Positions 1 to 64,000 of a stretch of DNA of 64,000 nucleotides are shown here, piece after piece (the stretch's first letter is position 1; every line of letters begins with the position of its first letter). This DNA comes from a virus. Lineage: Duplodnaviria; Caudoviricetes. The DNA is taken from the IMG/VR virus record IMGVR_UViG_2854078061_000001, positions 44,150 to 108,149 of that record; one strand, given 5' to 3'. The notes under the pieces are model-generated. The model did no database searches. It worked only from the letters and a program-made list of their open reading frames with translations, and had not been told where the DNA came from. The translations under genes and the position numbers were made by a program.

Positions 1-72
1 CAGCTGCGAGCTTATATTTTCAGTAGTCAATCACACTTTACAATATCATTATCAAAGGAGGATCACCCGTTA

Positions 73-1464
73 ATGAAGTTTTATGACACCTCCGCGCTTC
101 TTGATTTGGGAGCCGCCGCTTTCGAACCTGCCAGTGCAACAGCCTCTGGTGCAACAGAGCCGTTTCTGATTGCCGATATGACGCTGCACGAGCTGGAAGA
201 GATCAAGACAAGCGGCAAGAAGAGCGAAGAGATCCGCTATAAGGCCCGTACTGTAACCCGCCTGCTGGCCGAGCATCACGACGACAACACCTTTATGGTA
301 GTGGCAGTCCCCATGTCTTCCCTGTTCTATATCCTGGATGGCAAACCGATCAGCGATAACAACGACGCGACGATCATGGCAACCGCCCGCTGGTATCTGG
401 ACGAGATGAAGCGCAATCTGAATGACGCGATTGAAGCCGGACTCCCGGAAGCACAGCGACAGATCCAGGCCAACATTGATTCTTTCAGGTTCGTCACCAG
501 CGACCTAAGTTGCGCCAATATCGCCAGCGGCATTCTTGATCTGCCGATCGAGTTCTCCTATCCCGATGCAGCAGCAAGCGCCAATAATAACTACACTGGC
601 TAGACTGAAGTCACTCTTGATGAAGGCGGCGAGGAAGCCATGGCGATGGCATATCAAACCCACGATGAAGGCTATACATATCAGAATCTGTTTGACACTC
701 CAGTGAATGGCTATCTGATTGTTCGTGATCCAGACACAGTAGACGATGATATGCCGGCAGGCAATGCGGTAGGCTGGCTACGATGGAATGGCAAGAAATA
801 TGTACCACTCAAATACAAAAAGATCAGTAATCGCTTCACTGGCGACGTAAAACCACTCAATGACCAACAGAAGCTCGCATTTGATATGCTGCAGAACGAC
901 GATATTACAGTTAAAATGCTGGCTGGAACATTCGGCAGCGGCAAGACAATGCTTATGGTGTCCTCTGCCATTGATATGATCGAGAAGCACAAGGTTGAGA
1001 AGCTGATCTGGATTCGCAATAACATCGAAGTCAAGAATACCAAGGAGTTGGGTGCACTACCTGGCACTCTACTAGAGAAGCTCGGCGCTGCTTCTTTTGC
1101 TGGACCTCTGGCTGATCACTTGGGCGGCGAAGCTGGTTTGGAATACTGGATCAATAATGGGCAGGTAGAAGTAGCTCACCTTGGATTTATTCGTGGCCGC
1201 GACTACAAGAACGCAATTATTATGGTTTCAGAGGCTGAGAATCTGACCAAAGAGCATGTACAGCTGCTACTCGGCCGTGTTGGTGAAGGATCTATGCTGT
1301 GGCTTGATGGCGATCTGAAGCAGACTGACGAGGCCGTGTTTGAAAATAACAGCGGTATGCGTAAGGCAATTCAGTGTCTGGCTGGCAACCCGCACTTTGG
1401 ATATGTCTACCTGAACAAGACAGAACGCAGCGAGACCGCACAACTGGCTGACCTGTTAGACTAA
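73..1464 (+). CDS. phoH: PIN domain + PhoH-family ATPase (463 aa, read through TAG 601-603)
   Basis: N-terminal YDTSALL / NNDATI PIN motifs; GTFGSGKT Walker A, IRGRD, SEAENLT, DGDLKQTD PhoH motifs; ORFs 73-603 and 640-1464 are in frame and joined by one TAG. Confidence 0.85.
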
Positions 1465-1478
1465 GGGGGCACAGCAGA

Positions 1479-1760
1479 ATGATAGAAGTAAGAATAGACG
1501 GATTACGACCAATGGATTACATCTCTCCTACTGGCGACTGGAACTATGAAGCGATTGACGGTTTAGCGAAAGAGTTGTGTGACCGACTTCGAGAAGTTGA
1601 GACAGAACAGATACTGGAGGAATTCAAAAAATATATAGAAAACCAACATTCTGACAATATGGTTATATTAAACCAATTGCAAGCTCAATTGAATAATATA
1701 GCTACACACCGATATCTGATTACACCATTTAACAGAGGCATAGTAGCATGGGACAGATGA
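1479..1760 (+). CDS. Hypothetical protein
   Basis: 93-aa ORF with upstream AAGGGG RBS; ATGA overlap with next gene. Confidence 0.6.
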   Translation: MIEVRIDGLRPMDYISPTGDWNYEAIDGLAKELCDRLREVETEQILEEFKKYIENQHSDNMVILNQLQAQLNNIATHRYLITPFNRGIVAWDR

Positions 1761-2077
1761 GCAAAGCTAGTGAAGAAATATTTTATACAACCAATGAGTA
1801 TCTGACCTATAAGATGTCTCGATATTTTGACACTTATGTTCTGTTGCTTGGTTTAAAAGACAACTCAGGATTCTTCATGGATTTTGTCGGTGGAGCAGGA
1901 GTCCATTATCATCTATATAAGCAGACGGGACCTGCTGTATTTGCATTTATCGATGATAATTATAAGGTACTTCGTGGAGACGACGCAGAATGGATTACTA
2001 ATCTTGCTTTGAAAATATGCCAACAATATGACGAACAGCTGTTCAACGAACAATGTGTCTGTGAGACTTTGCTATAA
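1757..2077 (+). CDS. Hypothetical protein, C-terminal CVCETLL tag (array member 1)
   Basis: ATGA-coupled start; shared C-terminal motif. Confidence 0.7.
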   Translation: MSKASEEIFYTTNEYLTYKMSRYFDTYVLLLGLKDNSGFFMDFVGGAGVHYHLYKQTGPAVFAFIDDNYKVLRGDDAEWITNLALKICQQYDEQLFNEQCVCETLL

Positions 2078-2091
2078 CAGGAGAAGAAATC

Positions 2092-2511
2092 ATGCGCGTT
2101 TTATTCGTAAGGTCATCGATCTATGACACAGTATGCGACTGGTATGAACGCATGGATACTGTGCAAAAGCATCGCAAGGAGACCGCAATCTGTAAATCAC
2201 CCGAAGATTTTTGGGATATATTCAATAAAGATAAATTCGGTGCACAATATACGACATTCTATTTTGACGATAGGTTGGCGCTGACCGATACTTTTGAATT
2301 TTTCAAAGAGATCGCGCGGTTGTATGGTGAAGAGGATGCGAAATATATTTCAGAAAATAAAATGCGGCGGATCACCATGAACTATTTAATGAACAACAAT
2401 CAGTTTGACTTGTTCCAGCAGTTCTCCATCACACCCGAATGTCTGGACGATGTAATCCATGATGCTCTGGCTGATCAACAGTGTGAATGTGTGTGCAGAC
2501 CGCTATTGTAA
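2092..2511 (+). CDS. Hypothetical protein, C-terminal CVCRPLL tag (array member 2)
   Basis: AGGAG RBS; shared C-terminal motif. Confidence 0.75.
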   Translation: MRVLFVRSSIYDTVCDWYERMDTVQKHRKETAICKSPEDFWDIFNKDKFGAQYTTFYFDDRLALTDTFEFFKEIARLYGEEDAKYISENKMRRITMNYLMNNNQFDLFQQFSITPECLDDVIHDALADQQCECVCRPLL

Positions 2512-2525
2512 AGGAGAGGCAAAAT

Positions 2526-2990
2526 ATGGAAAGAATACTAACGCCACGAGGCGGTGGACGTACATATGCGATATGCGAATACGCTGTCAAGAACAATTGC
2601 AATATCTTGGTGCCGATGGGCGGGACGGCTATATTATGTGCACAGGACTATATCAAGGAAATCGCAAGGAATCTTGATATTCAATATTAGGGGTATAGGG
2701 TTGATCATCAATGCCTTATAGTAGATTTACAAAGCAGAGCTCGCGGAGAATACAGTATTCACGTGATAACAACTACTTGTCCTCCCGATAATTATCGTGG
2801 ATTGCACTTAGAGGATAAGCCACTTGTTGTTGATGATATTGACCGATGCTTTAAGTTCATGTGCTTCCCGAATGTGCGAATTGATGCCTGTTCTCTGATG
2901 ACATATGATCCGAGCGAGGTTGCGTTTACACCGCCAACTGCACCTCAAGAAGTGCAGCGGGATGAATGCGTGTGTGACAGCTTGGTATAA
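2526..2990 (+). CDS. Degenerate P-loop-like protein, C-terminal CVCDSLV tag (array member 3; 154 aa, TAG 2688-2690 read through)
   Basis: AAGGAGAGG RBS; PRGGGRT and LVVDDID resemble Walker A/B; frame open across the TAG. Confidence 0.7.
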
Positions 2991-3004
2991 CAGAGGTGCC
3001 AACA

Positions 3005-3313
3005 ATGGATAAATTTGATACGCTACATGATGATCGCACGCTGAGATGGTGTAAGTACAGATATCCCGATGATATCAACAGTGGCGAGTTTACTTTTGAC
3101 TGGGCGAAAGATGGATTCACATGGACTCTGCCAAGCGATAAACCACTGCGAACCACAAACGAAATCGTATCTTACATTGACGCAAATGGTAATCAGCGTG
3201 AAGTTCAAGCGGAAGTAAAATACTATGGAATGGGACACGACACGCTGTGGACGATTGCAATTCCTAATGTTGTCGAGGCAGAAAACGAGTGTGTCTGCGA
3301 ATCACTATTATGA
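3005..3313 (+). CDS. Hypothetical protein, C-terminal CVCESLL tag (array member 4)
   Basis: GAGGTG RBS; shared C-terminal motif. Confidence 0.7.
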   Translation: MDKFDTLHDDRTLRWCKYRYPDDINSGEFTFDWAKDGFTWTLPSDKPLRTTNEIVSYIDANGNQREVQAEVKYYGMGHDTLWTIAIPNVVEAENECVCESLL

Positions 3314-3603
3314 GGCACGATATGAACAATCAATTATTGATACCCGATGATAAGATATACATATATCCATCAGATTGGAAGCAGCCTGTACGAATTCAAT
3401 TTGAAAATAGATCGACCATAGACACTGTAAATCATGGCAATTCACATCACACTATTCAATTCGACAAATGGGTTGATTATAACACCATAGTTACTGATGA
3501 AACTTTACAAAAGCTTATCAAAGACTATATATCGAAAAATTTTCCAAAAGAAGAATACAGTGTATCTATTCACAATGAGTGTTACTGTGAGAGCCTATTA
3601 TGA
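3310..3603 (+). CDS. Hypothetical protein, C-terminal CYCESLL tag (array member 5; start may be 3322)
   Basis: ATGA overlap; shared C-terminal motif. Confidence 0.7.
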   Translation: MRHDMNNQLLIPDDKIYIYPSDWKQPVRIQFENRSTIDTVNHGNSHHTIQFDKWVDYNTIVTDETLQKLIKDYISKNFPKEEYSVSIHNECYCESLL

Positions 3604-3914
3604 AAAAATATATCAGTGAAGAAGTACAACAACAAGCAGCCCTACAATTACATATCGAAATTGAAAATGATTGTAAAATAAAATTTGATAATTTCAGATT
3701 TCAAATAGACGAAGACGATATGACGGTTTGCCGCTATGGAGAACCAGATGAAACGTTTGTAGTTAAAAGGAAAGTAAGACTTTTCTTATTAAATAACGGA
3801 TTTGAATTCGAAATTGCTGGGCCTTATGCTGAACAGATGTACAGACGATATCTTAAACTGATAAATGGAGATATCAATACAAATAGTGAATATTATTGTG
3901 AAAGTCTATTGTAA
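3600..3914 (+). CDS. Hypothetical protein, C-terminal YYCESLL tag (array member 6)
   Basis: ATGA overlap; shared C-terminal motif. Confidence 0.7.
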   Translation: MKKYISEEVQQQAALQLHIEIENDCKIKFDNFRFQIDEDDMTVCRYGEPDETFVVKRKVRLFLLNNGFEFEIAGPYAEQMYRRYLKLINGDINTNSEYYCESLL

Positions 3915-3919
3915 AGAAG

Positions 3920-4189
3920 GTGAAAATATTGGATGAACAAGAGCTAACTGTAAGAGTTGAAGAAATAGATAATCATTTATTTTCTATGCACGATACAGTG
4001 AACCATGCGATTATTAAAGTCGATGAAGCAAATAATCTGTCGCATTTTGCAGTAGAACGTATAGATACTATAAGAGCAACAACAATTTCGTATCAAACTG
4101 CGATTGATCAATTACAAGCTCGAATCGCAGAACTTGAACATAAAATCGATTTGCTGACAGGGCCATGTATTTGTGAGCCGCTGCTATAA
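3920..4189 (+). CDS. Coiled-coil hypothetical protein, C-terminal CICEPLL tag (array member 7)
   Basis: Heptad-rich ORF; shared C-terminal motif; exact start uncertain. Confidence 0.7.
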   Translation: MKILDEQELTVRVEEIDNHLFSMHDTVNHAIIKVDEANNLSHFAVERIDTIRATTISYQTAIDQLQARIAELEHKIDLLTGPCICEPLL

Positions 4190-4200
4190 GGAGGAACTAT

Positions 4201-4476
4201 ATGAAAGAAAACGACTTTTCAAAACAGGATATTTATAATATTGGATTTGCCGTAGCTGATGCTGTGCGCGATTATGATGTAACTTACGAGGGTATCCTTG
4301 ACGCGATTCAGGTATATGCAGAATAGCAGGAACTGATCGGCAATGCATCGCTTTATGATACGTTGTGGATGGAAGATGGTACGCCCATGTCCCCTTCTTT
4401 GACACGATATTTATTTCACGAGATGTACTGCCCAGATGATTATGGTTATGATGAGGAGGACGGCGACGATGAGTGA
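4201..4476 (+). CDS. Hypothetical acidic protein (91 aa, TAG 4324-4326 read through)
   Basis: AAGGAGG RBS; MKENDFS...YAE*QELIG...DGDDE; fills an otherwise empty gap and overlaps the next start; absent from the ORF track. Confidence 0.7.
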
Positions 4477-4648
4477 TCGCAAGCGTGATAAGGTGTCTAA
4501 GAGCAGCTATATGCGTAACGCCCGCAAACAGCGTATGATTGAGAATCAGTTTTTGCAGGAAGTTGAGAAGGCTCAGGAAAGCGGCGAACGCCAGCGGCAA
4601 TCAGAGCGGCGGAAGCGGCGCACAATGTGGGACGACGACGAGGATTAA
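4469..4648 (+). CDS. Small basic hypothetical protein (59 aa)
   Basis: GAGGAGG RBS before ATG 4469. Confidence 0.6.
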   Translation: MSDRKRDKVSKSSYMRNARKQRMIENQFLQEVEKAQESGERQRQSERRKRRTMWDDDED

Positions 4649-4664
4649 GGAGGTACACAATAGT

Positions 4665-5024
4665 ATGGACAAAGAGCCTAAGAAGCCGGGCGGAGAGAAC
4701 GATACAGAGCGAGACGATATTCAGGAGATCCGCGTTAACTCTATTCCGCTGATGGTACTTATCGCTGGTGTTTTAAGTTCCGTTGACTTTGTTGATTGGA
4801 TGTTTACTATCGCAGAAATGCTTGTTGTATTTGTGCTTACATATCAGATCCTAGGGCGTATGCTTTTTACTGCCCTGGTGGTTACGCCCATTTTGGTTGT
4901 GTTTATCAGTAAGTGTCTGGCGGCCTACGATGAGATCATGTATGGCGACGATGATATGGGCGGCGATGGCGAAGATGACGGCGATGACCACTTTAATGAC
5001 CACTGGAATAATTTGATTCATTGA
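4665..5024 (+). CDS. Membrane protein with acidic tail
   Basis: AAGGAGG RBS; two or three hydrophobic segments. Confidence 0.7.
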   Translation: MDKEPKKPGGENDTERDDIQEIRVNSIPLMVLIAGVLSSVDFVDWMFTIAEMLVVFVLTYQILGRMLFTALVVTPILVVFISKCLAAYDEIMYGDDDMGGDGEDDGDDHFNDHWNNLIH

Positions 5025-5037
5025 GGAGTGATATTAT

Positions 5038-7581
5038 TTGTTTAGTCCACCATTATATAGCGTACTAAAATTTAACTTGAATTATATCGTTTCTCATAAC
5101 TATAATTTTAAACTGACACCAGAAGAGATGGAGCAGTATGAGGTCTTACAGGGCGACGATATGTTGTTCAGACAAATTCGGCTCATTTCCGACGACTAGA
5201 ATAAATTCCAGCGCTTTATTATCTTTGTTGATGCAACAGGTGGCCAGAACCACCCTGATGCTATTGATCATTTAGTAGAGCATGGATTCAAATTTAATGG
5301 CCAGAAATATCTGTTCTGTGAACGTAGTGCAAGTATGGTCCGTCAGAGCATGTTAAGTTTTGTTGAGCGACATATCTACCCTGAACTTGACCGCCGCGTA
5401 AGCATGGAACTGGATTTTTCTGAGACACCCACCGTCCTGAGCAAGTATTATGCTTATCGTGGTTTGATGCTGAGTAGCTGCCACTGCCTAGAGAACTGGT
5501 ACCCCAAAATGATTGTTGTTCCAGACTATATGACAACGATCAAGAATCAGTGGATCGAGTATCTGGTAGACAAGACTGTGACGTTTAATGACCGCAAAAC
5601 AGGCAAAGAGCGTACCTGGACTCAGAAAGATATCGCCACAAAAACAGTTGACATTGATATCAACGCCTTTGATGGCGCTGGAATCTGCCACCCAAGTATC
5701 ATGCGCGAATTTGAAAAGCGTATCGGCACTTCTGAACGGATGAACAGCTTGATTTTGCGTGCTCCATATATCAAGGGTTGCTTACACGAGATTGATTACG
5801 AGCGTTTTTTTGAAGAGAACGGCGTTACAAAAATCAAGGACATCTGGGGCATGGAATATGATGTAACACCTGGCAGCGAACCAATGATTATTATTACTGC
5901 TTCAATGTACAAGGGTCTCAAATATTTCAAGAAAACTGGTACCTATTCTGACTGGGAGAGATATTGGGAACTTTTCAAGAAGTACGACAACTGCCTTGGT
6001 GTAGCTAAATGGAACTTTACGCTTGAACAAGAACCGCTTTCCACCCGTAGCAACTATCAGGTCATTCAAGATCTACAGCTCGACAATGAGTCTTTTAAGC
6101 ATCTAGCTGACGACAGCATTACCTGGTATCAGAATATTGTCAAAGGCGACCCAATTTATACATACTGCTTCCTTGGTTTACTTGCCGAGAACAACGACCC
6201 GATGAATCATTACATGGCTGCTGCCCTGCGTAACCCAGTGATGGTGAAAGAGCCTGCAATCAAAGATTATATTCACTCGCTGCTTGATAAATATCGCAAT
6301 GAGATGAAGTGCGGTCGGCTTTGGATGAATGCTACTTTTAAGTTCTGGGCTCCTGACCTTATTGCACTATTGCAGCACATTGGTGGCCTACCTGTGACTG
6401 GCTGCCTTGAAGACGGTGAGTTCTACAGCTTTGATCGTCGTGGTGTGATGGAGGGAGACCGCTTAATTGAGCGCAATCCCCATATCTCTGTTGCAGAACA
6501 TGTAAAGGCCAAGGCCGTAGACAACGAATACACCCGCAAATACTGCAGCCATCTTCAGAATGTTGCTATGGTAAATATCAAATCCATCGTGGCTTCCAGA
6601 CTCAATGGTTCGGATTTTGATGGCGACCTGGTTCTAATCATCGATAATCCGCTGATGATGAGTGGTGTTCCTGATAATATCCCCATTACACTCGATGTTG
6701 AAGATAAGATCACTGCGTTGGCAGAATGTGATATTGTGAAGAACAAAGTTGCCTGCACCATTCGCGGATTGAAGAGTTCTATTGGCGAAATTTCAAACTA
6801 CGCAACTGCATACCATAATAAGGTTCCGACCATGGAAAAGACCAAGAAGCTCTATCACGATAATATTTCGCTTTTGAGCATCTGCAACGGAAAAGCTATC
6901 GATTATGCTAAAACAGGTGTTCTATATCCGATCCCGCGTAATGTAGCAGCTTATGGTCGTCCTCTACCCTACTTTATGAAGTATGCAGGCCCTTACTACG
7001 CACGTTTACATAATCTCAGCAAGGCACATAGCAACATGAACCTGCTTTGCATGAGTCTGGAGCGTTGGGAGCGCGGTGTACGGTGGCGTAAAGAGCCCGC
7101 AGGCAGCTTTGATTGGCATATCATGTACGATCCAGAGGTCTCCTATGACCAGGCAGTCTTTGATGAGATCGAAGCCATTTTCTTGGACTTCAACAAATGC
7201 CGCAAGGAACAGCTTGAGTTCGAAAAGAAATGTCGCAACTGGCAATTATATCATAAGGACATCGAGTCGCGTATTACCAAAGAAGAGGCTAAGACATATG
7301 AGACGAACTGGCAGGCGATCTACAATGTCTACCGTAACAAGTGTAAGCTGGTGTGTCCTGATGTGAGAGAGCTGGCGAATATTCTTGTAGTGCTTTGCTA
7401 TGAGAAGTATCCCAATAAATTCAAGAAGTTTTTGTGGCACATGGCCGGCGCTGGTGTGGTCGAAAATATCAAGCCGGTTCCTGTTCAGCTGCCAGTTCAC
7501 GATCCGAACGGCGAGTACGAATACCTTGGCCAGCGATATAGTCTGGCTGAACCGAAAATTTATGAAGCGAGGGTGAAATAA
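5038..7581 (+). CDS. YonO-like single-subunit DNA-dependent RNA polymerase (847 aa, TAG 5197-5199 read through)
   Basis: Catalytic LNGSDFDGD motif, FDGAG, RAPYIKG, ERNPH, AIDYAKTG; GAGGAG RBS before TTG 5038; position upstream of the late operon as in SPbeta. Confidence 0.88.
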
Positions 7582-7582
7582 T

Positions 7583-7831
7583 ATGGGTTGGTTTAAGAAG
7601 AAAACAAAGAAACCGCAGAAAATAACCAAGTGTCCTACCTGTGGCGGCTTGTTGACAAAGCAGACTGGACTGGAGCACGAATTTACTTATAAAAATCAGA
7701 TGGTTCATGTGCCGGATATCACGGCGATGGTATGCGGTGATTGTGGCGAGATGTATTTTGATTATACCGAATTCGAGCGTATTTCAAATTATGTTCATGA
7801 AGCAGTTGATGGGAAGGATGAAACAGAATGA
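7583..7831 (+). CDS. YgiT/MqsA-type zinc finger protein
   Basis: CPTCGG ... CGDCGEMYF. Confidence 0.7.
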   Translation: MGWFKKKTKKPQKITKCPTCGGLLTKQTGLEHEFTYKNQMVHVPDITAMVCGDCGEMYFDYTEFERISNYVHEAVDGKDETE

Positions 7832-8112
7832 GTTATCGGTGTTTTAAAATAACAATCATTACTTTGATAGCTGTAATATGTTTATGTTTAGGTATTGGAA
7901 TTTGGGCATCTATTCCGCGCAAAAACAATGTAGGCGATAAATCTATTTATAATGGAAGCTCTTTGTACAGTATTTCCAACACGAAACTTATTTACGATGA
8001 GAACACAAGAATTATGTATTATTGGCTACATAGTGGATATATGTCTCCATACTATAATGCACATGGACAACTTTGCCGCTATATTGATGGCGAAATTATA
8101 CCAATCGAGTAA
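7828..8112 (+). CDS. Small membrane-anchored protein
   Basis: N-terminal TM helix; YDENTRIMYY...MSPYYN domain. Confidence 0.65.
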   Translation: MSYRCFKITIITLIAVICLCLGIGIWASIPRKNNVGDKSIYNGSSLYSISNTKLIYDENTRIMYYWLHSGYMSPYYNAHGQLCRYIDGEIIPIE

Positions 8113-8121
8113 GGAGGTTAA

Positions 8122-8934
8122 ATGGCATATACAACTTTCTACTGTAATGAGAATATACTGCTCGATCATTGGCAGGACTATCACGAGTCAAATCTGATGC
8201 TGCGAAATCTGCTGAAGCGAACCTCCCTCTCCCCTATTGAATGCGCCACCATTTATTATGAGCGGATGAAAAATCCTGAGTCTGTCAGCTATGACCGTAG
8301 CCACTTGATCCAGACGTTCAGCAGAGGCCGTAAAAATAACGCGCCCATACTTGACGTACATCAAGTTGTGCTTTATCAGAAAGATCTGGACTATATCACA
8401 GAGGCGCGCCGAAAGTATCATATCAACTACGCACAATTACGTGTTCTGTTTGGGGTAATATTCTTCTGCCGGCTGTATGGAAGCGATACCTTTGCCTTGG
8501 ATACCGAGTTCAAGATGAAACGTTTTGGTGGCTGCTTTGAAGAGCAGACAGAGATCATGTATTGCGCTGGGAAGAACTAGGACGACGGCTATAATACAGT
8601 GCGGGGCATGAAAGAGATTTCTGACGACTATCACCTGCTGAACAGAACCGGCACTGACGACATTGGATGCTTATACCAGTACCAAAATTTTGCCCTTGAT
8701 AAGAATGACACGATTGCGTACACGTTCAATGTGACGCTTGAAAACAATCGGCTGAATTTAAGCGCCATAGTGCGAGAGCTATTTGACCCGAAGGAATGTT
8801 ATTGCATCGTGTGTGGCGAACAGTATCACTCAGAAAAGCCAAATGCCAGCAGATATTGCAAAGGATGTGCGGCAAAGAAAGAACAGGCACGTCTAGCGAA
8901 AAAGAATGCGAATCGAAACAAACGACCGAAATGA
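8122..8934 (+). CDS. Hypothetical protein with C-terminal zinc ribbon (270 aa, TAG 8578-8580 read through)
   Basis: AAGGAGG RBS; two in-frame ORFs joined at GKN*DDGY; CIVC...CKGC. Confidence 0.75.
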
Positions 8935-9010
8935 ACTTTAAGTTCTTAATATATGAAAGGGTGTTGTATATTTCCCTTTCGATTATAAATTACAAAGGAG
9001 ATTTATTATA

Positions 9011-9208
9011 ATGGTTGAAATTACTAAGCGTGAGGCAGAGTATCTGCGTAAGGTTATTCCCGGTGTCCATATCACTCGTACCGTTCATCACTGGTATGCG
9101 GAGGAAATCAAGTCTGTGCTGACTCAGCTGCCTGGCAATCCCGAGGCAGAAGAGGCGCTACGCGAACTGAACCGCACCCAGCGTACCAACACCAATTTTG
9201 AGATCTGA
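9011..9208 (+). CDS. Hypothetical protein
   Basis: AAAGGAG RBS; biased codon usage. Confidence 0.7.
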   Translation: MVEITKREAEYLRKVIPGVHITRTVHHWYAEEIKSVLTQLPGNPEAEEALRELNRTQRTNTNFEI

Positions 9209-9216
9209 GGTGGCGC

Positions 9217-10401
9217 ATGGACGAATTTAAGAAAGCGGACGGCGAGACCTTTGATGAATATATGATGCGGATTGGTGAGGCATGCAGCGAACGTAAGCTG
9301 ACTTAGAATCAGGCAGCAGAACTGCTGAATGAAGCAACCGGCTCAGACTATGGCGAATGCAGATATCGCAAGACCTATAAGTCGTGGAAAGATGGTTATG
9401 ACTACGCTATTGATCACGCCAACGAAGAAACGATCCAGGATGAACTACAGCGACTGAAGATTGAAAAGATCAAATTACAAGATGAACGCAATGCAGCAAA
9501 CAAAGTGTATCGCGATGTTGCCCGTGCCGAATCCATCAAGGAATTGATTCTGAAGAACGTTGCTCCGTATAACCCTGACAATTTTCTGAATGTTGTGCAA
9601 TACGAAGGCAGCGGCCACGATGTGATTGTGTGCTTGTCTGATTTACATGCTGGCGCGGGTATTGATTCGGCGTGGAATAAGTTCAACAAGGATATCCTAA
9701 AGGCTCGGCTTGAGAGTTATGCTGCACAGGTGTTCAATATCGTAGCGCGACATACAGCCGAAAAGATTCATGTGCTGCTGTTGGGCGACCTGATCAATGG
9801 GCATATCCATGTTAATACCCGCGTGCAGAACAATGAAAACAGCATTGAGCAGGTTATGACGGCTGCAGAGCTGGTAAGTAATTTTGTTGCTACACTGTAC
9901 GAGGTATGCCAGCATATTGACGTGTATTCTGTGAGTGGCAATCATTCACGAGTATTCCCCAGCAAAGAGGATCAGGTAGCAGGTGACGAACTTGAAGCAC
10001 TGATTCCGTTCTATATGAAGGCACGACTGCAAAATCTGGCTGGCATTGATATTAAAACAGAGAAGCTCGATCCGACCTTTGGTGGCTTTAAGGCTAGGAA
10101 TAGTCTTGTGATGTACGCACATGGAGATAAGGACTCCCCTGCTAACGTCGTTGAGCACCTGACACTGATGGTGAAGCAGCCAATCGACATGGTGTTCCTT
10201 GGTCACCGCCACACAAACGGCATGACAACGGTGCATGGTACGAAGGTTATTGAGAGCGGCTGCGTTTGTGGCAGCGATTCCTATGCAATTGGACTGCGCA
10301 AAAATGATGTGCCGCAGCAGGCAGTGGCTGTAATCGATGACAGCGGCCTAGAATGTCTGTACGATGTCAAGCTGGAGAAGCCAGCAAAGATAGTAATTTA
10401 A
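9217..10401 (+). CDS. Calcineurin-like metallophosphoesterase with N-terminal helical domain (394 aa, TAG 9304-9306 read through)
   Basis: SDLH, LGD, SGNH, HGD, GHRH motifs; GAGGTG RBS at 9217; KLT*NQAAELLN. Confidence 0.85.
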
Positions 10402-10412
10402 TAGAGATTTTG

Positions 10413-10442
10413 ATGCCCTGGGCTACGGCCTGGGGCATTTTT
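10413..10442 (+). terminator. Intrinsic terminator
   Basis: ATGCCCTGGG-loop-CCTGGGGCAT followed by a T run. Confidence 0.7.
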
Positions 10443-10448
10443 ATATGT

Positions 10449-10525
10449 CGCAGGTGACAGCGCCGGTGTGCTGACCAGCCTCATAAGCTGTGTTTGGATG
10501 CGTTCAACTCGCATACCTGTACCCA
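10449..10525 (+). tRNA. tRNA-Met(CAT)-like, atypical
   Basis: Cloverleaf: acceptor GCAGGT/ACCTGT with C1:A72, D arm CAGC/GCTG, anticodon arm CAGC-CTCATAA-GCTG, T arm ATGCG-TTCAACT-CGCAT, encoded CCA. Confidence 0.75.
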
Positions 10526-10561
10526 CAAAAATAAGTTAAAAAGGAGGGTTCCAAATTAGAG

Positions 10562-10825
10562 ATGGAAGAAAAATATCACAAAGATTTAGGAGGCGATTAC
10601 TTCTACTGCTATTCCAGACGGACAGCACTGTTTGTTCGCGCTATGGGAATTTTTTACGAAGAGATTGGAGAGCACCCGGTAACTGGCTCTGTATATACAA
10701 AATTCCGCAAGACGAAAAAACTGAATGAAGTTTTAAAACTATAGGATCAGATCAAATATCGCTTCGATGATATGATGGACGATGGAACGGTGGTGATTGG
10801 CTATGGCCAGAGTTGCCGCAGATAA
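10562..10825 (+). CDS. Small hypothetical protein (87 aa if TAG 10742-10744 is read through, otherwise 60 aa)
   Basis: AAGGAGG upstream; LKL*DQIKY; read-through here is less certain than at other sites. Confidence 0.6.
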
Positions 10826-11801
10826 GAAACCGCCTCGTATCAAGGTTCCGCCCTCTTGGAGTGGTGGCAAATGTATGTGTTGCGGAAAAATCTATGACGT
10901 GCGCAAAGGTAATTTCTCAAAAACGAAGAGTCAATGGTTTATTGGTAACGACGGATACCTCCCGTGGTGCAATGAGTGCCGTGAGAAGATGTTTGAGTTT
11001 TATGTTAAGAAGTATAACGATGAAGATGAAGCGATTGACCGTCTGGCTATGATGTTCGATACCTATGTAAATGATAAATTGCTTGACGCATCAGAACATT
11101 CTGTGGCATCTGCTTTAAAAATTAACACCTATATGGGACGGCTTAATATACGTCAGTATGCAGATAAATCTTATGACGATGTGATCGACCAGAAGAAAAA
11201 AGACGCTTTGGCTGCCGGTGATACAAAGGGGACAAAGGTCACTCTGAAGATGAGAAAATTCTGGGGTACTGGTCTGGATGAAAAAGATTATTTATTCCTT
11301 GATGAGCACTATCAAAATCTTATCACTAGACATGAATGTAAGACGGCCGCACAAGAAATTCTGTTCAAACGCATTGCAAAGGCAGAACTTAATTGCGATA
11401 AGGCTGATGCCACTGGCGACACAAAGAAAATAAAAGAAGCAAACGACAACCTGCAGAACCTGATGGGGTCCGCTCAGATCAAACCGAATCAGACGAACGA
11501 TAACGCATTGGCTGAAACGAATACTTTTGGCACGCTGATTCAGAAATAGGAAGAGGAAGAGCCGATTCCAGAACCGTCGCCAGAGTGGCAGGACGTTGAT
11601 GGTATCGGTAAGTATTTTAGAGTGTGGGTGCTGGGTACGTTGCTTAAGATGTTCAACTTGAAGAATCCATATCAAGACGAATTTGACGAAGAGTTTGAAC
11701 GATATACTGCTCATAAACCAGAGACAAATGAGGACGATGACACAGATACTAGCCTCCGCGAAACTATTTTCGGTATTGGCGAAGGCGGTGGTTCCGCATG
11801 A
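10803..11801 (+). CDS. Zinc-finger protein upstream of terminase, putative small terminase (YonG-like; TAG 11547-11549 read through)
   Basis: CMCC...CNEC; GTLIQK*EEEEPIPE; read-through frame ends in ATGA overlap with the terminase start. Confidence 0.75.
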
Positions 11802-13555
11802 GTAAAGAGAAATTAACAGATAAGGAAGTAGCGAATACAAAATCAGAAAAAATAATGAACGCAGTTGCCATGAGGGCATCATTCTATAGAGCGAATCCTC
11901 AGCGGTTTGCAAAAGACTATTTAAACCTGACATTGAAGCCATTCCAAGAGCTACTATTGTTTTTGATGGTGAGATGCACCGGCTTCTGCTTCATTGCTGC
12001 TCGCGGCCTTGGTAAGTCATTTCTAACCGCAGTTTTCTGTGTGATTACATGTATTCTATGGCCTGGTTCCAAGGTTTGTATCGCCTGTAAAGTAAGAAGC
12101 CAATCTATCAGTATTTTGGATGAAAAGATAATGAAGGAGATCTACCCCAACAGTCCCCTTCTACGCTCTGAAATCAAAAAGGTCGATATCAACAATCAGA
12201 AAGCAGAGATTATATTTAAGAACGGCAGCTATATCAAAGTAGTCACTGCCACAGATAGTAGTCGTGGTAGTCGAGCTACACTTCTCATCTGTGATGAATA
12301 TAGATTGCTTTCTAAAGATGTTATAGATTTGATTTTGAAGAAGTTCCTGAATATTGTTCGTCATCCTGGATATTTGGACAAGCCACAATATGCACATCTT
12401 GCAGAGCGAAACAAAGAATTCTACCTAAGTTCCGCTTGGTTCCAAAACCATTGGAGCTATGAAAAATGTCAGGACTACTTTGTAAATATGATCGACTTTA
12501 ATAAGAAATATTTCTGCGTATCCTTCCCGTATCAAATGTCAATCAAGAGCGGCTTGCTGTTGAAAGAAGCTGTAGAGGACGAAATGAGTGAATCAAGTTT
12601 TTCTGATTTGACATTTGCAATGGAGAATGAATGTAAGTGGCTTGGTGCTACTGAGGGTGGGTTATTCCAATTTGATGACATCAACAAAACGCGCGTCATT
12701 GAAAAGGCGTTCTACGCACCGAATCTTTTACTTAATCAAGCTGCTATGGACGTGCCGAAAAAGAAAAATGGCGAAGTACGAATTCTCACCGCCGATATTG
12801 CATTGATGAGCAGTCGCAAAAACGACAACGATGCAACCAGTATCTTCTTGAATTGTATGCTGCCAAATAAATCAGGGCGCTATACTAGCAATTTTGTCTA
12901 TTCAGAGAACATTGAGGGTATGAGTGCGCAAGATCAGGCACTAAAACTGCGACGGTATTTCGATTATTTCAACTGTGATTATATCGGGGTTGACTGTAGA
13001 GGTGTTGGATTGCCTCTGGTTGACCTGTTGATGCGCGATATGTATGACCCAGAAACAGGCGAAACATATCCTGCGATTAGCTGCTGTAACAATCAAGAAA
13101 TCGCATCTCGCTGTTCTGACAAAAATGCCAAAAAGGTCATCTAGGCAATTATGGGCAGCTCTCAGTTTAACAGTGATGTAGCCATTGGATTACGCAGCGG
13201 TTTCCAGCAAGGACGTATCCATCTGCTTCAGAGTGAGTACGGATGTGAAGACCAGTTGCGCAAAATCTATAAAGGCTATGATAAAATGTCGCCTACTGAA
13301 CGAGCCGCACTACAGATGCCATATATCAATACCGGGCTTGCTGTAAACGAACTTGTAAATCTGGGCTACGAAACCGTAAATAACGTTATCAAAGTCAAGG
13401 AGAAATCCGGCTGCCGTAAAGACCGCTACTCTTCCCTGTCTTACAACTATTACATTGCGCAGCAAGTTGAACGAAGCATGGAGAAGAAGAATAAAAAGCC
13501 AACTTCGCTCACGTTTAACTTTAGAGCGCCTGTATTAAAGAAGGGAGGACTGTAA
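11798..13555 (+). CDS. Terminase large subunit (585 aa, TAG 13142-13144 read through)
   Basis: AARGLGKS Walker A, LICDEYR Walker B, nuclease motifs ADIAL / VDCRGVG / RKDRYSS; the last nuclease motif lies downstream of the TAG. Confidence 0.92.
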
Positions 13556-15078
13556 TGGCTGAAGATAAAATGCAGAAAAAGGTCCGCGTAACAAATGCCA
13601 AAGATGGCAAGACCTCTTATGTAACATATCAGGATCTTGTCAATGGCGTTTATGCGAACCTGTCACATATCGGTATCCGTAATCTGGCATCGAATACCGA
13701 CACAAATCCGACATATACAAAATATACGAAAGATCAGATCGTCACCTATCTTGGCAACCCCGCCAACTATGAGAAGCAGCTGCGAAATATGAGTAAATAT
13801 CTATTCAATATTTCAAACTACTATCGCCGACTGATTCAGTATTTTGCGAATATGTCTACATATTCTTACACGATTTCTCCGTATGGACTTGATCGCTCTA
13901 AGACAATTAACGCCAATAAATTTAAGAAGGCGTATTATTCTGCTGTAACAGCAGTTGAGCTGATGAATATCCCGCACGAAGCCACGAAGATACTGACAAT
14001 TGCATTCCGCGATGACGTTTACTATGGCTATGCGTGGGAGACAAATGACAGTTTTGCTTTTCAAAATCTTGATGCAGACTATTGTAAAATAAGCAGCATT
14101 GAGGACGGCGTTTATAACTTTGCTTTTGATTTTTCTTATTTTGATTCCAACAAAGACAAGCTGCCCAACTATCCGCCAGAGTTTGAGACGATGTATAACC
14201 AATATAAGGCTGACTCGCAGAACTACAAGTGGCAGGAGCTGGACAGTTCCAAGTCCATTTGCATCAAAGTAAACGAGCACGATTATATCCCCATTCCCCC
14301 GTTTGTGAGTTTGTTTAGTGCGCTTGCCGATATTGAAGACTACCGTGCCATCAGTAAAAACGCAAGTGAGACCAATAACTATAAGGCGCTGGCAATGGAG
14401 ATCCCAGTGAATGATACTGACGGCTCTTTCCTGATCGACTATGATACAGCAAAAGAGTTCTATGACATGATGAGTAATGTACTGCCGTCGAATATTGGCG
14501 CAATTCTTACTCCCATGAAAATCAGCAGCTAGAACTTTGAAAAGAGCGGCGTGAACAGTGACTCTAAAGAGGTCGCAAATGCTGAGGCCGCATTCTTTAC
14601 AAGCGCTGGCGTGAATAAAAATCTGTTCGGCGGTGGCGAAGATCCTTCTGCTACTACCCTGCAGCTGTGTACTGTGAATGACCAGGAGATCGTGTTTGCA
14701 GTGATGCGACAGTTGGAACGCTGGATCAATCGCAAGCTGAAGAGCGTTTCCAGTTCTTATAGGTTCCGCCTAAACTTTCTACCAGTTACTCATTATAACG
14801 TGACTGAGATGCATGAAAGATATCTCAAGGATGCCACCTATGGTATGCCGACTCGAACCGCAGCTCTTGCAACTACTGGTTATGCGGGTAGCGATTATGA
14901 GAACATGACTTATCTTGAAAATGAAATCTTGAGACTTAGTGCTGGTGAAACACCGCTCAAGAGCTCCAATACTCAGTCCGGTTCCGCCGGGGATGAAGGT
15001 GGCCGCCCAACAAATGCAAGTAAGGGCGAGGGCCTGTCTGATGCTGGCAATGTAAGCGCCGATAGACAGGAGGCATAA
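13555..15078 (+). CDS. Portal protein (507 aa, TAG 14530-14532 read through)
   Basis: Position after terminase; size; C-terminal SSNTQSG...GGRP motif typical of SPbeta-like portals. Confidence 0.85.
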
Positions 15079-15079
15079 G

Positions 15080-15295
15080 ATGAGTCAGGAGATTTATGAA
15101 GTTATCGTACACGGAGCACACTCCGCCGGGATGGCAAAGTTCCTGACCGACCGTGGCGCTCTGATGCTACGAATAGACCCAACAAACAAGTATGTTTTTG
15201 TATACGATTCTGTGTTTGAAAATGCTCTGGCTGAGTTGCAGGTTGCGATTCGCCAGGGCTTTTATTTTGCTGACGAGGAGGTGAAAACAGAATGA
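15080..15295 (+). CDS. Hypothetical protein
   Basis: GGAGG RBS; ATGA overlap with next gene. Confidence 0.7.
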   Translation: MSQEIYEVIVHGAHSAGMAKFLTDRGALMLRIDPTNKYVFVYDSVFENALAELQVAIRQGFYFADEEVKTE

Positions 15296-16935
15296 ATCAA
15301 CGATATCCGGTTTCTTTTATTAAGAAGGGCGAATACGAATCTTCTGATTTTCGCTTCATTGATGTCAGCATTGATGTAATGCACACTGGAGCAAACCTCA
15401 ATAAGACAAGTTTCACAAAAGACGCGATCAACAAAGCAGTACCGACAATCCGTAATACGCCGATCCTGGGCTACGTTGTAGATGAACTTGACGAGGAAGA
15501 CAAGGACTTTAAAGGACATGAACATGAACTGCGGATCACCGACAAAGACGTGAAGTACGTCTATGCTGGTCAAGCTTATGGTGTTATCCCTGAATCTTGT
15601 AATCCTCGCTGGATCGTTAAGGATGACGGCACCGGTATTGAACGGGAGTATTTGCGTGTTGATGGTTTGATTTGGACAAAATTTAGCGATCCTGTAGATA
15701 TTTTTACCCGCGATGGTACGAAGAATCACAGTGTTGAGCTGACCGATATGGCTTGTGGCCCCGCAGATAAGAACGGCAACGTTCCTGTGGGGTCTTTTAA
15801 ATTTGACGGTTGCTGCATTCTGTCTACGACTGATCCGAGTATCAAGCCCGCTATGACAGGCAGCTGCGTTACTGCCAATTTTTCTGTTGAAGATATTACT
15901 GCTCAGATCCGCGATCGGCTCTATGAGTATCAAGCAATTCAGCAGAACTATACTGCGCAAAATGATAATCCATCCGATGAGGAGAAAGGAGATACAACGC
16001 CAATGAATGAAAATGAAATTAAGACTCCTGGCGTCGAGGAGAATCAGGTTCCTGCTGAGAACACGGTAGCCCCTACCGAACCAGCCGGGAATGAGGCTAC
16101 TCCTCCCAATGAAAACACTGTGACTGAGCCTGCAGCGGCCCCCGCTGAGGAGAATGCCGCACCTACTACGGAACCCGAGCCTGCTCCTGCCGAGCCCGCC
16201 GGAACTGAGAATACTGCTCCTACCGAGAATGAGCCCGCTGCTGGTGCTGAGTTTACTCTAAGCGCCAATCAGCTTCGAGACGAAATTTATAATGCGTTGC
16301 TAAAAGTTCAGGTTCCTTCTCGATGGGATTCTGACTGTATGATTCCTAAGTATTGGCTCACCGATATTCTGGACAGCGAGGTAATTGTGACCGATTCTGG
16401 CACGTATCAGCTAATGGGTATTCCCTACTCTATGAATGGCGACAATGTTGTTCTGGATTACGCGAATATTAAGCGTAAGAAAGTCACTTATGAGGATTGG
16501 GACGAGGGCGACGTGATGCCTGGCCTAATCACTATGTTCTCTACTTTGACTGATAAGCTTGTTGAACTGTCTGATAGCTTTACTAAGGCAGCCAATGAAG
16601 TTAGCGAAATCAAACCCAAGCTGGAGGCTTACCAGAAGGCTGAGGAAGATGCAGTCGTCGCAGCAGAAAAAGCTAAGCGTGATGAGCTGTTTTCTGTTAT
16701 GGACGAGAAGCTTGGTGCAGATGCTGAGTATATCGCATTGAAGGAGAACAAGGAGATCAGCTACTCCGATCTGGAGACCAAGTGCTATGCGCTGGTTGGC
16801 CGCAAGAGTGCCGAGTTTTCTTATGTTCCCAATAAAAACAACAAAGGAACTGTCCGCTTTGGCGTGGGTGGCACCCAGAACGGTTCAGATGTCGCGTATG
16901 GTGGTCTGATCGAACACTATCTCGGCAATAAGTAA
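15292..16935 (+). CDS. Prohead protease/scaffold (YonD-like)
   Basis: MHTGANLN, PILGY, SVE, CILS...PAM protease-like N-domain; P/A/E/T-rich linker; coiled-coil C-terminus. Confidence 0.8.
   Translation: MNQRYPVSFIKKGEYESSDFRFIDVSIDVMHTGANLNKTSFTKDAINKAVPTIRNTPILGYVVDELDEEDKDFKGHEHELRITDKDVKYVYAGQAYGVIPESCNPRWIVKDDGTGIEREYLRVDGLIWTKFSDPVDIFTRDGTKNHSVELTDMACGPADKNGNVPVGSFKFDGCCILSTTDPSIKPAMTGSCVTANFSVEDITAQIRDRLYEYQAIQQNYTAQNDNPSDEEKGDTTPMNENEIKTPGVEENQVPAENTVAPTEPAGNEATPPNENTVTEPAAAPAEENAAPTTEPEPAPAEPAGTENTAPTENEPAAGAEFTLSANQLRDEIYNALLKVQVPSRWDSDCMIPKYWLTDILDSEVIVTDSGTYQLMGIPYSMNGDNVVLDYANIKRKKVTYEDWDEGDVMPGLITMFSTLTDKLVELSDSFTKAANEVSEIKPKLEAYQKAEEDAVVAAEKAKRDELFSVMDEKLGADAEYIALKENKEISYSDLETKCYALVGRKSAEFSYVPNKNNKGTVRFGVGGTQNGSDVAYGGLIEHYLGNK
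16040..16250 (+). repeat. Degenerate tandem Pro/Ala/Glu/Thr/Asn repeats (ENT-x-AP-TE-P) in the scaffold linker
   Basis: PAENTVAPTEP / EENAAPTTEP / TENTAPTENEP. Confidence 0.7.
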
Positions 16936-16963
16936 TTTACCAAAAATTAGGAGGTACATAATT

Positions 16964-17476
16964 ATGGCTAATAATAAGCATGCTGTTGTGCGCATTGACA
17001 AGCTGGGTGGCACCCTGGATGGTGCTCAGCTGGAGAGTGCTATTTTCTACAAGGATTCCGATGCCGCTGAGATCGATAACGCTCAGCTGGTTGTTCTGGG
17101 CGAAAAGCTGGGTCGCGAGGTCTACAAGGCTACCGCTCCCACCGCAACTTCCACCGTTGCTGACCTGTATCTGACCGCTGGCGTCGAGCTGTTCTATGAT
17201 CAGACCGTGGCACATTATCTGCCCGAGTGGGTCAATGAGGCTGGCAAGCCCGTGCGCGTTTACGCTCTGAATGTTTCTAAGGGTGGCTTCTCTGCTACTG
17301 CCGAGGCATTTAACGGCACCCCTGCAAAGGGCAAGTATGTCGGTTTTGCTGCCGATGACACCAAGATCCAGATTCAGGAGACTGCTGATGACAAGACCTT
17401 TGGCTGCATCGACTTTGTTGAGACTGTTGGTTTTGGCGATGGTCGCTATACCTACTACATGATCACCCTGAAGTGA
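16964..17476 (+). CDS. Capsid decoration/cement protein (YonC-like)
   Basis: Directly before the major capsid gene; strong codon bias. Confidence 0.7.
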   Translation: MANNKHAVVRIDKLGGTLDGAQLESAIFYKDSDAAEIDNAQLVVLGEKLGREVYKATAPTATSTVADLYLTAGVELFYDQTVAHYLPEWVNEAGKPVRVYALNVSKGGFSATAEAFNGTPAKGKYVGFAADDTKIQIQETADDKTFGCIDFVETVGFGDGRYTYYMITLK

Positions 17477-17504
17477 TTCCGAAGTTTTAAGAAATCAACA
17501 TAAA

Positions 17505-17534
17505 GCCGTCCGTTTAAAGCGGGCGGCCATTTTT
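17505..17534 (+). terminator. Hairpin/terminator
   Basis: GCCGTCCG-loop-CGGGCGGC then T run. Confidence 0.6.
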
Positions 17535-17553
17535 ATTATAGGAGGTTTATACC

Positions 17554-18549
17554 ATGGCTATTGATTCTAATCTGGTCAAGCTGGCTCTCGATGGCTACAA
17601 GGGCCACGTTGCTGGTGATTATTCTGTGAACGACACCCAGGAGGCTCTGCGCAAGGCTCTGGTTGAGGCAAATGGCGGTTCCACCAAGCTGGACATTAAG
17701 GCTCTGCGTGATGGCAGCTGCTCCAAGGTGTTCGCTATTGTTGAGGAGCTGGTCAATGTTATTTCTGAGGAAGGTCTGAAGGGCGACGAGTTCTTTATGA
17801 ACATGGTCGAGGACCGCAACCTGGCTCTGGGCGACACTCCCAAGTTCCACATCGAGCGCGAGTGCCTGTTTGCTGTTGCCGATATCGCCGAGGGTACTCA
17901 GGGCGTGCGCCGTCAGCGTCTGGAAGCTGGTACTGACATCACCGTCAATACTCAGCTGCACGCTATTAAGATCTACGAGGAGCTGAACCGTGTTCTGGCT
18001 GGCCGTATCGACTTTAACAAGTTTGTTGATATCGTTTCCAAGTCCTTCACCAAGGATGAGCTGGATTCTGCATATGCTGCATTCGTTGGCATGTTCAGCA
18101 AGCTGAATGCTCCCTACATTGAGACCGGCTCTTTTGACGAGGACAAGCTGCTGGACCTGATCGAGCATGTTGAGGCTTCTACTGGCGAGACCGCTGTGAT
18201 TGTTGGCACCCGTAAGGCTCTGCGTCAGATCAAGACCGCCGTTGTGTCTGATTCCGCCAAGGAAGATATGTACGCAATGGGTCACTTTGGCCGCTTCAAT
18301 GGTACTGAGCTGATTGCTGTGAAGCAGCGTCACGCTACCGGTACCACCGATTTCATCCTGGATGACAAGACCCTGTACGTTTTTGCTGGCGACACCAAGC
18401 CCATTAAGCGCGTTACCGAGGGTGATGTCACTATGCTGATGGGCACCCCGATGAACAACGCCGATATGAGCCAGGAGTTCCTGATGATGAAGCGCACTGG
18501 CATTGCCATTGTGTTTGATCGTGACTTCGGCGCATACAAGATGGCCTAA
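17554..18549 (+). CDS. Major capsid protein
   Basis: 331 aa, strongest codon bias, position, VEDRNLALGD motif typical of YonB-like capsids. Confidence 0.88.
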   Translation: MAIDSNLVKLALDGYKGHVAGDYSVNDTQEALRKALVEANGGSTKLDIKALRDGSCSKVFAIVEELVNVISEEGLKGDEFFMNMVEDRNLALGDTPKFHIERECLFAVADIAEGTQGVRRQRLEAGTDITVNTQLHAIKIYEELNRVLAGRIDFNKFVDIVSKSFTKDELDSAYAAFVGMFSKLNAPYIETGSFDEDKLLDLIEHVEASTGETAVIVGTRKALRQIKTAVVSDSAKEDMYAMGHFGRFNGTELIAVKQRHATGTTDFILDDKTLYVFAGDTKPIKRVTEGDVTMLMGTPMNNADMSQEFLMMKRTGIAIVFDRDFGAYKMA

Positions 18550-18568
18550 TCGATAATTTGAGTTGAAT

Positions 18569-18600
18569 GGCGGTGGGGCAACAGCCCTGCCGCTTCTTTT
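18569..18600 (+). terminator. Intrinsic terminator after capsid gene
   Basis: GCGGTGGGGC-loop-GCCCTGCCGC then TTCTTTT. Confidence 0.7.
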
Positions 18601-18618
18601 ATTAAATAGGAGGAACGA

Positions 18619-19134
18619 ATGGCAAGACGTACAACTAAGACTACCGCCGCGAAAGCCGCTGCTCCCGTGGTGACTGAGCCTGTAGTCGAAATTACAAATG
18701 AGACCATGGTGGAGTGCCGCAATGGCACAGCTGGTAATCTGATTTATAAATCCACCTTGAATCCCGGCTATACCGTTGAGTGGGAGGCTTTTGGCGATGT
18801 TCAGGAAATGGAGTATCGCGAGCTGGTTTCTATGCGCGGTAATCAGCGCCGGTTCTTTGAGGAAAATTGGATTTTGATCGATGATCCCGCCATTATCAAG
18901 AAGCTTGGCGTTGAGCGCTATTACAAAAATAGTCTGACCACCGACAACTTCAATGACGTGTTTACAATGCCCGCCGATGAGATTAAGAAGATCGTCCCGA
19001 CACTGCCGGGCGGCACCAAGGATGCGATTGCATCTGAGGCTAAGAAAAAGATCGAAACCGGTGAGCTGGACAGCCGCAGTGCGATTAAGGCGCTGGAGGA
19101 CTCCCTGTCTGTTGAGTTGGAAGACACAATTTGA
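18619..19134 (+). CDS. Head-associated hypothetical protein (YonA-like)
   Basis: Position; AGGAGG RBS. Confidence 0.7.
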   Translation: MARRTTKTTAAKAAAPVVTEPVVEITNETMVECRNGTAGNLIYKSTLNPGYTVEWEAFGDVQEMEYRELVSMRGNQRRFFEENWILIDDPAIIKKLGVERYYKNSLTTDNFNDVFTMPADEIKKIVPTLPGGTKDAIASEAKKKIETGELDSRSAIKALEDSLSVELEDTI

Positions 19135-19151
19135 TGTAAAGGAGGCGGGTC

Positions 19152-19586
19152 ATGGCAACCACTTTTGAAAGTATCTATGCCCGCTGTCGTGGGCGCATTC
19201 GAGATTATGATAAGGAAGGATATACTGACGAGATGTTTGCAGATGCAGAGAGCGACCTGCTTCAGGCCGCCATTGATGATTTTGCTGACATTTGCGTGCA
19301 AGACCTGACTGACTATGATGATGAGTTGCAGCAGTTCAATGTTACTCTGACCCGCAAGGAACAGAGTATTCTGGCGTTGAGCATGATTGTACATTGGCTT
19401 GAGCCGTATGTTTACAACTCTGACGCTTTGAAGAACGCTATGAGCACTAAGGACTTTTCTTTCTTCTCCCCTGCTAAGCTACTTGAGCAGATGAAAGACC
19501 TTTTGACGCAGTCGCAGCGTAAATTGACTGCTGAGATGAACTTGTATTCCTTTAAGTCAAACAGTGTTTCTGAATGGACACAGTAA
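19152..19586 (+). CDS. Head-tail adaptor
   Basis: MATTFESIY start; LTRKEQSILA; DFSFFSPA; position. Confidence 0.7.
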   Translation: MATTFESIYARCRGRIRDYDKEGYTDEMFADAESDLLQAAIDDFADICVQDLTDYDDELQQFNVTLTRKEQSILALSMIVHWLEPYVYNSDALKNAMSTKDFSFFSPAKLLEQMKDLLTQSQRKLTAEMNLYSFKSNSVSEWTQ

Positions 19587-19597
19587 GGCGGTGGGAT

Positions 19598-20614
19598 ATG
19601 ACAAGATCTCAATATAGAGCCATGCTGAAACAGGATGGAGAGACGCAGCGCGACAGGGTGGTCAATAAGGCACTCCATGATACGCGCTTTTTAGCGCCAG
19701 TCAATCCTTCTTATAAAGAAGTAACGATAGATGACGTACCCCGCTGGGTAAATATTATATCATCTACTGTTACAAACCAGAAAATATTCCGCACAAGACC
19801 TGGTGAGGATTTTGAGATCGGCAGCATTATGTACTGGGGTAAGAGCCACTGGCTGATTACAGAACGTGATGCAGACGATGAGATTACCGTGCGCGGCCGC
19901 ATTCAGATCTGCCAGAAACAAATCGTGTGGCAGGATGACCAGACAAAAAAGATCGTATCTCTATGGGCAACTGTGGAAAAGCCGTATTACTCCAACCTGA
20001 GTGAGAATAAGGTAATGAGTTATTCAACCCGTGAATTCCGCATTCAAACCCCGTTCGACGAGTATTCTGCCCGTCTGAACATTGGAAAACGGCTGATGTT
20101 GGAGATCGTCAATGGAGAACCAAAGACCTATCGAATCACGTCGATTGACCAGATGACTGGCCGAATTGACTATGATAATGACCAGATCGGGTTCCTTTCG
20201 TTTAACGTTGAACAGGATCTTTACAACGCAGAAACAGACAATGTAGAGAAAATGATCTGCAATTATGTGCCGGAAGATGCTTCCGATAACGTGGAAATCA
20301 CCTATCCTGACGACAACACAGTAGACGACAGAGTGCTTTCGATAGAGTTTACGGGCGAACCGTCCATCCCAACGGGCGGATTTGGCAAGCTGTTTACTGC
20401 AAAAATCGATGGCGAAGTGTACGACGGCGCAGAATAGACGCTTACCGGCGATTGTACTCCTGCTGGAGTATGTTTCAAAGGCGGTAATACGACTACGACA
20501 GGTGCAAAGTGTAAGATCACTTGTGTGGATGATTCTAAGCTGATTGGACAAGTCGTGGTACTGACGGTTAAAGCAGCCGGCCTTACCGAAAAGATCGAAT
20601 TGGAGGTGATCTGA
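19598..20614 (+). CDS. Head closure protein with C-terminal Ig-like domain (338 aa, TAG 20435-20437 read through)
   Basis: Read-through ends 1 nt before the next ATG and contains its RBS; DGAE*TLT fits an Ig-fold W strand. Confidence 0.75.
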
Positions 20615-20615
20615 T

Positions 20616-21113
20616 ATGAATCTCGATGAGATCGGGGTATTCAAAAATCGGGTCGTTTCCAAGTTGATCAATGACGAAAATGTCCTTGATGTCCTATTGG
20701 GCAATACAGATAATATCGACGATCCCGAAACTCTTCTGCTTGGTAAGAATGGGTCGGGTGAAGGTGGATGCGTGTTTAAGTATGAGTATGTTCCAGATAC
20801 GCAGGAAAACTCAAAAACGTTTTTGTGTGTTGAGGTCGTGCCAGAACAAACCAGCGGTGATTCTATTACGATGATGACCATTTACGTATTTGCATATTGC
20901 AGTAAAAACCTTATGCAGACATATCATCGGAAAGGACAGGCTGGGACACGCATTGATATTTTGGCCAGTGATATTGATAAGCTTCTGAATGGAAACAAAG
21001 AATTTGGAATTGGACCGCTTGAATAGGCTGGAAGCAGCATCTATAAGCCAGCGCAGTGCTATTACGGACGAATGCTTGTTTATCAGGTCGGCTCTTTTAG
21101 GAGGGCTCGCTGA
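20616..21113 (+). CDS. Tail completion/terminator-like protein (165 aa, TAG 21024-21026 read through)
   Basis: RIDIL...FGIG motif; read-through frame ends in TGATG overlap with next gene. Confidence 0.75.
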
Positions 21114-21913
21114 TGAGAAAAATTTCGTACCTTGATCATCTAAGTCCATATGGTGTGCAGCTAAAAGACGTTGGGCGAATCCACTCCCCTTTTCTGAAAG
21201 ATATTTTGAAGATTGGCTATACCCAGTATCAATACGCACTGACCTTATTTTTATATACCCCAGAAAAATACTACCATGATGCGGCAACTATGATGAAGAT
21301 GCCAGATATCTGGGAGCAAATGACAAGTGAGCAAAAAGCAAATATTGCAATGTTCGATATTCTTACATCGACAGATGAATCCAGGGCTGAACTAATTTCG
21401 GCTCTGGGTCTTTTTGTTTCTGGGAAATTGGAGTGGGACGAGCAGCATCGAGCAATTTTTATCGACAAAGAAAATAGCGGTAAAAAAGGATTTTCTATCG
21501 GTGGTTATATCGACAGAAACAACTATTCGACCGTAACAAAGCTTTGCCTGCAGATGGTTGATATCGACGAAAGTGACATCCCGGAAGAAGCTCCAAAATT
21601 CAAGACTGAAAAAGATCGCTTGTTTTATGAGAAGTTCCAAAAGAAGAAGAAAAAGTTCAAACAAACAAAAAAGGCAGACCCGAATTTCGAGCTGCCGAAC
21701 ATGATTTCTCTCTTATGCACTTTTCATCCAAGTTTGAATTATTCAAACATCTTTGAGCTGACAGTTGGACAGATACGAGATACGTTCTCCCAACTATTAC
21801 GCGCAAAACAACTAAATATCGCTGAAATGAATTACTCCGTTTGGGGCGGTAAATATGACCCCTCGAAATGGATAGAGCGAATTGACAAAGAAAACGAAAC
21901 TATAGGAGGATAA
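21113..21913 (+). CDS. Tail assembly protein (YomV-like)
   Basis: Position before the major tail gene. Confidence 0.65.
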   Translation: MRKISYLDHLSPYGVQLKDVGRIHSPFLKDILKIGYTQYQYALTLFLYTPEKYYHDAATMMKMPDIWEQMTSEQKANIAMFDILTSTDESRAELISALGLFVSGKLEWDEQHRAIFIDKENSGKKGFSIGGYIDRNNYSTVTKLCLQMVDIDESDIPEEAPKFKTEKDRLFYEKFQKKKKKFKQTKKADPNFELPNMISLLCTFHPSLNYSNIFELTVGQIRDTFSQLLRAKQLNIAEMNYSVWGGKYDPSKWIERIDKENETIGG

Positions 21914-21918
21914 CAATT

Positions 21919-22656
21919 ATGGCTAACAAGAATGCAAATTTCGCCAACCGCGAGGTCGCCGATCTGATGCTGGTCGACTACTCCACCAAGAAGCTGTTCC
22001 TGAATGTTGACTGGGCTAACGTCACTTCTACCTCTTTTGAGGGTGACCGCGTGTTCGCAACCGGCGGCCAGGGCGCACCTAACCGCGTGCAGTTTGACGG
22101 CTCTCGTACCGGCACTCTGACCATCGAGGCACAGGTTTACCCCGTCAAGGTCTTCCAGATGCTGTCTGGCAACGACCTGGGCACCACCGCAAACTTCCTG
22201 AAGCGCGAGAAGGTCACCTGCACCGAGGCTGGTAAGCTGACCATTTCTACTGCTGCTGGCACCACCGCCATTCAGGTCTTTAAGGCTGATGACGATCTAG
22301 GCACCGAGGTCACCGCTACTGTTACTGAGGGCGGCACTGAGGTTACCGTTGCTGAAGCAACTGAGAATACTGCTTACATTGTTTATTACTACGCAAAGCA
22401 GGCAGCCGCTCAGGTTGTGCACCTGGATAGCCGTCACTTCCCCAAGGCTTATCGTGTCGAGGGTTCCATTCCCTACAAGACCGAGAGCGACGACATCATC
22501 GAGGCACATCCCATCTGGTACAAGGCTGCTCCTCAGGCCGGCTTCGAGCTGTCTTGGCAGAACACTGGCGACCCCGTTTCTCTGACCATGACCTTCGACG
22601 TTCTGGCCGACGAGAATGGCGACATGTTCTCTCTCATCTTCCCTAACGAGGGCTGA
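21919..22656 (+). CDS. Major tail tube protein
   Basis: Strong codon bias; ANREVADL, GGQGAP, GDPVSLTMTFDVL. Confidence 0.85.
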   Translation: MANKNANFANREVADLMLVDYSTKKLFLNVDWANVTSTSFEGDRVFATGGQGAPNRVQFDGSRTGTLTIEAQVYPVKVFQMLSGNDLGTTANFLKREKVTCTEAGKLTISTAAGTTAIQVFKADDDLGTEVTATVTEGGTEVTVAEATENTAYIVYYYAKQAAAQVVHLDSRHFPKAYRVEGSIPYKTESDDIIEAHPIWYKAAPQAGFELSWQNTGDPVSLTMTFDVLADENGDMFSLIFPNEG

Positions 22657-22674
22657 TACATAGCATTTACACGA

Positions 22675-22704
22675 GGCAGAGTCTTTCGGGGCTCTGCCCC
22701 TTTT
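22675..22704 (+). terminator. Intrinsic terminator after tail tube gene
   Basis: GGCAGAGTC-TTCG-type loop-GGCTCTGCC then TTTT. Confidence 0.75.
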
Positions 22705-22835
22705 ATGAGCGCACAATTATTGCAATTGCGCGTTGATATGAGGAAACTCACAAATAAGAAGAACACCCACGTGGCGACTTTCCGCTCTCTAATTTGCATA
22801 GGAGCTTCAGTGAATAATCGGATAATTGGCCCCGC

Positions 22836-22937
22836 TTATGCCCGGGGCTGGCTTACTTCCATAACAAACTTGGCGATAGTCACCAAAGCAGCTACGAATT
22901 GAACGAACTTAGACATGGTGTCGAAGTCAATCATCAT
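22836..22937 (-). CDS. 33-aa hydrophobic peptide, type I toxin-like
   Basis: AAAGGAGG RBS (22943-22950); MMIDFDTMSKFVQFVAALVTIAKFVMEVSQPRA; antisense to the late operon. Confidence 0.65.
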   Translation of the reverse strand: MMIDFDTMSKFVQFVAALVTIAKFVMEVSQPRA

Positions 22938-23048
22938 ACGGGCCTCCTTTCTGCCAGCAGTCTCTCTACTGGACTTCGGGAAGCCCCTACTAATTCTCGC
23001 CGTTTTAATAATTCCCAAAAGGGATACGCAGGTGTTCTTCAAATTTGA

Positions 23049-23077
23049 ATTGTACCACATCCAGAAAGAAAAAGGAA
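23049..23077 (-). promoter_or_regulatory. SigA-like promoter for the small peptide mRNA
   Basis: TTCCTT-N17-TACAAT with extended TG. Confidence 0.5.
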
Positions 23078-23572
23078 GTGTTTATTATAAAAATCATTGC
23101 TTTTGACCAGGCTCTCGGCAAGACGGGTGTCTGTACTATTGATGGTGACACTGTTTACCACTCGCTGATCGACCTGAGCAAAATCAAGGACACCTTGGAA
23201 CGCTCGACAATGATGCGCCAGATGATCCAGAGCCGCATCAAGAACAATCGTCCAGACCTTGTAGTGATCGAAGATGTTGCACTGCAAAGCTCGCCAAAAA
23301 CATTGATCCAGCTGGCGCAACTGCAAGGAGCGATTATGGGGGTATGCGAGCTAAACAATATTCCCTATGAGATCATTAAGCCATCCGAGTGGCGAAAAAT
23401 ATTAGGATTTAAACAGGGTCGAGTAAAGCGTGCAGAATTAAAGCAGCAGGCCATAGACTATGTGAAAACCTATTATGGAGAAGATGTTTCGTCTGATGAA
23501 GCTGACGCGATGTGCATTGCGACAGCTGTAAAGTTGGAACTTGAAAATAATAAATTAAATCAGGAGGACTAA
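23078..23572 (+). CDS. RuvC-like Holliday junction resolvase
   Basis: IIAFDQAL, VVIEDV, PSEWRK, DEADA motifs; start codon uncertain (GTG 23078 or ATA 23087). Confidence 0.85.
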   Translation: MFIIKIIAFDQALGKTGVCTIDGDTVYHSLIDLSKIKDTLERSTMMRQMIQSRIKNNRPDLVVIEDVALQSSPKTLIQLAQLQGAIMGVCELNNIPYEIIKPSEWRKILGFKQGRVKRAELKQQAIDYVKTYYGEDVSSDEADAMCIATAVKLELENNKLNQED

Positions 23573-23577
23573 TACTT

Positions 23578-24126
23578 ATGGATGCAAAGAATAATCTGAC
23601 TTTGGCTGAACGAATTTTGTTTGTTGACAGCGTGGTAAGCCTGTCTGAGCGCGATGGCCGTTACGAGCCGGCGCTGTATGACTACGCTTTCAGAATTACA
23701 ACACTGATCATGTTTACTGGTCTGGAAACCAGTGAGATGGACCAGGACCAGATGAGTGAACTGGCTTTCTCTGATGAAACGACCAAGTTGATGAACGAGG
23801 CCCCGCGCAAGTATATTCTGACTACACTGAACAAGGCTTGCCGCGAAAAAATCGAGATTGCCCGCCAGCAGTATATGGCCGCATTTGAAGCCGCAGCAAA
23901 GAATCAGCCGTTTGAGCAGTTGATGCAGTTGGCCGCCGAGGTACTGAGCGGCATTGGTGATCAGTTCGACATGAACAAAATGATTGAAAAAATCGCTGAA
24001 GAAAATCTGAAGAAACCGGTAGAAAAAGATAACTATAGCGTCAAAACTCCTGAAGGAATGCTCGATGGTGCTCCTTCAATTGATACGACAGAGCTTATTT
24101 CTGCAGTCGCTGAAAGCAAGGAGTAA
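23578..24126 (+). CDS. Hypothetical protein, possible tail assembly chaperone
   Basis: GGAGG RBS; position. Confidence 0.6.
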   Translation: MDAKNNLTLAERILFVDSVVSLSERDGRYEPALYDYAFRITTLIMFTGLETSEMDQDQMSELAFSDETTKLMNEAPRKYILTTLNKACREKIEIARQQYMAAFEAAAKNQPFEQLMQLAAEVLSGIGDQFDMNKMIEKIAEENLKKPVEKDNYSVKTPEGMLDGAPSIDTTELISAVAESKE

Positions 24127-24129
24127 ACT

Positions 24130-24603
24130 ATGGGGAAGAAATCATTCAATACCGTTGAGGGGCTTCAGCGAGAAATTATGAAACGGGCAAATAAAGCTCT
24201 GAAAAATGAGGTTAAAGATTATGTGGAAGATAAGATGAAATCTCATGTAGAGCAAGATGTTTATGCAACCTATTCCCCTGTTGAATATGAACGTCGTGAA
24301 ACCAATGGCGGATTATTGGATGATTCAAATATCAGAGATGTTGTACATGGTCGCGTTTTGACCGTGTATAATGAAACTCAAGTTGAAGGTCCTCGCCTTG
24401 CAAACCATAAAGAATATCATAATCCAGATGGACTCCCCCGCTTGCTTGAAAGTGACAACATACGAAATCCATGGACACACAAGCGCTATAGGTGGATGAA
24501 ACCGCGTCCGTTTATGACGAATACTCAAAAAGATATCAATAAACACAATAAAGATATCGTAGATATGGTCGAGCAGCGGATCAATCACGACAATACAAAA
24601 TAA
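24130..24603 (+). CDS. HK97-gp10-like tail protein
   Basis: VYATYSPVEYERR...GGL and PRPFM motifs. Confidence 0.7.
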   Translation: MGKKSFNTVEGLQREIMKRANKALKNEVKDYVEDKMKSHVEQDVYATYSPVEYERRETNGGLLDDSNIRDVVHGRVLTVYNETQVEGPRLANHKEYHNPDGLPRLLESDNIRNPWTHKRYRWMKPRPFMTNTQKDINKHNKDIVDMVEQRINHDNTK

Positions 24604-24682
24604 TCAAAAAGATGAGCAGACTTATTAAAAGCCTGCTTTTTTTAGATTCGGAGATTGGTTGCTCCAGAAGGAGGAATAAAAC

Positions 24683-27600
24683 ATGGCGAGAGAACCAGAA
24701 TTGAGCATCAAAGTTAAGGTTGACCCGCAAATTGATGCCGCCAAATTACAAGAAGATATCAATAAAAAAATTCCAAAAGACGGCGTTGAGATCAAGGGCA
24801 AACTGGACGTAGACAGTCTTCTAAAGAGTGTTTCTAAATACCAAGAGGGCGATCAACATCTTGTGCCTATTATGGCAAAAATCTCGAATGTTGATAAGGC
24901 ATTGGATGTTTTCAAAGAAAAAGAGACAGAAACAAAAGTCAACTTGAAAGCGACCCAGGCCAGCCTCGATACGATCAGAGACCAACTGCAAGGTGTAATT
25001 GATGGTCTTGATTATTCAAAGCTGGAAGGCGCATCTGCTTCGACCTCTACTACTTCTACAAAGCATACAAAAAAGGGCAAAAAGACCACTGCCGTTGATG
25101 CAAGTACGGCTGCTAAACAAGAGATTCCTGTTGATGTAGTAGGAACGATTAGCGACGATAGTGTCACCGCGCTGAAAACTAAGATTGAAGCAGGGCTTAA
25201 TGACATTGCTATCGTGGCAAATATTGCTCCAGATCAGCTGTCTAAAATACGGAAAGATGTTGAGGCTGCTTTCAACGGTATTGCGATCACCCCAACTATA
25301 AAAGGTGTTAATGGAGCTGCAGCTCAGACCGGCGCAAAGAAAAAGGTCAATATTCCGTCTGATGACAAAATCATGGAGCAGATGGCCAATGCGCAATATA
25401 CTGCCACAAAGAATGAAAACGCAGAAGCGGCCGCCGTAAAACAAAAGGATATTATTTATCAGAATCTGGCCGATCATCAGGCAAAGGCTTCTGAAAATGC
25501 TAGTGCTGCCACTGCAAAGACCGCTCAGGGATTGTCTGATGCGAATAAAGCTATGGGCGATCTGAATGCGTCGGCCGTTGATTTTGAGCAGGACTGGCGG
25601 CGAGTCGTTACACTGATTGCTAGTGCGACAAAGAATCTAGCAAATTTAATGAAGGACAATTATGGAAAGTCTTCTGGTCTTGATATTTTTAGTTCTTTTC
25701 AGGAATTTCAAGATGAACTTCCAGACCTTGATACTGAACATGTAAAGCCATATTTAAAAAGTATAAAAGATTGGTCAGATTCTCTACTTGGAAACGCAAG
25801 TGGTGATTTTGATTCAAATACTATGATTCAGGCCATCCATATGCTCTCTGGCCTTGCAGATGCCTGGAATAATATTGATGTATCAAAATTGACAGATAAT
25901 CAGACAAAAGATAAATTGCTCAAAGAAATGTCTGAGTTGAACAGCATTTTCCCATCCTCTGGAGACAAACAACCGTTCCTTGGAGAAAAGGATGCCGCTA
26001 TCAATTATCTGACTGATCTATTGGCAAAAGCAGCAAAGTACTATGCAGAGGTCGGTAATGCAGCAAAGCAAACAGCTGACAGTATCGCGGTTGCCAATGA
26101 GGGTTTTGCGAACCAGACAGCAGAACTGGAAAAGAACAACGCAGAACTTGAAAAACTGAAGCAAAACGGAGTTACTCCTGTCAAGGAAAGTGCAGTTGAT
26201 ACGCCTTCGATTGCTGAAAAGGTTACATTGAAGCCGGAAGATATTACCCCGCCAGAGACACCAGTTGAGATTCCCGGGCATGTTACACTGACTGAGAATG
26301 ATATTACAGTGCCCAAGAGTCCAATTGAGCTAAAATGTAATATTGCCATTGAGAATAGTGAAACATCTAATGATGAGACTTCGGCAACTAAAACAAAGAA
26401 AAAATCTCGTCTTCGTCCTGTTGATTCGAATGATTTAAAGATTCAGCAAGAGGCTAATAAACTGCTGCAACAGGAAGAGCAGGAGCAGCAAAAAATTGCG
26501 ATAGCCGCTCAAAAAAAGGCAGATGCTGAAAACAAAGCATTTAATAGAGAAGTCGCAGCAGAGCAAAAGAAATATAACCAGGCCGAACTTGATAATCTGA
26601 AGGAAATCGAATCCATTTATCGAGAGTTAACCAGTCTTGAGAAGCAGCGTGGCAAATATACAAACCCAGATAAAGCTTTCGACTTAAATCAAGTTGAAGA
26701 AGACATTCGCATGGTTGAAGCAGAACTTAGTGAAAAAATGCGTTCAGCAAGCGAAACTGGTTATAATCCTTTAAAAGTCAAAAGTATTCGAAAACAAGCT
26801 CTAAGATATTATCGTGCTCAAGCTAGTTCTGACAATAAGTTTGATATTGCAAAACAAAATGCAGATACCAAGGCTCAGGAGGAAGCAAAAAAAGCTCTTG
26901 ATGAAGAAGCTGCAGAACGTGATAAAGTGGCACAAGCTGCGCAGAAGCAAGCTATTGCAATTCAGAAAGCGAATGAAGCCGCCGCCAAATCTCAACAAAA
27001 ACAGGATGAGAAGAATGTTGGTAGTGTTATAGATGACATTGTTTCCGAATCAAATAAGCTGATTCGACTTTATCAGCAGCGTTCAAGTCTAGTTAAACCT
27101 GAAGATGTTGCTACTTTAACCGAGGTCGATAATAAAATAAGTGATATTGTTGACAAGATTAAAATTCTTAAGGACAATTCAATCGCCTCGGGTATTCCCA
27201 TCAATAATTTCACAGAGGTTGCAAATGCTAACACGCTTGTTGAAAAAGCTAGAGTAAATAGTTCCACAAATTTTGATAAGAATCAGCAAGCTTATAATCT
27301 CACTCAGGCAACTAATGCGATTGAAACCGCTAAAGCAAAATATATCAATGCGTTTGCCGAAATTCAAAAGAAACGTGAAGAATTAGCGAAAACAGATGAC
27401 TTGGCGACACAGCAAATGATTCGGAATGCTATTGCTACTCAAAAGGCAATTATGAAAGCTTCTGGACACGAAATCAATTCTTATAGCCAACAATATGGCG
27501 GATTGGTTGATTCCGCATGGGCTGATGTCGATGTTGTGCGAAACAACAAACAGATTCAAGATCAAATTGCATACGAGGCAAAGGTATCAAAGGAAGCTGC

Positions 27601-30223
27601 TGCAACAAAGAAAGAGAATATTGATTTATTAAACAAATACAATCAAGCTCTTAATGAAGAAGTAAAATTATATAAAGATCTTCGTAATGCTGCCCCAGTG
27701 GATCAGACAACTAAACAAAATCTTCTGGAAAATCAAAAAGAAAAAGTTGGTGCTCTTAGAAAAGAGATCCATGACAAAGGGTTAAATTCTTCTCCAGAGT
27801 ATAAAAAATACACTTCTCAATATCACAATAATATTTCCGGAATAGATTCTGCAATTTCAAATAGTTCAGATGCCGCTCGTATAAAAGCGAACAACGAAGC
27901 AGACGCTGAGGTTCTCAAAAAAATTATCAGTCTATATCAGGAATTAAATAAGGAATCAACTCATCGTGTAGCGTTATTTAAAGACGAAGATGTCGAAAAA
28001 TTAAAAGAAACAGATGAGGAAATTCAGCGGCTAACTGACGATATTGAAAAATTAGAAGAGGCTGCCAAATACAGTGGGATTGATCTTGCTGGAAATGATG
28101 CTTATATGAAAGCATTTGAGAACTCTGACAAAATCCGAGCAGCTAATTCTAAGCAGTTTAATTCAAATCGTTCCAATTATGTCGAACAACAGACTGATGC
28201 CTTGATGGCCGAATATCGTACCCAAGTTAGCCGCATGCAAAATGCCGGTGAAAAAAGAGAACGTGCTACTGCTGCAAATCTTCCTTGGAAGGCAGAACAG
28301 TATAATACTCAGTACGAAGAAGCAGAAACAGCTTTGAAAGCACTCGATGATGAATTACAAAATCGTGGCTTACAACTTGAGCAATCTTATTTGGACTTGT
28401 TGCATGAAAAAGCTCAGGCAGAAAATGTTGTTAATGAGGCAAAAAGAAAAACGTATAAAACAGATGAAGAATCTACCCAAGTCACCAATAAAGAAATTGC
28501 AACGCTTGAAAATTACAAGACACAGCTTAGCGGAGTTCTTGGTCGATTGGAAAAGGCGGGTGCTGGCGATAGTTCTACGTATAAAACAGTAAAGGATTCT
28601 TCAAGGGTTCTTGATGATTTTTATGATAGAATGCATTCTCAACTAAACGTTGACGGAAGCAATAAAGATCAGGTCGCTGTTGAATAGGCCAATGCAAATG
28701 GGATTGAATATGTAAAAGATTATAATAGTGCGATCCTTGCTTTGACGGTTTCATTAAAAGAGTATAAGAGACTAGCTGAGGACCTCTCAACAAGAAACAC
28801 ACTTGAAAATTCTTTCATCAGAGCATCAACGAGAATTTCAAATTTAAAGAGTGAATTACACGATTACCTGGAAAAATATCCAAAAATCATGCAGAGTGAA
28901 CTTGCCGGAGATGTTGAAAAGCTTCAGAGTGATTTGGATTCTTCAACGGCATGGATGCGTGATAATGAACTCGGTAAGGATCTTGCAAAAATTAAACAAA
29001 GGGCAAAAGATCTTGGTCTTGAGGCGCAGAATTTACTTGATATTTTTGAAAAGCTTTTTGGCCAGCATTTGAGCACTATGATCACTATGGCTGCGTTGCA
29101 CAAAATGCAAGAAGCTGCACAGAAAATTTATCAAAACGTCGTTGACATCGACACTGCAATGACAGAACTACGCAAAGTCACAAGTCTAACTGCAAGCGAA
29201 TATGAGTCGTTTATGGATCGAGCTGCAGATAATGCTACACAACTAGGCATTAGTATTAGTGACTTTATCAATAGCACAGCCGATTGGGCGCGTCTTGGTT
29301 ACACAGAACAGGAAGCTGAGGAACTTGCTCGTGTCAGTAGTCTGATGAAGAATGTTGGTGACGGTATTGAATCTGCGAGTGATGCTTCTTCTTACTTAAT
29401 CTCTGCGATGCAAGGCTTTGGATTGGCTGCCGATCAGGCAAGTGAATTTCTGGATGTTATGAACCAGATTGCAAACACTGAACCTGTCACTGCAAACGAC
29501 CTTGGTGTTATTATGCAGAAGTCGGCCGCCGCAATGAATGCTGCTGGTAATACGTATCAGGAGACAATGGCTATGGCAGCCGCTGTTAACGGTGTCCTTC
29601 AGGATAACGATACTAGTGGTACATATCTGAAAACTCTGAGTATGTATCTGCGTGCTGCTAAGACTGATGCTGAATCGGCTGGCATTGAAATTGATGGCAT
29701 GGCTAATTCTGTATCTGAACTTCGTAGTAAATTAAAATCCCTAACCGGCGTTGATATTATGTCTGATGCAGCTGGTAAAAACTTTAAGTCTACATATCAG
29801 ATTATGAAGGAGCTGTCTCAGGTTTGGGGTAATCTTTCTGATGTTACTCAAGCAAATGTCACTGAACTGATTTCTGGTAAACGCGGAGGTCAAGCAACTT
29901 CTGCCCTGCTTAACAACTTTAGTGTCGCAGAAGATGCTATGAAACAAGCAGCAAATGCTACCGGAAGTGCGCTGGCGGAAAACGCAAAATACCTTGATTC
30001 TATTCAAGGTCGTCTTGCACAGTTGGACGCTTCTTTCCAATCTTTGTCTACTCATGTTCTCGATTCTGGTATTGTAAAATATACAGTTTCGTTCTTAACA
30101 GCCATCGTAAAAATCACAGACAATATCACTAAGCTTTCAGGGGCATTGCCTCCGATTGCTGCTGCCGTTTCTGGTATTCTGTCTATTATGCAAGCAAACG
30201 GCAAACTCCAAAATGGTGCAGGT
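24683..30223 (+). CDS. Tape measure protein, exon 1 (1847 codons, TAG 28685-28687 read through)
   Basis: Coiled coil followed by TP901-type TMP core (IDTAMTELRKV, TADWARLG, SGKRGG); exon ends at the predicted 5' splice site. Confidence 0.88.
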
Positions 30224-30709
30224 AAAGTTAATATGCCCGTTTATGTTCGTTGCGTTTAAAGAACATAGGATGCAACACCATATAAAACTAAACACCCCCT
30301 AGAGTGCTGGGAAACCCTAAGAGCCATATCGCCTATTGTTATACTTGTATAATGTAGGAATCGAAAAATAGAAACAAGGATATGGATGCTATATGCTGAG
30401 ATAAAAGCTCGGTTTTACCGTATTGTTAAAATGTTGTAACAGTCGAGTGCTAAGTAGCGTTTACAATGGGCGGTCAGCAGCCGATCCACTCCCCTATTAT
30501 ATAATGTAGGATGGTGGAAGGTTCATCGACTAAAAAGGGTCAGTGAGCAACCACTGGAAGGATAGTCAGTTCTGGACGAAAGTTCAGAAGTCCACCTCAG
30601 ACGTAACCAGACGACTTAAAGAAGTAGGTGGAAACGAGGAGACGCGCCATTCTCTGGCGCGATATAAGTAGAAGAAAATATTCAAAATTGTAATTCGACA
30701 TGATTCATA

Positions 30710-30738
30710 TTGACAGCTGACGCACTGGTGGTTATAAT
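30710..30738 (+). promoter_or_regulatory. Consensus SigA promoter inside the intron
   Basis: TTGACA-N17-TATAAT. Confidence 0.9.
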
Positions 30739-30780
30739 GAAAATACAATCGTATAAACTCATTTTACGGAGGTATTTATC

Positions 30781-31119
30781 ATGCCGAGACCTAAAGGAAG
30801 CAAAAACAAGGTTACTATGATTGCAGCGGCTCCTGTCGATTATGCCGCACTGATTGATGAAAAGCAATCCGCAAAAGATTCGTTGAATGCAGATGTTGCT
30901 TCTATCGCGGCTAATATCGATTCTTTGAAGGCTGATCTGAAATCCAAGAAAGCTGAAATCAAAAAGTTGGATAAAGAGTTGGCTCATCTTGCTAAAAAGA
31001 AGGATGAAGCTGACAAGAAAGCTGCCGAGGCCGCTGCTGAAAAGGAAGCCGTCGATCTTGTAAAGAAGGCGCTGGCAAATGGAACTACTGTTGATGATAT
31101 TCTTGAGCTTCTGAAATAA
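30781..31119 (+). CDS. Intron cargo: AT-hook-like N-terminus plus coiled coil (112 aa)
   Basis: GGAGGT RBS; MPRPKGSKNK; heptads; own promoter and terminator. Confidence 0.85.
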   Translation: MPRPKGSKNKVTMIAAAPVDYAALIDEKQSAKDSLNADVASIAANIDSLKADLKSKKAEIKKLDKELAHLAKKKDEADKKAAEAAAEKEAVDLVKKALANGTTVDDILELLK

Positions 31120-31146
31120 CTGCTGTACAGCCATCATAATGAACAA

Positions 31147-31182
31147 GCCCGACTTCCCTACTACTGGGAGGCCGGGCGTTTT
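31147..31182 (+). terminator. Intrinsic terminator inside the intron
   Basis: GCCCGACTTCCC-loop-GGGAGGCCGGGC then GTTTT. Confidence 0.75.
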
Positions 31183-31209
31183 GCATTGCTTTTTACGACG
31201 GTCTATGAT
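31181..31209 (+). promoter_or_regulatory. Second SigA-like promoter inside the intron
   Basis: TTGCAT-N17-TATGAT. Confidence 0.65.
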
Positions 31210-31236
31210 ACACTCTTGTAAAAGGAGTGTTAAATC

Positions 31237-31380
31237 ATGGAAAACAAAAGCAAAACTTCTGTAAAACATCCAGAAACAAAAAGCAATCAAGAGCATATTC
31301 AAAAACGTAATGGAACTTACACATATTCTCCAAAGAATCAAAATCCAGGAAAGCCTAAAGAAAAAGTCAAACAGAGGTGA
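31237..31380 (+). CDS. Intron cargo: 47-aa basic peptide
   Basis: AAAGGAG RBS; MENKSKTSVK... Confidence 0.55.
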   Translation: MENKSKTSVKHPETKSNQEHIQKRNGTYTYSPKNQNPGKPKEKVKQR

Positions 31381-31389
31381 TTAAATGAC

Positions 31390-31971
31390 ATGAAAGAAAT
31401 TATAGAATTCTTACCAGAACTTTTCGCATATTTTATTCCAGGTGCAATTACATTAACTATTTATAATTTTATATTTCTTAAAAAGCAAGACCACTCTGCT
31501 TTTATTTTCTGGGCAATTATAATTAGTTATATTGTAAAGATAGTAGTAGACGCTTGTGCCATAACACGATTCAATGGGGCTATTTATGTCGTTATTTGTA
31601 CGATGCTGCCATTTATTTTGTATGGACTACAGAGAATCGGATTGATTGATCGACTGTTTTCATATCTCAGACTATCTGATATTCAAAATATTTGGCTTTC
31701 AACATTAGATCTTGATGGTTGCAATTACGTCATCGTTTATTTATCTGATGGTCGTGCGTATTGTGGACTTATCCATCAAGCTGACGATGATTGGCTAATC
31801 CTTACTAATTACAATAGTGTCCTAGCAAAAAAAACAGACGAAAACTCAAAATCTAAAGATGACGAGCCATGCGACCAGATTCTCTGTATTCCAATGTCAA
31901 ATATTGAGTGTTTTGAAATGGCTTACGACGATGGCTCTCCAAAAATCAAAGAATTTTATCCATTTGACTGA
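31390..31971 (+). CDS. Intron cargo: 3-TM membrane protein with soluble C-terminal domain (DUF6338-like)
   Basis: FIPG motif, TM helices, VYLSDGRAYCG, ILCIPMSNIE; AT-rich. Confidence 0.75.
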   Translation: MKEIIEFLPELFAYFIPGAITLTIYNFIFLKKQDHSAFIFWAIIISYIVKIVVDACAITRFNGAIYVVICTMLPFILYGLQRIGLIDRLFSYLRLSDIQNIWLSTLDLDGCNYVIVYLSDGRAYCGLIHQADDDWLILTNYNSVLAKKTDENSKSKDDEPCDQILCIPMSNIECFEMAYDDGSPKIKEFYPFD

Positions 31972-31974
31972 ATG

Positions 31975-32010
31975 AAAAACACCTAGAACTGACGAGGTTC
32001 CGGGTGTTTT
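31975..32010. terminator. Bidirectional terminator between convergent cargo genes
   Basis: AAAAACACCTAGAAC-loop-GTTCCGGGTGTTTT. Confidence 0.75.
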
Positions 32011-32037
32011 ATTTATGCCATACGAGTTAGACACGTC

Positions 32038-32481
32038 TTACCATTCATACCCACAATTCTTACACTTGAACTGATGACGCACTTTACTAGAGAAGACACC
32101 GAACAGAGCGAACGACACTGCTTTGGATGTACCGGAAATTTTTTCGATATCAGGTGATCCACAAGTCGGGCACTTTGGAACGTACTTCGGGGTCGGCTTC
32201 TTTTCTGGCGGCTTACTCCCCTGCTCTGCGAGATATTTACGAATCTGGGCATCTTCTTTGTCAAATTCATCAATCCATTCAGGATGATTCCCTGGTCCAT
32301 ACATTGGTTTATATTCTTTTGGCTGTTTCATTTTCGATAAAATTTCAGCTTTCCCCTCATCATTCGCTTTTATCCATTTTTTATAATCAGTCAACAAACA
32401 TCCACAATGGTAACATACAAACTTCGGCCAGTATGCCAATCTTCCGCAATGCGGACAGACTTCAATTGTTTTGTCATCCAT
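32038..32481 (-). CDS. Intron cargo (antisense): double zinc-ribbon protein (147 aa)
   Basis: AGGAGA RBS; CPHCG..CYHCG and PKCPTCGS...CKNCGYEW with a short hydrophobic stretch. Confidence 0.85.
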   Translation of the reverse strand: MDDKTIEVCPHCGRLAYWPKFVCYHCGCLLTDYKKWIKANDEGKAEILSKMKQPKEYKPMYGPGNHPEWIDEFDKEDAQIRKYLAEQGSKPPEKKPTPKYVPKCPTCGSPDIEKISGTSKAVSFALFGVFSSKVRHQFKCKNCGYEW

Positions 32482-32507
32482 AAATTCTTTTCTCCTCAAG
32501 AAAACCG

Positions 32508-35500
32508 ATATTATCTTTCCTGACAGCTTATTCCGTTGATAAAGACGGCAATACTGTTGGTGGATTAAAACAGTTGACATCTTCCGCTAAAAATCTTGTA
32601 ACACAACTAAAGAAAACTTTCACTACTGTATCTGTTGGCTATAAGAATTTTAAAGATATGGACGAAGCTGTTCGTGGCAGTGGTTCTTCTTTCTCTGATT
32701 ATATCAGATGGGCATCAGAAAGTGAAGAGGCAACTGAAGCTTTTGGTCTTGCAACCTTGTACGCTAAAGCTCGTGTTATTGCACTCAATATGGCCGTAGG
32801 TGCTGGCATTGGTTTAGTAGTTTCTTATTTCTCAAAGAAAATTATCGAAGCAGCGCAACGTACAGATAAACTCGCAGAATCTTCCAAAGAAGCAGCAGAT
32901 GCTGCAACCAACACAAAAACTTCTTTGAAAGAACTCGCAGATGAATATGAAAATCTTGGAGATAAATCGACCTAGGACACTGATAGTTATGACAAAGCGA
33001 AAGGCATTCAGGAACAAATTCTTCAACTCGCTAAAGATCAGGGTACATTAGACGAAGATAAAGTCAACAAAATTGATCTTCAAAATGGTAAATACGAAAA
33101 TCAACTTGCTGTTTTGAAAAAAATTCGTGAAGAGCAAGTTCGTGCTTCTACTGATGACTATGAAGATGATAAGAGAAGGCAAGGCCAGAAATTAGTTAGC
33201 GATGCAAAAAGCGCTGTTGACGGTGGCTATGTTTTAACTTCGTCTTTTGATCACGATATGGCTGAAGATTTACAGGCTCAAGGTTTCAACCTCTTTAAAG
33301 GTATTAGTAATAACTCACTAGTCATCGGTCCCGAAGATCCAAATGATCCTCAGTCGGTTCTTGACTGGTATGACGATCTTACCGAAGCCTTAAAAGTATT
33401 GAGAAAGCAATATTCTGATGCTGACCTTGAAGAGAAAGGTATCTATGAAGGCTTGTACAATATTCTTTCCGCTCAAAAAGAAGCGTTGGATGATCAGGTT
33501 GCTGCTTACAGAAATTCCGCTGATGTTCTGAAGAAGAATAAAGAAGAAGTTGGTAAATACGATCTTTCTAATGATCTTTCTGCAAGTAAAAACTTCCGTG
33601 ACAATCCGCAGCCTCTGTCCGATTCTGAAGAAGCCAAAATTGATTCAAAAATCCAAAAGACGAAAGAGTATAAGGACGCAGTCGAAGAAGCCCAGGAAAC
33701 AGAAGCCAAGTGGGAATCTGGCGGTTTCAATAAGTATGGCAACGTTGATAATTTCAACCGTGATAAGATTGACTGGACCAAAGAGAATCTCGAAAAGTAT
33801 AAAGATTTTGTTGCTGAGCAAAACAAATTCAACCCTGGCGAAATAGAAGAAGGTGGATACTCCACTGTTCTCGGCGTATACGACAATCTTTATAGAGAAA
33901 GCCCCGAAATGCCGCTCATGGCTTACACTCCGATGCTTCAGACTGAAGATGGCCTTGTTCCGCTTACCGAAGATCAGGTGCGCAGCTATATTGAGACTAT
34001 TGCAGAGAAGTGCTGGACAGAAGATGACACCATTGACCTCGACAAGTTAATGAAGCTTGATGCTACCGGACTTGAGCGAGACATCAATGGTGAGATGATT
34101 CGTGTCAAAGGCATGATTGCAGGTGTTGAGGGCGGCACTGGTTCTGATGGTAAAAAGCTCACAAAAGCGGATATCATGGCTATCTCTGGTTCAAGCAATG
34201 ACGAAATTGCTCAAGAACTGTATGGTGGGGAAATGGGCGATTATTCTGGCATGGGCTGGTTGAGTAAATATATTGGTCGTTCTATGCATGACGCTCAGGC
34301 TGTTGCCCAAGAAGGTAAGGATAATATTGAATCGATATATGACAGTCTATATGATAACCTTGCATATGGGAACGATATTACCACTAAGAATCAACTCTCA
34401 AATGATTTACAAGGTGCTTTTGATGATATTGCCGAATCTCTTGGTAAAGACTCTCGTGCAATGACAGTATCTGATGTTGTTGGTCTTACTGCCGATGATG
34501 TAGAATTAACTGACGAACAGGCCGCAGCTATCAATACTCTTACAGAGGCAGCCACGAAATACAAGACTTCTATTCAGGGTGTGGCTGAAGCTGGCGAAGA
34601 AAATGGTATGTTTGGTGGTATCGAAAATGCCGTAAATGGCGTATCGTCTGCTATTCAACAGATGGAAACCATCTCTCAGAATATAGACAACATCCAATCT
34701 GCATATAAGGCTTGCACAACCGCTATGGACGAATATAACAAGTATGGTTATATGAGTGCAGACGCTTTGCAGGGTCTCTTGAGCATGAATGACGAGTATC
34801 TTGCATGTCTGGATGTTGTAGATGGAAAGTTAAAGATCAACAACGAACGTTATGCTGATCTAATTGTTGCGCAGTATACCGAAGCTGAGGCAACCGCAAT
34901 CGATCAAGCCATGAACGAACTCAATGCGCTTCAAAAGGAAGATGCTAAGAAGAAAACCGAGGATTTAACGACCGCCACCGAAGAGCAGCAGACCGCCCTT
35001 GAAAATGCCGTACCCGCTATCCAAAATGCAACAACCGCTACCGGTGACTTAGCTATCGCTCTGGCGACCGCACAAGGAGCAGCCGAAGGCGATGACGCAA
35101 TGCAGGCGAAAATTGACACAATAACAGCCGCATTGAATACTCGTCTGACCGCTATTCATAGTAATATGCAGACTGCTATTAAAGGCGGAAAAGAGCTTAA
35201 AAACCAACTTAATGGATTTAACAAAACAAATAAAGGATCAAGCTCCAAGTCTGTAACAGATGCTGCATCCGCATTCGATACACTGACAAAAGCCATGAAG
35301 GAATATAACCAGTATGGCTATATCACTGTCGAAACCATGAAGTCTCTTATGACTTTGGAAGATAAATTTACGTCTTGCTTAGTAAAAAATGGAGACCATT
35401 TAGAAATCAATGCAAATGCGTTTAGAAAGTTAGTAGAAAATCAATTAAAGGAAGAAGAGGCGAACGGGAAAGCGTCTAAGAAGGCAACCGAATTGTCTCG

Positions 35501-38500
35501 AATCCTTTCGTATTTGGATAAAAATGTTCACTCTTCTACAATTACATTTGAACAGCTTACGGATGCGATTAAAGGATATGGTTCTGCTCTTTCTGATGCT
35601 AAAGCTGTAACAGATGACTTTAAGGGTGTTTGGGACAACGGAAAAGTAGTCAAGGAAAAGACAAAAAAGAGCCGTACTGGTGCTCTGGATTATGAAGGCA
35701 CTGAAGCTCAAAGTGCCGCGCTGCAATCCATTAAAAAGTATAGTGAATATGATCCGGATCTGATCAATAAAGCCTACAATAAAGATACTGGTAAAATCGA
35801 CCTAAGTGGTGATGTGTTAAAGGATGCAGTCGTTAAATCTTTGGAACAACAGGCAAAAGCCGCCAGAGATGAGAACAACGCGGCTGCCAATGCAATTGCT
35901 GATAGTTATGAAACTGCTGCCAATAATATCAAGAACAACGTTATTTCTGTTCAAGACTACTTCGACGGACTGGGTTCTACGGTTGAAGAGTTTAGCTCCA
36001 AGATCGACGATATGCAGAACGCATGGACCGATTTGAGCGATGTCACAAACGAGTATAACACTTACGGCGGTTTGAGCATTGACAGTATTCAGAAACTGCT
36101 TACAATGTCTCCCGAGTATCTGCAGTTCCTCAAATTGGAGGGCAACCAGCTCGTCTTTAATAAAGAAGCGATGCTGGCAAAAACCAAGGCCGACATTCTG
36201 GCAAAGGCTGCAGAGCTCGAACTAAAAGATGAGACCAAAGATCAAGCAGAGATTCTACGTGCGTTGGCGGATTCTCTTGATAAGGGCGCAGATTCGATGG
36301 AGGGCATGGGCAAATCGGCTGACAAGCTGAAGACCCTGATGTCCCAACTGAACACTGTTTTGAATTCTTTTATCGGTGTTTTTGATGACTTGAACGACAA
36401 ACAGTCCAACGACCTCAAGATTCAGGGTGAAGCTTGGATCGATGTTATTGACAAGCGTATTGACGCACTCAATGAAGAAAACGATGCACAGGAGCGATCA
36501 ATCGAACTGGCAAAACTTCAGGATGAATACGAGCGTGCAAAGGCCAATAAGACTGTTCATGTATATGGCGGCAGAGGTCAAGGTTTTGTATGGAAAGCAG
36601 ATGAAAATGCCGTTCGTGAAGCTGGGAAAAACCTATCTGACAAGCAGCGTGAATATAAGAAGAAAGATGAAATTGACAAGCTGGAAAAGCTCAAAGATAA
36701 AGTTCAGGAAACCAATAATCTTATTGGCACCAGCTGGGATGATTATCAGAAGAAGCTGAAATACACAGCCGAGTTCGAGGCTATGACATTTGAGCAGATG
36801 GAAGGTCACTATGACGGTTTCAAGAGTAGTGTCCTTAACAATATGCAGGCCATTCAGGGCGCGACAAACGTCAAGAATGTTATCACTGATATTTCCAATT
36901 TGATCTCTACTTTGGAGACACTGGCGAATATTTTGAACATTCTTAATGGCGGAAGTGGTGACGGCGGCGGAGTCTTTGGCTTCATCAACCAAATCAAGAA
37001 CATGTTCACTGGCGAAAACGGTGATTTTGATCTGGGTGGTGGCTTTAAGAAGATGTTCGATGGAGCTGCTAAGGTGGTTTCTGACGGTTGGAACTGGATC
37101 ACTGGTAAGAACAGGGCTGGTTCTGCCGCACTAAAATCAGACACCACTGCGACATTGGATATCCTTGGCAACACAATAAAGGTGAATACCGGCGATATTC
37201 AGCGTGTATCTGGTGGATTCTTTGAGAGACTAGTTGGTGCTGCGAAAGACAATCTTGGCAGTATCGGTAAGTTCTTCTCAGGTGCATAGACATCTATCTC
37301 TGAGAAAACCGGATTGATGTTTACTGATATTGGCTCGTTCTTCACAGAAGGATTTGGCCTGTTGAACAGTCAGACAGGACTTGGTCTTGGTGGCATTGTT
37401 GAGACCGTCGGAAGTATGTTTGGCCCAATTGCGGCTGGAGCACAGTCTATCGGTAGTGCCATCTCGTCTGGCGTTGTAAGCTTCTTCCCTTCTATCTTCG
37501 CCGGACTTGGTACTCTGGTGACTAGCGTTGGCAGTGCAATGGCCGCTATGATGCAAGCGATTGCTGCTGCTCTTTCTTCCATTCCTATCGCTGGTTGGAT
37601 TGCTGCCGCCGCAGCTGTTGCAGGTGCAGTTGCTCTAATTGCTACGATTGCTTCGATTGCAAGTAATGTTTCCAATACACAGGTTGATGAACCTACTCCC
37701 GCATTCCAAGCAAAGAAATATGCAAAGGGTACTCGTGGCGTTAAGAAGAGCCAGATTGCAAACGTTGATGAAAAGGGCGAAGAGCTGATTGTTCGTAACC
37801 CAGACCAGGGACGCATGACCTACCTTGAAAAGGGCGACGGTGTTATTCCTGCAAAGGAAACCGACAACCTGATGGCGATTGGCGCTGACCCCGAGGGCTG
37901 GCTGGCAAAGGGCTTGGCCGAAGTGACTGGTAGTGCCGCAGCCGGTGCCGGTATGAGTGCCCAAGGTCCGAGCGCTCAGTTGAGTGGTGCTGCAGCTGCC
38001 GCAGCCGCTGGCGTTGGTTCGATTTTCAAGAGCGAGTATGACGAGATCCTTGGCGATACAACTGAGTTTATGTCTGGACTCTCTGACATCTTCAAGAAGA
38101 GTGATAATCCGATTATTGCCGCCGTTCAAAGCATGATTTATATGGCCACTAAGACTGTATATCGTATGTCTACGGTCGGTAAGATTAACTCTTCTAAGAC
38201 AGTGACAGAATCCACCAGCAACACAAAGAAGGCGACCCAGAGCCAAATTTCGTCTATGACGAGCAACTTTGAGTCTAGCTGGAAATCTGTGGCTGGCGAG
38301 CTCGGTCTGGACACAAAGGATATTGAAGAAACCAGCAAAAAGATGTCTGAGAAGATGAATGAGCTGGTGAACAACACCTTTGATGCGCTGAACGAAAACA
38401 CCGGCCTTAGCGCCGAGCAGGTTGAAGATGTCACCAACACGATGTTCGATTCGCTGCAAAAGATTTATACCAGCGGATGGAACAGCCTTGCTTCCACTTC

Positions 38501-39602
38501 CGGCGACATGTCTAAAGAGATTGCGGATAAGCTGAATGCGTCTTATAAGTCTTCTGTTGATAGCACAAATAAGGCCATGAACGAGATCTCCAAGGCATTC
38601 GGTCACAGCTGGAGTAAGGTTGGTGGCGGTGTAAAAACCCTGAGCACCAATGTTCAAAAGACAATGGAGCAGGCATGGGCTGACACCAGCCAAGACACCC
38701 AGAAGCTGATGTACGATATGCGTGCGTGCTTTGACAATAGTTGGAGCATGAATGAGGCTGGTGTAACTCATCTGGCAGACATGACTGAGCAGACCATTGG
38801 CGGTGCTTATGACGAGATCACCTCTGATGCCGCAAATACGTTTGGTAATGGCGGTTCTCTGTCCACTGAGACAGACAACGCATGGGCGAATGTTGAGCCT
38901 GGCGCAAAGGACATTAACACCAATCTGACATGGATGATGGACCAGTCTTACAACGCCATCAAGGCTGGATGCGAAGCTGCCGTTACATCGATTAAAAACG
39001 ATTTGGCGACCACAGGCGATGCATTTGAAGCTGTTGGTAAGAAGGCTGCTGATACTTCTGCCGCAATCAGTGAAGCAAGTCAGAAAGCACAACAGAGCAC
39101 ACAGCAGAATACCGGTCCAAGCAAGGGCGTGACTGCCGCTGCTGGTGCGGGCATCGGCGCTGCCGTTGGTTCATTCCTTGGGCCTCTGGGTGCAATTGGC
39201 GGTGCTGCAATTGGCGGTTTCTTTGGCAGTCTGTTTGGCCATGCAAATGGTCTGAAGTCTGCTAAGTTCCCTCACATGGCTAATGTTGATGAGCAGGGTC
39301 CTGAGATGTTGGTTCGTAAGCCGGATTCCGGTCGGTATACTTATCTTGAGACTGGCGATGGTGTTGTCCCTGCCGATATCACCTCTCGCCTATTCGAGAT
39401 GGGCGGCAACCCGGATGCATGGTTCCAGAAGCAGATGACAAAGTACGGTTCTCAGCCGATTGTTCAGGGCGGCGGTGGAGATGTTACAACTTCGATTGGC
39501 GATATTATTATCACAAATCCCGTTGGCAGCTCTGATGCTCTGGCAAATGAAATCAAACAGAAGTTACCGACTAAGGTTGCTCAAATGCAAAGTAAGCGGT
39601 AA
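32508..39602 (+). CDS. Tape measure protein, exon 2 (2364 aa, TAGs 32973-32975 and 37287-37289 read through)
   Basis: Three in-frame ORFs joined only by TAGs; EYNxYG repeats; C-terminal A(K/N)G...VDExGxE motifs. Confidence 0.88.
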
Positions 39603-39616
39603 GTAATAGTTTTTAC

Positions 39617-39660
39617 AGCCGATACCACTAGGATAGCCTAGCAGGTCGGCTTTTATTTTT
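39617..39660 (+). terminator. Hairpin/terminator after tape measure gene
   Basis: AGCCGA...TCGGCT then TTTATTTTT. Confidence 0.65.
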
Positions 39661-39676
39661 GATTAGGAGGAATAGG

Positions 39677-40897
39677 ATGGCAGATAAATCAGTAACTGAT
39701 GTGCTGGCCGAAGTGGTGACTTCTGCCGCCGAACACGCCGTAAAGAACGCAAAATTTGACGTGTCCGCCTATGGAGTGATTACAGAAAAAGAAGACCAGC
39801 ACTATAAAATCGCTGTATTCGGTGGCGAGTACGGCATTGTAACAAATCACGACTACATTGTGGGCCAGAAGGTTGTTGTGACTGCATTGCAGGGCAACTT
39901 CCGTAACCTGATCGTATCGGAGAGTAATACCAGCGTTGAGATTTTGACAGTGAAATCTCTGGTGACCGGTGTTGATAGCTTGAACGCCGAGTTTGAGTCG
40001 ATGAAAGACAAATCCCAGCAGACAGAAGATACTGTTCAGGATCAGCTGAAAAATACCATCAATACTTGGTACAGAAATGGTCATCCGCATACATACAACT
40101 ATCCTGCTTCAGATTGGAAGACAGATGAAGAGAAACAAGCACACGTCAACGACATCTACTATGATAAAAGGACTGGCATTTGCTATCGCTGGGTATATGA
40201 TCAGGATAAGCGGCAGTATTTCTGGATGGAAATTGTGGATGCCGGTGTTATCAATGCACTGTCGATGGCAACATCCGCACGAGATCTTGCGACAGAAAAA
40301 GTTCGTGTTTTTACTGACACACCGACTGCTCCATACGATGTGAATGATCTATGGATTTATGGCGGTGTTGGTGGTGCATTGTATATCTGTATTACTGCGA
40401 GAGGTGAAACTGAAAAATGGACATTCAGCGACTGGGCTGTTGCGACAAAATACACGGATGACACTACTGCAAACGCAGCGGTTGAACGTGTTGGCGCTCT
40501 TGAGACAAAAGAAGCCGACGATGTAGCTAGTCTGTGGCGCTCGATGAATGGCTTTAATGATAATATTGGTGGTTTCACAAACAAAGATTATACCGCCACA
40601 AAGAAACAAGTATACGACAATAAAAGCAACATTGAGAAAAATGCTTCTGATATTACTTCGTTAAGGACAGACCTTGATGACGCAAAAACGGCTGAATCCA
40701 ATCACTATCAAGATATGACACGCAAGATCTCGGCTGCAAATACCAACATCTCGACCCTGAAAACGAACGTATCAGATATCAATAAAACGATTTCAGAAAT
40801 CACTGTTGACAATTTTCTGGCCGCACTGAATCTGGCTGTGAATACCAATGGTGAGCTTTGCTATATATCGAAGGATAATTCGGAGGTGATAACTTGA
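39677..40897 (+). CDS. Minor tail protein
   Basis: AGGAGG RBS; VFTDTPTAPYDVNDLW / DWAVATKYTDD tail-associated domain; coiled coil. Confidence 0.75.
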   Translation: MADKSVTDVLAEVVTSAAEHAVKNAKFDVSAYGVITEKEDQHYKIAVFGGEYGIVTNHDYIVGQKVVVTALQGNFRNLIVSESNTSVEILTVKSLVTGVDSLNAEFESMKDKSQQTEDTVQDQLKNTINTWYRNGHPHTYNYPASDWKTDEEKQAHVNDIYYDKRTGICYRWVYDQDKRQYFWMEIVDAGVINALSMATSARDLATEKVRVFTDTPTAPYDVNDLWIYGGVGGALYICITARGETEKWTFSDWAVATKYTDDTTANAAVERVGALETKEADDVASLWRSMNGFNDNIGGFTNKDYTATKKQVYDNKSNIEKNASDITSLRTDLDDAKTAESNHYQDMTRKISAANTNISTLKTNVSDINKTISEITVDNFLAALNLAVNTNGELCYISKDNSEVIT

Positions 40898-42666
40898 AAC
40901 CAATTCTATCTAAAATCGGCGCATTTGATGCCACAAAGGATCATACATTTCAGTTTGCCGCATACGCAGACATTGATATCATTGCTCTTATCGTCTTCGA
41001 TACTCCGACGGGCAGTATTTTGCAGGGTGATACGCTTTCAAAAGGCGTGTATAAGTTTGGTACATTCCCTGCCGGTGGCACTGGTCTGGCACGATATTTT
41101 ACAATTCCGGCAGGCACGTTTGAGAACCGCAAAGATCCGTATTATATGATCATTCGCTGCCGACTGAAAGGCACGAATCTGTTTTCAGAATACTCTGACA
41201 AACTGTTGTTTTATTGTCACGAGGAACCAACAATCAAACTGAACGACCTGAGTTCCTCTGGCGTGACTACTATCCCCTACCCTTCTTATTCCTTTGAGTT
41301 CTCTTACAAGTATAAGGTATCGGAGGGTGAATCAGTCAATCGTTATGAATTTTGGCTCTATGATGCGAACCGCGAGCTGCTGAAAAAGTCAGTGAGCTAC
41401 TATTATCGCGACTCATTGAAGGGGTTTCAGATCGATGGACTGGATAACCATACCCTGTACTATCTGAGAGCGACGGCAGAATCTGTTGGCGGCTATCAGC
41501 TGGACACTGGCTTACAGGCGTTCCGAACTGACTATCCAGAGTATGTGGATGACGTAGAATTCACCGTGCAGAATAATTATCGTATGGCTAATATCAGTAT
41601 GCACGCACAGTATTTCCTAACAAGAAGCAGTGGTGCAAATGCCCTGCGAATCAAGCGGCGCAAGAAAGGCGCAGCAATCTGGACTTCGCTTTATCAGGAA
41701 GAGATCGACTTGAACCATGTCATTATGAAGATGGGCTGGTCGAACCTTCACATCAATAAAACGACTGGTCAGCCGATGGGTAACTATAAGGCAGTTACCT
41801 CGGATTATATCGACAAGAATCGAGTTCTTTCTTTCCAGTTCAAATCTGAGGACAAAGCGTTCTGTCTGATTGCATATACCGCTGACCGCAAGTTCATCAA
41901 GGCATCAAGTGATTTTGCATCGACCGACGAATTCAGAAGTTCCAGCGAGTACAAGGAGTGGTTCTCTGAGACCTTCTTGAACAACATGAAATACTATCGT
42001 GTTGAGGTATCGGCAACAAAGAATCAGGATTTGGAGCCAAAAGACTTCAATGACTTTTATATGTACAGCGCTGACGATGGTTATGTGATGATTGACTACA
42101 CCGACCTGTACGCCATTGGCCGCAAGACCGACTATGAGTACGCCGTAGCTCCAGTTGCAAATGGCATTGAGCTTGGTTATGCAAAGGCCAGCGTTGTAAG
42201 TGACTTTGATGGTGCTGTAATCACTGACGGCAATAAGACCTACCATATCTTCCTTGAACCAAAAGTTGACAGTGTTGAGAAGGTGCGTTCTGCTACAGTT
42301 GTTGAGACGATGGGAAGCAAATACCCGTATCTGTTTGCTGGCAGTGAAGCCAATTATTACAGCGGCCACTTCTCTGGTGTTGGCATCCGTTTTGATAACA
42401 CAATGAAAGACTTTGATATCAATGGCGGCAATGCATTCCGTGATGAACTGAGCGAGTGGCTGACCAACGGCAGTGCGAAGCTACTGAAGATGTTTGATGG
42501 CCGCAGATGGCTAATGGGTGTCAATGGCAATGTGTCTATCTCCTGCTCTGATCATTACGACAAGGGCGTATTGGAGTTCGACTTTGTGGAGCTCGGTGAC
42601 GCAGAGAGTGAGAGCGACATGTATAACAATGGGCTGAGTGATTATCAGCCGGGAGGCAGCGTATGA
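40894..42666 (+). CDS. Distal tail-like protein with FN3-like domains (YomH-like)
   Basis: YEYAVAPV; VETMGSKYP...ANYYSG; WLTNGSAKLLK; FDFVELGD. Confidence 0.75.
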   Translation: MKPILSKIGAFDATKDHTFQFAAYADIDIIALIVFDTPTGSILQGDTLSKGVYKFGTFPAGGTGLARYFTIPAGTFENRKDPYYMIIRCRLKGTNLFSEYSDKLLFYCHEEPTIKLNDLSSSGVTTIPYPSYSFEFSYKYKVSEGESVNRYEFWLYDANRELLKKSVSYYYRDSLKGFQIDGLDNHTLYYLRATAESVGGYQLDTGLQAFRTDYPEYVDDVEFTVQNNYRMANISMHAQYFLTRSSGANALRIKRRKKGAAIWTSLYQEEIDLNHVIMKMGWSNLHINKTTGQPMGNYKAVTSDYIDKNRVLSFQFKSEDKAFCLIAYTADRKFIKASSDFASTDEFRSSSEYKEWFSETFLNNMKYYRVEVSATKNQDLEPKDFNDFYMYSADDGYVMIDYTDLYAIGRKTDYEYAVAPVANGIELGYAKASVVSDFDGAVITDGNKTYHIFLEPKVDSVEKVRSATVVETMGSKYPYLFAGSEANYYSGHFSGVGIRFDNTMKDFDINGGNAFRDELSEWLTNGSAKLLKMFDGRRWLMGVNGNVSISCSDHYDKGVLEFDFVELGDAESESDMYNNGLSDYQPGGSV

Positions 42667-45143
42667 CATATCTTCCGACTGACGCAGACCTGGCGCTATT
42701 GAACAATCATTCGTCTAATATTTACTGCCGCATTGATATGCTGAACAAAGATTTTATTACAATTGATAGTTTGGAAGGTCTTGTGATCGATGGTTCTATT
42801 TCTATCGACTCAGAATCTGACGTGCGGCGAACCTTTAATGTGACCTTGTATCTGGGTAAGAAGAGCGGCATTTCAAGCCTGACGGAAGAGGATTGGATCA
42901 GTAAAAATGTGCGTGTATTCATTGGTCTGTCAGGAAGAGGAATGTCGAAAATCAGTGCTTCAAAGAGTATTGACGAGATGATCAGGGAAAATGCGGATTA
43001 TCAGCTCGCTGCGACGAATTATGATGATTTGATTCAGGACATCACAAATAGAGGCTATGCAAAATACGGCAATATCGACAATCTGAATCGAGATGTGCTA
43101 GTGTGGACACGAGCCAATATCTCAAAGTATCATACGTTCTTTGACCAGATCAATGACGGCACGCCACCGGATGACCCAGCTGAAGCAGAAGAATGGTACA
43201 CCAAACTTGGTGATTACTCTACAGTTTTGGGAAGTGATGACCCAATTTGTCAAGATGGCCCTTATATCGCATTTACACCGATGCTGCAGACCAAAGACGG
43301 ACTTGTGCCGCTTGTGAAGGATGATATCTGGGCTTATCTGGATGCTGTGGCAACAAAAGCGAAGTCAATGAGCGGCGGTCTCTCCCCTGCCAATATCTTT
43401 GAGGTAGATAAATCAGGCATCGATAGTTTCGTGTATGGTAACAAAATGCATGTCCATGGGATGATTGCTGCTGTTGAAGGTATGGTTCTGAACGGAGTTA
43501 CGCTTGGTAAGGTGGATGTTTCTGCTATTGCCGGTTAGAGTGAGGACGAATTAAGGGAGACCTACGGAAAAACCAGTGTGTTTGCAGGACATTCCATGCA
43601 CGACATTCAAGCAGAAGTGATTGACACAAAGACCGCGTTGAATGAGTTGTATAACGACCTGTTCCTTAGCTATTCCAATTCAGCTGATAATTCTTATGTT
43701 AATGGTGTAAAAATCTATTGGTACAACGAGAGGTGCTATACATTTACATCCAATGGCTTTACATATAGCGCAACAGAAAACACTGTGCAGGCCAGCTGTG
43801 TTGACTTGGTTTCTCGTACCAACGGAGACTTGGGTGGACAGCTGGTTGGTGGTACACATCGCATTGAGAAAGGCACTCGTATCGGTGATGCCATCTGGAC
43901 GGTGATGAGAGATGAGACGGAGTTTAAGAAATATTCTATCGACTATTGGAGCCGCACTGTTCCACATGACTTGGATTATGATACTGGCTCGACTGTTTGG
44001 GATATTCTCTCAGAATTGCGTGACCTGTATTATCCGTTTGAGATGTATTTTGACGATGATGTGTTTGTATGCAAGGAAATCCCCAGTGGATTTGACGACC
44101 CGCCTGTACTTGACCCGGAAGTATTCGAGAAGCTTGTGACAAACGATGGCGAATCGGCCACGGTGGATTATTCCGCTGTTCGAAACTGTGTCGAAGTGTT
44201 TGGTGCGACGATTGAAGCGGATGGAGCTGCAACTGTAAAAGGATGGTCTGGAACAAATAAAACAATCAACCTTGTATTGAACGCAACCGAATCAACATGG
44301 AAAAGTGAAACGAAAGTATCTTTTGTGGCTCCTGCAAATGTTGAAGCTGCCAAGACGGACAAAAATGGCAACGTAACAAGTGGCGCTATGACAGTTGTGT
44401 TGACATTTACATGGAAGTACAAGGATAAAGACGGCAATGAACAAGTTGGCTCTGAGACAAAGACCAGCACGCTGTATCGTTCTTTGACTGATGCCAATGG
44501 TTCAGATGTCATTCAAGACCCCGGATGTATTAAGGCTACAAAGTATTATGTTCTTCAGTGGAATCCGAATACTGGCCGCATCTACTTTTTGGGCCAACAG
44601 CAGAGTCACGCTATGGCAAAACTGGTGGACGAAATCCCAGCTACCAAAGAGATCGAAGCTCAAAAGGCAGAAGATAACTGCGACAATATGGCTTTTATCT
44701 GTGTGAATGACCCGAACAATATTGACGACCTGTACAATGCACGGTTATCCATTGAAAAGATCGGTCGTAGAACTGAGATTCTATCGGGTGGAGACTACGA
44801 GAATTACACCACGGATGACGCAGCCATGGAAGTTTGTCAATACGAACTGTGGAAGCGTGCCCGCCTGACGGACGGCCTGAGTGTGACCACGCGACTGGTT
44901 CCGTGGCTCGACGTGAATGAAAAGATTCAGTATGCTGCCAAATATCTGGGCGGTAAGACCCCCGTGGATTGGATCATCAAGAGCATCTCTATGAATCTTG
45001 GCGAAGGCACAATGTCACTTTCTTTGAGCCGCTATTACCCCTATTACACTTATATCGTAAACAACAAATATACGTTCTATCAGGACAATTTGTTTGATAA
45101 ATATTTTCCCGAATTAACTGCCACTACGGCAGATGAACAATAA
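42663..45143 (+). CDS. Baseplate hub/tail tip protein (826 aa, TAG 43536-43538 read through)
   Basis: SISIDSESDVRRT; VPHDL...TVWDIL.ELRDLY; VPWLDVNEKI. Confidence 0.8.
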
Positions 45144-45158
45144 GAGAGGAGTGAGCAA

Positions 45159-48100
45159 ATGGCACTATCTTTTGGAGAATCTAAGCGGTTGGCTGCGAAA
45201 AAAGCTGCAAGCCCCGCAAATGTTTCTGTTGATGATATAGATGTCGCAACTCTGGAATTAAATGACGAAGACCAAATTGCCGTGTATGATGATAACGGAG
45301 AAGAGACATTTGAGCGTAGTGGCAATTACACCTGGTTTGCTGATTACTCTGATGACCAGTGGTCTTACATCGACAAAAACAAAGATATTCAGCTGGATGC
45401 AAATCAGATCAATATTACACAGGAATCCAACTCGCAAGTTATTCCGTTTGAAATGCCGCGTTACTACGATGGTATTGACCTGCTTCAGATGACGATTCAG
45501 ATCCACTACCTGAACGCAGACAGAGAGGAAAATTACGCTTCCCCTATCAACGTGAGCTACAGCAATACCAAGATCCGCTTCTACTGGCTGGTAGCAAATG
45601 ATGCTACTGCAAAAGATGGCGAGCTGCAGTTTGAGATCATGGCATCCGGCGCTGTGAATGTCCCGAATACAAGCACCACCAAGAGCTATCTGTGGCGCAC
45701 CCGCCCGAATGGCCGATTGAATGTGCTGAAATCACTGACCGGCAAGCAGATGGTCGATCCGAGTGGCAATGACTGGTATACCCAGTTCCTGGCAACAATG
45801 AGTCAGAAGGTTGGCGAAGCACAGGTTGCCGCATCCGCTGCTGAGAAGAGCGCACAGGACGCAAAGAATGCAGTTGCAAGTGTGGATGAAAAGCTGGCGC
45901 AGTTCTATAAGAAGGACGAGGTTGATGGCTTTGTTACGATGCTGCGTGGTGAGATTGCTGCCGTTGATGGTCTGGCAAATTTCAATGTGCAGTATGACAA
46001 CGATACTCGCACCCTGACGTTCCTGAATGGCGCTGAAGAGATCACAAAGATCAAGTTGAACACTGACCCTTCTGCTGAGTGGGTGAGCATGTATAATGGT
46101 ATTGTGGACAATAAGATCAGCACTGCTGTGACCCCTGTTCAGACTGAGCTGACTGAATACAAGACCGCAAATGATGCCGCTGTACAGGAGCTGAAGAATA
46201 GTGTTGGTGACCTGCCTGAGACCCTGAAGTCTTCCTATTATAATAAGAAAGCTACTGACGCATTGCTCGATAAGAAAGCAGACAAGACAACCGTTGACGT
46301 GCTATCCAGTGATGTGAGCGGCCTGAAGAATACGGTTGGCGGCATTCAGACCTCTGTTGACCTGGCCAATGCGGATATCGCTAAGATTCAGGAAACCTTG
46401 AAAGACTTTAAGCCCGATGAGAATTCTGGCCGCGAATACGATATCACTTACGAAGATTCCAAGCTGAACCTGTTGGAGAACGGTACGGTCAAGACCACTG
46501 TTATCATTGAAGGTGGCGGCGGTGGCGGTGGCAGCACTTCTACGATCACCATTGAGCGTATTGGTGAATCTTCTATCGCTGTTGTTAAGGGTGACACCGC
46601 AACTGTCGAGTTTAACTTTACTTCTGTGGACAACTCTGGCGAAGACACTGGCGATGCTACTGGCGTATGGTACGTTGGAAATACAAAGGTCGCCACTTCG
46701 ACTGTCTACCAGGGCAAGAACAGCTTTGATATCACCCAGTATTTGCACAATGGCGACAACAAGATCAAATTACAGGTCACTGATTCCGTTGGCAGCATGG
46801 GTTCAAAGACTTGGAATATCAATATTGTCGAGTTTTATCTGGAGAGTATCTTCGATGATTCTCTGGTTTATAGTGGTGAAGTTACTTTCCGCTTTACTCC
46901 ATACGGAAATATCAATAAGGACGTTTCCTTTACTCTGGATGGCAAAAAGCTTGGTAGTGTTACAACTGCGGTTACCGGCAGACAGATGACCTATGCGATT
47001 CCGGCACAGAGACACGGCGCTCACCTGCTGGAAGTGACCATGACTGCAAATATCAATGGCAAAGCTGTGACCAGTAATACCATTTATAAAGATATCATGT
47101 GGGCAGAGGAAGGCAATAACACACCGATCATCAGTTGCGCCACAAAGGAGTTCACCGCAAAACAGTACAGTACCACTGGCATTGTTTACACTGTCTATAA
47201 CCCGGCCTCTTCTACTGCAAGCATTACGCTGGAAGTTGACGGCATTAAGACTTCTACACTGACTGTTGGTCGTACTGCTCAGACTTGGAGCTTTAAATCT
47301 TCTGATATTGGCACCCACACACTGACCATTACTTGCGGCGCTACTATTAAGAGCATCACCGCAAAGATCGAAGACCTGGGTATCACCATTGAGCCAGTTA
47401 AAACCGGTCTGATGTTGGACTTTAACCCAGCTGGCCGCAGCAACGCAGACGTGAACCGCCTGTGGAGTTCCGGCAGCAATAAGATGACTGTCAGCGATAA
47501 CTTTGACTGGGTGAACGGTGGCTACCAGATCGACGAAGATGGCGACACTTACTTCTGTGTCAAGGCCGGTACGACTGCCACCATCAGCTATAAGCTTTTC
47601 GCAGACGATGCAAAGAAGAGCGGCAAGAATTTCAAGCTGGTGTTTAAAACCACGAACGTCCGCAACTATGATGCTACTGCCGTGACTTGCTTGAATGGCG
47701 GTGTTGGTCTGAACATTCAGGCTCAGAAGGTTACGCTAACCAGCCACCAGAACAGTATTGATCTGCCCATCTGTGAGGACGATTTCCTCGAGTTCGAGTT
47801 CAATATTCTGCCGGACAAACAGTTCCGCGAGATGGTTCTGTGGTGTGACGGTATCCCTTGCCGTGTTGAACTGTACGATACCAGCGACAGCTTTACTCAG
47901 GCTGCTCCCGTTGGCATTACTATTGGCTCTGACGATTGTGACGTTATCGTGTACCGCATGAAGAGCTACGGTATGAACCTGACGGATGATGAGATTCTGG
48001 ACAACTTTATTGCCGATGCGAAGAACGCCGAAGAGATGGTCTCTCGCTATATGCGCAACGACATTACGGATGCGAGCGGCGAACTGACCCCTGACTTGCT

Positions 48101-51100
48101 GGCAGAGAAATGCCCCGATCTGCGTATCATCAAGATCTCCGCACCTACTTTCACAACTGGCAAGAAGAACGAGGTCGCCAACACTACGATCCAGCAGATC
48201 TATAAGAATGGTCGTGCTAAGGAGGATAACTGGACTGCTACCGGCTCCCACAAGGGTCAAGGCACCAGCTCCGACCACTATGGCGCATCTGCTCGAAATA
48301 TTGATATTAACTGCAAGGGCGGCTTTACGTTTGGTGATGACACTACCGGTGACACCTATGCACTGACCGAAAATAGCGTTCCTGAGAAGTATTTTAACAT
48401 CAAAGTCAATGTTGCTTCCTCTGAGAATGCAAACAACTCCCTGTTGGCGGATGATTTCAATGAATTTAACCCCTATGTGCGTCAGGCTAAGAAGGATAAT
48501 CCCAAAGTGCGTGATACCATGGCGTTCTATCCCTGTGTTGTGTTTATTCAGGAGACCGATACCACCAATGCGACCGTATTTAACGATGGTCAGTGGCACT
48601 TCTATGCCTGCGGCGACATTGGCAACTCCAAAAAGAACAATGATACGATGGGTATGGACCCCGAGAATCACAAGGAATTTATCGTTGAGATTGACAACAA
48701 CGCCGATGAGCAAACCCGCTTCCTGAGCGGCGATTTCTCACAGGAAACTTGGGATGGCGACCACTCCTTTGAGTTCCGTTACAGCAACCCTGCCTGCACT
48801 GAGGAAGAAATCGAGGCTGGCAAACAGGCGTGGATCACAGCTCAGAACTGGGTGGTGAATGCGGATGACGAGGAATTCAAGGCACATTTCAAGGATCACT
48901 TTGATCTGGATTCTGCTATTTTCCATTATCTGTTTACTGAGCGTCACACCATGGTTGATAACCGTGCAAAGAACGTGTTCCCGCACACCAGCGATCTGGT
49001 TCACTGGGACTTCTGCTTTGACTACGATAACGATACCGCCATGGGCAATGATAACGAGGGTGGTCTGACTCTGACTTATGGCTATGAGGACACTGATACT
49101 ATCGGCACAAAGAATGTGTTTAACGCTGCGGATTCCAAGCTGTGGTGCAAGCTGCGTGACCTGTTCCCCGATGAGATAGCAGCGATGTTCCGCAACCGTG
49201 AGAATGCGCTGGCATGGAGTGCGACTCGTATTTTGAAAAAGTTCGAGGAATATCAGGATGTGAAGCCTGAAAAGCTTTGGATTATGGATATGCGGCGCAA
49301 ATATTTCCGCACCTACGAAGATCCCACCATCAATACCACCAGCTATCTGCCTATGATGCATGGTAACAAGCGGCATCAGCGTCGGCAGTTCCAGCGTTAT
49401 CAGGAAAAGTACATGACATCTAAGTATTCCGGTTCTGCTGCAACCAGTGATGATATGACCATTCGTGGCTATACTCCAACCAACTGGACTGGCGTGAAAC
49501 CGGACGGCACATTCCATATCACACCATACGCTGATACCTACGTCTCTGTTCTGTACGGCTCCAACCCTGTGAAGGTGCGTGGCAAGCGCGGACAGACCTA
49601 CACGATTGAATGCCCCATCACCGCAATGAATGATACTGAAGTTTATATCTATAACGCTTCTATCATTCAGAGCATTGGTGATATCTCTGGCTTCTATCCT
49701 GGCTATGTTGACTTCAGCCACGGTGTTAAGCTGACAGAGCTGAAAGTAGGTTCCGGTGTGAGCGGCTATAAGAATACGAACATGACCGATTTCGCTGTCG
49801 GTAATAACACTCTGCTGGAACATTTGAACTTGCAGAACGTGCCGAACTTGAAGAAATCTATTGGTCTGACCGGATGCACCAGCCTGACTGAGTTCTATGC
49901 TGACGGCTCTGGTATTACCGGTGTCTCTTTTGCAAGCGGCGGCAAGATCAAAATCGCCCACCTGCCTGCAATTGCCAGCTTGACCGCAAAGAACCTGAAC
50001 TATCTGACTGACCTGACGATTGAGGATTACACCAATATCACTACGTTGACCGTTGAGAAGTGTGCAACCATCGATCTGAAAGATATGCTGGGCAAGTGCA
50101 CCAACCTGAACCGTGTGCGTATTACCGGTATTGATTGGGAACTGGCTGATACTTCCCTGCTGAATCGCCTGTACGCAATGAGCGGTCTGGATGAAAATGG
50201 CTACAACACTGACAATTCTGTCGTGGAAGGCAAAGTTCATGTACCCATCATCCGTGAGCGTGAGAAGCTGTTGTACACAGAGCGCTGGCCTGATTTGGAG
50301 ATCACCTACAACACCATGATCAACCAGTATGCTTGGAAGTTCGTGAATAAGGATGGCGCTGTTCTGGATATCCAGTATATTGACAAGGGCGAGCGTGCAG
50401 TTGACCCTGTGACCCGCTCTGACAATCCTATCCCGACACCTACCTTCCCGAGTACCATCAGTACGGTATTTACATTCAGTGGCTGGGACACCGAGTTCAC
50501 TCCTGTTTTTGAAAATCAGACTGTTACTGCTGTATACGATGAATCTGTGCGTCAGTATCGTGTACGCTATATGAATCGCGGCGCTGTTCTACAGCAGACA
50601 ACTGCTCCGTATGGCTCTATGGTTCTGTATGATGGCGACACTCCGACCTATACAAGCGAAGAGACTGCTTATAAGTATTATCTATTCAGTGGCTGGGACA
50701 AAGGCGGCTATGTCAATGGCGACAAGGATATCAATGCTGTTTACGACATATGCGAATACGTCAGCGGCTACTTCAGAGACAAGCAGCTGAGTGACCTACG
50801 CCCTGTTGAGATTTATGCCATGACCAAGGTGAATCTGGAGCAGAGTGTTGTTTCTGACAAAGACGCTATCACCATCAAGATGGGCAACGACTTCACCTTT
50901 AGCGACGTGGAAGAGAAAGTTTTGTTCAACGAGCCGAAGATCTTTACTGGCAAGAATTATGTCGATACCGGCGTATCTCTGTTGGCTGAAGACCGCAGCT
51001 GGGTTATGGCGCTGGACTATCGAATCGACGAAGATTCTGCCGCAAACTCTGTGATTGCTCAGTGCTTCCAGACCAATGGCATGAATGGTTTCCGCTTCTG

Positions 51101-51974
51101 GGTCAACAACGGCTCCAAGGTTGCATGGGGTACTGAATCCACCACCGGCGCACATCTTGGTTCTCGTGATATGATCGTTCTGCGCCATACCAAGGGCGAA
51201 AATGGTATTCACGTTTATGCGGCGAATACCACTGCTGCTGAAATCGGCTATATTCAGTTGAATCGTACTCGCACCACACAGACAAATGCCACTTTGGTGT
51301 TTGGTTGTGCTAAGGCAGACGACGGCGCTTACGAGCGTTACGCAAAAGGCACAATCTACTGGGGCAAGCTCTGGTATACCGATCTGGGTGACGCTGCCTG
51401 CCGGAAGTTGGCCGCATGGACACATGAGGACTTCACTTTCGAGGCTTGTGGCTTCAAACAGTATTACCTGAGCGATAATTCCAACAAGCGTTGTTCTATC
51501 AGCTTTATTCAGGCCGGACTGCTTGGTCAGAAGATGGCTCTGAATACTGGTTCCACTAACACTGGCGGCTGGGCAGATGCGAATATCCGTACATTCCTTG
51601 ACGGTCGTATTCTGAATGCTCTCCCGATTGGTTGGCAACAGATCATCAAGCAGGTCAAGGTTGGCAGTACCATTGGCGATAAGAGCAGCGAAGTTGTGAC
51701 TGCGGACAGTTATTTCTATCTGCCATCTGTGGCCGAATTGTTCCCCTCTCAGAATGTTGAGCCTTATATTTACGAAGGTACGGCAATCAGCTTTATGACT
51801 GATAATACCAGCCGCATCTGCAATGACGAGAATGGCAATCCCGCTGCATATTGGACGCGAAGCCCGAATGCTCAGTATGGCAGCTATTTCTGGTCTGTGA
51901 CTGTGACTGGCGAATATTACGGATTTACCCCTGCAAATAACGAACAGGGTATCCGCTTGATGTTCAGCGTTTAA
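45159..51974 (+). CDS. Giant multidomain tail/adhesin protein (BppU-like N-terminus, Ig/LamG, CotH-kinase-like, LRR-like, DUF6273-like C-terminus)
   Basis: 2271 aa; RYYDGIDL; HTMVDNRAKN...DYDNDT; LxxLxL repeats; FSGWD repeats; YWTRSP. Confidence 0.75.
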   Translation: MALSFGESKRLAAKKAASPANVSVDDIDVATLELNDEDQIAVYDDNGEETFERSGNYTWFADYSDDQWSYIDKNKDIQLDANQINITQESNSQVIPFEMPRYYDGIDLLQMTIQIHYLNADREENYASPINVSYSNTKIRFYWLVANDATAKDGELQFEIMASGAVNVPNTSTTKSYLWRTRPNGRLNVLKSLTGKQMVDPSGNDWYTQFLATMSQKVGEAQVAASAAEKSAQDAKNAVASVDEKLAQFYKKDEVDGFVTMLRGEIAAVDGLANFNVQYDNDTRTLTFLNGAEEITKIKLNTDPSAEWVSMYNGIVDNKISTAVTPVQTELTEYKTANDAAVQELKNSVGDLPETLKSSYYNKKATDALLDKKADKTTVDVLSSDVSGLKNTVGGIQTSVDLANADIAKIQETLKDFKPDENSGREYDITYEDSKLNLLENGTVKTTVIIEGGGGGGGSTSTITIERIGESSIAVVKGDTATVEFNFTSVDNSGEDTGDATGVWYVGNTKVATSTVYQGKNSFDITQYLHNGDNKIKLQVTDSVGSMGSKTWNINIVEFYLESIFDDSLVYSGEVTFRFTPYGNINKDVSFTLDGKKLGSVTTAVTGRQMTYAIPAQRHGAHLLEVTMTANINGKAVTSNTIYKDIMWAEEGNNTPIISCATKEFTAKQYSTTGIVYTVYNPASSTASITLEVDGIKTSTLTVGRTAQTWSFKSSDIGTHTLTITCGATIKSITAKIEDLGITIEPVKTGLMLDFNPAGRSNADVNRLWSSGSNKMTVSDNFDWVNGGYQIDEDGDTYFCVKAGTTATISYKLFADDAKKSGKNFKLVFKTTNVRNYDATAVTCLNGGVGLNIQAQKVTLTSHQNSIDLPICEDDFLEFEFNILPDKQFREMVLWCDGIPCRVELYDTSDSFTQAAPVGITIGSDDCDVIVYRMKSYGMNLTDDEILDNFIADAKNAEEMVSRYMRNDITDASGELTPDLLAEKCPDLRIIKISAPTFTTGKKNEVANTTIQQIYKNGRAKEDNWTATGSHKGQGTSSDHYGASARNIDINCKGGFTFGDDTTGDTYALTENSVPEKYFNIKVNVASSENANNSLLADDFNEFNPYVRQAKKDNPKVRDTMAFYPCVVFIQETDTTNATVFNDGQWHFYACGDIGNSKKNNDTMGMDPENHKEFIVEIDNNADEQTRFLSGDFSQETWDGDHSFEFRYSNPACTEEEIEAGKQAWITAQNWVVNADDEEFKAHFKDHFDLDSAIFHYLFTERHTMVDNRAKNVFPHTSDLVHWDFCFDYDNDTAMGNDNEGGLTLTYGYEDTDTIGTKNVFNAADSKLWCKLRDLFPDEIAAMFRNRENALAWSATRILKKFEEYQDVKPEKLWIMDMRRKYFRTYEDPTINTTSYLPMMHGNKRHQRRQFQRYQEKYMTSKYSGSAATSDDMTIRGYTPTNWTGVKPDGTFHITPYADTYVSVLYGSNPVKVRGKRGQTYTIECPITAMNDTEVYIYNASIIQSIGDISGFYPGYVDFSHGVKLTELKVGSGVSGYKNTNMTDFAVGNNTLLEHLNLQNVPNLKKSIGLTGCTSLTEFYADGSGITGVSFASGGKIKIAHLPAIASLTAKNLNYLTDLTIEDYTNITTLTVEKCATIDLKDMLGKCTNLNRVRITGIDWELADTSLLNRLYAMSGLDENGYNTDNSVVEGKVHVPIIREREKLLYTERWPDLEITYNTMINQYAWKFVNKDGAVLDIQYIDKGERAVDPVTRSDNPIPTPTFPSTISTVFTFSGWDTEFTPVFENQTVTAVYDESVRQYRVRYMNRGAVLQQTTAPYGSMVLYDGDTPTYTSEETAYKYYLFSGWDKGGYVNGDKDINAVYDICEYVSGYFRDKQLSDLRPVEIYAMTKVNLEQSVVSDKDAITIKMGNDFTFSDVEEKVLFNEPKIFTGKNYVDTGVSLLAEDRSWVMALDYRIDEDSAANSVIAQCFQTNGMNGFRFWVNNGSKVAWGTESTTGAHLGSRDMIVLRHTKGENGIHVYAANTTAAEIGYIQLNRTRTTQTNATLVFGCAKADDGAYERYAKGTIYWGKLWYTDLGDAACRKLAAWTHEDFTFEACGFKQYYLSDNSNKRCSISFIQAGLLGQKMALNTGSTNTGGWADANIRTFLDGRILNALPIGWQQIIKQVKVGSTIGDKSSEVVTADSYFYLPSVAELFPSQNVEPYIYEGTAISFMTDNTSRICNDENGNPAAYWTRSPNAQYGSYFWSVTVTGEYYGFTPANNEQGIRLMFSV

Positions 51975-51978
51975 GGAG

Positions 51979-52302
51979 GTGTTGAGAGTGTACTACAAGG
52001 TATTGAAAAATGGCCGGGTGATCGATGCTCTTGACCACCTGCGCTTTGTAAAGTATCAGCCCAAGCACGACATTATGGTGAACTGCGTGGAGGATGATGC
52101 ACAGGGAATTATCAGCAGTGATGGTAATCATATCTGGCATGTGGACGGGTATTATCTCATCCCATGTCCCGAGTATGACACCGTGGAACTGCAGGAAATT
52201 GACCTGTATGAATATGAGCAGCTGAAAGCCTTGGGTGGTAAAACGCCCGAGGCTATTATTGATGCTTACACTTTGAGTTTGATTCAAGGAGGGCTGCTAT
52301 GA
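51979..52302 (+). CDS. Hypothetical tail-associated protein
   Basis: ORF coupled to next gene. Confidence 0.7.
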   Translation: MLRVYYKVLKNGRVIDALDHLRFVKYQPKHDIMVNCVEDDAQGIISSDGNHIWHVDGYYLIPCPEYDTVELQEIDLYEYEQLKALGGKTPEAIIDAYTLSLIQGGLL

Positions 52303-52451
52303 ATGACGAGAGGAAGTATAGCGAGTTTGTTGAGAGTATGCATCGACTGTACAATGACGGAATGATTCAGGACAAGCTCCTGGACAATCTGTTTGCCGGG
52401 CACAAAATCTCAAAGGACGAGTATCTGTATATCATCAGGAAGGAGGTGTGA
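52299..52451 (+). CDS. XkdX-like small protein (50 aa)
   Basis: MNDERKYSEFVESMHRLY...KISKDEYLYII. Confidence 0.65.
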   Translation: MNDERKYSEFVESMHRLYNDGMIQDKLLDNLFAGHKISKDEYLYIIRKEV

Positions 52452-52452
52452 T

Positions 52453-53088
52453 ATGTATACCTTTTTGATCAATGAGGATAATACACTGACCGTAAGCAAG
52501 CGGGAACGCATTATGGAACGCAGTAAGCAGGTGGATACTCTACACTTTCTGGCTGACACTACATACAAGGATGTTGACATGAGTGAATTCACCGTGATGC
52601 TTGAGTATGTTCTGCCTATTAGCAAGCGCTACAAGACAGAGATTTTGAAGAAATCAGAAGAGCTTTATAAGAACAAGCTGGAGTATAAGCTGCCTATCGA
52701 CACCAACCTGACCAATGAGCCGGGCGATATCCAGATCCAGCTGACATTTGTTGATGTGACAATGGACCCAGATGGCACGACTGTTCAGCACGTGCGCAAA
52801 GTTGGTCCTGGCGTGATCACTGTTGTTCCCATCCAGAATTGGAGCGACATTGTTCCTGATGAGGCTTTGGGCGCACTTGACCAGCGCATTATCGCACTGA
52901 ATGCACAGATCAAGGCACTGAGTGATCGTAACAACGCTATTCTGGATGGTAAGGCTGATGACCTGAGCTACAACGACGACCATACCCTGCAGCTGCTGGC
53001 CAACGGTAAGCCCATCGGTAGTGCAGTCAAGATTACTCAGGAGAGCGTCGAAACTGAAGACGGTAGTTTGCGGGTGGTTCCGTTCTAA
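52453..53088 (+). CDS. BppU-like baseplate protein
   Basis: AGGAGG RBS before ATG 52453; LTNEPGDIQIQLTF. Confidence 0.7.
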   Translation: MYTFLINEDNTLTVSKRERIMERSKQVDTLHFLADTTYKDVDMSEFTVMLEYVLPISKRYKTEILKKSEELYKNKLEYKLPIDTNLTNEPGDIQIQLTFVDVTMDPDGTTVQHVRKVGPGVITVVPIQNWSDIVPDEALGALDQRIIALNAQIKALSDRNNAILDGKADDLSYNDDHTLQLLANGKPIGSAVKITQESVETEDGSLRVVPF

Positions 53089-53118
53089 GCCATCCGCTTC
53101 TTTTATAAGGAGGCAAAG

Positions 53119-53484
53119 ATGGCACAGGCTAAATATTCAAAGCTTGGATATGGTAACGCCGAAGATGTAGAAGCTGCGATTGCGCTGGGAATGTTGGACG
53201 GCAGGGATATGATCATCACAAAGGATTCCTCGGAGTTCATGTATGTGCGTGATGACCTATCCGTTCAAAAGATTCGTCCTCGCAATCGTTGTTTCGCCAG
53301 CGTTACTGAAGCAAACGAGCAATTAAATGAGACGGAAGACACTTATGCAGGTCAAACCGTTATGGTGAAAGACGAAAATGGTAAATATGCTCCGTGGATC
53401 GTTCAACAAAGCGAAGCCACGGGGCTTTTTTCTATTGAGCCTTTTTACGTTGAGCCGACAAATTTTGTTTGGCAAGAATTTTAA
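53119..53484 (+). CDS. Hypothetical tail protein
   Basis: AAGGAGG RBS; TYAGQTV. Confidence 0.7.
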   Translation: MAQAKYSKLGYGNAEDVEAAIALGMLDGRDMIITKDSSEFMYVRDDLSVQKIRPRNRCFASVTEANEQLNETEDTYAGQTVMVKDENGKYAPWIVQQSEATGLFSIEPFYVEPTNFVWQEF

Positions 53485-53499
53485 GAAAGTGAGGCAAAG

Positions 53500-54594
53500 A
53501 TGGCTAATGTAAATTTTGGCTACGGTACAAAAGCGAATTATGATAAGCTGACTACCAAAGATGCCAACACATTGTATTTTATTACAGACACGCGCCAGAT
53601 TTTCAAGGGTACTGATGAGTACACCAAGAGCTGCAAGCTGGTGAGCGCTCTGCCTGCAAGCGGTCAGATTCAGGGTCTGCTGTATATCCGTATGACTGAC
53701 TATACCTTCCACATTTGGAATGGCACTGAGTTCGTACAGCTGAATCGCCCCATTGTGACTGAGATTCCCAATGCGGATGCAAGCGACGACAATCTGCCCA
53801 CCACCAAGGCTGTGGCTGACTATGTGAATGCAAAGATTGCCGCAACCGAGGGCAAGGAAGGTCTGTTCGTTACGGATGTCACATACTCCCCTGCTACCGG
53901 CACTCTGAGTGTGGCAAAGAACGGTGCTCCTGTTCCAACCGTGATGAGCGGCCTGACCCATGATCCCACCTATGATGCTGAGACCCGCACCATCAAGCTG
54001 CCTGTGTTTGGCGGCGATGAGCTTGTGATCAATCTGGGCAAGGATCTGGTTGTGAAGACCGGTACATACAACACAAAGACCCACGAGATCGAACTGACTA
54101 TTACCACTGGTGAGGTCGTGAAGATCCCTGTTGCTGCTCTGATCGATATCTATGTTGGTGTGGTCACTCCTACTGCTGAGGTCACTGTTTCTGATGACAA
54201 TAAGATCTCTGTCAATGTTCGTGTGTCTACCAAAGGCAATAACAGTATCACCGTTGAGGAAGATGGTCTGTATGTTGCAGTGCCGGACGCTTACACTAAG
54301 GCTGAAGCAGACGCGAAGGTCAAGGTCGTTAATGACAAGCTGGACGAGCATATCAAGGATGCTGTAAAGCATATCACTGCTGACGAGCGCAAGGCTTGGA
54401 ATGCAAAGCCCACTCAGGATGAGCTGGCTGCTGCGAAGGCTGAGGCTATTTCTACTGCCGCCGATGACGCAACCACCAAGGCTAATGCTGCTTTGACTAG
54501 TGCAAAGACTTATGCAGATGGTCTGAATACCACTATGGATGGCCGTGTGCAGGTGCTGGAAGGCGCTATTACCTGGAAATCCCTTGATGGCTAA
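53500..54594 (+). CDS. Tail fibre/structural protein
   Basis: ANTLYFITDT, LPTTKAVADYV, HITADERKAWN motifs; strong codon bias. Confidence 0.75.
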   Translation: MANVNFGYGTKANYDKLTTKDANTLYFITDTRQIFKGTDEYTKSCKLVSALPASGQIQGLLYIRMTDYTFHIWNGTEFVQLNRPIVTEIPNADASDDNLPTTKAVADYVNAKIAATEGKEGLFVTDVTYSPATGTLSVAKNGAPVPTVMSGLTHDPTYDAETRTIKLPVFGGDELVINLGKDLVVKTGTYNTKTHEIELTITTGEVVKIPVAALIDIYVGVVTPTAEVTVSDDNKISVNVRVSTKGNNSITVEEDGLYVAVPDAYTKAEADAKVKVVNDKLDEHIKDAVKHITADERKAWNAKPTQDELAAAKAEAISTAADDATTKANAALTSAKTYADGLNTTMDGRVQVLEGAITWKSLDG

Positions 54595-54659
54595 TTGATT
54601 TGTTTCACCACATGGCAATGACGCTGTGTGGTGAATCTTATTAAGCAAAGGAGTTGAGT

Positions 54660-56084
54660 ATGGCAAATTTATCATTACGCGAGGTCGCACAGTCTCAGCT
54701 GGATCAAGCTCCTGTGATTGACGGCCAACTGATCGTATGTACTGATACTGGAAGCACTTATCGAGATATCGGCACAAGACGAATTCAAATCAGCAAAGAC
54801 TTGGAGATCGTAAGCTCGCTTCCGCTGGCTCCTTTGTCTAATAAGATTTACTACCTGCGTCCAGACAGCTTGTATGTTTATAGTAGCGATGACTGGATTC
54901 TTTTGAACCCATCAAAATTCACACTGGAAGCCGACAAAAACGCAGTCAATGGCGAAGTTAACATCAATTTAATCCTGAATGGTACAGCGCAGGATAAAAT
55001 CAAAATCGCTGGCGGTGGTGTGACTACAGTGACGACTGGCGAGACAGGCGATATCACGATTGATACCCCGCACCCGGATGAACTGCTGGCTGCACTGACG
55101 AATGAAGAGATCGACGCGATCACTGGCGGTATGGTTGATGATAGCGGCAATCCTCTGCCTACGCCGCAGGTTGTGGTGGATGCGACACTGACTGTATCTG
55201 GACATGCTGCTGATGCTAAAGCTGTTGGTGATGCTCTGACTGGGAAAGCGAGTGCAGAACATAACCACGATGACCGCTATTATACAGAAGATGAAATCAA
55301 TGTAAAGCTATTAAAGAAAAGCGATGATGGTCACACTCATGATGAGCGGTACTACCAGCAGAATGAGATCGATGAGAAGCTGAAGGTAAAGGCAAATACA
55401 ATCAATATCCACACACTAACTATTCCGACTACGAGTTAGCTTACTGACGATACGGTGGACCGATATTCAAAGTATATTGACCTCGACATCGACGGGATCA
55501 CCTCAAAGGATGTTATTTCTATCAGCGTGACACCGGCCAGTGCAAAAGTGGCCTCTTACGCCCAGTTTGCAAACCCGGAGACCTTTGATGGATATGTGCG
55601 TCTGAGAGCTGTATCAGTTCCAACAACTGAAATTACAGCTCAGTATTATATCGTGCAGGGCGGCGGACAAACAGATAGCGGTAGTGGTACGGTTGTTGAG
55701 GGATATACCAAGGCACAGGTGGACAATAAACTAAGTGAAAAAGTGTCATACAAAGATGTTTTATCACTTGAAGAGATCTCAACAAATGAAAATACTGCTA
55801 AAAAAATCGCTTCTGCAGAAGCATTAAAAAACAAAATCGGATGTGTAAGCCTTCCTATAAGTGGAGTAAAATTAAAAAATAAAACTGGAGAATGTAATTG
55901 GACAGTTCTTGATATTTCATTACCAGATGGGGCAATCGCGATAGGTCACGCAATGACAGGCGCTTGGCAGGAAGGTGCTAGCTACGAATTGTTAGATAGA
56001 AATAAATTAACCATTTCGAGCTCCTTGGTAACCGAACTACCAACAAATCGTGGAGATATGCTGATATACTATTACATTCCATAA
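54660..56084 (+). CDS. Tail fibre protein (474 aa, TAG 55437-55439 read through)
   Basis: AADAKAVGD, HNHDDRYY / HTHDERYY repeats; LTIPTTS*LTD. Confidence 0.75.
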
Positions 56085-56107
56085 ACAAAATAGGAGGATT
56101 ACGAAAT

Positions 56108-56212
56108 ATGGCAATCGGGGACTTAAATATCGTAGGGGTAGAAGCCTACCCTATTGGCTCGATTTATATGAGTTTTAATTCTACTGAACCGAGTAAAATA
56201 TTCGTTTTATAA
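56108..56212 (+). pseudogene. Truncated fibre/baseplate cassette (34 aa)
   Basis: AGGAGG RBS; YPIGSIYMS..STEPSKIF motif stops where homologous domains continue (GGTW). Confidence 0.65.
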
Positions 56213-56222
56213 GGAGGATTAT

Positions 56223-56606
56223 ATGGCACTAGGAGAAATGAATAGCGGGAACAAAACACTCCCTGAATGGAGTGAAGTGCAGAATAAACCATCTGAATTT
56301 AACCCTGCCACTCACATACATAATGACCTTTACCCTGAAGGAGATAATCGAAATGATAACACTTCTCCGTCTGATTATTATGGCGTTGATGGTGACTATA
56401 ACGGTCGGCTGATTTTTCGTGGTTTGAAGCTTAGTAGCAAAATTGGGCTGTCAAGTGGTCATGCATGTGCGTTTTTGATTGGTTTATCTTCTTGGCACGA
56501 TGCCTCAGGCGGCGGTTCCTTTGAATTCGCTTTTAGCAATGGTAACATTTACTATCGTCAAGGCACGACTTCATGGGGCGACTGGAAGAAAATTGCTACA
56601 GCTTAA
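56223..56606 (+). CDS. Fibre-tip cassette (knob-like)
   Basis: WSEVQNKPSEFNPATHIH; IYYRQG...WGDWKKI. Confidence 0.75.
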   Translation: MALGEMNSGNKTLPEWSEVQNKPSEFNPATHIHNDLYPEGDNRNDNTSPSDYYGVDGDYNGRLIFRGLKLSSKIGLSSGHACAFLIGLSSWHDASGGGSFEFAFSNGNIYYRQGTTSWGDWKKIATA

Positions 56607-56620
56607 AGGAGGTACGAATT

Positions 56621-57182
56621 ATGGCTTTAGGAAATATGAATATTGGTATTGATAGTGAGTTCATTCCGTTCAACCTCAATACGGTTCTTACCCCCCCCCC
56701 CCACAGATTCTGACGAAGTTGTGATGAACACGAGTGCCGCCGGGTATCACCGTAAGCCACTAAGTGCATTGTGGAGCTGGATTAAGAGTAAGATAGCAAG
56801 CGAAGTGATTCCGGACGTGGTGACGATTCAAACTTCTGCGATTACGATCACAACAGATTGGCAAGATACTGGAATTCATTCAACTGATCTGCCGTCTGGA
56901 ACTTATATTATGCAGTTTCGTGCTGACACGACCCCGTATTGCAATATTTGGGGAGACATATTTTGTGGAGTTGTCCAGTGGTATGCTGAAGAGACAAACA
57001 GCGGTAATGCAGACGATATAGGTTTACATTGTTCTGGTCATTCTACAAATGGACAACATTTTTATCTTAGGACAATTCGTTCTGGCCGTTCCGAAGGGGT
57101 TGGTTTAAGACTTCAAATCAAAGGTTCTATGGCCGCAGATACAGCTTCCACATTTACATTCAAATTCCGCAGATTGATATAA
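56621..57182 (+). pseudogene. Fibre cassette frameshifted in a C12 tract (56691-56702)
   Basis: AAGGAGG RBS and ATG 56621 are out of frame with the body by 1 nt at the homopolymer; C11 or C8 restores the frame. Confidence 0.75.
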
Positions 57183-57230
57183 ACAACGCATTACAAATAA
57201 AACGTTTTATAAGGAGGCGATCACATATCG

Positions 57231-58655
57231 ATGAACGATGAAAAAAAAAGTTGGCTAGACAGAGCGGGTACGGTTCACCTCTGGAAAACGATTGAGGCTA
57301 TGCTCGGTACAAAGGTAGATAAAATCGAAGGGTTCGGCTTATCCAGCAACGACTATACAACAGAAGAAAAGAAGAAACTTGCTAGTTTAAGCGACCCTAA
57401 TGTAGCCACCACTGAAAATAATGGTTTGATGAGCTCGGCTGATAAAGCAAAGCTGGATGGTATTGAAGCTGGAGCTAATAATTATACTCACCCGGTATAC
57501 GAAGCAAAACAGGCCGGATTATATCGCATCAGTGTTGATAATACAGGTCATGTGGCAACAGCAGATAAAATGACGAGTGAAGAGTTGACTGCAGAGGGTG
57601 TCTCCCCCGCCGATCATACGCATGACTTGGGCGTATTGGTAGATACACTGGAGACGAGTGCTGACGCTGTTGAAGATGCTGACACTGTTATGGTTGGCGC
57701 TATAGTTACGAGTGATGATGGCAGTGCGACTACGAAGTACACCCGCAGGCCACTGGCTGCTTTATGGAACTGGATCAAAGCGAAGGCAGATACGTTGTAT
57801 GCTGCTGTTGGACATACACACAAGGTAAACGAGCTCGAAAATTATGATACACATGTGTATAACCCAACTTTAGATCGTACCAAGCGGACTGTTTTGGCTG
57901 CACCTACAGGAACTGATGGTCCTGCCACATTCAGAGCATTGGATAAGAATGATGTGGGGTTGGGAAATGTGGATAATGTAGCCGCACTACCGTTAACTGG
58001 TGGAACGATGAGCGGAAGAATTGTAAGGAATACGCCTTCTTCATGGATAGATGCTCGTAATACCACCGCTGTGTATCAAGCCGCTCCGTCTGATGGTTGT
58101 TATAAATCAGTTGTTGGACAGGGAACTCAAAATGGTGTTTAGACAATTGGAGCACTCAGTGGGCAAGAATATTTGTATTTTGAATATACTTCTGATTCAG
58201 ATTATGCAAGTGGAAATAATGTCGCAACAAGTACCATTTTGGAACCACGAGGCGGCACTATTATTACAACTGCAAATATCGGAGAACAGACGATTGGCAA
58301 TGCAAACGCAGCGTCATATATTTCAAATCAAGGAAATCAAACAGCAATAAATTCACCTCTTGACGTAAAAGGACTTTCTGTATATCAAGTATATAACAAT
58401 GGATATCCAACATCTTACGGTAATGTTTTAAGCATTGGCGGCACTGGTGACGGTCAGATCCTTGCTGGTTGGAGCGGCGGCAATAACGGTATTGAGCGTT
58501 TGTATTATCGTAACCGGCGTGATATGTGTTCAACGTAGTCGGGATGGAGGACTGTGGCTTTTACAACAGATATCACACAAATTATCTCTCAAACCAGTGA
58601 CCCGGGTGCCGGAAGTAGTCTTGCGACTGGCACAGTGCTTTTGGTATATGCGTAA
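57231..58655 (+). CDS. Tail fibre protein (474 aa, TAGs 58140-58142 and 58536-58538 read through)
   Basis: GLSSNDYT, GLMSSADKAKLDGI, NNYTHP, DVGLGNVDN, LPLTGGTMSG; NGV*TIG and ST*SGWRTVAF; ends at the next RBS. Confidence 0.8.
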
Positions 58656-58667
58656 GGAGGATTGATT

Positions 58668-59495
58668 ATGGCGATTTATACAGGAATTGGCGGAAGCGCC
58701 AAATCAGTTTCAAAAATTTATACTGGAATAGATGGCGTAGCAAGACCTGTGCACAAGGGTTATATCGGCGTGGACGGCGTGGCCAAGAAGTTCTATGACG
58801 GCGGCAATCCCATCAGCTCCTTTGCATTGGGGACAGAATTTGGCATTGCAGACCCGAGCGGCAATACCTGCTGGTATAAGCTGGTGCATAAGGGCGTTCC
58901 AGGCGGCGGGTTGTACGACAGCACGGCCAACGGCGCATGGCTCTGGAGGACGAACATTGCAGCATCCACTTCTATCAGTGGCAGTTACATCTACGGTTAC
59001 GAAGGGTGGGCACTGGACAACTGGTGTGTCAACTACCCGGGCGGAAATATCACACCCAGTGTAGCAAACCGCCTGATGACCGTGCATCTGCCCTACGTGA
59101 AGCAGGCTGATTACAATTCGGCCAATGTTTCCTCCGGCTCGAACGGCCTTTCGAGAAAGTGCTTTCTGCTTTCCGCAGTCGAGATGGGCGTTTACACCTG
59201 GCAGGGTGTGGGTGGCCTGATGGCGCAGGAGGGTGCAAAGCTGGACTACTTCGACTATACGACTGATGCCACCAGCAAACGAAGCGCGAATGACGAATAC
59301 TGGACACGCTCCAAGCGAACCCACAACGGTAACTACATGTACACGTTTTATGCGGATGGTAGTTTCTCCAGTGTAGGCGAACACCGCGAATTTTCTAAGG
59401 GTCTGCGCCCCTGCATCGTGCTGCCGCTGAACACGCTGGTGACAACGGTCAAGGCTACGTCCTGGTGGCAGAGCGACAATAATTATATTATCTGA
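58668..59495 (+). CDS. DUF6273-like (C-lectin-fold) tail-associated protein
   Basis: IYTGIDGVAR repeats; FLLSAVE; YWTRS; GLRPCIVLP. Confidence 0.7.
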   Translation: MAIYTGIGGSAKSVSKIYTGIDGVARPVHKGYIGVDGVAKKFYDGGNPISSFALGTEFGIADPSGNTCWYKLVHKGVPGGGLYDSTANGAWLWRTNIAASTSISGSYIYGYEGWALDNWCVNYPGGNITPSVANRLMTVHLPYVKQADYNSANVSSGSNGLSRKCFLLSAVEMGVYTWQGVGGLMAQEGAKLDYFDYTTDATSKRSANDEYWTRSKRTHNGNYMYTFYADGSFSSVGEHREFSKGLRPCIVLPLNTLVTTVKATSWWQSDNNYII

Positions 59496-59518
59496 GCGCC
59501 CGGAAAGGAGATTTTAAA

Positions 59519-60211
59519 ATGGAAGAAACAATGATCCGCCCCGGGTACACAACGACGACCGAGACCGACGGCACCCCGGCAGATTACAGCGCAATCGAGG
59601 CTGCGGTGAACGCACACAACCAAAATGCACAGCCCGGGGAAGCTTACTAGGGCATTCGCCTATGCGGGACGGAGTATGAAGTGTATGAATACGGTGAAGT
59701 GCCCCAGCCGCCGACCACTGAAGAACTTTTTGAACAGCTAAAGCTCTATAAAGAAACAAAAATTAAAGAAAGTAAGATGTGTCTTTCTGAATATCTTGCA
59801 TCTCATCCAATTCAATGGACTGATGGCAAATATTACAGTGTCACCAGTGAGAAGCAGGCTTTGCTTACAAGCAACCTTGCCCTGTACCAAATCTCTACAG
59901 CTGCCGGACAGCCTTTTAAACTGACATGGAATTCTACCGGCGATGAATGTGTGGAGTGGACTTATGACGATCTGGCAGCTCTGGCACTGGCGATTGGTAT
60001 GTATGTGAAGCCCTTTGTCTCTCATCAGCAGGAATTGGAGGTTGACATCAAAGCATGTATGACAAGTGAAGAGGTAGATGCTATCGCTATCGTATATGGT
60101 AGTGATGATGATTCTACTGAGAATCCTGAAAGTCCTGATGAATCCGGGTCTACAGACGAAACGACCAATGCAGAAATAAAGGAGGACGCTAATGAGCAAC
60201 AAACTTCGTGA
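59519..60211 (+). CDS. Fibre assembly-like protein, DUF4376-like (230 aa, TAG 59648-59650 read through)
   Basis: AAAGGAG RBS at 59519; GEAY*GIR; LTWNSTG. Confidence 0.7.
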
Positions 60212-60647
60212 ACTAATCAAATGCGGCATCCTCTTTTTGATCGGAGGACGCCTTTATTATTGCATCGAAATTCTGTGGCGCGGGCATTCTCATTGGACGA
60301 TGGCTGTTGTCGGTGGCATCTGTTTTCTTGTGATCGGTGGACTGAACAACTATATTCCCTGGGAAATGCCGCTCTGGAAACAGGCTGGTATTGGAGCGCT
60401 CTTTGTGACTGCTATGGAGCTTGTAGTAGGTGTCCCACTGAATTTGATGCTTGGCTTACATATCTGGGACTACTCTTCCCTGCCGTTCAATCTGCTAGGT
60501 CAAATCTGTCTGCCGTTTACAGTGCTATGGTTTTTCCTTGCGCTGCTGTGCATCTTTGTTGATGACTGGCTGCGTTATGTTCTATTCCATGAAGAGCGCC
60601 CGCATTATCATTGGCGTACTGTATGTGATGGCGGAAAACGCACATAA
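60192..60647 (+). CDS. Membrane protein (putative ABC-permease-like family common near phage lysis genes)
   Basis: EILWRGHSHWTM, IWDYS.LPFNLLGQIC. Confidence 0.8.
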   Translation: MSNKLRELIKCGILFLIGGRLYYCIEILWRGHSHWTMAVVGGICFLVIGGLNNYIPWEMPLWKQAGIGALFVTAMELVVGVPLNLMLGLHIWDYSSLPFNLLGQICLPFTVLWFFLALLCIFVDDWLRYVLFHEERPHYHWRTVCDGGKRT

Positions 60648-60750
60648 AGAGAAAGAGCCCCTGTGACGATGGCTACATCACAGAGACTCTAACTCACGCA
60701 ACAACTCATAGAAAATGAGTTTGTACTAGCCCGATGGAGGGTTTGTACTG
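60645..60750 (-). ncRNA. Putative ~105-nt small RNA
   Basis: Minus-strand promoter upstream, internal hairpin AACTCAT/ATGAGTT, terminator GAGTCTCTGTGA...TCACAGGGGCTC-TTTCTCTTT; no ORF with an RBS. Confidence 0.55.
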
Positions 60751-60755
60751 CTCTC

Positions 60756-60784
60756 ACTATATCACGTTGATAGGAATTTGTCAA
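60756..60784 (-). promoter_or_regulatory. SigA promoter (minus strand)
   Basis: TTGACA-N17-TATAGT with extended TG. Confidence 0.75.
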
Positions 60785-60799
60785 TTGAAAGGAGGAATT

Positions 60800-60955
60800 A
60801 TGGCGCAGGAAGTCTTAAAGCCGCTGTTATTAGACGAAACAGGCAAAGAAATCGTGATAGCACTGAACGCTATTGTTACACAGCTGACCGAGATCAATGA
60901 AACACTGAAAGCCAAAAATACAGACAGTGGTACGAATGGTGGTGAGAAGACATGA
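60800..60955 (+). CDS. Small hypothetical protein (51 aa)
   Basis: AAAGGAGG RBS before ATG 60800. Confidence 0.7.
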   Translation: MAQEVLKPLLLDETGKEIVIALNAIVTQLTEINETLKAKNTDSGTNGGEKT

Positions 60956-61455
60956 TAGGAAGTTTGAATGCCGCACCTCACGTCTATTCTTTTACCATAC
61001 AGCAGTTGTAGACCATGTTGCTGAGTATCTGTGGTGGCATCACTGCTATTTCAGCCGCTATCGCTGTTATCATCAAGGCAATCAATCATGCGAAAGCACC
61101 AGATGACAAACAGAACGAGCGGCTGAATGCCCACGATGCAGAACTTGAGAAGATCAATAGAAAACTAGGTGCAGATAAAGACAGGCTCGACCTGTTTCAA
61201 TCCAAGCTGGTCTCATTAGAAGAGCACCAGAAAGAAAACAGTATCACGCTGGAAGTACATGACCGTAAAATTCTCGAATCAGAACAGCGTATCAGTCACA
61301 GCGAGCAAGGCAATAATGTCACCATGAAGGCTCTGCTTGCACTCCTCAGTCACGGCATCGACGGCAACGCGATCGAGCCAATGAAGGAGGCCAAGGCTGC
61401 ACTTGAGAACTATTTGATCGATGGTCAGAACAACACAAAGAATATTACGAACTAA
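60952..61455 (+). CDS. Holin-like/XhlA-like TM plus coiled-coil protein (167 aa, TAG 61009-61011 read through)
   Basis: ATGA overlap and GGTGGTGA RBS at 60952, none at 61015; ALLSHGIDGN. Confidence 0.7.
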
Positions 61456-61499
61456 CCCGAGACTGCGTGTCCCGGGCTTTTTTATTTTGGAGGTTTATT

Positions 61500-61820
61500 A
61501 TGATGGATATTATCAATGAGCTGGTTTCTGTTATCGTCCGCCTGGTTATTGCTGGCGCTGGTACTGCCTTTATGGCCTATGGTATCCCCTATCTGAAGAA
61601 AATCGGTGTGTACAAGCTAGTACAGATTGCTGTTCGTGCTGCAGAGAAGCTGGGCGCAACCGGCGCTATCGAAAAAGCCGACAAGAAGAAATACGTTATG
61701 GAAGCTCTGGAGCATCTGGGTGTGAAGATCACTCCGACTATTGAGACCATGATTGAGGCTGCTGTCAAAGAGATGGACATCCAGAACGATAAAATCAAGG
61801 ACGAGCTCAAAAAGAATTGA
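61500..61820 (+). CDS. Holin, LL-H family
   Basis: One TM helix; AVRAAEKL, KKKYV, IEAAVKEM. Confidence 0.85.
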   Translation: MMDIINELVSVIVRLVIAGAGTAFMAYGIPYLKKIGVYKLVQIAVRAAEKLGATGAIEKADKKKYVMEALEHLGVKITPTIETMIEAAVKEMDIQNDKIKDELKKN

Positions 61821-61832
61821 AGGTGTGATGAA

Positions 61833-62480
61833 ATGGGTGTTATTACATACTCTATGAAGAAGGACTAGAACAAAAAGGTGTCGGCTCATTTTTCCGTCTA
61901 TGAGTTCGCCTGCTCCGATAAGAGTGATACAGTTCTAGTCGATAGTCAGCTGATTGAAGTGCTAGAACAGATCCGCGCTCACTTCGGCGCTCCTGTCCAT
62001 ATCAACTCTGGGTATCGTACTCCTGCCTATAACATCTCCATCGGTGGAAGCCCTCGTAGCCAGCATTGTAAAGGAACTGCCGCTGATATCTGGATCAAGG
62101 GCGTTGACCCGATTCGGATCGCACTGTATGTATCTTCCCTGCCCTACTTTGCCAAGAGTGGTGGTATTGGATATTATAGCCGTGCTGTGCTTACGAGTGG
62201 CTTTGTTCATGTTGATGTGCGCACCACACGCAGCCGCTGGATCAGTAAATCCGGCACGAAATATATTAGCGTAGCCAATCTTATGCCGACTATCAGACAG
62301 GGTGCGAAAGACGCTATGAATGGTGCTTCTTATGCTGTAACTGTACTACAACGGCATCTTGGTGTTAAAGCTGATGGCATTTTTGGCGTGAATACCAAGG
62401 CGAAGCTGATTGAGTATCAGAAAGGACATGGGCTGGCTGCAGATGGCATCTGTGGGCCTGCTACATGGGGTTCGTTTTGA
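61833..62480 (+). CDS. Endolysin: peptidase M15A plus peptidoglycan-binding domain (215 aa, TAG 61866-61868 read through)
   Basis: INSGYRT, SQH..G.AADI, FVHVDVR; ADGIFG / ADGICGPATW; AAGGTG RBS before ATG 61833. Confidence 0.88.
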
Positions 62481-62716
62481 TGACAGATAACCAGAATACA
62501 TTTCGTGCAGGAGACAAAATTAAATTAGACGGAATATTATTTTCAAACAGCCAAACACATTGCGGTATGCGCCGCTCTGGTGAATGGTATATTTTTGATG
62601 GGAAACTTGTAAACGGGCGCTATCGAGTGACGAATCTTGAGAGCCGCATCGGCAAGTACCCAATCTCAGTAAATGTGTCGGGCTATGTAGAGCCGAGTGA
62701 TATTGAGCTGATATAA
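62480..62716 (+). CDS. Small SH3-like protein
   Basis: TGATG overlap; NGRYRVTN...VSGYV resembles lysin cell-wall-binding modules. Confidence 0.65.
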   Translation: MTDNQNTFRAGDKIKLDGILFSNSQTHCGMRRSGEWYIFDGKLVNGRYRVTNLESRIGKYPISVNVSGYVEPSDIELI

Positions 62717-62720
62717 AACG

Positions 62721-62762
62721 AATGGGGTATCAATCCGTAATTGGACTGGTACCCCATTTTTT
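62721..62762. terminator. Bidirectional terminator ending the late operon
   Basis: AATGGGGTATCA...TGGTACCCCATT then TTTT, between convergent genes. Confidence 0.8.
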
Positions 62763-62768
62763 AGCATT

Positions 62769-62966
62769 TTATTTTATCTCCTCCTGCAGCCATTCCTTCC
62801 AACCATTGATTGTGCGAGGGCAATTATCTTGTTGTGCAACTATTTCATACAAAAGCGCTGCTAACTCATCGTCCGATAGATTACGAATCGCTTGAGCCTT
62901 ATTAGCCGCCGGGTGTCTATGAAATATAAACGCGAGTGCAAGGTCAAGTATTTTTGGATTGTTCAT
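62769..62966 (-). CDS. Hypothetical protein
   Basis: ATGA overlap with upstream gene; IRNLSDDELA...EWL motif. Confidence 0.7.
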   Translation of the reverse strand: MNNPKILDLALAFIFHRHPAANKAQAIRNLSDDELAALLYEIVAQQDNCPRTINGWKEWLQEEIK

Positions 62967-64000
62967 TGTTCCACCTTATGAAATACAACTGGAGCATCCT
63001 CTATTTCCAAATCAGCGGCAATCACCATTGGCGACAACCACCTTAAAACCAACAGTCTATTCTCAGGCTCGTTCTTGGGACCTGTCCAGAAATGATGCCA
63101 GTGACCACGACGCATGTGAGGGCGCGGTGAGTTGTGAGTAGTGGGTTCAGAGTCGCTACCAGATGCCTTCGTTTTCTGTTGACGGATGGCTGCGCCGATT
63201 CTTTCGCCAACATCCCATTTACGAATCTCAGAATATTTATCTTTGATTACTTTGCCGCGCTTTGTTACAGTTGCCTGTTCTTCATCTGGGGCAATCTCTG
63301 CGTTCTGTGCCAAAATATAAAGGACGACCTGCATGACTTGTTTGATAAACGTGATCGTCTCTTCATCTTTTGCGGGGTCTGCCTCTGCATACTTTTCCAG
63401 CTTTTTATTTCTTTTGGCGTGTTCAGCGAGCTGTTCATTTAACTTTTTAATACTGTTTTCAATGGTTCCGGCATCAAGGTCGATGGGATAAGTGAACGAA
63501 TCCCCATTCTCAGAAAGGAACGTCAACTTCAAATCACGCTCATGCAGCTTAACATTATAATCAAGAGACACGAAGAAACCGTGAATCTTTTCATTGTCGA
63601 AATAAGTATTGGGCAACTCAACATAAAAACACTGATACGGGAGATGCATCAGAATATCGACAGGTATATCGATGTCATCCTTTTGTTCAAAGAGAAGGTC
63701 TTTTATATCTTCGTTGATAACATAGACTTCTTTACTGAGCCTCCACGGTGCCAAAACAGAAACGAGCTGCGCACATGTCACAACAGCGCTCACTTCATTC
63801 ATCGACAGACGGCTAAGGTCATGCCCATCCGATACAACAGTCAGTGCGGCTTCGATTGGAGCATAACACCACTCAGGCCATGATACAGAACTTGCTGTAC
63901 CATTCATATCATGGAATTCTTCCATCTCTTTCCACACGATAGGATATTGAGTAGTGAGAGCTCTGAGCATTTTAAGAGGGAGATAGATATCTTGTTTCAT
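62963..64000 (-). CDS. AcrVA2/FinQ-family-like protein (may extend beyond the window)
   Basis: WPEWCYAP, LAPWRLSKEVY, LMHLPYQCFYVE and C-terminal SPRPHMRRGHWHHFWTG resemble the AcrVA2 family (recalled, not searched). Confidence 0.55.
   Translation of the reverse strand: MKQDIYLPLKMLRALTTQYPIVWKEMEEFHDMNGTASSVSWPEWCYAPIEAALTVVSDGHDLSRLSMNEVSAVVTCAQLVSVLAPWRLSKEVYVINEDIKDLLFEQKDDIDIPVDILMHLPYQCFYVELPNTYFDNEKIHGFFVSLDYNVKLHERDLKLTFLSENGDSFTYPIDLDAGTIENSIKKLNEQLAEHAKRNKKLEKYAEADPAKDEETITFIKQVMQVVLYILAQNAEIAPDEEQATVTKRGKVIKDKYSEIRKWDVGERIGAAIRQQKTKASGSDSEPTTHNSPRPHMRRGHWHHFWTGPKNEPENRLLVLRWLSPMVIAADLEIEDAPVVFHKVEQ

Follow-up and report, generated by a model that had tools for sequence, protein, structure and literature searches.

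The window, by which we mean the whole 64,000-nucleotide stretch of DNA analysed here, comes from a gut phage related to Bacillus phage SPbeta, and its conserved genes are broken by a recurrent in-frame stop codon, TAG. This raises the question of whether TAG is read as an amino acid in this phage and, if so, as which one. Our comparison with related phages indicates that TAG very probably encodes tryptophan in the genome's rightward late arm, decoded by a phage tRNA(CUA) derived from tRNA-Trp. The genome is about 145 kb, of which the phage's contig, at 108 kb, is an incomplete representation. The comparison took in four whole relatives and some 290 related loci of IMG/VR; the relative G001 shares 96% DNA identity with the contig.

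TAG is the only stop codon inside the late genes

Calling genes on the + strand of positions 1-62716 with TAG treated as sense gave 61 genes that span 96% of this region, and counting TAG as sense raised the coding density from 0.933 to 0.968. The first-pass annotation had listed 22 TAGs as interrupting genes and had held that no TAA or TGA does so and that no gene ends in TAG. All of this stands: the 22 TAGs lie at the positions given, each in frame with both flanking open reading frames of a rightward gene, and they fall in 20 genes (Table 1). The 61 rightward genes end in TAA (35) or TGA (26) and never in TAG, and the single - strand gene at the window end terminates at TGA. Sorted by codon phase within called genes, TAG falls 24 times in phase 0, 152 times in phase 1 and 133 times in phase 2, while TAA and TGA are absent from phase 0. 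Two of the 24 are not genuine coding positions, one (21098) lying within an N-terminal over-extension and the other (30669) inside a small ORF, which leaves the 22 already listed. These make up 22 of the 257 Trp positions of the window (about 8.5%), or roughly one in twelve in the late genes.

Chance adjacency of separate genes can be rejected, since the relative G003, which uses the standard code, has uninterrupted single ORFs with Trp at the TAG positions, among them the terminase (585 aa), the putative portal (506 aa), PhoH, the holin-like protein and the endolysin. Pfam matches support PhoH, a YonO-like RNA polymerase (PF05183), the terminase large subunit, a tape-measure domain (PF10145) and an M15 endolysin. 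Thus the names first given to the RNA polymerase, terminase, tape measure and endolysin genes are upheld, whereas that of the portal rests on gene position.

Table 1. In-frame TAG codons of the window, the genes that hold them and the codons at the same columns in aligned relatives.
TAG position	Strand	Gene (coordinates) and location	Codons in relatives	Remark
601..603	+	PIN-PhoH protein (1-1464), between PIN and PhoH domains (Pfam)	TGG 3, TAG 1	Trp in uninterrupted ORF of G003
2688..2690	+	small protein (2487-2990)	TAG 19, TAT 11, few Cys, Ile, Ser	variable column; TGG absent among aligned relatives
4324..4326	+	small protein (4201-4476)	TAG 34, TGG 30	no other codon
5197..5199	+	YonO-like RNA polymerase (5038-7581), residue 54	TAG 21, Tyr codons 25, Asp codons 26	variable column; PF05183 match begins upstream of first ATG 3' of the TAG
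8578..8580	+	protein (8122-8934)	TAG 45, TGG 29
9304..9306	+	metallophosphatase (9217-10401; Pfam)	TAG 45, TGG 29
10742..10744	+	small protein (10562-10825)	TAG 45, TGG 31
11547..11549	+	protein (10797-11801), directly 5' of terminase gene	TAG 44, TGG 33
13142..13144	+	terminase large subunit (11798-13555), 585 aa, residue 449	TAG 36, TGG 41
14530..14532	+	putative portal (13555-15078), residue 326	TGG 66, TAG 9
20435..20437	+	structural-module protein (19574-20614)	TGG 33, TAG 7
21024..21026	+	protein (20616-21113)	TGG 54, TAG 22
28685..28687	+	tape-measure gene, first part (24683-30259)	TAG 6, TGG 1	PF10145 domain sits 3' of the TAG
32973..32975	+	large tail or tape-measure ORF (32574-39602)	TGG 45, TAG 9
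37287..37289	+	large tail or tape-measure ORF (32574-39602)	TAG 68/68	uninformative on residue because all aligned relatives have TAG
43536..43538	+	tail protein (42663-45143), C-end DUF5048	TAG 124, TGG 4	few other codons, from alignments at about 35% identity
55437..55439	+	protein (54654-56084)	TAG 50, TGG 11
58140..58142	+	protein (57231-58655)	TAG 2/2	uninformative on residue because just two relatives align, both with TAG
58536..58538	+	protein (57231-58655), second TAG	TAG 2, GCA 3	neutral on Trp
59648..59650	+	DUF4376 protein (59519-60211)	TGG 16, TAG 1
61009..61011	+	holin-like protein (60952-61455), near N end	TAG 41, TGG 1	G003 orthologue longer upstream, Trp at this column
61866..61868	+	M15 endolysin (61833-62480; Pfam), residue 12	TAG 33, TGG 12	Trp at residue 12 of G003 endolysin

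Most TAG columns hold tryptophan in relatives

TGG stands in relatives at 17 of the window's 22 TAG columns, and in 16 of those it is the sole alternative codon; the five columns with no Trp signal are 2688, 5197, 58536, 37287 and 58140. The converse comparison covers 81 columns at which a relative has TAG, where the window residue is Trp at 61, Gln at 7, Tyr at 4, Ser at 3 and Leu at 2. Several of the columns that are not Trp show TAG in one relative and TGG in others. At terminase column 449, 119 database homologues (51-92% identity) have Trp in 113, Tyr in 4, Phe in 1 and Gln in 1, and the lone Gln is the collection's own protein call for the window, so this call was made under code 15. The first-pass annotation had read TAG as Trp and not Gln from peptide context and had proposed a tally of homologous residues at TAG columns; that tally is dominated by Trp and bears the reading out. 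The pattern is of the type of NCBI table 32, with TAG aligned with Trp and only TAA and TGA serving as stops, and not that of table 15, in which TAG would align with Gln.

Could TAG nonetheless be glutamine, with the tRNA(CUA), though derived from tRNA-Trp, mischarged with Gln? Published phage surveys give Gln alone for TAG (Borges et al., 10.1101/2021.08.26.457843), the public terminase call (P0049) has Gln at the TAG, although this reflects the code 15 of the pipeline and not data, and TAG does pair with Gln at seven columns. Each of those seven, however, involves just one or two contigs. Under a Gln code a change from CAG to TAG would be silent and hence common, and Gln codons are three times commoner than TGG in the window's proteins (719 against 237); yet, per codon, TAG is about 30 times more frequent on Trp than on Gln columns. 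Seventeen window TAGs stand at TGG columns, the near-invariant Trp of the terminase included, and replacement of Trp by Gln at some 20 sites of essential proteins is implausible. We therefore regard Gln as a very improbable assignment.

TAG use is confined to the late arm and accompanies a tRNA(CUA)

Use of TAG is restricted to the rightward late arm, where the genes for PhoH, the YonO-like RNA polymerase, packaging, head, tail and lysis lie. In G001, TAG occupies 13 of the 111 conserved Trp columns of the right arm and 0 of the 126 of the left arm (P = 3.5e-5), and the genes of the leftward arm, which carries the tRNA(CUA), have no in-frame TAG.

Each of the five recoded whole genomes that we analysed has this tRNA(CUA), and four of the five are at least 98% complete. 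The tRNA always occupies one syntenic position of the leftward arm, flanked by tRNA-Ser(UGA) and tRNA-Lys(UUU) (30,962-31,038 in G001). In the unrecoded G003, the syntenic site is occupied by a tRNA-Trp(CCA). Related loci are bimodal, having at Trp columns either no TAG or 3-11 of them. The tRNA(CUA) was found in 13 recoded near-complete contigs by an exact pattern and in two others, G009 and G010, as a divergent copy, while the nine near-complete contigs with no TAG gave no match to the exact pattern and the complete tRNA complements of G003 and G005, which do not use TAG, lack it. Three further recoded contigs (G006-G008) were not matched by a 77-base DNA query, which also missed the copies in G009 and G010.

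On the phage's own contig the tRNA(CUA) was not found. The left end of this contig corresponds to about 35.4 kb of G001, some 4.4 kb short of the tRNA(CUA) site, and by extrapolation from relatives whose terminase region is 96-100% identical, the phage's own genome would carry it as well. The tRNA-Trp(CUA) that had been proposed to lie elsewhere in the genome is thus seen in complete relatives, at a site just past the contig's left end, but not on the contig itself.

All 14 sequence variants of the tRNA(CUA) have the discriminator G73 and the anticodon loop CUCUAAA, and all encode their CCA end. The loop differs from that of tRNA-Trp (CUCCAAA) by C35 to U, the D arm is Trp-like and the cloverleaf is of class I. 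For four of five variants the nearest non-suppressor tRNA is tRNA-Trp, with an overall similarity of 0.74 against 0.71 for the next isotype, a narrow margin. ARAGORN gives the name 'Pyl' to any tRNA with a CUA anticodon. A pyrrolysine reading does not fit, as this is an ordinary Trp-type cloverleaf and the TAG columns hold Trp.

Two further explanations bear on these data. The first-pass annotation had offered A-to-I editing of the mRNA, which would turn UAG into UGG, as happens at the amber/W site of HDV; this one change is precisely what separates TAG from TGG, and the contig has no tRNA(CUA). Editing is nonetheless unnecessary, because the tRNA(CUA) accompanies TAG use in all near-complete relatives with checkable tRNAs and is missing where TAG is unused. 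We know of no site-specific mRNA A-to-I editing on such a scale in bacteria, and we consider its operation here extremely improbable. The other explanation is that the TAGs arose through errors of sequencing or assembly, or by nonsense mutation in a defective phage population. Relatives do have singleton TAGs at columns that are not Trp, those on Gln or Tyr columns being few, and other stops at seven columns (TAA at 6, TGA at 1); such cases resemble ordinary noise or defective variants. Against error or decay as the source of the 22 TAGs, identical TAGs recur across dozens of contigs from many IMG/VR samples, an independent Logan contig from the probable source run is identical to the window over 8000-15000, and the stop affected is TAG, at Trp columns (61 of 81), in genomes with a suppressor tRNA. 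There is hardly any chance that such artefacts account for the pattern.

A proposed decoding mechanism

The likely decoder of TAG is the phage tRNA(CUA), which would have descended from tRNA-Trp through the change of C35 to U. Searches for TrpRS (PF00579) and release factor (PF00472) gave no match in G001, G003, G004, G009 or G010, where controls matched, and no RF1 inhibitor was encountered alongside them; for this reason the host TrpRS presumably charges the tRNA(CUA) with Trp. Once charged, it would compete with host RF1. Efficient charging with Trp is not a given, as C35 is an identity element for TrpRS and the E. coli suppressor su+7 (supU), a laboratory suppressor with the same anticodon change in tRNA-Trp, inserts mainly Gln because GlnRS recognises U35. 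The phage tRNA resembles su+7 in its single anticodon change, its tRNA-Trp body and its G73, but the evolutionary record of the SPbeta-related phage says Trp where su+7 gives Gln. Of 29 phage tRNA(CUA) assayed in an E. coli extract, 28 inserted Gln (10.1101/2025.10.30.685624), a result that speaks for the glutamine assignment considered above.

Decoding might also be ambiguous or partial, with Trp carried by just a fraction of the tRNA(CUA), or with many ribosomes stopped by host RF1, such that truncated, Trp-containing and other products are mixed and TAG acts mainly as a throttle. Host RF1 should compete, given that no release factor, RF1 inhibitor or TrpRS was found. The TAGs are also spread over more genes than expected by chance (20 against 15.1 +/- 1.8, P = 0.007), and the base 3' of TAG is a purine in 19 of 22 cases, compared with 154 of 235 for TGG (P = 0.057). 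However, TAGs come early in essential single-copy proteins, at residue 54 of the RNA polymerase and residue 12 of the endolysin, where truncated products would be useless, and we judge a mainly partial decoding to be unlikely. It differs from efficient decoding as Trp in degree only.

Comparison with known recodings

Stop-codon recoding with Trp at TAG appears to be new relative to the phage literature that we searched, in which Gln alone is reported for TAG. The first-pass annotation had stated that the described phage recodings are TAG to Gln and TGA to Trp; to this must be added that phage suppressors of Trp isotype had already been noted. Borges et al. saw TAG-to-Gln and TGA-to-Trp as the only recodings (10.1101/2021.08.26.457843). 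Kienbeck et al. (2024) predicted the Trp isotype for 19.4% of 180 phage suppressor tRNAs, a 'rarely reported code 32', but recoding in proteins was not demonstrated and code 15 was concluded (PMC10879173). Their tRNA-Sup of theta ribozyme phages are, like ours, CUA suppressors of Trp isotype. Theirs are isotype predictions only. The SPbeta-related tRNA(CUA) encodes its own CCA and has no adjacent ribozyme in an Rfam scan.

The code 15 gut phages (crAss-like, Lak, Garnet and others) are alike in having one in-frame stop that is unused as a terminator, a phage CUA suppressor tRNA (in the SPbeta-related phage, found in relatives), a gut habitat, and recoding confined to late, structural and lysis genes, the early genes and the tRNA being compatible with standard decoding. 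They differ in having Gln at TAG, and TAG is sparse in the SPbeta-related phage, with 22 in 64 kb. Sparse TAGs barely shift the coding density, so density-based code callers may miss this recoding or call code 15. NCBI table 32, the Balanophoraceae plastid code, shares the codon assignment, with TAG read as Trp and TAA and TGA still stops. It belongs, however, to the extremely AT-rich, reduced genome of a plant plastid, where the reassignment is genome-wide, and not to a virus, and it involves no late-gene switch.

Another close system is that of the TGA-to-Trp (code 4) phages such as Jade and Agate, which likewise have a suppressor derived from tRNA-Trp and recoding concentrated in lysis and late genes. 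These carry a tRNA(UCA), TrpRS and RF1 (10.1101/2021.08.26.457843). In the SPbeta-related phage the codon is TAG and the middle anticodon base, C35, is changed to U, whereas theirs is a wobble-base change, and the relatives searched yielded neither a phage TrpRS nor a release factor. With TAGs occurring about once per gene across the late arm, the full-length late proteins would depend on expression of the tRNA(CUA), which may in this way gate late protein production.

The in-frame TAGs interrupt genes that are continuous in relatives

The window spans bases 44,150-108,149 of a single viral contig of 108,149 bp; it is a large tailed phage's rightward arm, with the gene content listed in the table below. 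All 22 TAGs that the first-pass annotation had called in frame lie where it placed them, each bridging two open frames. With TAG treated as sense, 61 plus-strand genes cover 96% of positions 1-62716, and TAA and TGA are absent from codon phase 0 of these genes, as had been claimed; the genes end in TAA (35) or TGA (26) and never in TAG. TAG itself occurs 24 times in phase 0 inside the 61 genes, twice (21098 and 30669) outside real coding; the second of these belongs to a small ORF, 30543-30713, that is probably non-coding. Greedy ORF calling (TAG as sense, both strands) lengthened antisense frames and thereby over-counted in-frame TAGs; homology-anchored counts were used in its place.

Several TAGs (for example 601, 13142, 61009 and 61866) are followed within a few codons by a same-frame ATG, GTG or TTG, and under the null reading the TAGs are ordinary stops between separate genes. 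This reading is rejected by the uninterrupted ORFs of relatives: G003, a relative using the standard code, has one unbroken ORF for each pair, with Trp at the exact TAG position, in the terminase (585 aa), the putative portal (506 aa), PhoH, a holin-like protein and the endolysin. Sequencing error or gene decay is likewise excluded, since dozens of contigs from many samples share these TAGs, and TAG alone is affected, and only in genomes that carry a tRNA with anticodon CUA.

Coordinates and basis of assignment of features in the window, its contig (G000) and related genomes
Feature	Location	Strand	Basis or remark
PIN-PhoH protein	window		Pfam
YonO-like single-subunit RNA polymerase	window		PF05183 (Pfam)
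Metallophosphatase	window		Pfam
Terminase large subunit	window 11798-13555		Pfam
Tape-measure domain	window		Pfam
M15 endolysin with peptidoglycan-binding domain	window		Pfam
tRNA-like gene (seventh)	G000 C1 26,287-26,355 (L002:6287-6355), outside window	-	Rfam 49 bits; ARAGORN only at lowered threshold, as Gln(CUG)
Pistol ribozyme	G000 C1 39,311-39,377 (L002:19311-19377), outside window	-	full-length match; 66.5 bits (gathering score 34.5)
tRNA(CUA)	G001 30,962-31,038
tRNA(CUA) and tRNA-Trp(CCA)	G002, L083:720-794 and L083:1003-1078		about 200 nt apart
Conserved tRNA-like gene in suppressor cluster	G001 C1 32,490-32,562; G009 C1 110,720-110,792		ARAGORN two-letter anticodon 'at'

TAG falls at tryptophan columns

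Codons aligned with the 22 TAGs were collected from about 290 related loci found in IMG/VR scans and from the whole genomes G001, G003, G004 and G005, counting only alignments with conserved flanks. Relatives have TGG at 17 of the 22 columns, and in 16 of these 17 it is the sole alternative codon. Columns 2688 (Tyr and others) and 5197 (Tyr, Asp) are variable aromatic or acidic sites in relatives, column 58536 has GCA in three loci, and columns 37287 and 58140 have TAG alone. A reverse test, which does not depend on the TAGs of the window itself, takes every column with an in-frame TAG in some relative and reads the window residue there. Of its 81 columns, 61 have Trp as the window residue, 7 Gln, 4 Tyr, 3 Ser and 2 Leu, so that Trp, rather than Gln or a mixture of residues, predominates; in-frame TAA and TGA together account for 7 columns in relatives, against the 81 with TAG. 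Several of the non-Trp columns show TGG in further relatives. The Gln and Tyr cases are confined to one or two contigs each, as expected if a new TAG is a Trp missense change and not a stop.

If TAG encoded Gln, as in translation table 15, a change from CAG to TAG would be silent and should dominate. The column counts contradict this: with 237 TGG and 719 Gln codons in the window proteins, TAG is, per codon, about 30 times commoner at Trp than at Gln columns. At terminase residue 449, 119 homologues (51-92% identity) from a large protein collection have Trp in 113, Tyr in 4, Phe in 1 and Gln in 1. The single Gln is the collection's own call for the window (P0049, 11798-13555) and thus a product of table 15 translation, which puts Gln where 113 of 119 homologues keep Trp. 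The forward columns, the reverse columns and the terminase homologues all support the first-pass reading of TAG as Trp.

Recoded relatives carry a tRNA-Trp-like tRNA(CUA)

The first-pass annotation had proposed a tRNA-Trp(CUA) elsewhere in the genome. Such a candidate exists at a syntenic site in recoded relatives, but none is found on the 108-kb contig itself by ARAGORN (default and lowered thresholds, introns allowed) or by Rfam tRNA scans. The contig has seven tRNAs at 25.7-28.8 kb, none (0/7) with anticodon CUA. The seventh was rejected as the suppressor: this tRNA-like gene encodes its CCA end and its acceptor, D and T arms are good, but its anticodon arm is shortened to 13 nt (3-bp stem) and its loop reads GGCUGAA. 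Relatives of 140-150 kb have 12-19 tRNAs in two clusters. In five of them (G001, G002, G004, G009 and G010) tRNA(CUA) is flanked by tRNA-Ser(UGA) and tRNA-Lys(UUU); the same site holds tRNA-Trp(CCA) in G003 and no tRNA in G005. At the DNA level the contig matches the recoded relative G001 with 96% identity and is offset from it by about 35.4 kb, which would put the tRNA(CUA) site about 4.4 kb past the contig's left end: the contig is simply cut short.

The tRNA(CUA) is an ordinary cloverleaf with discriminator G73, a G1-U72 pair and an encoded CCA end. Its D arm resembles that of phage tRNA-Trp, and its anticodon loop is CUCUAAA against CUCCAAA in tRNA-Trp. When the anticodon is masked, tRNA-Trp is the nearest non-suppressor tRNA for four of five variants, by a narrow margin. 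By these sequence features the tRNA(CUA) is a tRNA-Trp in which C35 has been changed to U. Its exact pattern occurs in 43 IMG/VR contigs as 12 sequence variants. The recoded relative G002 has kept both tRNA(CUA) and tRNA-Trp(CCA), with clearly different acceptor stems, and a further conserved tRNA-like gene lies in the suppressor cluster of G001 and G009. No ribozyme adjoins tRNA(CUA) in an Rfam scan; the contig has a full-length match to the Pistol ribozyme.

The tRNA and the recoding occur together. The number of TAGs at Trp columns divides the terminase-region loci into two classes, one with 0 and one with 3-11. In contigs that reach at least about 136 kb, tRNA(CUA) is present in 13 recoded contigs by pattern match and in G009 and G010 as a divergent copy, and none of nine contigs without TAG matches the pattern (0/9), an absence confirmed by the full tRNA sets of G003 and G005. 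A DNA query with the 77-base G001 gene returned nothing in five recoded genomes (G006-G010); in G009 and G010 this is a failure of sensitivity, because an Rfam scan and ARAGORN find the divergent tRNA there, at the syntenic site; for G006-G008 this query was the sole probe. A terminase tree, from which a clade of about 80% identity containing both states was left out, separates recoded from standard loci cleanly. A-to-I editing of the TAG in mRNA, another proposed mechanism, is unnecessary given the tRNA(CUA) of relatives.

TAG is restricted to the rightward arm

At columns with Trp in G003 and conserved flanks, the leftward arm of G001 has TAG in 0 of 126 and its rightward arm in 13 of 111 (P = 3.5e-5), and G000 and G004 follow the same pattern. 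The tRNA(CUA) gene sits in the leftward arm, which has no need of suppression. Within the window, TAG is written at 22 of 257 Trp positions, and these 22 are shared by 20 genes, against 15.1 +/- 1.8 genes expected at random over Trp positions (P = 0.007); the largest gene, with 38 Trp, lacks TAG altogether. This even spread fits, and lends modest support to, selection for a gene-level gate. The preference for a purine as the next base after TAG amounts to no more than a trend (P = 0.057). TAG terminators in unrecoded relatives number 9/195 and 11/200 crude ORFs, several of them spurious, and this rarity may have eased the change of code.

Neither a TrpRS-type synthetase (PF00579) nor a release factor (PF00472), both raised in the first-pass annotation as factors the phage might encode, was found in five whole relatives, in searches that control genomes matched. 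From this we infer that host TrpRS would charge tRNA(CUA), which would compete with host RF1 at TAG.

Affiliation of the phage

The only host lead is YonF of Bacillus phage SPbeta, 40% identical to the window terminase; among the terminase matches, the phages that were listed or counted by name infect Bacillota. No related prophage turned up in GTDB genome contigs when these were scanned with the terminase sequence alone or with a terminase alignment. The nearest GenBank record is a 14-kb unannotated fragment from human faeces labelled 'Bacteriophage sp.'. The likely source runs of the contig are labelled mouse gut metagenome, and small word shares with the window come from wastewater, bovine gut and 'root' RNA library runs, in part uninformative.

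Some relatives have an insertion of about 254-267 nt at ~12006-12020 in the terminase gene, giving match lengths of 1598-1603 nt against 1344 in L041, L046, L047, L056 and other loci; a contig from an RNA library is longer by 267 letters at the same point. In several relatives its length is not divisible by three, so the insertion is probably an intron. A stretch of about 2.3 kb (30224-32574) containing small ORFs lies between the two large tape-measure ORFs, 24683-30259 and 32574-39602.

Discussion

We lean, with slightly better than even confidence, towards amber-to-Trp as a third natural phage code, one that would need a single anticodon-mutated tRNA-Trp and host TrpRS, without a phage synthetase or release factor, and in which selection would set about one TAG per late gene, so that the packaging, virion and lysis programme would be gated by one tRNA. 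A suppressor tRNA and late genes in an altered code are shared with recoded gut phages, in which only TAG-to-Gln and TGA-to-Trp were observed (Borges et al., 10.1101/2021.08.26.457843); the corresponding tables 15 and 4 are those implemented in annotation tools (PMC11210395). Phrase searches of the literature for TAG- or UAG-to-Trp led to work on the Balanophora plastid alone. For phages, the sole hint in the literature found is Kienbeck et al. 2024 (PMC10879173), where 19.4% of 180 suppressor tRNAs were assigned a Trp isotype, the 'rarely reported code 32', and code 15 was concluded.

E. coli su+7, a tRNA-Trp with the same anticodon change, mostly inserts Gln. Among 29 phage tRNA(CUA) in E. 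coli extract, insertion of Gln was seen for 28 (10.1101/2025.10.30.685624). That the host of this phage has no GlnRS is speculation. That enzyme is missing from many Bacillota, though not all.

The accepted forms of phage stop-codon recoding are TAG to Gln and TGA to Trp, and a well-supported TAG-to-Trp lineage broadens the set of natural genetic codes. It means that, in some host, tRNA-Trp can keep its identity with a different middle base in its anticodon. If the proposed code is real, a bacterial TrpRS would tolerate U35 well enough in vivo, and part of the 'code 15' phages would be mistranslated, with Gln at conserved Trp sites. Gene callers offering tables 4, 11 and 15 only will either split such genes or place Gln at conserved Trp, and the latter is the public call for the window's genome. 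The tRNAs are also candidate natural Trp amber suppressors for engineering by code expansion in Gram-positive hosts. The phage family is a natural experiment, with recoded and unrecoded members that carry tRNA-Trp(CCA) or tRNA(CUA) at one locus, and its comparison can reveal how a code change starts and whether late genes are gated.

Follow-up and report, generated by a model that had tools for sequence, protein, structure and literature searches.

How are the in-frame TAG codons of this locus read, and does their spacing of about one per gene amount to a translational lock? The window, the whole 64,000-nucleotide stretch analysed, covers the rightward (late) arm of a siphophage that is temperate and infects gut Firmicutes, the plus-strand arm being probably late to judge from its gene content; genomes of the family span ~145-150 kb. 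It belongs to a 108-kb record classed as a provirus and 73% complete, with a foreign 3-kb left end, from which the family's first ~40 kb, holding the tRNA slot, is missing. Three of the 7 complete TAG-using relatives share 93-97% identity with this record over aligned blocks.

In-frame TAG codons of the rightward arm

The window contains 22 in-frame TAGs, all on the plus strand, in 20 ORFs, or 19 genes once the tape-measure halves are merged; 17 of these 19 carry a single TAG, as originally predicted (Table 1). Each of the 54 plus-strand genes is closed by TAA or TGA, never by TAG. Family-wide, TAG terminates 0-3 of 160-176 genes (1-3 in complete genomes), TAG-free relatives included. TAG accounts for ~9% of Trp codons in rightward genes here and for 4-14% in the TAG-using part of the family. 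The affected genes include those for a phage RNA polymerase, terminase, portal, tape-measure and endolysin, and PHROG matches cross the TAGs of the PhoH, exonuclease, terminase, portal, tape-measure and endolysin genes. Other counts of the original prediction were reproduced: TAG is the only Trp codon of four short genes, the 2,271-aa and capsid-type genes are TAG-free, and so are the minus-strand ORFs and one further insert ORF.

Table 1 In-frame TAG codons and TAG-free features of the window, with the state of each site in related phages
Feature	Coordinates	Strand	Codon and gene	Homology or content	State in relatives
TAG	601-603	+	177, PhoH-like gene 73-1464	PHROG match residues 28-461	TGG in G040, G017, G044 and 3/3 TAG-free relatives; TAG in G001, G005, G009, G003
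TAG	2688-2690	+	68 of 2487-2990	Sole Trp codon	Variable: TAT, CGA, GAA, AGA, ATT
TAG	4324-4326	+	42 of 4201-4476		73 portal loci: TAG 17, TGG 21; TGG in every TAG-free relative
TAG	5197-5199	+	54 of 5038-7581, YonO-like single-subunit RNA polymerase	Pfam RdRP PF05183, E=1e-16	Varies (TAC, TAT, GAC, GAT); other alleles of the gene have TAG at codons 20, 114, 306 or 325
TAG	8578-8580	+	153 of 8122-8934		TAG in 8/8 suppressor-type genomes, TGG in 3/3 TAG-free; portal loci TAG 41, TGG 27
TAG	9304-9306	+	30, exonuclease gene 9217-10401	PHROG match residues 25-387	Only TAG or TGG
TAG	10742-10744	+	61 of 10562-10825	Sole Trp codon	Portal loci: TAG 41, TGG 29
TAG	11547-11549	+	251 of 10797-11801	PHROG match residues 25-300	Portal loci: TAG 40, TGG 30
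TAG	13142-13144	+	449, large terminase gene 11798-13555	Terminase PHROG match residues 18-552	Portal loci: TAG 34, TGG 39
TAG	14530-14532	+	326, portal gene 13555-15078	Portal PHROG match residues 29-499	Portal loci: TAG just 8, TGG 64; hence a recent TGG-to-TAG change
TAG	20435-20437	+	288 of 19574-20614		Portal loci: TAG 6, TGG 59; G003 and G044 have TAG at codon 88 instead
TAG	21024-21026	+	137 of 20616-21113	Sole Trp codon	Portal loci: TAG 16, TGG 48
TAG	28685-28687	+	1335, first tape-measure ORF 24683-30259	Tape-measure PHROG matches across site	TGG in G040, G017, G002, G004
TAG	32973-32975	+	134, second tape-measure ORF 32574-39602	Inside alignment to G005, G009	TTA in G005, G009; region variable
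TAG	37287-37289	+	1572 of 32574-39602	PHROG match residues 649-1768	TAG in G001, G005, G009, G044; elsewhere variable
TAG	43536-43538	+	292, tail gene 42663-45143		TGG in G003, G040, G004; TGT in G002; gene counterpart has 3 TAGs in G001 and in G044
TAG	55437-55439	+	262, tail-fibre-like gene 54654-56084	PHROG match residues 237-339	TGG in G044, G030
TAG	58140-58142	+	304 of 57231-58655	PHROG matches cover residues 19-148 and 354-468 only	TAG in G001 as well
TAG	58536-58538	+	436 of 57231-58655	Tail-fibre PHROG matches residues 354-468	
TAG	59648-59650	+	44 of 59519-60211		TGG in G001, G030
TAG	61009-61011	+	20 of 60952-61455	Sole Trp codon	TAG in G001, G005, G009, G003; TGG in G002, G030
TAG	61866-61868	+	12, endolysin gene 61833-62480	Endolysin PHROG match residues 4-160	TAG solely in window and G005; TGG in 8 other genomes
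Major-capsid-type gene	17554-18549	+		0 TGG, 0 TAG	Same in 10/10 relatives, TAG-free ones included
Insert ORF	30682-31341	-	In insert splitting tape-measure gene	No TAG	No family match
Insert ORF	31390-31971			No TAG	
2,271-aa virion or tail protein	45159-51974	+		DUF6273 C-terminus (Pfam); 38 TGG, 0 TAG	
Holin (Holin_LLH)	61467-61820	+		Pfam PF09682; one TGG, no TAG	
ORF at right end of window	62963-64000	-		No TAG; matches PHROG 6160, function not known	

Sequence comparisons assign TAG to tryptophan

Among the alignable TAG sites of the window, 16 of 19 are TGG in TAG-free relatives, which lack the suppressor tRNA. Across 73 related loci, nine of the ten sites between 3.5 and 25 kb show nothing but TAG or TGG. 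From these alignments, UAG is Trp in the TAG-using phages of the family. The assignment would parallel that of NCBI table 32, with TAG aligned to conserved Trp and a Trp-type tRNA present. Glutamine (genetic code 15) was considered and rejected, as TAG aligns with TGG, and CAG or CAA appears at a few variable sites only. Between phages, TGG/TAG differences accumulate at 0.1-0.5x the rate of A/G synonymous differences in Lys, Glu and Gln codons, a turnover that matches expectation for a rare synonymous codon at ~9%.

A suppressor tRNA in the tRNA-Trp slot

Each of the 7 complete relatives that use TAG in frame encodes a tRNA(CUA), located between tRNA-Ser(UGA) and tRNA-Lys(UUU). In the TAG-free relatives the same slot holds tRNA-Trp(CCA) in two and neither tRNA in the third. 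The CUA tRNAs are nearest to phage tRNA-Trp (70-77% identity) and share U72 and G73; they also have a C2-G71 pair in common that is absent from phage CCA tRNAs. A survey of the portal region in 50 records found 4-11 TAGs in 34 and zero in 16; among records at least 90% complete, the tRNA was found in 18 of 19 TAG-bearing and 0 of 10 TAG-free records. The family encodes neither a release factor nor TrpRS, and the CUA tRNA is presumably charged by the host TrpRS. Because the 108-kb record contains no tRNA(CUA), read-through in the window's own provirus is predicted from the relatives 93-97% identical to it.

TAG is concentrated in the plus-strand arm

Per genome, TAG occupies 5-14 of ~100-160 Trp sites in the plus-strand arm and 0-1 of ~190-230 in the minus-strand arm, a robust difference across 8 genomes (Fisher P 2e-2 to 2e-6). 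The minus-strand arm holds the integrase, both tRNA clusters and NAD-salvage genes; in G001, G003 and G044 the left end carries a tyrosine integrase gene that no internal stop interrupts. Recoding is confined to the genes of the probably late arm, TAG being absent from the integrase-bearing arm, whose genes must function with no phage suppressor available. Late-arm proteins therefore need tRNA(CUA), which amounts to a lock, and a lock on translation of the entire arm is plausible, an idea published earlier for other recoded phages.

The best overall explanation, which we consider probable, is a tRNA-gated late arm in which TAG is a rare Trp synonym with no per-gene count. In part of the family the phage's own tRNA-Trp slot is occupied by a tRNA with a CUA anticodon, through which UAG is read as Trp, and TAG behaves as an infrequent, slightly disfavoured equivalent of TGG. 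TAG would then persist solely in the plus-strand arm, whose genes would be translated at a time when the phage tRNA is available; it would have been purged from the minus-strand arm and is absent too from one very Trp-rich, codon-optimised virion gene. The arm-wide need for the suppressor would lock translation of late proteins in any setting where the tRNA is missing or not expressed; such a lock would depend on when the tRNA is expressed and may bring a selective benefit.

More tentatively, the family may be partway through a change of code, from CCA to CUA in its own tRNA-Trp slot and without a phage synthetase or release factor, that selection then exploited as a tRNA-gated switch, the late arm, including the YonO-like RNA polymerase, being untranslatable before the suppressor is made from the leftward arm. 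Such a switch would shield lysogens against leakage of late genes and keep recoded phages apart from their TAG-free sister phages.

Distribution of TAG among genes

Under random sampling of Trp codons, a mean of 15.0 genes would be hit in the window; 20 were, a nominally significant excess (P=0.005), and the distribution remained more even than the null with the tape measure merged (P=0.0135) or the 2,271-aa gene left out (P=0.016). Evenness beyond Trp-proportional sampling recurred in G003 (P=1e-4), G009 (P=0.001) and G005 (P=0.014). Because many sites are common to these genomes and the window, their evenness is largely one historical sample. Independent events did not reproduce it. Lineage-specific TAGs hit 102 genes where the null predicts 101.6 (P=0.51), falling at random relative to existing TAGs; family-wide, 30 genes were ever hit against 26.6 expected (P=0.11), and genes with more Trp codons showed no lower TAG frequency per Trp codon (rho=-0.05).

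These statistics bear on the proposal that each low-copy lytic gene has roughly one amber, placed and maintained there by selection, with partial, conditional suppression silencing the gene in the lysogen or tuning its yield. We consider this gene-by-gene gate unlikely. Besides the evenness in the window, G003, G009 and G005, the use of TAG in 4 of 12 single-Trp-codon genes (P=0.016), its presence in each of the RNA polymerase, terminase, portal, tape-measure and endolysin genes and its absence from the integrase/tRNA arm are what such a gate would produce. However, of the 50 plus-strand genes with a Trp codon, just 20 contain TAG, new TAGs show no preference for TAG-free genes, and family-wide hits are as expected. 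Genes with 2-3 TAGs exist in G001 and G044; the holin gene is TAG-free, and the endolysin gene has its TAG in only 2 of 10 genomes. The distant G044 retains just 5 of the 14 TAG sites compared, which does not exceed the expectation of a turnover model. The idea that ambers set stoichiometry is likewise not supported, given the random placement of new TAGs, the two or three per gene in relatives and a TGG/TAG turnover like that of a rare synonym. As a rule the one-per-gene pattern is weak; it mostly reflects low TAG density together with a few TAG-poor genes and not a count maintained by selection, and some selection against a second TAG within a gene may operate.

Avoidance of high-copy genes was not demonstrable, the signal coming almost wholly from the 2,271-aa gene and the capsid-type gene being Trp-less even in TAG-free relatives. 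In Bacillus phage vB_BanS-Thrax5 the homologue of this capsid-type gene bears the annotation major capsid protein, and the remaining head and tube genes have 1-5 Trp codons each. The 2,271-aa gene has 0 TAG and 36-38 TGG in all six suppressor-type genomes carrying it, keeps 96-99% identity between lineages in which the genes beside it share ~61%, and has strongly G-ending codon usage (CAG 93%). A purine does follow 19 of the 22 TAGs, as had been observed, but the difference from the context of TGG was not significant (P=0.058; P=0.12 over 54 distinct sites).

The original prediction is thus partly confirmed. Its counts, the Trp reading of TAG, the TAG-free minus-strand genes and, in effect, an arm-wide lock stand; high-copy avoidance, a favoured purine context and a rule of one amber per gene kept by selection do not.

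Host code and true stops as alternatives

A host that itself decodes UAG as Trp, the phage following its code with no tRNA of its own, would fit the lack of tRNA(CUA) in the record, and the search found no host. It is nonetheless very improbable, given that the minus-strand arm has TAG at 0-1 of 87-226 aligned Trp sites, that sister phages without tRNA(CUA) have zero in-frame TAG and that every complete suppressor-type genome encodes the tRNA. Equally hard to credit is that the TAGs are real stops, whether nonsense mutations of a decaying prophage or boundaries within gene pairs: the provirus class, 73% completeness, missing tRNA region and foreign left end would suit decay, and homology does not cross the TAG at 58140, but no gene is interrupted by TAA or TGA, identical TAG sites occur in complete and terminal-repeat genomes, frame and homology continue past TAGs, and TAG substitutes specifically for TGG. 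Because homology does not span it, the TAG at 58140 is the least certain read-through of the 22 and may instead be a genuine stop separating two ORFs in the same frame.

Comparison with known systems

Recoded gut phages with their own suppressor tRNA reassign TAG to Gln (code 15) or TGA to Trp (code 4); one preprint reports these as the only changes seen in phages whose code differs from the host's and also proposes that recoding gates late and lysis gene translation (Borges et al., bioRxiv 10.1101/2021.08.26.457843); crAss-like phages (PMC7886860) and phAss-1 (PMC10607447) are further sources on recoded gut phages. Like these phages, the present family has in-frame stops in conserved late genes, a phage-encoded suppressor tRNA (here in relatives), a recoded stop unused as terminator, and an integrase and early genes in standard code. 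Unlike them, it recodes TAG to Trp and not Gln, its suppressor is a tRNA-Trp derivative in the tRNA-Trp slot, its TAG use is sparse (~9% of Trp codons) and polymorphic, with some sister phages TAG-free, and it has no release factor or TrpRS. TAG-to-Trp appeared in no phage paper among the literature searchable.

The same CCA-to-CUA change on a tRNA-Trp body gave E. coli Su7 (supU), which loses TrpRS recognition and is charged with Gln by GlnRS (PMC2965240). Unlike Su7, codon comparisons in the family indicate Trp, and its CUA tRNAs have the C2-G71 pair that its CCA tRNAs lack. A Firmicute host would presumably have no GlnRS, and with it the route to Gln mischarging would be gone.

The dependence of late-acting genes on a single tRNA gene through a rare codon may be likened to bldA of Streptomyces, in which rare TTA codons are read by one developmentally regulated tRNA-Leu; the likeness is by analogy only, since TTA is a sense codon in a cellular genome with an unchanged code.

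NCBI genetic code 32, the Balanophoraceae plastid code, gives TAG the identical meaning, Trp, with TGG still Trp. It operates genome-wide in the plastid genome of a parasitic plant, unlike the phage recoding, with no temporal split and no evolutionary connection to it. UAG-to-Trp in a Balanophoraceae-type plastid context is also mentioned in a literature paper.

In-frame TAG codons read as tryptophan in the late genes

The window makes up the final 64 kb of one virus record of 108,149 bp, which is classified as a provirus with 73% completeness. Once TAG is read through, the window is tiled by 54 plus-strand genes, all of which end in TAA or TGA. Human faeces are the source of the closest records, and the nearest cultured relatives have Firmicutes hosts (for example, Brevibacillus, Bacillus and Lactococcus); a search for prophage copies that would name the host found none among 185,579 species genomes.

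Features of the record and its relatives (G000, the studied record; L206, its left part; L080-L082, loci of relatives; other positions are those of the window)
Feature	Position	Strand	Basis or content
PhoH-like gene	window	+	profile match
YonO-like RNA polymerase	5038-7581	+	847-aa product; Pfam RdRP PF05183, E = 1e-16
Exonuclease, large terminase, portal	window	+	family profiles
Capsid-type gene	window	+	
Tape measure as two large ORFs	24683-30259, 32574-39602	+	1,858 and 2,342 aa
Insert dividing the tape measure	30260-32573		2.3 kb; one minus-strand and one plus-strand ORF
2,271-aa gene	45159-51974	+	tail/virion protein, DUF6273 C-terminus
Tail genes, holin, endolysin	window	+	
Large serine recombinase	G000:C1:1-3000 (L206)		560 aa, integrase type
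NAD-regeneration set	G000:C1:6499-11514 (L206)	leftward arm	nicotinamide phosphoribosyltransferase, ribose-phosphate pyrophosphokinase, NAD synthetase
tRNA-like gene	G000:C1:26287-26355	−	left of the window; 49 bits, Rfam tRNA model
tmRNA	L080 6702-7088; L081 5829-6212; L082 2409-2794		~385 nt (ARAGORN), second tRNA cluster

PF05183 has the same fold as the single-subunit RNA polymerases of YonO type in SPbeta-like phages. In the complete relative G001, a gap of ~6.7 kb separates the tape-measure halves. A group I intron in the insert of the studied phage was rejected, as Rfam gave no match at E ≤ 0.01 across 29800-33000; per-gene statistics were therefore run with the halves both split and merged.

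The counts on which the original prediction was built were all recovered. In-frame TAGs number 22 and fall in 20 ORFs, or in 19 genes with the tape measure merged, 17 of which have exactly one. TAG is the sole Trp codon in four short genes. All 38 Trp codons of the 2,271-aa gene are TGG, Trp codons are absent altogether from the capsid-type gene and a purine follows 19 of the 22 TAGs. Family profiles cross the TAGs of the PhoH, exonuclease, terminase, portal, tape-measure and endolysin genes; no homology extends over the TAG at 58140, which may be a genuine stop. To compare codons, 73 related loci around the portal gene were retrieved. Of the ten window TAG sites in this region, nine have no codon other than TAG or TGG across the loci. 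In a comparison with ten complete relatives (144-151 kb), 19 window TAG sites could be aligned; 16 of them are TGG in relatives without TAG use and the remaining three lie at variable positions. With a TAG-free genome as the reference, 36 of 54 distinct late-arm family TAG sites align with Trp and any other residue accounts for at most four. The alignment to a solved PhoH structure, used to read the residue at the TAG, stops short of codon 177. Judged from these codon alignments, TAG is a tryptophan codon in the late-arm genes. Standard gene callers and code-15 translation mis-annotate these phages, splitting genes or placing Gln at Trp positions.

A suppressor tRNA accompanies TAG use

No tRNA(CUA) was found by ARAGORN or Rfam among the six or seven tRNAs of the record. 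The record aligns to G001 only from G001 position 40,550 on, and the first tRNA cluster of the complete relatives falls in exactly the missing stretch. Its first 3 kb, which encode the serine recombinase, are foreign (not found in any of 50 relatives searched) and abut family coordinate ~40.5 kb, so that the record lacks the tyrosine integrase along with the suppressor-bearing first tRNA cluster.

In each of the seven complete relatives with in-frame TAG, a tRNA(CUA) lies between tRNA-Ser(UGA) and tRNA-Lys(UUU). The same slot holds tRNA-Trp(CCA) in two TAG-free relatives and neither tRNA in one; the TAG-using relative G005 has both. In the 21-kb portal region, 34 of the 50 records have 4-11 TAGs and the other 16 have none. 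Among records at least 90% complete, tRNA(CUA) is present in 18 of the 19 that bear TAG, the exception having just one tRNA of any kind, and in none of the ten that are TAG-free. The CUA tRNAs are of three sequence types that have in common G1-U72, G73 and an encoded CCA end, and their closest non-suppressor kin are phage tRNA-Trp genes (70-77% identity). A C2-G71 pair is also common to all suppressors and is missing from phage tRNA-Trp(CCA) genes. Three TAG-using relatives, G001, G005 and G009 (loci L074, L078 and L143), have portal proteins 98-99% identical, yet three tRNA(CUA) types in the one slot.

Neither a release factor nor a TrpRS was found encoded in the family. As the family is without its own TrpRS, we infer that tRNA(CUA) is charged by the host enzyme. 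This step is not trivial, since in Escherichia coli the CCA-to-CUA anticodon change turns tRNA-Trp into a glutamine acceptor (PMC2965240).

Other small RNA genes were observed alongside. The tmRNAs of the relatives G002, G003 and G004 encode the tag peptide ANYNSYRCAA or ANNNSYRCAA, and at about that place the studied record and G001 carry an unusual 'tRNA-Ile(UAU)' of 91 nt bearing an extra arm. The tRNA-like gene left of the window has an anticodon region too short for a normal arm and variable loop, and it took a relaxed threshold for ARAGORN to call it Gln(CUG).

TAG use is largely limited to the plus-strand arm

The arms were compared at Trp sites aligned to the genes of a TAG-free relative. 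In suppressor-type genomes, TAG occupies 5-14 of about 100-160 such sites on the plus-strand arm versus 0-1 of about 190-230 on the minus-strand arm (0 of 87 in the studied record), with Fisher P values from 2e-2 to 2e-6. The freedom of minus-strand genes from TAG pointed out in the original prediction thus holds on a scale far beyond the window. That arm includes both tRNA clusters, a tyrosine integrase without internal stops, NAD-salvage genes and an anti-repressor-like gene; a Trp-aligned TAG occurs there in one gene only, in three relatives. The arm split is the robust pattern.

In the mechanism that we propose, a derivative of phage tRNA-Trp would decode UAG, and TAG would be an infrequent synonym of TGG that carries a mild cost and is tolerated only if translation takes place with the suppressor present. 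Late proteins would then depend, arm-wide, on one tRNA gene. Such an arm-level lock on late proteins is plausible and has been proposed before for other recoded phages.

TAG for tryptophan is known from a plant plastid code. The searchable literature yielded no report of TAG to Trp in a phage; the phage stop-to-sense recodings found there were only TAG to Gln, TGA to Trp and TGA to Gly. One study of phages with a code unlike that of the host saw only TAG to Gln and TGA to Trp, in gut phages of like architecture for which a lock on late and lysis genes was proposed (bioRxiv 10.1101/2021.08.26.457843), and the gut phage phAss-1 reads TAG as Gln (PMC10607447). The family studied here shares the architecture of known recoded phages but reassigns TAG to Trp, apparently through the host's own TrpRS.

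The spread of one TAG per gene is probably not maintained by evolution

The original prediction held that a single amber in each low-copy lytic gene may act as a translational lock. A random draw of 22 TAGs from the 255 Trp codons would hit 15.0 genes, compared to 20 observed (P = 0.005); the excess persists with the tape measure merged (P = 0.0135) or the 2,271-aa gene left out (P = 0.016), and a null in which all genes are equally likely fits the spread (P = 0.20).

Spread of TAGs over genes in the seven TAG-using complete relatives (the genomes share many TAG sites and are not independent samples)
Genome	TAGs	Genes hit	P
G003	20	20	1e-4
G009	17	17	0.001
G005	20	18	0.014
G001	21	15 (two with three TAGs)	not significant
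G044	23	18	not significant
G017	10	9	not significant
G040	6	6	not significant

Because of this sharing, the test was restricted to lineage-specific TAGs, which are recent and independent. These enter already-hit genes at the chance rate (102 genes summed versus 101.6 under the null, P = 0.51). Family-wide, TAG occurs in at least one genome at 52 of 246 conserved Trp sites, the genes ever hit number 30 versus 26.6 expected (P = 0.11) and genes with more Trp codons show no lower TAG rate per Trp codon (rho = −0.05). The per-gene regularity is thus real in this genome, yet evolution does not keep restoring it as a rule. A gate on each gene is not supported, nor is the setting of stoichiometry by single ambers.

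One long tail gene drives the heterogeneity among genes

TAG use is heterogeneous among genes (P = 0.0005). The 2,271-aa gene, with TAG at none of its 38 sites, drives this result, and leaving it out gives P = 0.03. This gene is TAG-free in all six suppressor-type genomes possessing it, and its codons strongly favour G endings. Lineages in which flanking genes are ~61% identical share it at 96-99% identity, and this sequence contrast points to a recently exchanged module. Between the studied phage and G003, its protein is 96% identical, with neighbouring tail genes at about 61%. Two readings fit the missing TAGs: codon-optimised, heavily used genes may reject a poorly decoded codon, or a module moving between TAG-using and TAG-free phages may have to stay TAG-free.

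The case for avoidance of TAG by high-copy genes comes almost entirely from the 2,271-aa gene. The capsid-type gene is uninformative, because it lacks Trp codons in every relative, TAG-free ones included, and of the other head and putative tube genes, with one to five Trp codons each, some carry TAGs in relatives. Codon bias as a proxy for expression gave no difference by median splits. A class of high G-ending genes defined post hoc is TAG-poor (4 TAG sites versus 58 TGG-only, compared to 52 versus 98 in the mid class; P = 7e-6), with 38 of its 62 sites coming from the 2,271-aa gene alone; without that gene, the count is 4 of 24.

TAG sites turn over like a rare synonymous codon

The purine following most TAGs had been taken as a context favouring suppression. 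Its frequency, 86% compared to 66% after TGG, is not significantly raised (P = 0.058), nor is it over 54 distinct family sites (81% versus 70%, P = 0.12), and it cannot be told apart from the purine richness that first codon positions have in general. TAGs show no 5′ bias within genes (mean relative position of 0.49 versus 0.53 for TGG, P = 0.50). Special conservation of single sites was likewise rejected: 5 of 14 are retained in the TAG-using relative G044, within the prediction of a two-state turnover model. Among suppressor-type genomes, TGG/TAG differences are 0.1-0.5 times as frequent as A/G synonymous differences in Lys, Glu and Gln codons, and turnover is about that expected of a synonymous codon held near 9%.

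TAG stops are scarce throughout the family, TAG-free members included (0-3 of 160-176 genes; 1-3 in complete genomes), which would have made capture of the codon cheap. The TAG-using state changed at least three times on the portal tree, consistent with the mosaic exchange found elsewhere. Sister phages with portal proteins 82-99% identical include zero-TAG forms with a normal tRNA-Trp, and they offer a natural series on how codon reassignment starts, namely which genes accept the codon first, how fast sites turn over and at what cost. The RNA polymerase alleles of the relatives are 65-72% identical and have TAG at a different codon in each.

What the first reader, a model, noticed from the sequence alone, without database searches (positions are those of the whole stretch)
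1757..4189. Tandem array of seven unrelated small proteins sharing a C-terminal C-x-C-[ED]-[STP]-L-L tag
Seen: consecutive ORFs end in EQCVCETLL*, CECVCRPLL*, DECVCDSLV*, NECVCESLL*, NECYCESLL*, SEYYCESLL* and GPCICEPLL*, while their bodies show no mutual similarity. Codons in the motif vary synonymously (Ser as AGC/TCA/AGT, Leu as CTA/TTG/TTA/CTG), so conservation is at the peptide level and not a DNA repeat. Inference: a terminal sorting, docking or modification signal grafted onto diverse cargo. It could be a capsid-packaging or ejection tag, a protease degron or adaptor decoy, a metal-bridged docking motif, or a Cys-modification site. The array sits between PIN-PhoH and the phage RNAP, either of which could be the reader. 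I know of no described system with this motif.
Basis: partly seen in the sequence, partly recalled or inferred. Interest (0 to 1): 0.86.

Follow-up and report, generated by a model that had tools for sequence, protein, structure and literature searches.

The report
Shared tail tag on phage mini-proteins
Seven unrelated small proteins in this window, twelve more elsewhere in the same gut phage and hundreds in related phages end in the same short peptide (hydrophobic-x-Cys/Phe-x-Ser-Leu-Leu-stop), which behaves like an address or docking label; each phage uses one version of it throughout, and what reads it is still unknown.

Summary
All seven ORFs at 1757-4189 end in [C/Y]xC[EDR][STP]L[LV]-stop. 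Nothing else in the window does. The 108-kb record holds 12 more, on its other arm.

Related ~145-kb gut phages yielded 572 distinct tagged ORFs, against 3 for a reversed-motif control. Codon use shows selection on the peptide, not the DNA.

With tails removed, the bodies fall into about 15 families unrelated by profile comparison. Two AlphaFold models give different folds, an SH3-like barrel and a terminase-ATPase-like alpha/beta domain. In both the tail is disordered.

There are three versions of the tail: ECxCxSLL, KKx[FL]xC[RKH]SLL, and a Cys-free G[IV]xFxSLL. The true core is therefore hydrophobic-x-[C/F]-x-S-L-L-COOH. This weakens metal, thiolactone and Cys-modification readings.

The version is uniform within each genome (30 versus 20 records, none mixed), although RNAP, PhoH and other neighbours are shuffled between versions.

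Best reading: a C-terminal docking motif read by one co-evolving, phage-encoded partner. The partner is not identified. The leading candidate, untested, is a co-inherited Ubl/E2-like/JAB/ThiF cassette.

This scan has noted comparable genome-wide tags, with other motifs, in other large phages. I found no paper describing this one.

The parts
73..1464 (+). Context: PIN-PhoH (PhoH2) gene, read through an in-frame TAG at 601-603.
   Evidence: Pfam PhoH 6e-37 and PIN_4 3e-4. Its sequence type does not follow the tag version.
1479..1760 (+). Context: conserved 93-aa untagged ORF just upstream of the array. Its stop overlaps the start of the first tagged gene (ATGA).
   Evidence: Orthologues in relatives end ...HRYLITPFGKR....
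1757..2077 (+). Tagged gene 1 (T13, about 106-109 aa; an alternative start is at 1748). Tail EQCVCETLL, tail codons 2051-2074.
   Evidence: Body cluster 16. Orthologues in one-Cys phages stop at ...QLFN/QLFD without a tail. Relatives swap this cassette between 1585 and 2079.
2092..2511 (+). Tagged gene 2 (T14, 139 aa). Tail QCECVCRPLL, tail codons 2485-2508.
   Evidence: Body cluster 2 holds both tail versions on orthologous bodies.
2526..2990 (+). Tagged gene 3 (T15, 154 aa, in-frame TAG at 2688-2690). Tail DECVCDSLV, tail codons 2964-2987. The body is a terminase-ATPase-like alpha/beta domain with a degenerate Walker A (PRGGGRTY).
   Evidence: AlphaFold2 core pLDDT above 90, residues 129-154 below 50. 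Foldseek best hits are large-terminase ATPase domains, prob about 1, E 1e-3.
3005..3313 (+). Tagged gene 4 (T16, 102 aa). Tail NECVCESLL, tail codons 3287-3310.
   Evidence: Body cluster 6. No Pfam or PHROG match.
3322..3603 (+). Tagged gene 5 (T17, 93 aa; an alternative start at 3310 overlaps the previous stop). Tail NECYCESLL, tail codons 3577-3600.
   Evidence: Body cluster 5.
3600..3914 (+). Tagged gene 6 (T18, 104 aa, ATGA overlap with gene 5). Tail SEYYCESLL (Tyr in place of the first Cys), tail codons 3888-3911.
   Evidence: Body cluster 3 holds two-Cys, Y-x-C and one-Cys tails on orthologous bodies.
3920..4189 (+). Tagged gene 7 (T19, 86-89 aa, probably coiled coil). Tail GPCICEPLL, tail codons 4163-4186.
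   Evidence: Only weak coiled-coil-type Pfam hits. Body cluster 4.
4201..5024 (+). Context: three small conserved untagged genes between the array and the RNAP. They are an acidic-tailed protein (4201-4476, read through TAG at 4324), a basic 70-aa protein (4436-4648) and a membrane protein (4665-5024).
   Evidence: Present after the array in all relatives inspected.
5038..7581 (+). Context: YonO/QDE-1-type single-subunit RNA polymerase (DFDGD motif), read through TAG at 5197.
   Evidence: Pfam RdRP PF05183, 1e-16. It is 99% identical between a two-Cys phage (G004) and a one-Cys phage (G001), so it does not follow the tag version.

Best explanation
The shared ending is a short C-terminal docking motif, hydrophobic(-7)-x-[Cys/Phe](-5)-x-Ser(-3)-Leu-Leu-COOH. 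It sits on a flexible linker and has been attached to at least about 15 unrelated families of small accessory proteins, 13-19 genes per genome. The carriers are a clade of ~145-kb SPbeta-like, probably temperate, phages of gut Clostridia.

Shown:
- Selection acts on the peptide, not the DNA.
- The bodies are unrelated.
- The tail is disordered in both models.
- There are three versions of the tail.
- Every genome uses only one version, in both gene arrays, although neighbouring genes recombine freely between versions.

Inferred:
- The tail inserts as an extended strand, with its free carboxylate, into a groove of a single reader. In this way many different proteins are brought to one partner.
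- The only block found to be inherited with the version is the left-arm block. It holds the SH3-like tagged paralogues themselves, a 143-aa protein, a Ubl-like protein, a 491-aa E2-like protein, a JAMM/JAB protease, the retron reverse transcriptase and an integrase-like protein.
- My leading candidate, untested, is the Ubl/E2-like/JAB/ThiF cassette, with the tagged proteins as its interchangeable adaptors or clients.
For: Peptide-level selection:
- Codons at the tail are fully degenerate.
- 615 of 650 body homologues keep the tail.
- 61 of 69 single-domain SH3-like representatives from a 1.84-billion-protein library carry it. None of 81 multi-repeat relatives do.

Unrelated bodies:
- There are 24 BLAST clusters. 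Only the SH3-like clusters link up in hhalign; all other pairs score below 35%.
- The two AlphaFold2 folds differ.

Flexible tail:
- pLDDT is 58 for the last 10 residues of T03 and below 50 for the last 26 residues of T15.
- Linkers vary in length and are Pro-rich.

Hydrophobic contacts rather than Cys chemistry:
- Position -7 is C, F/L or I/V. Position -5 is C or F in 11 + 7 independent Cys-free sequences.

One co-evolving reader:
- 30 of 50 records carry CxCxSLL tails (on both strands in 27; the other three show them on one strand only). 20 of 50 carry none. The three sequenced through have only one-Cys tails, in both arms.
- Orthologous bodies carry whichever version their genome uses.
- Tail charge is about -2 in one version and +1 to +3 in the other, while body charge does not follow the version.
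- RNAP, PhoH, an AAA ATPase and a radical-SAM-motif gene are shuffled between versions.
- JAB identity classes separate the versions perfectly in 43 records.

Cassette:
- ThiF, PF00899, 6e-19.
- JAMM motif HxHx7SxxD, invariant in the alignment; Prok-JAB E 0.008.
- The E2-like protein has an invariant QPHIDRxxC and a Prok-E2_D lead at score 0.80.
- The Ubl-like protein has a conserved ...K.DNA followed by a variable end.
Against: - No reader has been shown.
- Two charge-complementarity screens over all orthologous proteins of six genomes gave no clear partner.
- The SH3-like bodies show no clear compensating charge switch.
- Co-inheritance of the left block with the tag version may be linkage with the left array. 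It is compatible with a single ancient switch, so it has little statistical weight.
- ThiF itself does not follow the version.
- The Prok-E2_D HMM does not match.
- No recognised C-terminal-peptide-binding domain (PDZ or TPR) appeared in the 69 conserved proteins scanned from complete genome G004; a six-frame scan of complete genomes G004 and G001 found no PDZ_2 domain.
- A host reader cannot be excluded, because the host proteome was not available.
Confidence: 0.5

Rival explanations
1. Degradation tag or timer. The non-polar C-terminus marks all these proteins for an AAA+ protease or unfoldase, so that they act only briefly. The enzyme could be host ClpXP, ClpCP, FtsH or Lon, or the phage's own classical-clade AAA ATPase next to the left array. 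Alternatively the tags flood and block that protease.
For: - The motif lies at the extreme C-terminus, is non-polar (Leu-Leu-COOH) and is disordered.
- A classical AAA ATPase (PF00004, 2e-11; its sequence shows an RPGRF-type second region of homology) lies two genes from the left array.
- Established knowledge: ssrA (LAA-COOH) and other 3-5-residue C-terminal degrons.
Against: - Nine residues are conserved, more than known C-terminal degrons need.
- The acidic and basic versions are strictly uniform within a genome, although phages of both versions exchange genes recently (RNAP 99% identical). That is hard to explain with a host protease.
- The phage AAA types do not follow the version: G002 (one-Cys) is 94% identical to G004 (two-Cys), while G001 and G003 are about 60%.
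Confidence: 0.15
2. Virion-loading signal. The tail docks on the inner surface of the procapsid, or on portal or scaffold, so that the small proteins are packaged and injected with the DNA. This would resemble T4 internal proteins or encapsulin cargo.
For: - The format matches encapsulin cargo-loading peptides and the HK97 protease tail: C-terminal, flexible linker, small hydrophobic core containing S-L (comparison from established knowledge).
- Right-array genes sometimes contain the in-frame TAG typical of the late arm (18 of 57 in cluster 1).
Against: - Capsid, portal and terminase genes are equally distant from both versions, or mosaic (major capsid 81-82% to all). They do not follow the tag version.
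- Left-array genes sit among early-type genes (NAD salvage, retron RT, replication) and almost never contain TAG (2 of 204).
- No virion proteome is available.
Confidence: 0.1
3. Cysteine chemistry. The Cys residues bind a metal (a zinc clasp with a partner such as the CxxC...CHDHC protein Zf80), or form a C-terminal thiolactone or thioester (Cys + 4 residues as in AgrD-derived autoinducing peptides, possibly after adenylation by the ThiF-like enzyme), or are lipidated.
For: - Cys at -5 is kept in nearly all two-Cys and one-Cys tails.
- The ring size matches AIP thiolactones (established knowledge).
- A ThiF-type adenylating enzyme is present in every genome inspected.
- Zf80 is present in 27 of 27 two-Cys records that include the left arm, and in 0 of 20 one-Cys records.
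Against: - A third version has Phe at -5 and no Cys at all. It is seen in 11 distinct sequences and 7 further representative clusters.
- Position -7 is Cys only in one version and F/L or I/V otherwise. Rare C-to-Y variants also exist.
- The Ubl-like protein is the obvious substrate for ThiF and JAB.
- Zf80 lies inside the left array, so its association may be linkage.
Confidence: 0.05
4. Nascent-peptide or translation signal. The last residues act inside the ribosome at the stop codon to pause termination and couple translation to the next gene of the tightly packed arrays.
For: - The motif always lies directly before the stop.
- In roughly two of five distinct tails the stop is followed at once by, or overlaps, the next Shine-Dalgarno sequence: TAAGGAGG 63, TGAGGTG 79, TAAAGGAG 34 of 486. 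ATGA overlaps also occur.
Against: - Tagged genes that are not followed by another tagged gene keep the motif (T12, T19).
- Versions change genome-wide although phages of different versions appear to share hosts.
- Most other tightly packed genes of the phage have no such ending.
Confidence: 0.04
5. No separate signal. The genes are old paralogues whose bodies diverged beyond recognition and kept a structural C-terminus. Alternatively the conservation is a DNA or RNA element, or the result of gene conversion.
For: Eleven left-arm genes are true paralogues, SH3-like and about 30% identical.
Against: - Two different folds were predicted. Profile comparison is negative for most cluster pairs.
- The tail is disordered, not part of a fold.
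- Synonymous sites differ between tails of one genome, so there has been no recent gene conversion and there is no DNA motif.
- The same SH3-like body occurs in 81 multi-repeat proteins without the tail.
- T13 orthologues lack the tail.
Confidence: 0.03

Closest known systems
PTS1 peroxisomal targeting signal ([SAC]-[KRH]-[LM]-COOH read by the Pex5 TPR domain)
   Same: A very short motif at the extreme C-terminus of many unrelated proteins, needing the free end. One receptor gathers all the cargo.
   Different: PTS1 is eukaryotic and is for organelle import. No TPR or Pex5-like reader was found among the 69 conserved phage proteins scanned. The core here is longer, about 7-9 residues. This is an analogy of principle only.
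Encapsulin cargo-loading peptides and the capsid-targeting tail of the HK97 prohead protease; T4 capsid targeting sequence (CTS) of IPI-III and Alt
   Same: A shared tag on unrelated proteins of a phage or phage-derived shell. It is C-terminal on a flexible linker (encapsulin, HK97) and has a small hydrophobic core.
   Different: The T4 CTS is N-terminal and is cleaved. Capsid genes here do not follow the tag version. Many tagged genes lie in the early arm. Packaging has not been shown.
Class I PDZ ligands ([S/T]-x-hydrophobic-COOH, for example the beta2-adrenergic receptor ending DSLL)
   Same: S-L-L-COOH fits the class I pattern, including tolerance of V/I at the last position.
   Different: Pro, Asn or Gln are tolerated at the Ser position, and the -1 Leu is nearly invariant. 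No PDZ domain is found in two complete phage genomes. Bacterial PDZ proteins are mostly outside the cytoplasm (established knowledge).
Sliding-clamp binding motif QL[SD]LF (for example E. coli MutS QMSLL; C-terminal tails of Pol II and Pol IV)
   Same: A hydrophobic pentapeptide, often at the C-terminus, ending S-L-[LF]. Many different proteins share one hub.
   Different: Positions 1-2 (Q, L) are not met; here they are C/F followed by a variable polar residue. No phage clamp is present. The version co-varies with the phage, not the host.
ssrA-type and other C-terminal degrons (LAA-COOH; ClpX C-motif 1); SspB-type tethering peptides
   Same: A disordered, non-polar C-terminus recognised by one machine.
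   Different: The conserved stretch is longer. Acidic and basic versions are uniform within each phage genome. Nothing ties it to a protease.
Substrate-receptor boxes of ubiquitin ligases used by viruses (F-box, SOCS/BC-box, PRANC of poxvirus ankyrin proteins)
   Same: A family of variable binding modules that share one small constant docking element. A Ubl/E1/E2-like/JAB cassette is present and is co-inherited with the tag version.
   Different: There is no sequence or fold relationship. This is what it may work like, not a family it belongs to.
Genome-wide C-terminal tags noted by this scan in other large phages (e1-5676253, e1-5936443, e1-5892627, e1-5725581; unchecked AI notes)
   Same: Many small, fast-evolving, otherwise unrelated phage proteins share one lineage-specific C-terminal tag with an unknown reader.
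   Different: Those tags are short helices or four-Cys modules. This one is an extended Cys/Phe-x-S-L-L tail with three charge versions.

Membership tests
   hhalign on bodies without tails links only the SH3-like clusters 0/8/17. The seven window genes fall in seven clusters with pairwise probability 1.6% or lower. AlphaFold2 gives an SH3-like barrel for T03 and a P-loop-like alpha/beta domain for T15.
DNA or RNA repeat element | Conservation at nucleotide level, independent of codon position | tested here: not met
   Ser is AGY 217 / TCN 204, Leu uses all six codons, and both stop codons are used.
PDZ class I ligand | [S/T] at P-2 and a hydrophobic residue at P0, with a free carboxylate | tested here: met
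   The ending is S-L-[L/V/I]-stop in about 90% of tails. Pro is tolerated at P-2, which is atypical.
PDZ class I ligand | A PDZ-domain reader available in the same compartment | tested here: not met
   PF13180 gives no match in complete genomes G004 and G001. None appears in the Pfam inventory of 69 proteins. Host proteins could not be tested.
Beta-clamp binding motif QL[SD]LF | Gln at position 1 and Leu/Met at position 2 of the pentapeptide | tested here: not met
   Position -5 is C or F. Position -4 is E, D, R, K, H, Q and others.
Beta-clamp binding motif QL[SD]LF | A clamp that co-varies with the motif | tested here: not met
   No DNA_pol3_beta domain is found in G004 or G001. The replication module has DnaE-type Pol III alpha, DnaB, primase and AAA_24 only.
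AgrD/AIP-type thiolactone (Cys + 4 C-terminal residues) | An invariant Cys (or Ser) nucleophile five residues from the ring-closing carboxylate | tested here: not met
   Phe replaces Cys in 11 sequences and in 7 representative clusters.
AgrD/AIP-type thiolactone (Cys + 4 C-terminal residues) | A C-terminal recognition tail removed by AgrB | tested here: not met
   The motif is followed directly by the stop codon in all cases.
CaaX / C(x)3X prenylation box | An essential Cys at -4 (or -5) and a protein prenyltransferase | tested here: not met
   Cys is dispensable. No prenyltransferase appears in the Pfam inventories.
CxC metal-binding tail / zinc clasp | Paired Cys ligands conserved wherever the tail occurs | tested here: not met
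   CxC occurs in only one of three versions. 20 of 50 genomes have no CxCxSLL tail at all.
T4-type capsid targeting sequence | An N-terminal tag cleaved by the prohead protease at L/I-x-E | tested here: not met
   The tag is C-terminal, and the N-termini are unrelated. Whether the proteins are packaged could not be tested.
Encapsulin/HK97-type C-terminal cargo-loading peptide | Docking on the capsid protein, so co-variation with it is expected | tested here: inconclusive
   The major capsid protein is 81-82% identical to all five comparison genomes whatever their version. A capsid pocket that reads only the invariant S-L-L core cannot be excluded.
ssrA-like C-terminal degron | Tail-dependent degradation by ClpXP/FtsH | not testable with these tools
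   Needs half-life measurements. Only the format (disordered, non-polar C-terminus) is met.
Prokaryotic Ubl conjugation cassette (E1/ThiF, E2, JAB, Ubl), as candidate reader | ThiF-type adenylation domain | tested here: met
   PF00899, 6e-19. Nearest solved relatives are UBA5, MccB and MoeB.
Prokaryotic Ubl conjugation cassette (E1/ThiF, E2, JAB, Ubl), as candidate reader | JAMM motif E...HxHx7SxxD | tested here: met
   E54, H128, H130, S138 and D141 are invariant in 5 orthologues. The Prok-JAB HMM gives only E 0.008, below its cut-off.
Prokaryotic Ubl conjugation cassette (E1/ThiF, E2, JAB, Ubl), as candidate reader | E2 (UBC-like) fold with a catalytic Cys | tested here: inconclusive
   QPHIDRxxC is invariant and there is an ESM-Atlas lead to Prok-E2_D at 0.80. 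The PF14460 HMM finds nothing. No structure was predicted.
Prokaryotic Ubl conjugation cassette (E1/ThiF, E2, JAB, Ubl), as candidate reader | Physical binding of the tail to a cassette protein | not tested

The most novel reading that the evidence does not exclude
The tails plug a fast-evolving panel of 13-19 small target-binding proteins (SH3-like, coiled-coil, terminase-ATPase-like decoy and others) into the phage's own ubiquitin-like conjugation machine (Ubl, E2-like, JAB, ThiF). The phage would then run a substrate-adaptor system comparable to F-box/SOCS-box receptors of eukaryotic viruses, marking or removing host (defence) proteins.

A variant of this reading: the SH3-like paralogues themselves read the tails and build a head-to-tail scaffold that recruits the other tagged proteins.
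Probability: 0.12. Interest if true: 0.9.

Novelty: new variant of a known kind. Interest (0 to 1): 0.72.

Why it matters
About a tenth of the genes of a widespread group of large human- and animal-gut phages carry one address label, yet neither the label nor its reader is described.

It could also uncover a phage-run protein-targeting or conjugation machine. The tag itself is a compact, portable 8-9-residue handle with natural orthogonal versions (acidic, basic, Cys-free).

The strict one-version-per-genome rule, kept in spite of recombination, is a clean natural co-evolution experiment.

Tried and rejected
- **The search for related loci with the 12-paralogue alignment.** It had no conserved stretch to search with.
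- **57-aa zinc-ribbon gene in the one-Cys array, as a one-Cys-specific partner.** It is present in only 3 of 50 records.
- **Charge-flip column screen and 15-residue window charge screen** over all orthologues of six genomes. No convincing complementary partner.
- **Version-linked charge changes in the SH3-like body.** The largest differences are in the tail itself. Body columns are weak and mostly go in the same direction.
- **Body net charge versus version.** No consistent relation.
- **Prok-E2_D HMM on the genome.** No match.
- **PDZ_2 and beta-clamp HMMs** on two complete genomes. No match.
- **Pfam, NCBIfam and PHROG scans of the tagged proteins.** Only phrog_7488 (unknown function) for the SH3-like body.
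- **Looking for the Cys-free lineage's genome.** Not in IMG/VR. The 12 metagenome loci found were all two-Cys.
- **Expression from public runs.** The two RNA-labelled runs hold the whole phage region as long uniform contigs, like the DNA runs. They say nothing about timing or transcription.
- **Literature searches** for a described phage tag of this kind. Nothing relevant.
- **Host identity.** The only lead is one 8.5-kb contig binned in an Oscillospiraceae MAG.

Full report
**1. The observation**

The window's + strand carries, between a PIN-PhoH gene (73-1464) and a YonO/QDE-1-type RNA polymerase (5038-7581), seven tightly packed small genes. They end in EQCVCETLL, CECVCRPLL, DECVCDSLV, NECVCESLL, NECYCESLL, SEYYCESLL and GPCICEPLL. 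A six-frame scan of the whole window finds the motif in these seven ORFs only.

The third gene is split by an in-frame TAG (2688-2690) under table 11. Many genes of this arm contain such TAGs (earlier notes of this scan read them as a recoded sense codon). Read through, the gene is 154 aa (2526-2990) and aligns over its full length with orthologues.

**2. The array is part of a larger set**

The window is G000:44150-108149 of a 108-kb IMG/VR record. A pattern search and a six-frame scan of that record find 12 more ORFs with the same ending. They lie on the opposite strand of the other arm, at G000 11936-18266 and 24835-25116.

Eleven of them are true paralogues: about 90 aa and about 30% identical. 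They share the body motifs YxxGDxVxVRxDL, YxMRSG and WTDxMF, followed by a 4-9-residue linker and ECxCESLL.

**3. Related phages**

The RNA polymerase retrieved 72 related loci from IMG/VR, from genomes of 140-150 kb, some with terminal repeats. About 50 keep a 5-7-gene tagged array upstream of the polymerase.

In the others the same position holds an array whose genes end in [KR]Kx[FL]xC[RKH]SLL, with one Cys and a basic tail.

In 3.1 Mb of such DNA I counted 572 distinct tagged ORFs, against 3 for the reversed motif among 40,602 ORFs. Of 650 ORFs homologous to a tagged body, 615 keep the tail. The exceptions include orthologues of window gene 1 that simply stop at ...QLFN or ...QLFD, and rare C-to-Y or L-to-I variants.

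**4. Selection is on the peptide**

At the tail, Ser is encoded by AGY 217 times and TCN 204 times. Leu uses all six codons about evenly. TGA and TAA are both used. Tails within one genome differ at synonymous sites. This excludes a DNA repeat and recent gene conversion.

**5. The bodies are unrelated**

With the last 10 residues removed, the 572 proteins form 24 BLAST clusters. Profile-profile comparison links only the SH3-like clusters: 95%, 66% and 34%. All other pairs score 32% or less, and most score below 5%. The seven window genes lie in seven clusters.

- **T03, a left-arm paralogue (55-sequence alignment).** AlphaFold2 gives a confident SH3-like barrel (pLDDT 91), but the last ten residues score only 58. 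The best structural matches are peptide-binding Mib/HERC2-type SH3-like domains and B. subtilis SPbeta YorP. The body matches phrog_7488, of unknown function.
- **Window gene 3, T15 (24 sequences).** The model is an alpha/beta P-loop-like core (pLDDT above 90) whose last 26 residues score below 50. It resembles large-terminase ATPase domains but has a degenerate Walker A.

So the tag is a disordered extension on different folds.

**6. What the motif really is**

A profile search of 1.84 billion representative proteins found 4,233 relatives of the SH3-like body. I examined the best 150.

- Of 69 single-domain proteins, 38 have the two-Cys tail and 16 the one-Cys tail. Seven have F-x-S-L-L with no Cys. 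Several of the remainder are near variants (CENLL, CKNLL, CRQLL).
- None of 81 multi-repeat or fused relatives carries a tail.
- Eleven further Cys-free sequences end in G[IVA][IT]FQSLL.

Position -7 is C, F/L or I/V according to version. Position -5 is C or F. Position -4 is free. Position -3 is S (less often P, N, T or Q). Positions -2 and -1 are L-L (V/I tolerated at -1). The core is therefore hydrophobic-x-[C/F]-x-S-L-L-COOH.

The interchange of Cys with Phe or Leu indicates hydrophobic contacts. It does not fit metal binding, thioester or thiolactone formation, or lipidation.

**7. One version per genome**

A pattern search over 50 related records found CxCxSLL tails in 30. In 27 they are on both strands. 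The three with hits on one strand only are incomplete or shorter records. The other 20 records have none at all. The three of these that I sequenced through (G001-G003) have only one-Cys tails, in both arms.

Orthologous bodies carry whichever version their genome uses. Net charge of the last ten residues is about -2 in one version and +1 to +3 in the other. Body charge does not follow the version.

Neighbouring genes, by contrast, are mosaic between versions:

| Gene | Identity to G004 (two-Cys) |
|---|---|
| RNA polymerase | G001 (one-Cys) 99%; G005 (two-Cys) 93% |
| PhoH | G001 (one-Cys) 80%; G005 (two-Cys) 68%; G002 and G003 (one-Cys) 53% |
| AAA ATPase beside the left array | G005 (two-Cys) 95%; G002 (one-Cys) 94%; G001 and G003 (one-Cys) about 60% |

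A gene with a radical-SAM-type Cys motif and several small genes between the two arrays are also more similar across versions than within them.

Phages of different versions therefore exchange DNA, yet tails never mix. That argues for selection to match one reader.

**8.

In six fully fetched genomes, the only genes whose similarity follows the version form a block next to the left array. It holds a 143-aa protein, a 76-aa Ubl-like protein, a 491-aa protein, a JAB/JAMM protease, the retron-type reverse transcriptase, an acidic 115-aa protein and an integrase-like protein. In 43 records the JAB identity classes separate the versions without exception: two-Cys 65% or higher, one-Cys 52-53%.

Cassette features:
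- A ThiF/E1-like enzyme, PF00899, 6e-19. It is closest to UBA5, MccB and MoeB.
- A JAMM motif that is invariant in the alignment (Prok-JAB E 0.008).
- An invariant QPHIDRxxC in the 491-aa protein. There is only a weak lead to Prok-E2_D, and the HMM is negative.
- A Ubl-like protein with a conserved ...K.DNA followed by variable residues. This looks like its own processing site, so ThiF and JAB most likely act on it rather than on the tails.

An 80-aa Cys/His protein, Zf80 (NPCxxC-x8-CHDHC), lies inside the left array. It is found in all 27 two-Cys records that include that arm and in none of 20 one-Cys records.

All of this is compatible with plain linkage and one ancient switch. I therefore treat the cassette, and Zf80 for the extra Cys, as candidates only.

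Negative results:
- Two charge-complementarity screens gave no clear partner.
- A test for compensating changes in the SH3-like body gave none either.
- No PDZ or clamp domain was found in the two complete genomes scanned. No TPR or protease domain appeared in the Pfam inventories of 69 proteins.

**9. Timing and lifestyle**

- Left-array genes almost never contain the in-frame TAG (2 of 204). Right-array genes sometimes do: 18 of 57, 7 of 55 and 7 of 29 in three clusters. So tagged proteins are probably made from both arms.
- The left arm carries NAD-salvage genes and an HD-domain gene; replication genes lie further along the same strand.
- Several records are flagged as proviruses. One relative lies inside a 574-kb contig.
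- Strong Shine-Dalgarno sites and a contig binned with an Oscillospiraceae MAG suggest a Clostridia host.
- Public RNA-labelled runs gave no usable expression evidence.

**10. Verdict**

The interpretation as a grafted terminal signal is supported. The emphasis on C-x-C, and on PhoH or the RNAP as readers, is not.

The best-supported mechanism is a C-terminal docking motif that brings many unrelated accessory proteins to one co-evolving, probably phage-encoded partner (confidence about 0.5). Degron (0.15), virion loading (0.10), Cys chemistry (0.05), a translation signal (0.04) and no separate signal (0.03) remain as rivals.

I found no paper describing this tag. This scan's unchecked notes describe comparable genome-wide tags with other motifs in other large phages, so the principle may be general.

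Noticed in passing
window 601-603, 2688-2690, 4324-4326, 5197-5199 (and many more to 61868): In-frame TAG codons lie inside clearly continuous genes (PIN-PhoH, tagged gene 3, an acidic small protein, the RNAP). In tagged gene 3 the TAG column holds Tyr in the closest orthologues and Arg in one (alignment A6). That is one base away from TAG and does not by itself say which residue is inserted. No tRNA gene lies in the window.
   Followed up: partly
G000 20462-24596 (L010:12462-16596, minus strand), outside the window: A phage-borne ubiquitin-like cassette sits next to a retron-type RT. It comprises a 143-aa protein, a 76-aa Ubl-like protein (ends K.DNA + variable residues), an E2-like 491-aa protein (invariant QPHIDRxxC), a JAMM/JAB protease and a 226-aa ThiF/E1-like enzyme. 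It is conserved in all six genomes inspected; the JAB gene itself was found in 43 of 50 records searched.
   Followed up: partly
G000 22136-23610 (L010:14136-15610, minus strand): The E2-like gene is split in this record into 113-aa and 378-aa ORFs with an ATGA overlap. It is a single 490-505-aa ORF in five relatives, so this copy has a frameshift or an assembly error.
   Followed up: no
G000 17484-17726 (L010:9487-9726, minus strand): An 80-aa Cys/His-rich protein (NPCxxC-x8-CHDHC) is embedded in the left tagged array. It is present in 27 of 27 two-Cys records that include that arm and in 0 of 20 one-Cys records. The only family hit is a weak one to DUF5651, below threshold.
   Followed up: partly
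window 2526-2990: The body of tagged gene 3 looks like a stand-alone, shortened large-terminase ATPase domain. Lys of Walker A is replaced (PRGGGRTY), while a Walker-B-like VVDDID is kept. It may be a decoy or regulator of packaging.
   Followed up: partly
window 1585-2079: Relatives in four public runs replace this stretch (the end of the 93-aa ORF plus all of tagged gene 1) with 361-541 other bases. IMG/VR relatives carry either this gene or an unrelated 78-aa tagged gene (ending NECICESLL) at the first array position. This is a cassette swap with a boundary right after the stop codon.
   Followed up: partly
G000 13413-15542 (L010:5413-7542, minus strand): A 709-aa ORF with no Pfam or NCBIfam match interrupts the left tagged array in this record and in G001. 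I saw no full-length counterpart at the matching place in G004.
   Followed up: no
G004 119720-120841 and 125164-126264 (relative, L098/L099): Two replication/recombination proteins (one of them a PD-(D/E)XK nuclease) end in acidic tails with a terminal Phe (...DDDIDTMF, ...GIDDLF). These resemble the SSB C-terminal tip and are a second, different kind of C-terminal docking tail in the same phages.
   Followed up: no
G000 6499-10399 and G004 95771-100155: An NAD-salvage set (NAMPT, NAD synthase, a phosphoribosyltransferase, a macro domain and a nicotinamidase-like gene) lies beside the left array. It is probably a counter to NAD-depleting defences.
   Followed up: no
L247 (VOFB01000498.1:248528-264762, 574,840-bp contig); G000 1266-2948: A relative's left array lies inside a 574-kb contig, and G000 carries a 560-aa protein that by its N-terminal sequence looks like a large serine recombinase (no family search was run). 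Together with several 'provirus' flags this suggests the clade is temperate.
   Followed up: no
proteins P0157-P0300: The SH3-like body also occurs as 2-6 tandem repeats in proteins of 170-1121 aa, none of which carries the tail. The small tailed form and the multi-repeat tail-less form may be two ways of building multivalency.
   Followed up: no

What the first reader, a model, noticed from the sequence alone, without database searches (positions are those of the whole stretch)
30224..32507. Group I intron in the tape-measure gene carries a four-gene accessory island instead of a homing endonuclease
Seen: catalytic core (P3/P4/P7/P8/P9) at 30290-30590, U30223:G30235 in P1, and a perfect 6-bp P10 (TAATAT/ATATTA) defining omega-G 32507. 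Splicing joins ...LQNGAG to ILSFLTAYSVDK... in frame, giving 4,211 aa. The ~1.9 kb between P9 and omega-G holds two SigA promoters, two terminators and four ORFs (coiled coil, basic peptide, membrane protein, antisense zinc ribbon). None has HNH, GIY-YIG or LAGLIDADG motifs. Inference: the ribozyme works as a neutral landing pad for lysogen-expressed morons (exclusion or defence) inside an essential gene, conceptually like an IStron but without a transposase.
Basis: partly seen in the sequence, partly recalled or inferred. Interest (0 to 1): 0.86.

Follow-up and report, generated by a model that had tools for sequence, protein, structure and literature searches.

The report
Cargo-carrying group I intron in tape-measure gene
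The tail tape-measure gene of this gut phage is interrupted by a self-splicing-type (group I) intron that, instead of a homing endonuclease, carries four independently expressed genes, and related phages keep the same intron at the same spot with partly different gene loads, including toxin-antitoxin and defence-like genes.

Summary
Observation confirmed. 30224-32507 has a group I ribozyme in its first ~460 nt: a weak full-length Rfam hit; 95.6% of cells paired on 14 relatives, 12 pairs with compensatory change. It is 93% identical where neutral exon sites are 41%. The U.G 5' splice site, the 6-bp P10 and omega-G are conserved in 63 related IMG/VR loci. Genomic exon frames differ at random (intron length mod 3 = 22/22/19), yet joining at these sites always gives one frame. 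No exon 2 has its own start with a ribosome-binding site. No intron-less allele was found. The 4,211-aa product also needs three in-frame TAGs read as Trp.

The cargo is not four random morons. A near-consensus sigma-A promoter, a coiled-coil gene, two terminators and the antisense zinc-ribbon gene at the 3' splice site are fixed parts (57-58 of 58 variants). Between them is a swappable slot: usually a small peptide plus a membrane/Sm-like protein (as here), elsewhere Panacea antitoxin pairs, DUF3800 or a retropepsin-like protease. No homing endonuclease was found.

The scan has reported the same kind of intron on other phage DNA; I found no paper on it. New variant of a known kind, IStron-like topology.

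The parts
24683..30223 (+). Tape-measure gene, 5' exon (one in-frame TAG at 28685); ends ...LQNGAG
   Evidence: One frame from 24683; the stop at 28685 is TAG and is TGG (Trp) in L004. PhageMin_Tail PF10145 3e-25; phrog_4211 TMP 7.7e-69, profile positions 539-954. Aligns to residues 36-444 of the uninterrupted 1508-aa TMP of Enterocloster phage PMBT24.
30224..32507 (+). Group I intron, 2,284 nt
   Evidence: Bounded by conserved P1 (U30223.G30235) and omega-G32507/P10. Intron length in relatives is 1,880-4,959 nt.
30219..30239 (+). P1 and internal guide sequence. 30221-30224 pair with 30234-30237; 30219-20 with 30238-39 pair variably. TAATAT 30229-30234 is the P10 partner.
   Evidence: Columns 7-10 with 20-23 pair in 14/14; U.G at the splice site in 14/14. 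TAATAT is invariant.
30239..30663 (+). Ribozyme: P2, P3-P9 core with a large P5 extension (Rfam hit 30239-30588), then P9.1-like helix (30594-30635) and GC hairpin (30643-30661)
   Evidence: Compensatory changes in P2, P8 and the P5 extension; P4, P5 and P7 invariant. 93% nt identity to L008, against 41% at 4-fold sites of the adjoining exon.
30636..30642 (+). GAGGAGA, candidate 5' strand of a helix closing the cargo loop (partner 32491-32497)
   Evidence: Present in all 58 variants with no start codon behind it. The 5 variant cases keep pairing through G.U only. No covariation, and duplex z is only -1.5. Inference.
30710..30738 (+). Sigma-A/sigma-70-type promoter of the cargo operon
   Evidence: TTGACA-17-TATAAT, 12/12. 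At least 10/12 at the same place in 57 of 58 intron variants.
30781..31119 (+). Coiled-coil gene (112 aa): conserved N-terminus M-[PA]-RPKGSKNK, long coiled coil, short C-terminal helical end
   Evidence: ORF with SD. Present in 58/58 variants in 4 types. Only coiled-coil-type Pfam/PHROG hits below threshold.
31147..31177 (+). Intrinsic terminator T1 (hairpin, then U-rich tail to about 31195)
   Evidence: -22.6 kcal/mol, z -3.44. A hairpin plus T tail follows the coiled-coil gene in 57/58 variants.
31237..31380 (+). Small hydrophilic peptide gene (47 aa)
   Evidence: SD AAAGGAG. Shares MENxKK...TYTYSP with the 62-69-aa ORF that precedes the membrane gene in 36 other variants.
31390..31971 (+). 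Membrane protein gene (193 aa): three N-terminal helices plus a C-terminal Sm-like barrel; DUF6338-like
   Evidence: AlphaFold model pLDDT 69. Foldseek Sm/LSm hits E about 3e-4, TM (target) about 0.7. DUF6338 in 6/19 family members, best E 1.9e-4, and ESM Atlas neighbours. Present in 46/58 variants.
31976..32010 (.). Bidirectional terminator T2 between the membrane gene and the antisense gene
   Evidence: -16.7 kcal/mol (+ strand) and -13.9 (- strand), z -3.98 and -3.40. Present after the membrane gene in 46/46.
32038..32481 (-). Antisense zinc-ribbon gene (147 aa; two CxxC...CxxC ribbons joined by helices). Its start codon lies 26 nt from the 3' splice site.
   Evidence: ATG 32481 with SD GAGGAGA. 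Present next to the 3' splice site in 58/58 variants in 15 types. Invariant Cys, Pro and Gly columns. Model pLDDT 79; no PDB fold match at E<=0.001 and no nuclease family.
32491..32497 (+). UCUCCUC: complement of the antisense gene's SD, and candidate 3' strand of the loop-closing helix
   Evidence: Lies 7-20 nt upstream of omega-G in all 58 variants.
32507..32513 (+). Omega-G (32507) and the P10 exon partner ATATTA (32508-32513)
   Evidence: Variants GTATTA (G.U) and ATATTT keep at least 5 pairs.
32508..39602 (+). Tape-measure gene, 3' exon (TAGs at 32973 and 37287; TAA at 39600)
   Evidence: phrog_4211 profile 928-1076 follows on from the 5' exon. TAG 32973 aligns with Trp in 33 of the 33 relatives that have a residue there. 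No in-frame start with SD in the first 80 codons in 0/58 variants.
32698..32726 (-). Candidate promoter of the antisense gene, inside the 3' exon
   Evidence: TTCACT-17-(TG)TATAAT, 10/12. Promoter-like sites of 9-10/12 lie 136-204 nt into exon 2 in most variants. Not tested.

Best explanation
30224-32507 is a functional group I intron, vertically inherited and fixed, in the giant tape-measure (TMP) gene of a temperate, SPbeta-like gut phage that reads TAG as Trp.

Splicing. The ribozyme occupies the first ~460 nt. After late transcription it cuts at U30223|A30224. It finds its 3' splice site 1.85 kb downstream through omega-G32507 and the 6-bp P10, perhaps helped by a 7-bp GAGGAGA/UCUCCUC helix that would close the cargo into a loop. 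Exon ligation restores one TMP frame.

Cargo. The stretch between the core and the 3' splice site is an autonomous gene island read by the host RNA polymerase. A near-consensus sigma-A promoter drives a coiled-coil gene, then a small peptide and a membrane/Sm-like protein, bounded by two intrinsic terminators. A convergent antisense zinc-ribbon gene starts next to the 3' splice site. The coiled-coil and zinc-ribbon genes are the fixed frame of the island. The stretch between them is a slot where recombination swaps modules, which in relatives include toxin-antitoxin and defence-like genes.

Terminators (inferred). The phage's YonO-type late RNA polymerase runs through the internal terminators, so the same DNA gives short cargo mRNAs with the host enzyme and a spliceable precursor with the phage enzyme.

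Status of each step. Shown by comparison: ribozyme, splice sites, fixed and variable parts. Inferred: splicing in vivo, polymerase partition, accessory or exclusion function.
For: Ribozyme is real and under selection:
- Full-length Rfam hit here and in two relatives.
- 95.6% of cells paired and 12 compensatory pairs, reached by 0/500 shuffles and well above slid controls.
- 92-93% nt identity to L008 and L018, where 4-fold degenerate sites of the adjoining exon are 39-41% identical.

Splice sites:
- P1 U.G, P10 and omega-G are conserved in 63 loci.
- Intron length mod 3 is 22/22/19, so the genomic frames of the two exons differ at random, yet the junction is always in frame.
- In 0/58 variants does exon 2 have a start with SD in its first 80 codons.
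- The 5' exon stops 12 codons into the intron.
- A TMP profile runs on across the junction.
- The homologous TMP of Enterocloster phage PMBT24 is uninterrupted at this place.

Cargo layout:
- Promoter at least 10/12 in 57/58 variants.
- Terminators in 57/58 and 46/46.
- Coiled-coil and zinc-ribbon genes in 58/58; membrane gene in 46/58.
- Slot contents in relatives: SocA/Panacea 5e-15 to 5e-20 with a partner ORF, DUF3800 8e-16 (PDC-M04A), retropepsin-like protease (PDC-M08B).
- Linkage drops between modules (AMI 0.05-0.35).
- No endonuclease family in any cargo ORF tested, and no nuclease fold for the zinc-ribbon protein.

Polymerase and lifestyle:
- A YonO-like polymerase gene lies at 5335-7581 (Pfam RdRP PF05183, 2.4e-13).
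- A large serine recombinase and a tyrosine integrase are in the same record.
Against:
- The Rfam score is half the gathering score and disappears in a whole-window search.
- No covarying pair links the 3' tail to the core. The proposed closing helix is invariant, and its 3' strand is also explained as the antisense gene's ribosome-binding site.
- Two strong sense-strand terminators lie inside the intron. Read-through by a YonO-type enzyme has not been shown, here or in the paper read.
- The window's own cargo proteins have no PADLOC hit and no experimentally known relative.
- Universal conservation of two cargo genes could mean they serve the phage or the intron rather than being accessory.
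- The intron was present in every relative found, so mobility and a 'landing pad' history are inferred only from differences in cargo.
Confidence: 0.7

Rival explanations
1. Regulatory intron. The conserved cargo frame (promoter, coiled-coil protein, terminators, antisense zinc-ribbon gene across the 3' splice site) exists to time or gate TMP production. Host-polymerase transcription, termination and antisense RNA over the 3' splice site and early exon 2 would keep splicing or tail synthesis off until the late polymerase takes over. The accessory modules would be secondary passengers.
For: - The coiled-coil and zinc-ribbon genes, the promoter and both terminators are kept in nearly all 58 variants.
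- The antisense gene's start lies 20-30 nt from the 3' splice site everywhere.
- Promoter-like sites for it sit inside exon 2, so its 5' UTR would be complementary to the splice site.
- The intron is never absent.
- The coiled-coil protein has a basic RPKGSKNK N-terminus, which I read from memory as AT-hook-like.
Against: No test of expression or antisense effect. The antisense promoter is only 9-10/12 and not at a fixed distance. Conserved flanking genes are also what a recombination hotspot looks like. The uninterrupted TMP of Enterocloster phage PMBT24 shows that such phages need no gate.
Confidence: 0.17
2. Discontinuous (trans-) splicing. Transcripts end at the internal terminators, the 3' exon with the intron's 3' tail is transcribed separately, and the two RNAs associate (P10, GAGGAGA/UCUCCUC) to splice in trans.
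For: Two strong, conserved sense-strand terminators lie between the core and the 3' splice site. The core and the 3' tail could pair.
Against: No good + strand promoter lies upstream of the 3' splice site; the best is 9/12 at 32028-32057. The region there is occupied by the antisense gene. A phage-encoded late polymerase offers a simpler route. No covariation supports the intermolecular helix.
Confidence: 0.06
3. Dead intron and split gene. The ribozyme is a relic, the TMP is made as two polypeptides (ending at TAA 30259, restarting near TTG 32574), and the space between is an ordinary moron island.
For: The Rfam score is below gathering. A TTG lies 22 codons into exon 2. Terminators inside the intron would stop host-type transcription.
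Against: The ribozyme is 92-93% conserved where neutral sites are 39-41%, with compensatory changes. P1, P10 and omega-G are conserved in 63 loci. No start with SD in exon 2 in 0/58 variants. The break falls within a region that is continuous in a TMP profile and in PMBT24.
Confidence: 0.05

Closest known systems
IStrons (CdISt1, BcISt1): group I intron with an insertion sequence embedded in its 3' end (PMC3984707, PMC4227781)
   Same: A splicing-type group I ribozyme at the 5' end with foreign genes lodged between the catalytic core and the 3' splice site. Found in Firmicutes. The element makes an insertion in a gene harmless.
   Different: No transposase (TnpA or TnpB) was found here or in the relatives' ORFs tested. 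The cargo has its own promoter, terminators and an antisense gene. There is one fixed site in one gene rather than many copies: only one copy in this record.
Group I introns in tape-measure genes of Bacillus cereus-group prophages (TMP-IVS1, 2, 3; PMC2504315)
   Same: Group I introns in prophage TMP genes, several without a complete homing endonuclease gene, passed on with the phage.
   Different: [quoted passage not shown] Here 1.4-4.5 kb of unrelated, separately signalled genes follow the core. Homology between the insertion sites or the ribozymes was not tested.
Phage T4 nrdD (sunY) intron type, with the ORF between the core and a 3'-terminal domain (from my own knowledge; not read here)
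   Same: The catalytic core lies upstream of the intron's coding part. The 3' splice site is far from the core and must be brought back by pairing.
   Different: That ORF is a single homing-endonuclease gene on the sense strand. Here there are four genes on two strands and no endonuclease.
Accessory-gene (moron, defence, toxin-antitoxin) hotspots of temperate phages, flanked by conserved genes (general knowledge)
   Same: Conserved flanks with a variable middle holding Panacea-type pairs, DUF3800, a protease and membrane proteins. Own promoter and terminators.
   Different: The hotspot lies inside an intron inside an essential virion gene. Its hypervariable right edge runs across the 3' splice site into the exon.

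Membership tests
Group I intron (Rfam RF00028) | Conserved core helices P3-P9, with P7 (G-binding site) and P3 forming a pseudoknot | tested here: met
   Full-length alignment to the model. P4, P5 and P7 pair in 14/14; P8, P2 and the P5 extension show compensatory change; 95.6% of cells paired.
Group I intron (Rfam RF00028) | Score at or above the curated gathering threshold (50 bits) | tested here: not met
   24.5 bits here; 24.1 and 26.9 in relatives. No hit at gathering threshold. A ~150-nt P5 extension is treated as an insertion by the model.
Group I intron (Rfam RF00028) | U.G wobble at the 5' splice site in P1, formed with an internal guide sequence | tested here: met
   U30223.G30235 is U.G in 14/14, flanked by G-C pairs. 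Conserved in all loci.
Group I intron (Rfam RF00028) | Terminal G (omega-G) and P10 pairing of the guide sequence with the 3' exon | tested here: met
   G32507. TAATAT/ATATTA gives 6 bp; variants keep at least 5 pairs. Seen in 63 loci.
Group I intron (Rfam RF00028) | Guanosine-dependent self-splicing with exon ligation | not testable with these tools
Indirect support only: the junction is always in frame, and exon 2 has no independent start.
Mobile group I intron with homing endonuclease | Intron-encoded LAGLIDADG, GIY-YIG, HNH, His-Cys or PD-(D/E)XK endonuclease | tested here: not met
   No such family in the four ORFs or in the relatives' cargo ORFs tested. The zinc-ribbon model has no nuclease-fold match.
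Mobile group I intron with homing endonuclease | Intron-less alleles of the target site in the population | tested here: not met
   All 79 related IMG/VR loci are interrupted at the same codon; none has the exons adjoining. A junction pattern found only unrelated genes.
IStron | IS element with a transposase (IS200/IS605 or other family) inside the intron's 3' part | tested here: not met
   No transposase or TnpB family found. There is only a sub-threshold hit of the zinc ribbon to the Cas12f1-like TNB domain (E 0.002, 18.7 bits against a cut-off of 26.3).
DUF6338 (PF19865), for the membrane protein | Match to the family profile above threshold | tested here: inconclusive
   6 of 19 family members match, best E 1.9e-4. 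The window's own protein does not match. ESM Atlas neighbours carry DUF6338 in 26-31% of members.

The most novel reading that the evidence does not exclude
A group I intron has been turned into a permanent, heritable cassette holder inside an essential virion gene, read in two ways. The host polymerase sees a promoter-to-terminator accessory operon plus an antisense gene. The phage's YonO-type late polymerase ignores the terminators and makes a precursor from which the ribozyme removes the whole island. The island's middle, and a hypervariable block spanning the zinc-ribbon gene, the 3' splice site and the first ~100 codons of exon 2, are exchanged among phages as exclusion, toxin-antitoxin or defence modules.
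Probability: 0.4. Interest if true: 0.82.

Novelty: new variant of a known kind. Interest (0 to 1): 0.72.

Why it matters
Group I introns in bacteria and phages are known either bare or with a homing endonuclease (or, in IStrons, a transposon). Here the intron carries a conserved, separately expressed multi-gene island whose middle differs between related phages.

If splicing is confirmed, three things follow:
- A ribozyme can shelter kilobases of accessory, toxin-antitoxin or defence-like genes inside an essential gene.
- Annotation pipelines will keep miscalling such TMP genes as fragments.
- It gives a testable case of one DNA stretch being read differently by host and phage RNA polymerases, because conserved terminators sit inside an intron.

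It also marks a place to look for new exclusion or defence genes in gut Firmicutes phages.

Tried and rejected
- Intron-less alleles: a junction DNA pattern in IMG/VR hit only unrelated genes. A profile scan of species genomes found nothing. A ribozyme pattern found one contig with the same intron, in a MAG labelled Faecalibacterium, at 39% G+C, so the host label is doubtful.
- Contiguity of exon 2 with isolate TMPs: no tblastn or BLASTP similarity for the first 155 residues. Only the PHROG profile bridges the junction.
- Long-range pairing of the 3' tail with the core: a column-by-column covariation search gave only isolated columns. The base pair next to GAGGAGA/UCUCCUC does not covary. Duplex energy is only z -1.5 against shuffles.
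- RNAalifold alone mis-folds the P3/P7/P8 region because of the pseudoknot, so the structure was drawn by hand from the Rfam alignment.
- A functional link between the zinc-ribbon protein and the exon 2 segment (AMI 0.83) is explained by plain physical linkage: neighbouring 150-nt blocks are all linked at 0.9-1.0. I make no binding claim.
- Fold search of the zinc-ribbon model: only generic zinc-ribbon rows at E>0.5.
- Other RNA families or a nested intron in the larger introns of relatives: none.
- A covariance model of my own was not built. The alignment exceeds 400 columns and calibration time would exceed the limit.
Full report
**What the window is.** The window is the right 64 kb of a 108-kb IMG/VR record classed as a provirus. 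The record has a large serine recombinase and a tyrosine integrase. It also has a YonO-like RNA polymerase gene at window 5335-7581 (Pfam RdRP PF05183, 2.4e-13). The TMP region shows synteny with, and similarity to, ~100-135-kb Firmicutes phages such as Enterocloster phage PMBT24 and Brevibacillus phage Sundance.

From 24683 to 39602 a single reading frame is interrupted only by three TAG codons and by the stretch 30224-32507. TAG 32973 aligns with Trp in 33 of the 33 relatives that have a residue there. TAG 28685 is TGG in L004. The TAGs are therefore sense codons, most likely Trp, as earlier notes of this scan also concluded.

**The ribozyme.** Rfam gives nothing at gathering threshold or in a whole-window E-value search. 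In a 6-kb search, Intron_gpI matches 30239-30588 end to end at 24.5 bits, E=0.004. Two relatives give 24-27 bits. The low score is partly due to a ~150-nt P5 extension.

Seventy-nine related loci from IMG/VR allowed a comparative test. On 14 diverse sequences, a group I structure drawn from the Rfam alignment pairs 95.6% of cells, against 34-42% for slid partners. It has 12 pairs with changes on both sides, in P2, P8 and the P5 extension, and 0 of 500 shuffles reach this. P4, P5 and P7 never vary.

The ribozyme is 92-93% identical between the window and L008 or L018. Four-fold degenerate sites of the adjoining exon are only 39-41% identical between the same pairs. The RNA is therefore under strong constraint, or has spread recently.

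**The splice sites.** All 79 relatives break off at the same codon (...NGAG) and none has the exons adjoining. In the 63 loci where the downstream TMP frame and the motif were both found:
- The 5' boundary is GGT|AAAGTTAATATGCCC.
- The 3' boundary is G|[AG]TATTWWCTTT.
- U.G at the 5' splice site is kept in 14/14.
- TAATAT can pair with the first six exon 2 bases, with 5-6 pairs in all variants.

Intron length ranges from 1,880 to 4,959 nt, with length mod 3 spread 22/22/19. The genomic frames of the two exons are therefore unrelated, yet joining at the conserved sites always gives one frame. This last point partly follows from homology of exon 2, so I do not count it as 63 independent trials.

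Other evidence for one spliced gene:
- No variant has an in-frame start with a Shine-Dalgarno sequence in the first 80 codons of exon 2 (0/58).
- The 5' exon frame stops 12 codons into the intron.
- A TMP profile (phrog_4211) covers positions 539-954 with exon 1 and 928-1076 with exon 2.
- Exon 1 aligns to residues 36-444 of the uninterrupted 1508-aa TMP of phage PMBT24.

The first 155 residues of exon 2 have no detectable similarity to isolate TMPs. No intron-less allele was found.

**The cargo in the window.**
- A 12/12 sigma-70-type promoter at 30710-30738.
- A 112-aa coiled-coil protein gene with a conserved basic N-terminus (30781-31119).
- Terminator T1 at 31147-31177 (-22.6 kcal/mol).
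- A 47-aa hydrophilic peptide gene (31237-31380).
- A 193-aa membrane protein gene (31390-31971).
- A bidirectional terminator T2 at 31976-32010.
- On the other strand, a 147-aa double zinc-ribbon protein gene (32038-32481). Its start codon lies 26 nt from the 3' splice site.

The membrane protein models as three helices plus an Sm-like barrel and resembles DUF6338. The zinc-ribbon model matches no solved fold. None of the four is a homing endonuclease or a transposase, and none has a PADLOC hit.

**The cargo across relatives.** Among 58 distinct intron sequences:
- The coiled-coil gene and the terminal antisense zinc-ribbon gene are present in all.
- The promoter scores at least 10/12 in 57.
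- T1 is present in 57/58, and T2 in 46/46 of those with the membrane gene.
- The small-peptide plus membrane pair is present in 46.

The window therefore holds the commonest arrangement. In other variants the middle holds:
- A SocA/Panacea antitoxin-domain protein with a partner ORF (L015, L055).
- DUF3800 (L025; PADLOC PDC-M04A).
- A retropepsin-like protease (L003; PDC-M08B).
- A 216-aa and a 302-aa protein of no family.
- Extra zinc-ribbon copies.

Some relatives also have a ~550-nt insertion after the ribozyme that encodes a 41-aa hydrophobic peptide on the opposite strand. Others have a ~400-nt insertion in the P6 loop.

Module types reassort. AMI is 0.05-0.35 between exon 1, the coiled-coil gene, the membrane gene and the zinc-ribbon gene. 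Linkage breaks fall near the 3' end of the zinc-ribbon gene and about 300 nt into exon 2. The most variable block (18-20 types in 58) spans most of the zinc-ribbon gene, the 3' splice site and the first ~100 codons of exon 2.

**How it most likely works.** The comparative data fit a working intron that removes the whole island from the late transcript. The conserved internal terminators are the main difficulty.

[quoted passage not shown] Read-through is my inference and is not shown in that paper.

The 3' splice site would be found through P10 and omega-G. A conserved GAGGAGA (30636-42) could pair with UCUCCUC (32491-97) to close the cargo loop. This helix is invariant, shows only G.U variants, and its 3' strand is also the antisense gene's ribosome-binding site, so it stays a candidate.

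What the cargo does is unknown. Own promoter and terminators, absence of TAG codons, a temperate phage and toxin-antitoxin or defence-like fillings in relatives all point to accessory, exclusion or addiction functions expressed by the host machinery. The universal coiled-coil and zinc-ribbon genes could instead regulate the intron or tail synthesis; this is the first rival explanation.

**Comparison with what is known.** Group I introns in prophage TMP genes, some without endonuclease genes, were described in the Bacillus cereus group (PMC2504315). IStrons have the same topology, with foreign genes in the 3' part of a group I intron, but carry transposases (PMC3984707, PMC4227781).

Searches of the paper library found no description of a phage group I intron carrying a multi-gene accessory island. 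The scan itself has reported the same kind of intron in TMP genes of other gut phages several times. Those are unchecked AI notes that I used as leads only.

**Verdict.** It is a new variant of a known kind. The decisive missing piece is RNA evidence for the 30223/32508 junction.

Noticed in passing
window 28685-28687, 32973-32975, 37287-37289: The three in-frame TAGs of the tape-measure gene sit where relatives have Trp. TAG 32973 aligns with W in 33 of the 33 relatives that have a residue there. TAG 28685 is TGG in L004 and TAG again in L005/L006. No CUA-anticodon tRNA is among the six tRNAs of the 108-kb record, which is 73% complete.
   Followed up: partly
window about 32200-32800 (3' splice site -300 to +300): Most of the zinc-ribbon gene, the 3' splice site and the first ~100 codons of exon 2 form the most variable block of the region (18-20 sequence types among 58 variants) and are inherited together. 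Linkage breaks lie near -450 and +300. Exon 1 next to the intron has only 2 types.
   Followed up: partly
L010:7821-8390 and L038:8250-8814 (between the ribozyme and the cargo promoter): A ~550-nt insertion in some relatives' introns encodes, on the opposite strand, a conserved 41-aa hydrophobic peptide with a charged tail (MNFDIQTVYYVAMLFFGFAGFVKTVLEIFKMLHHHSESRDK). It looks like a type I toxin.
   Followed up: no
L038:7690-8104 (also L021, L040; probably L020, L045, L051): A ~400-nt insertion replaces the tip of the P6 hairpin of the ribozyme in a subset of relatives. It has no ORF of 60 aa or more and no Rfam match; its nature is unknown.
   Followed up: partly
window 30215-30218 with 30276-30279: RNAalifold pairs the exon bases GGUG, just upstream of P1, with an invariant CACC inside the intron (14/14, no variation). 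This may be an extension or an alternative of P1.
   Followed up: no
window 5335-7581: A 748-aa protein matches Pfam RdRP (PF05183, 2.4e-13) and phrog_8308, so it is a YonO-like two-barrel RNA polymerase. This bears on how terminators inside the intron might be passed.
   Followed up: partly
G000:C1 1266-2948, 7949-9421, 3038-3823 (loci L088): The left arm of the record encodes a large serine recombinase, a NAMPT/NAPRTase-like enzyme and an RlaP-family nucleotidyltransferase. The NAD-salvage gene could be a counter-defence gene.
   Followed up: no
window 23045-23572: A RuvC-like Holliday junction resolvase gene lies about 1.1 kb upstream of the tape-measure gene, with two small ORFs between them. 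In Enterocloster phage PMBT24 the same kind of gene sits directly before the TMP gene.
   Followed up: no
L081 (CAAHET010000214.1): The only species-genome contig with this ribozyme is binned in a MAG labelled Faecalibacterium, but the stretch held is 39% G+C. The host assignment is therefore doubtful.
   Followed up: no
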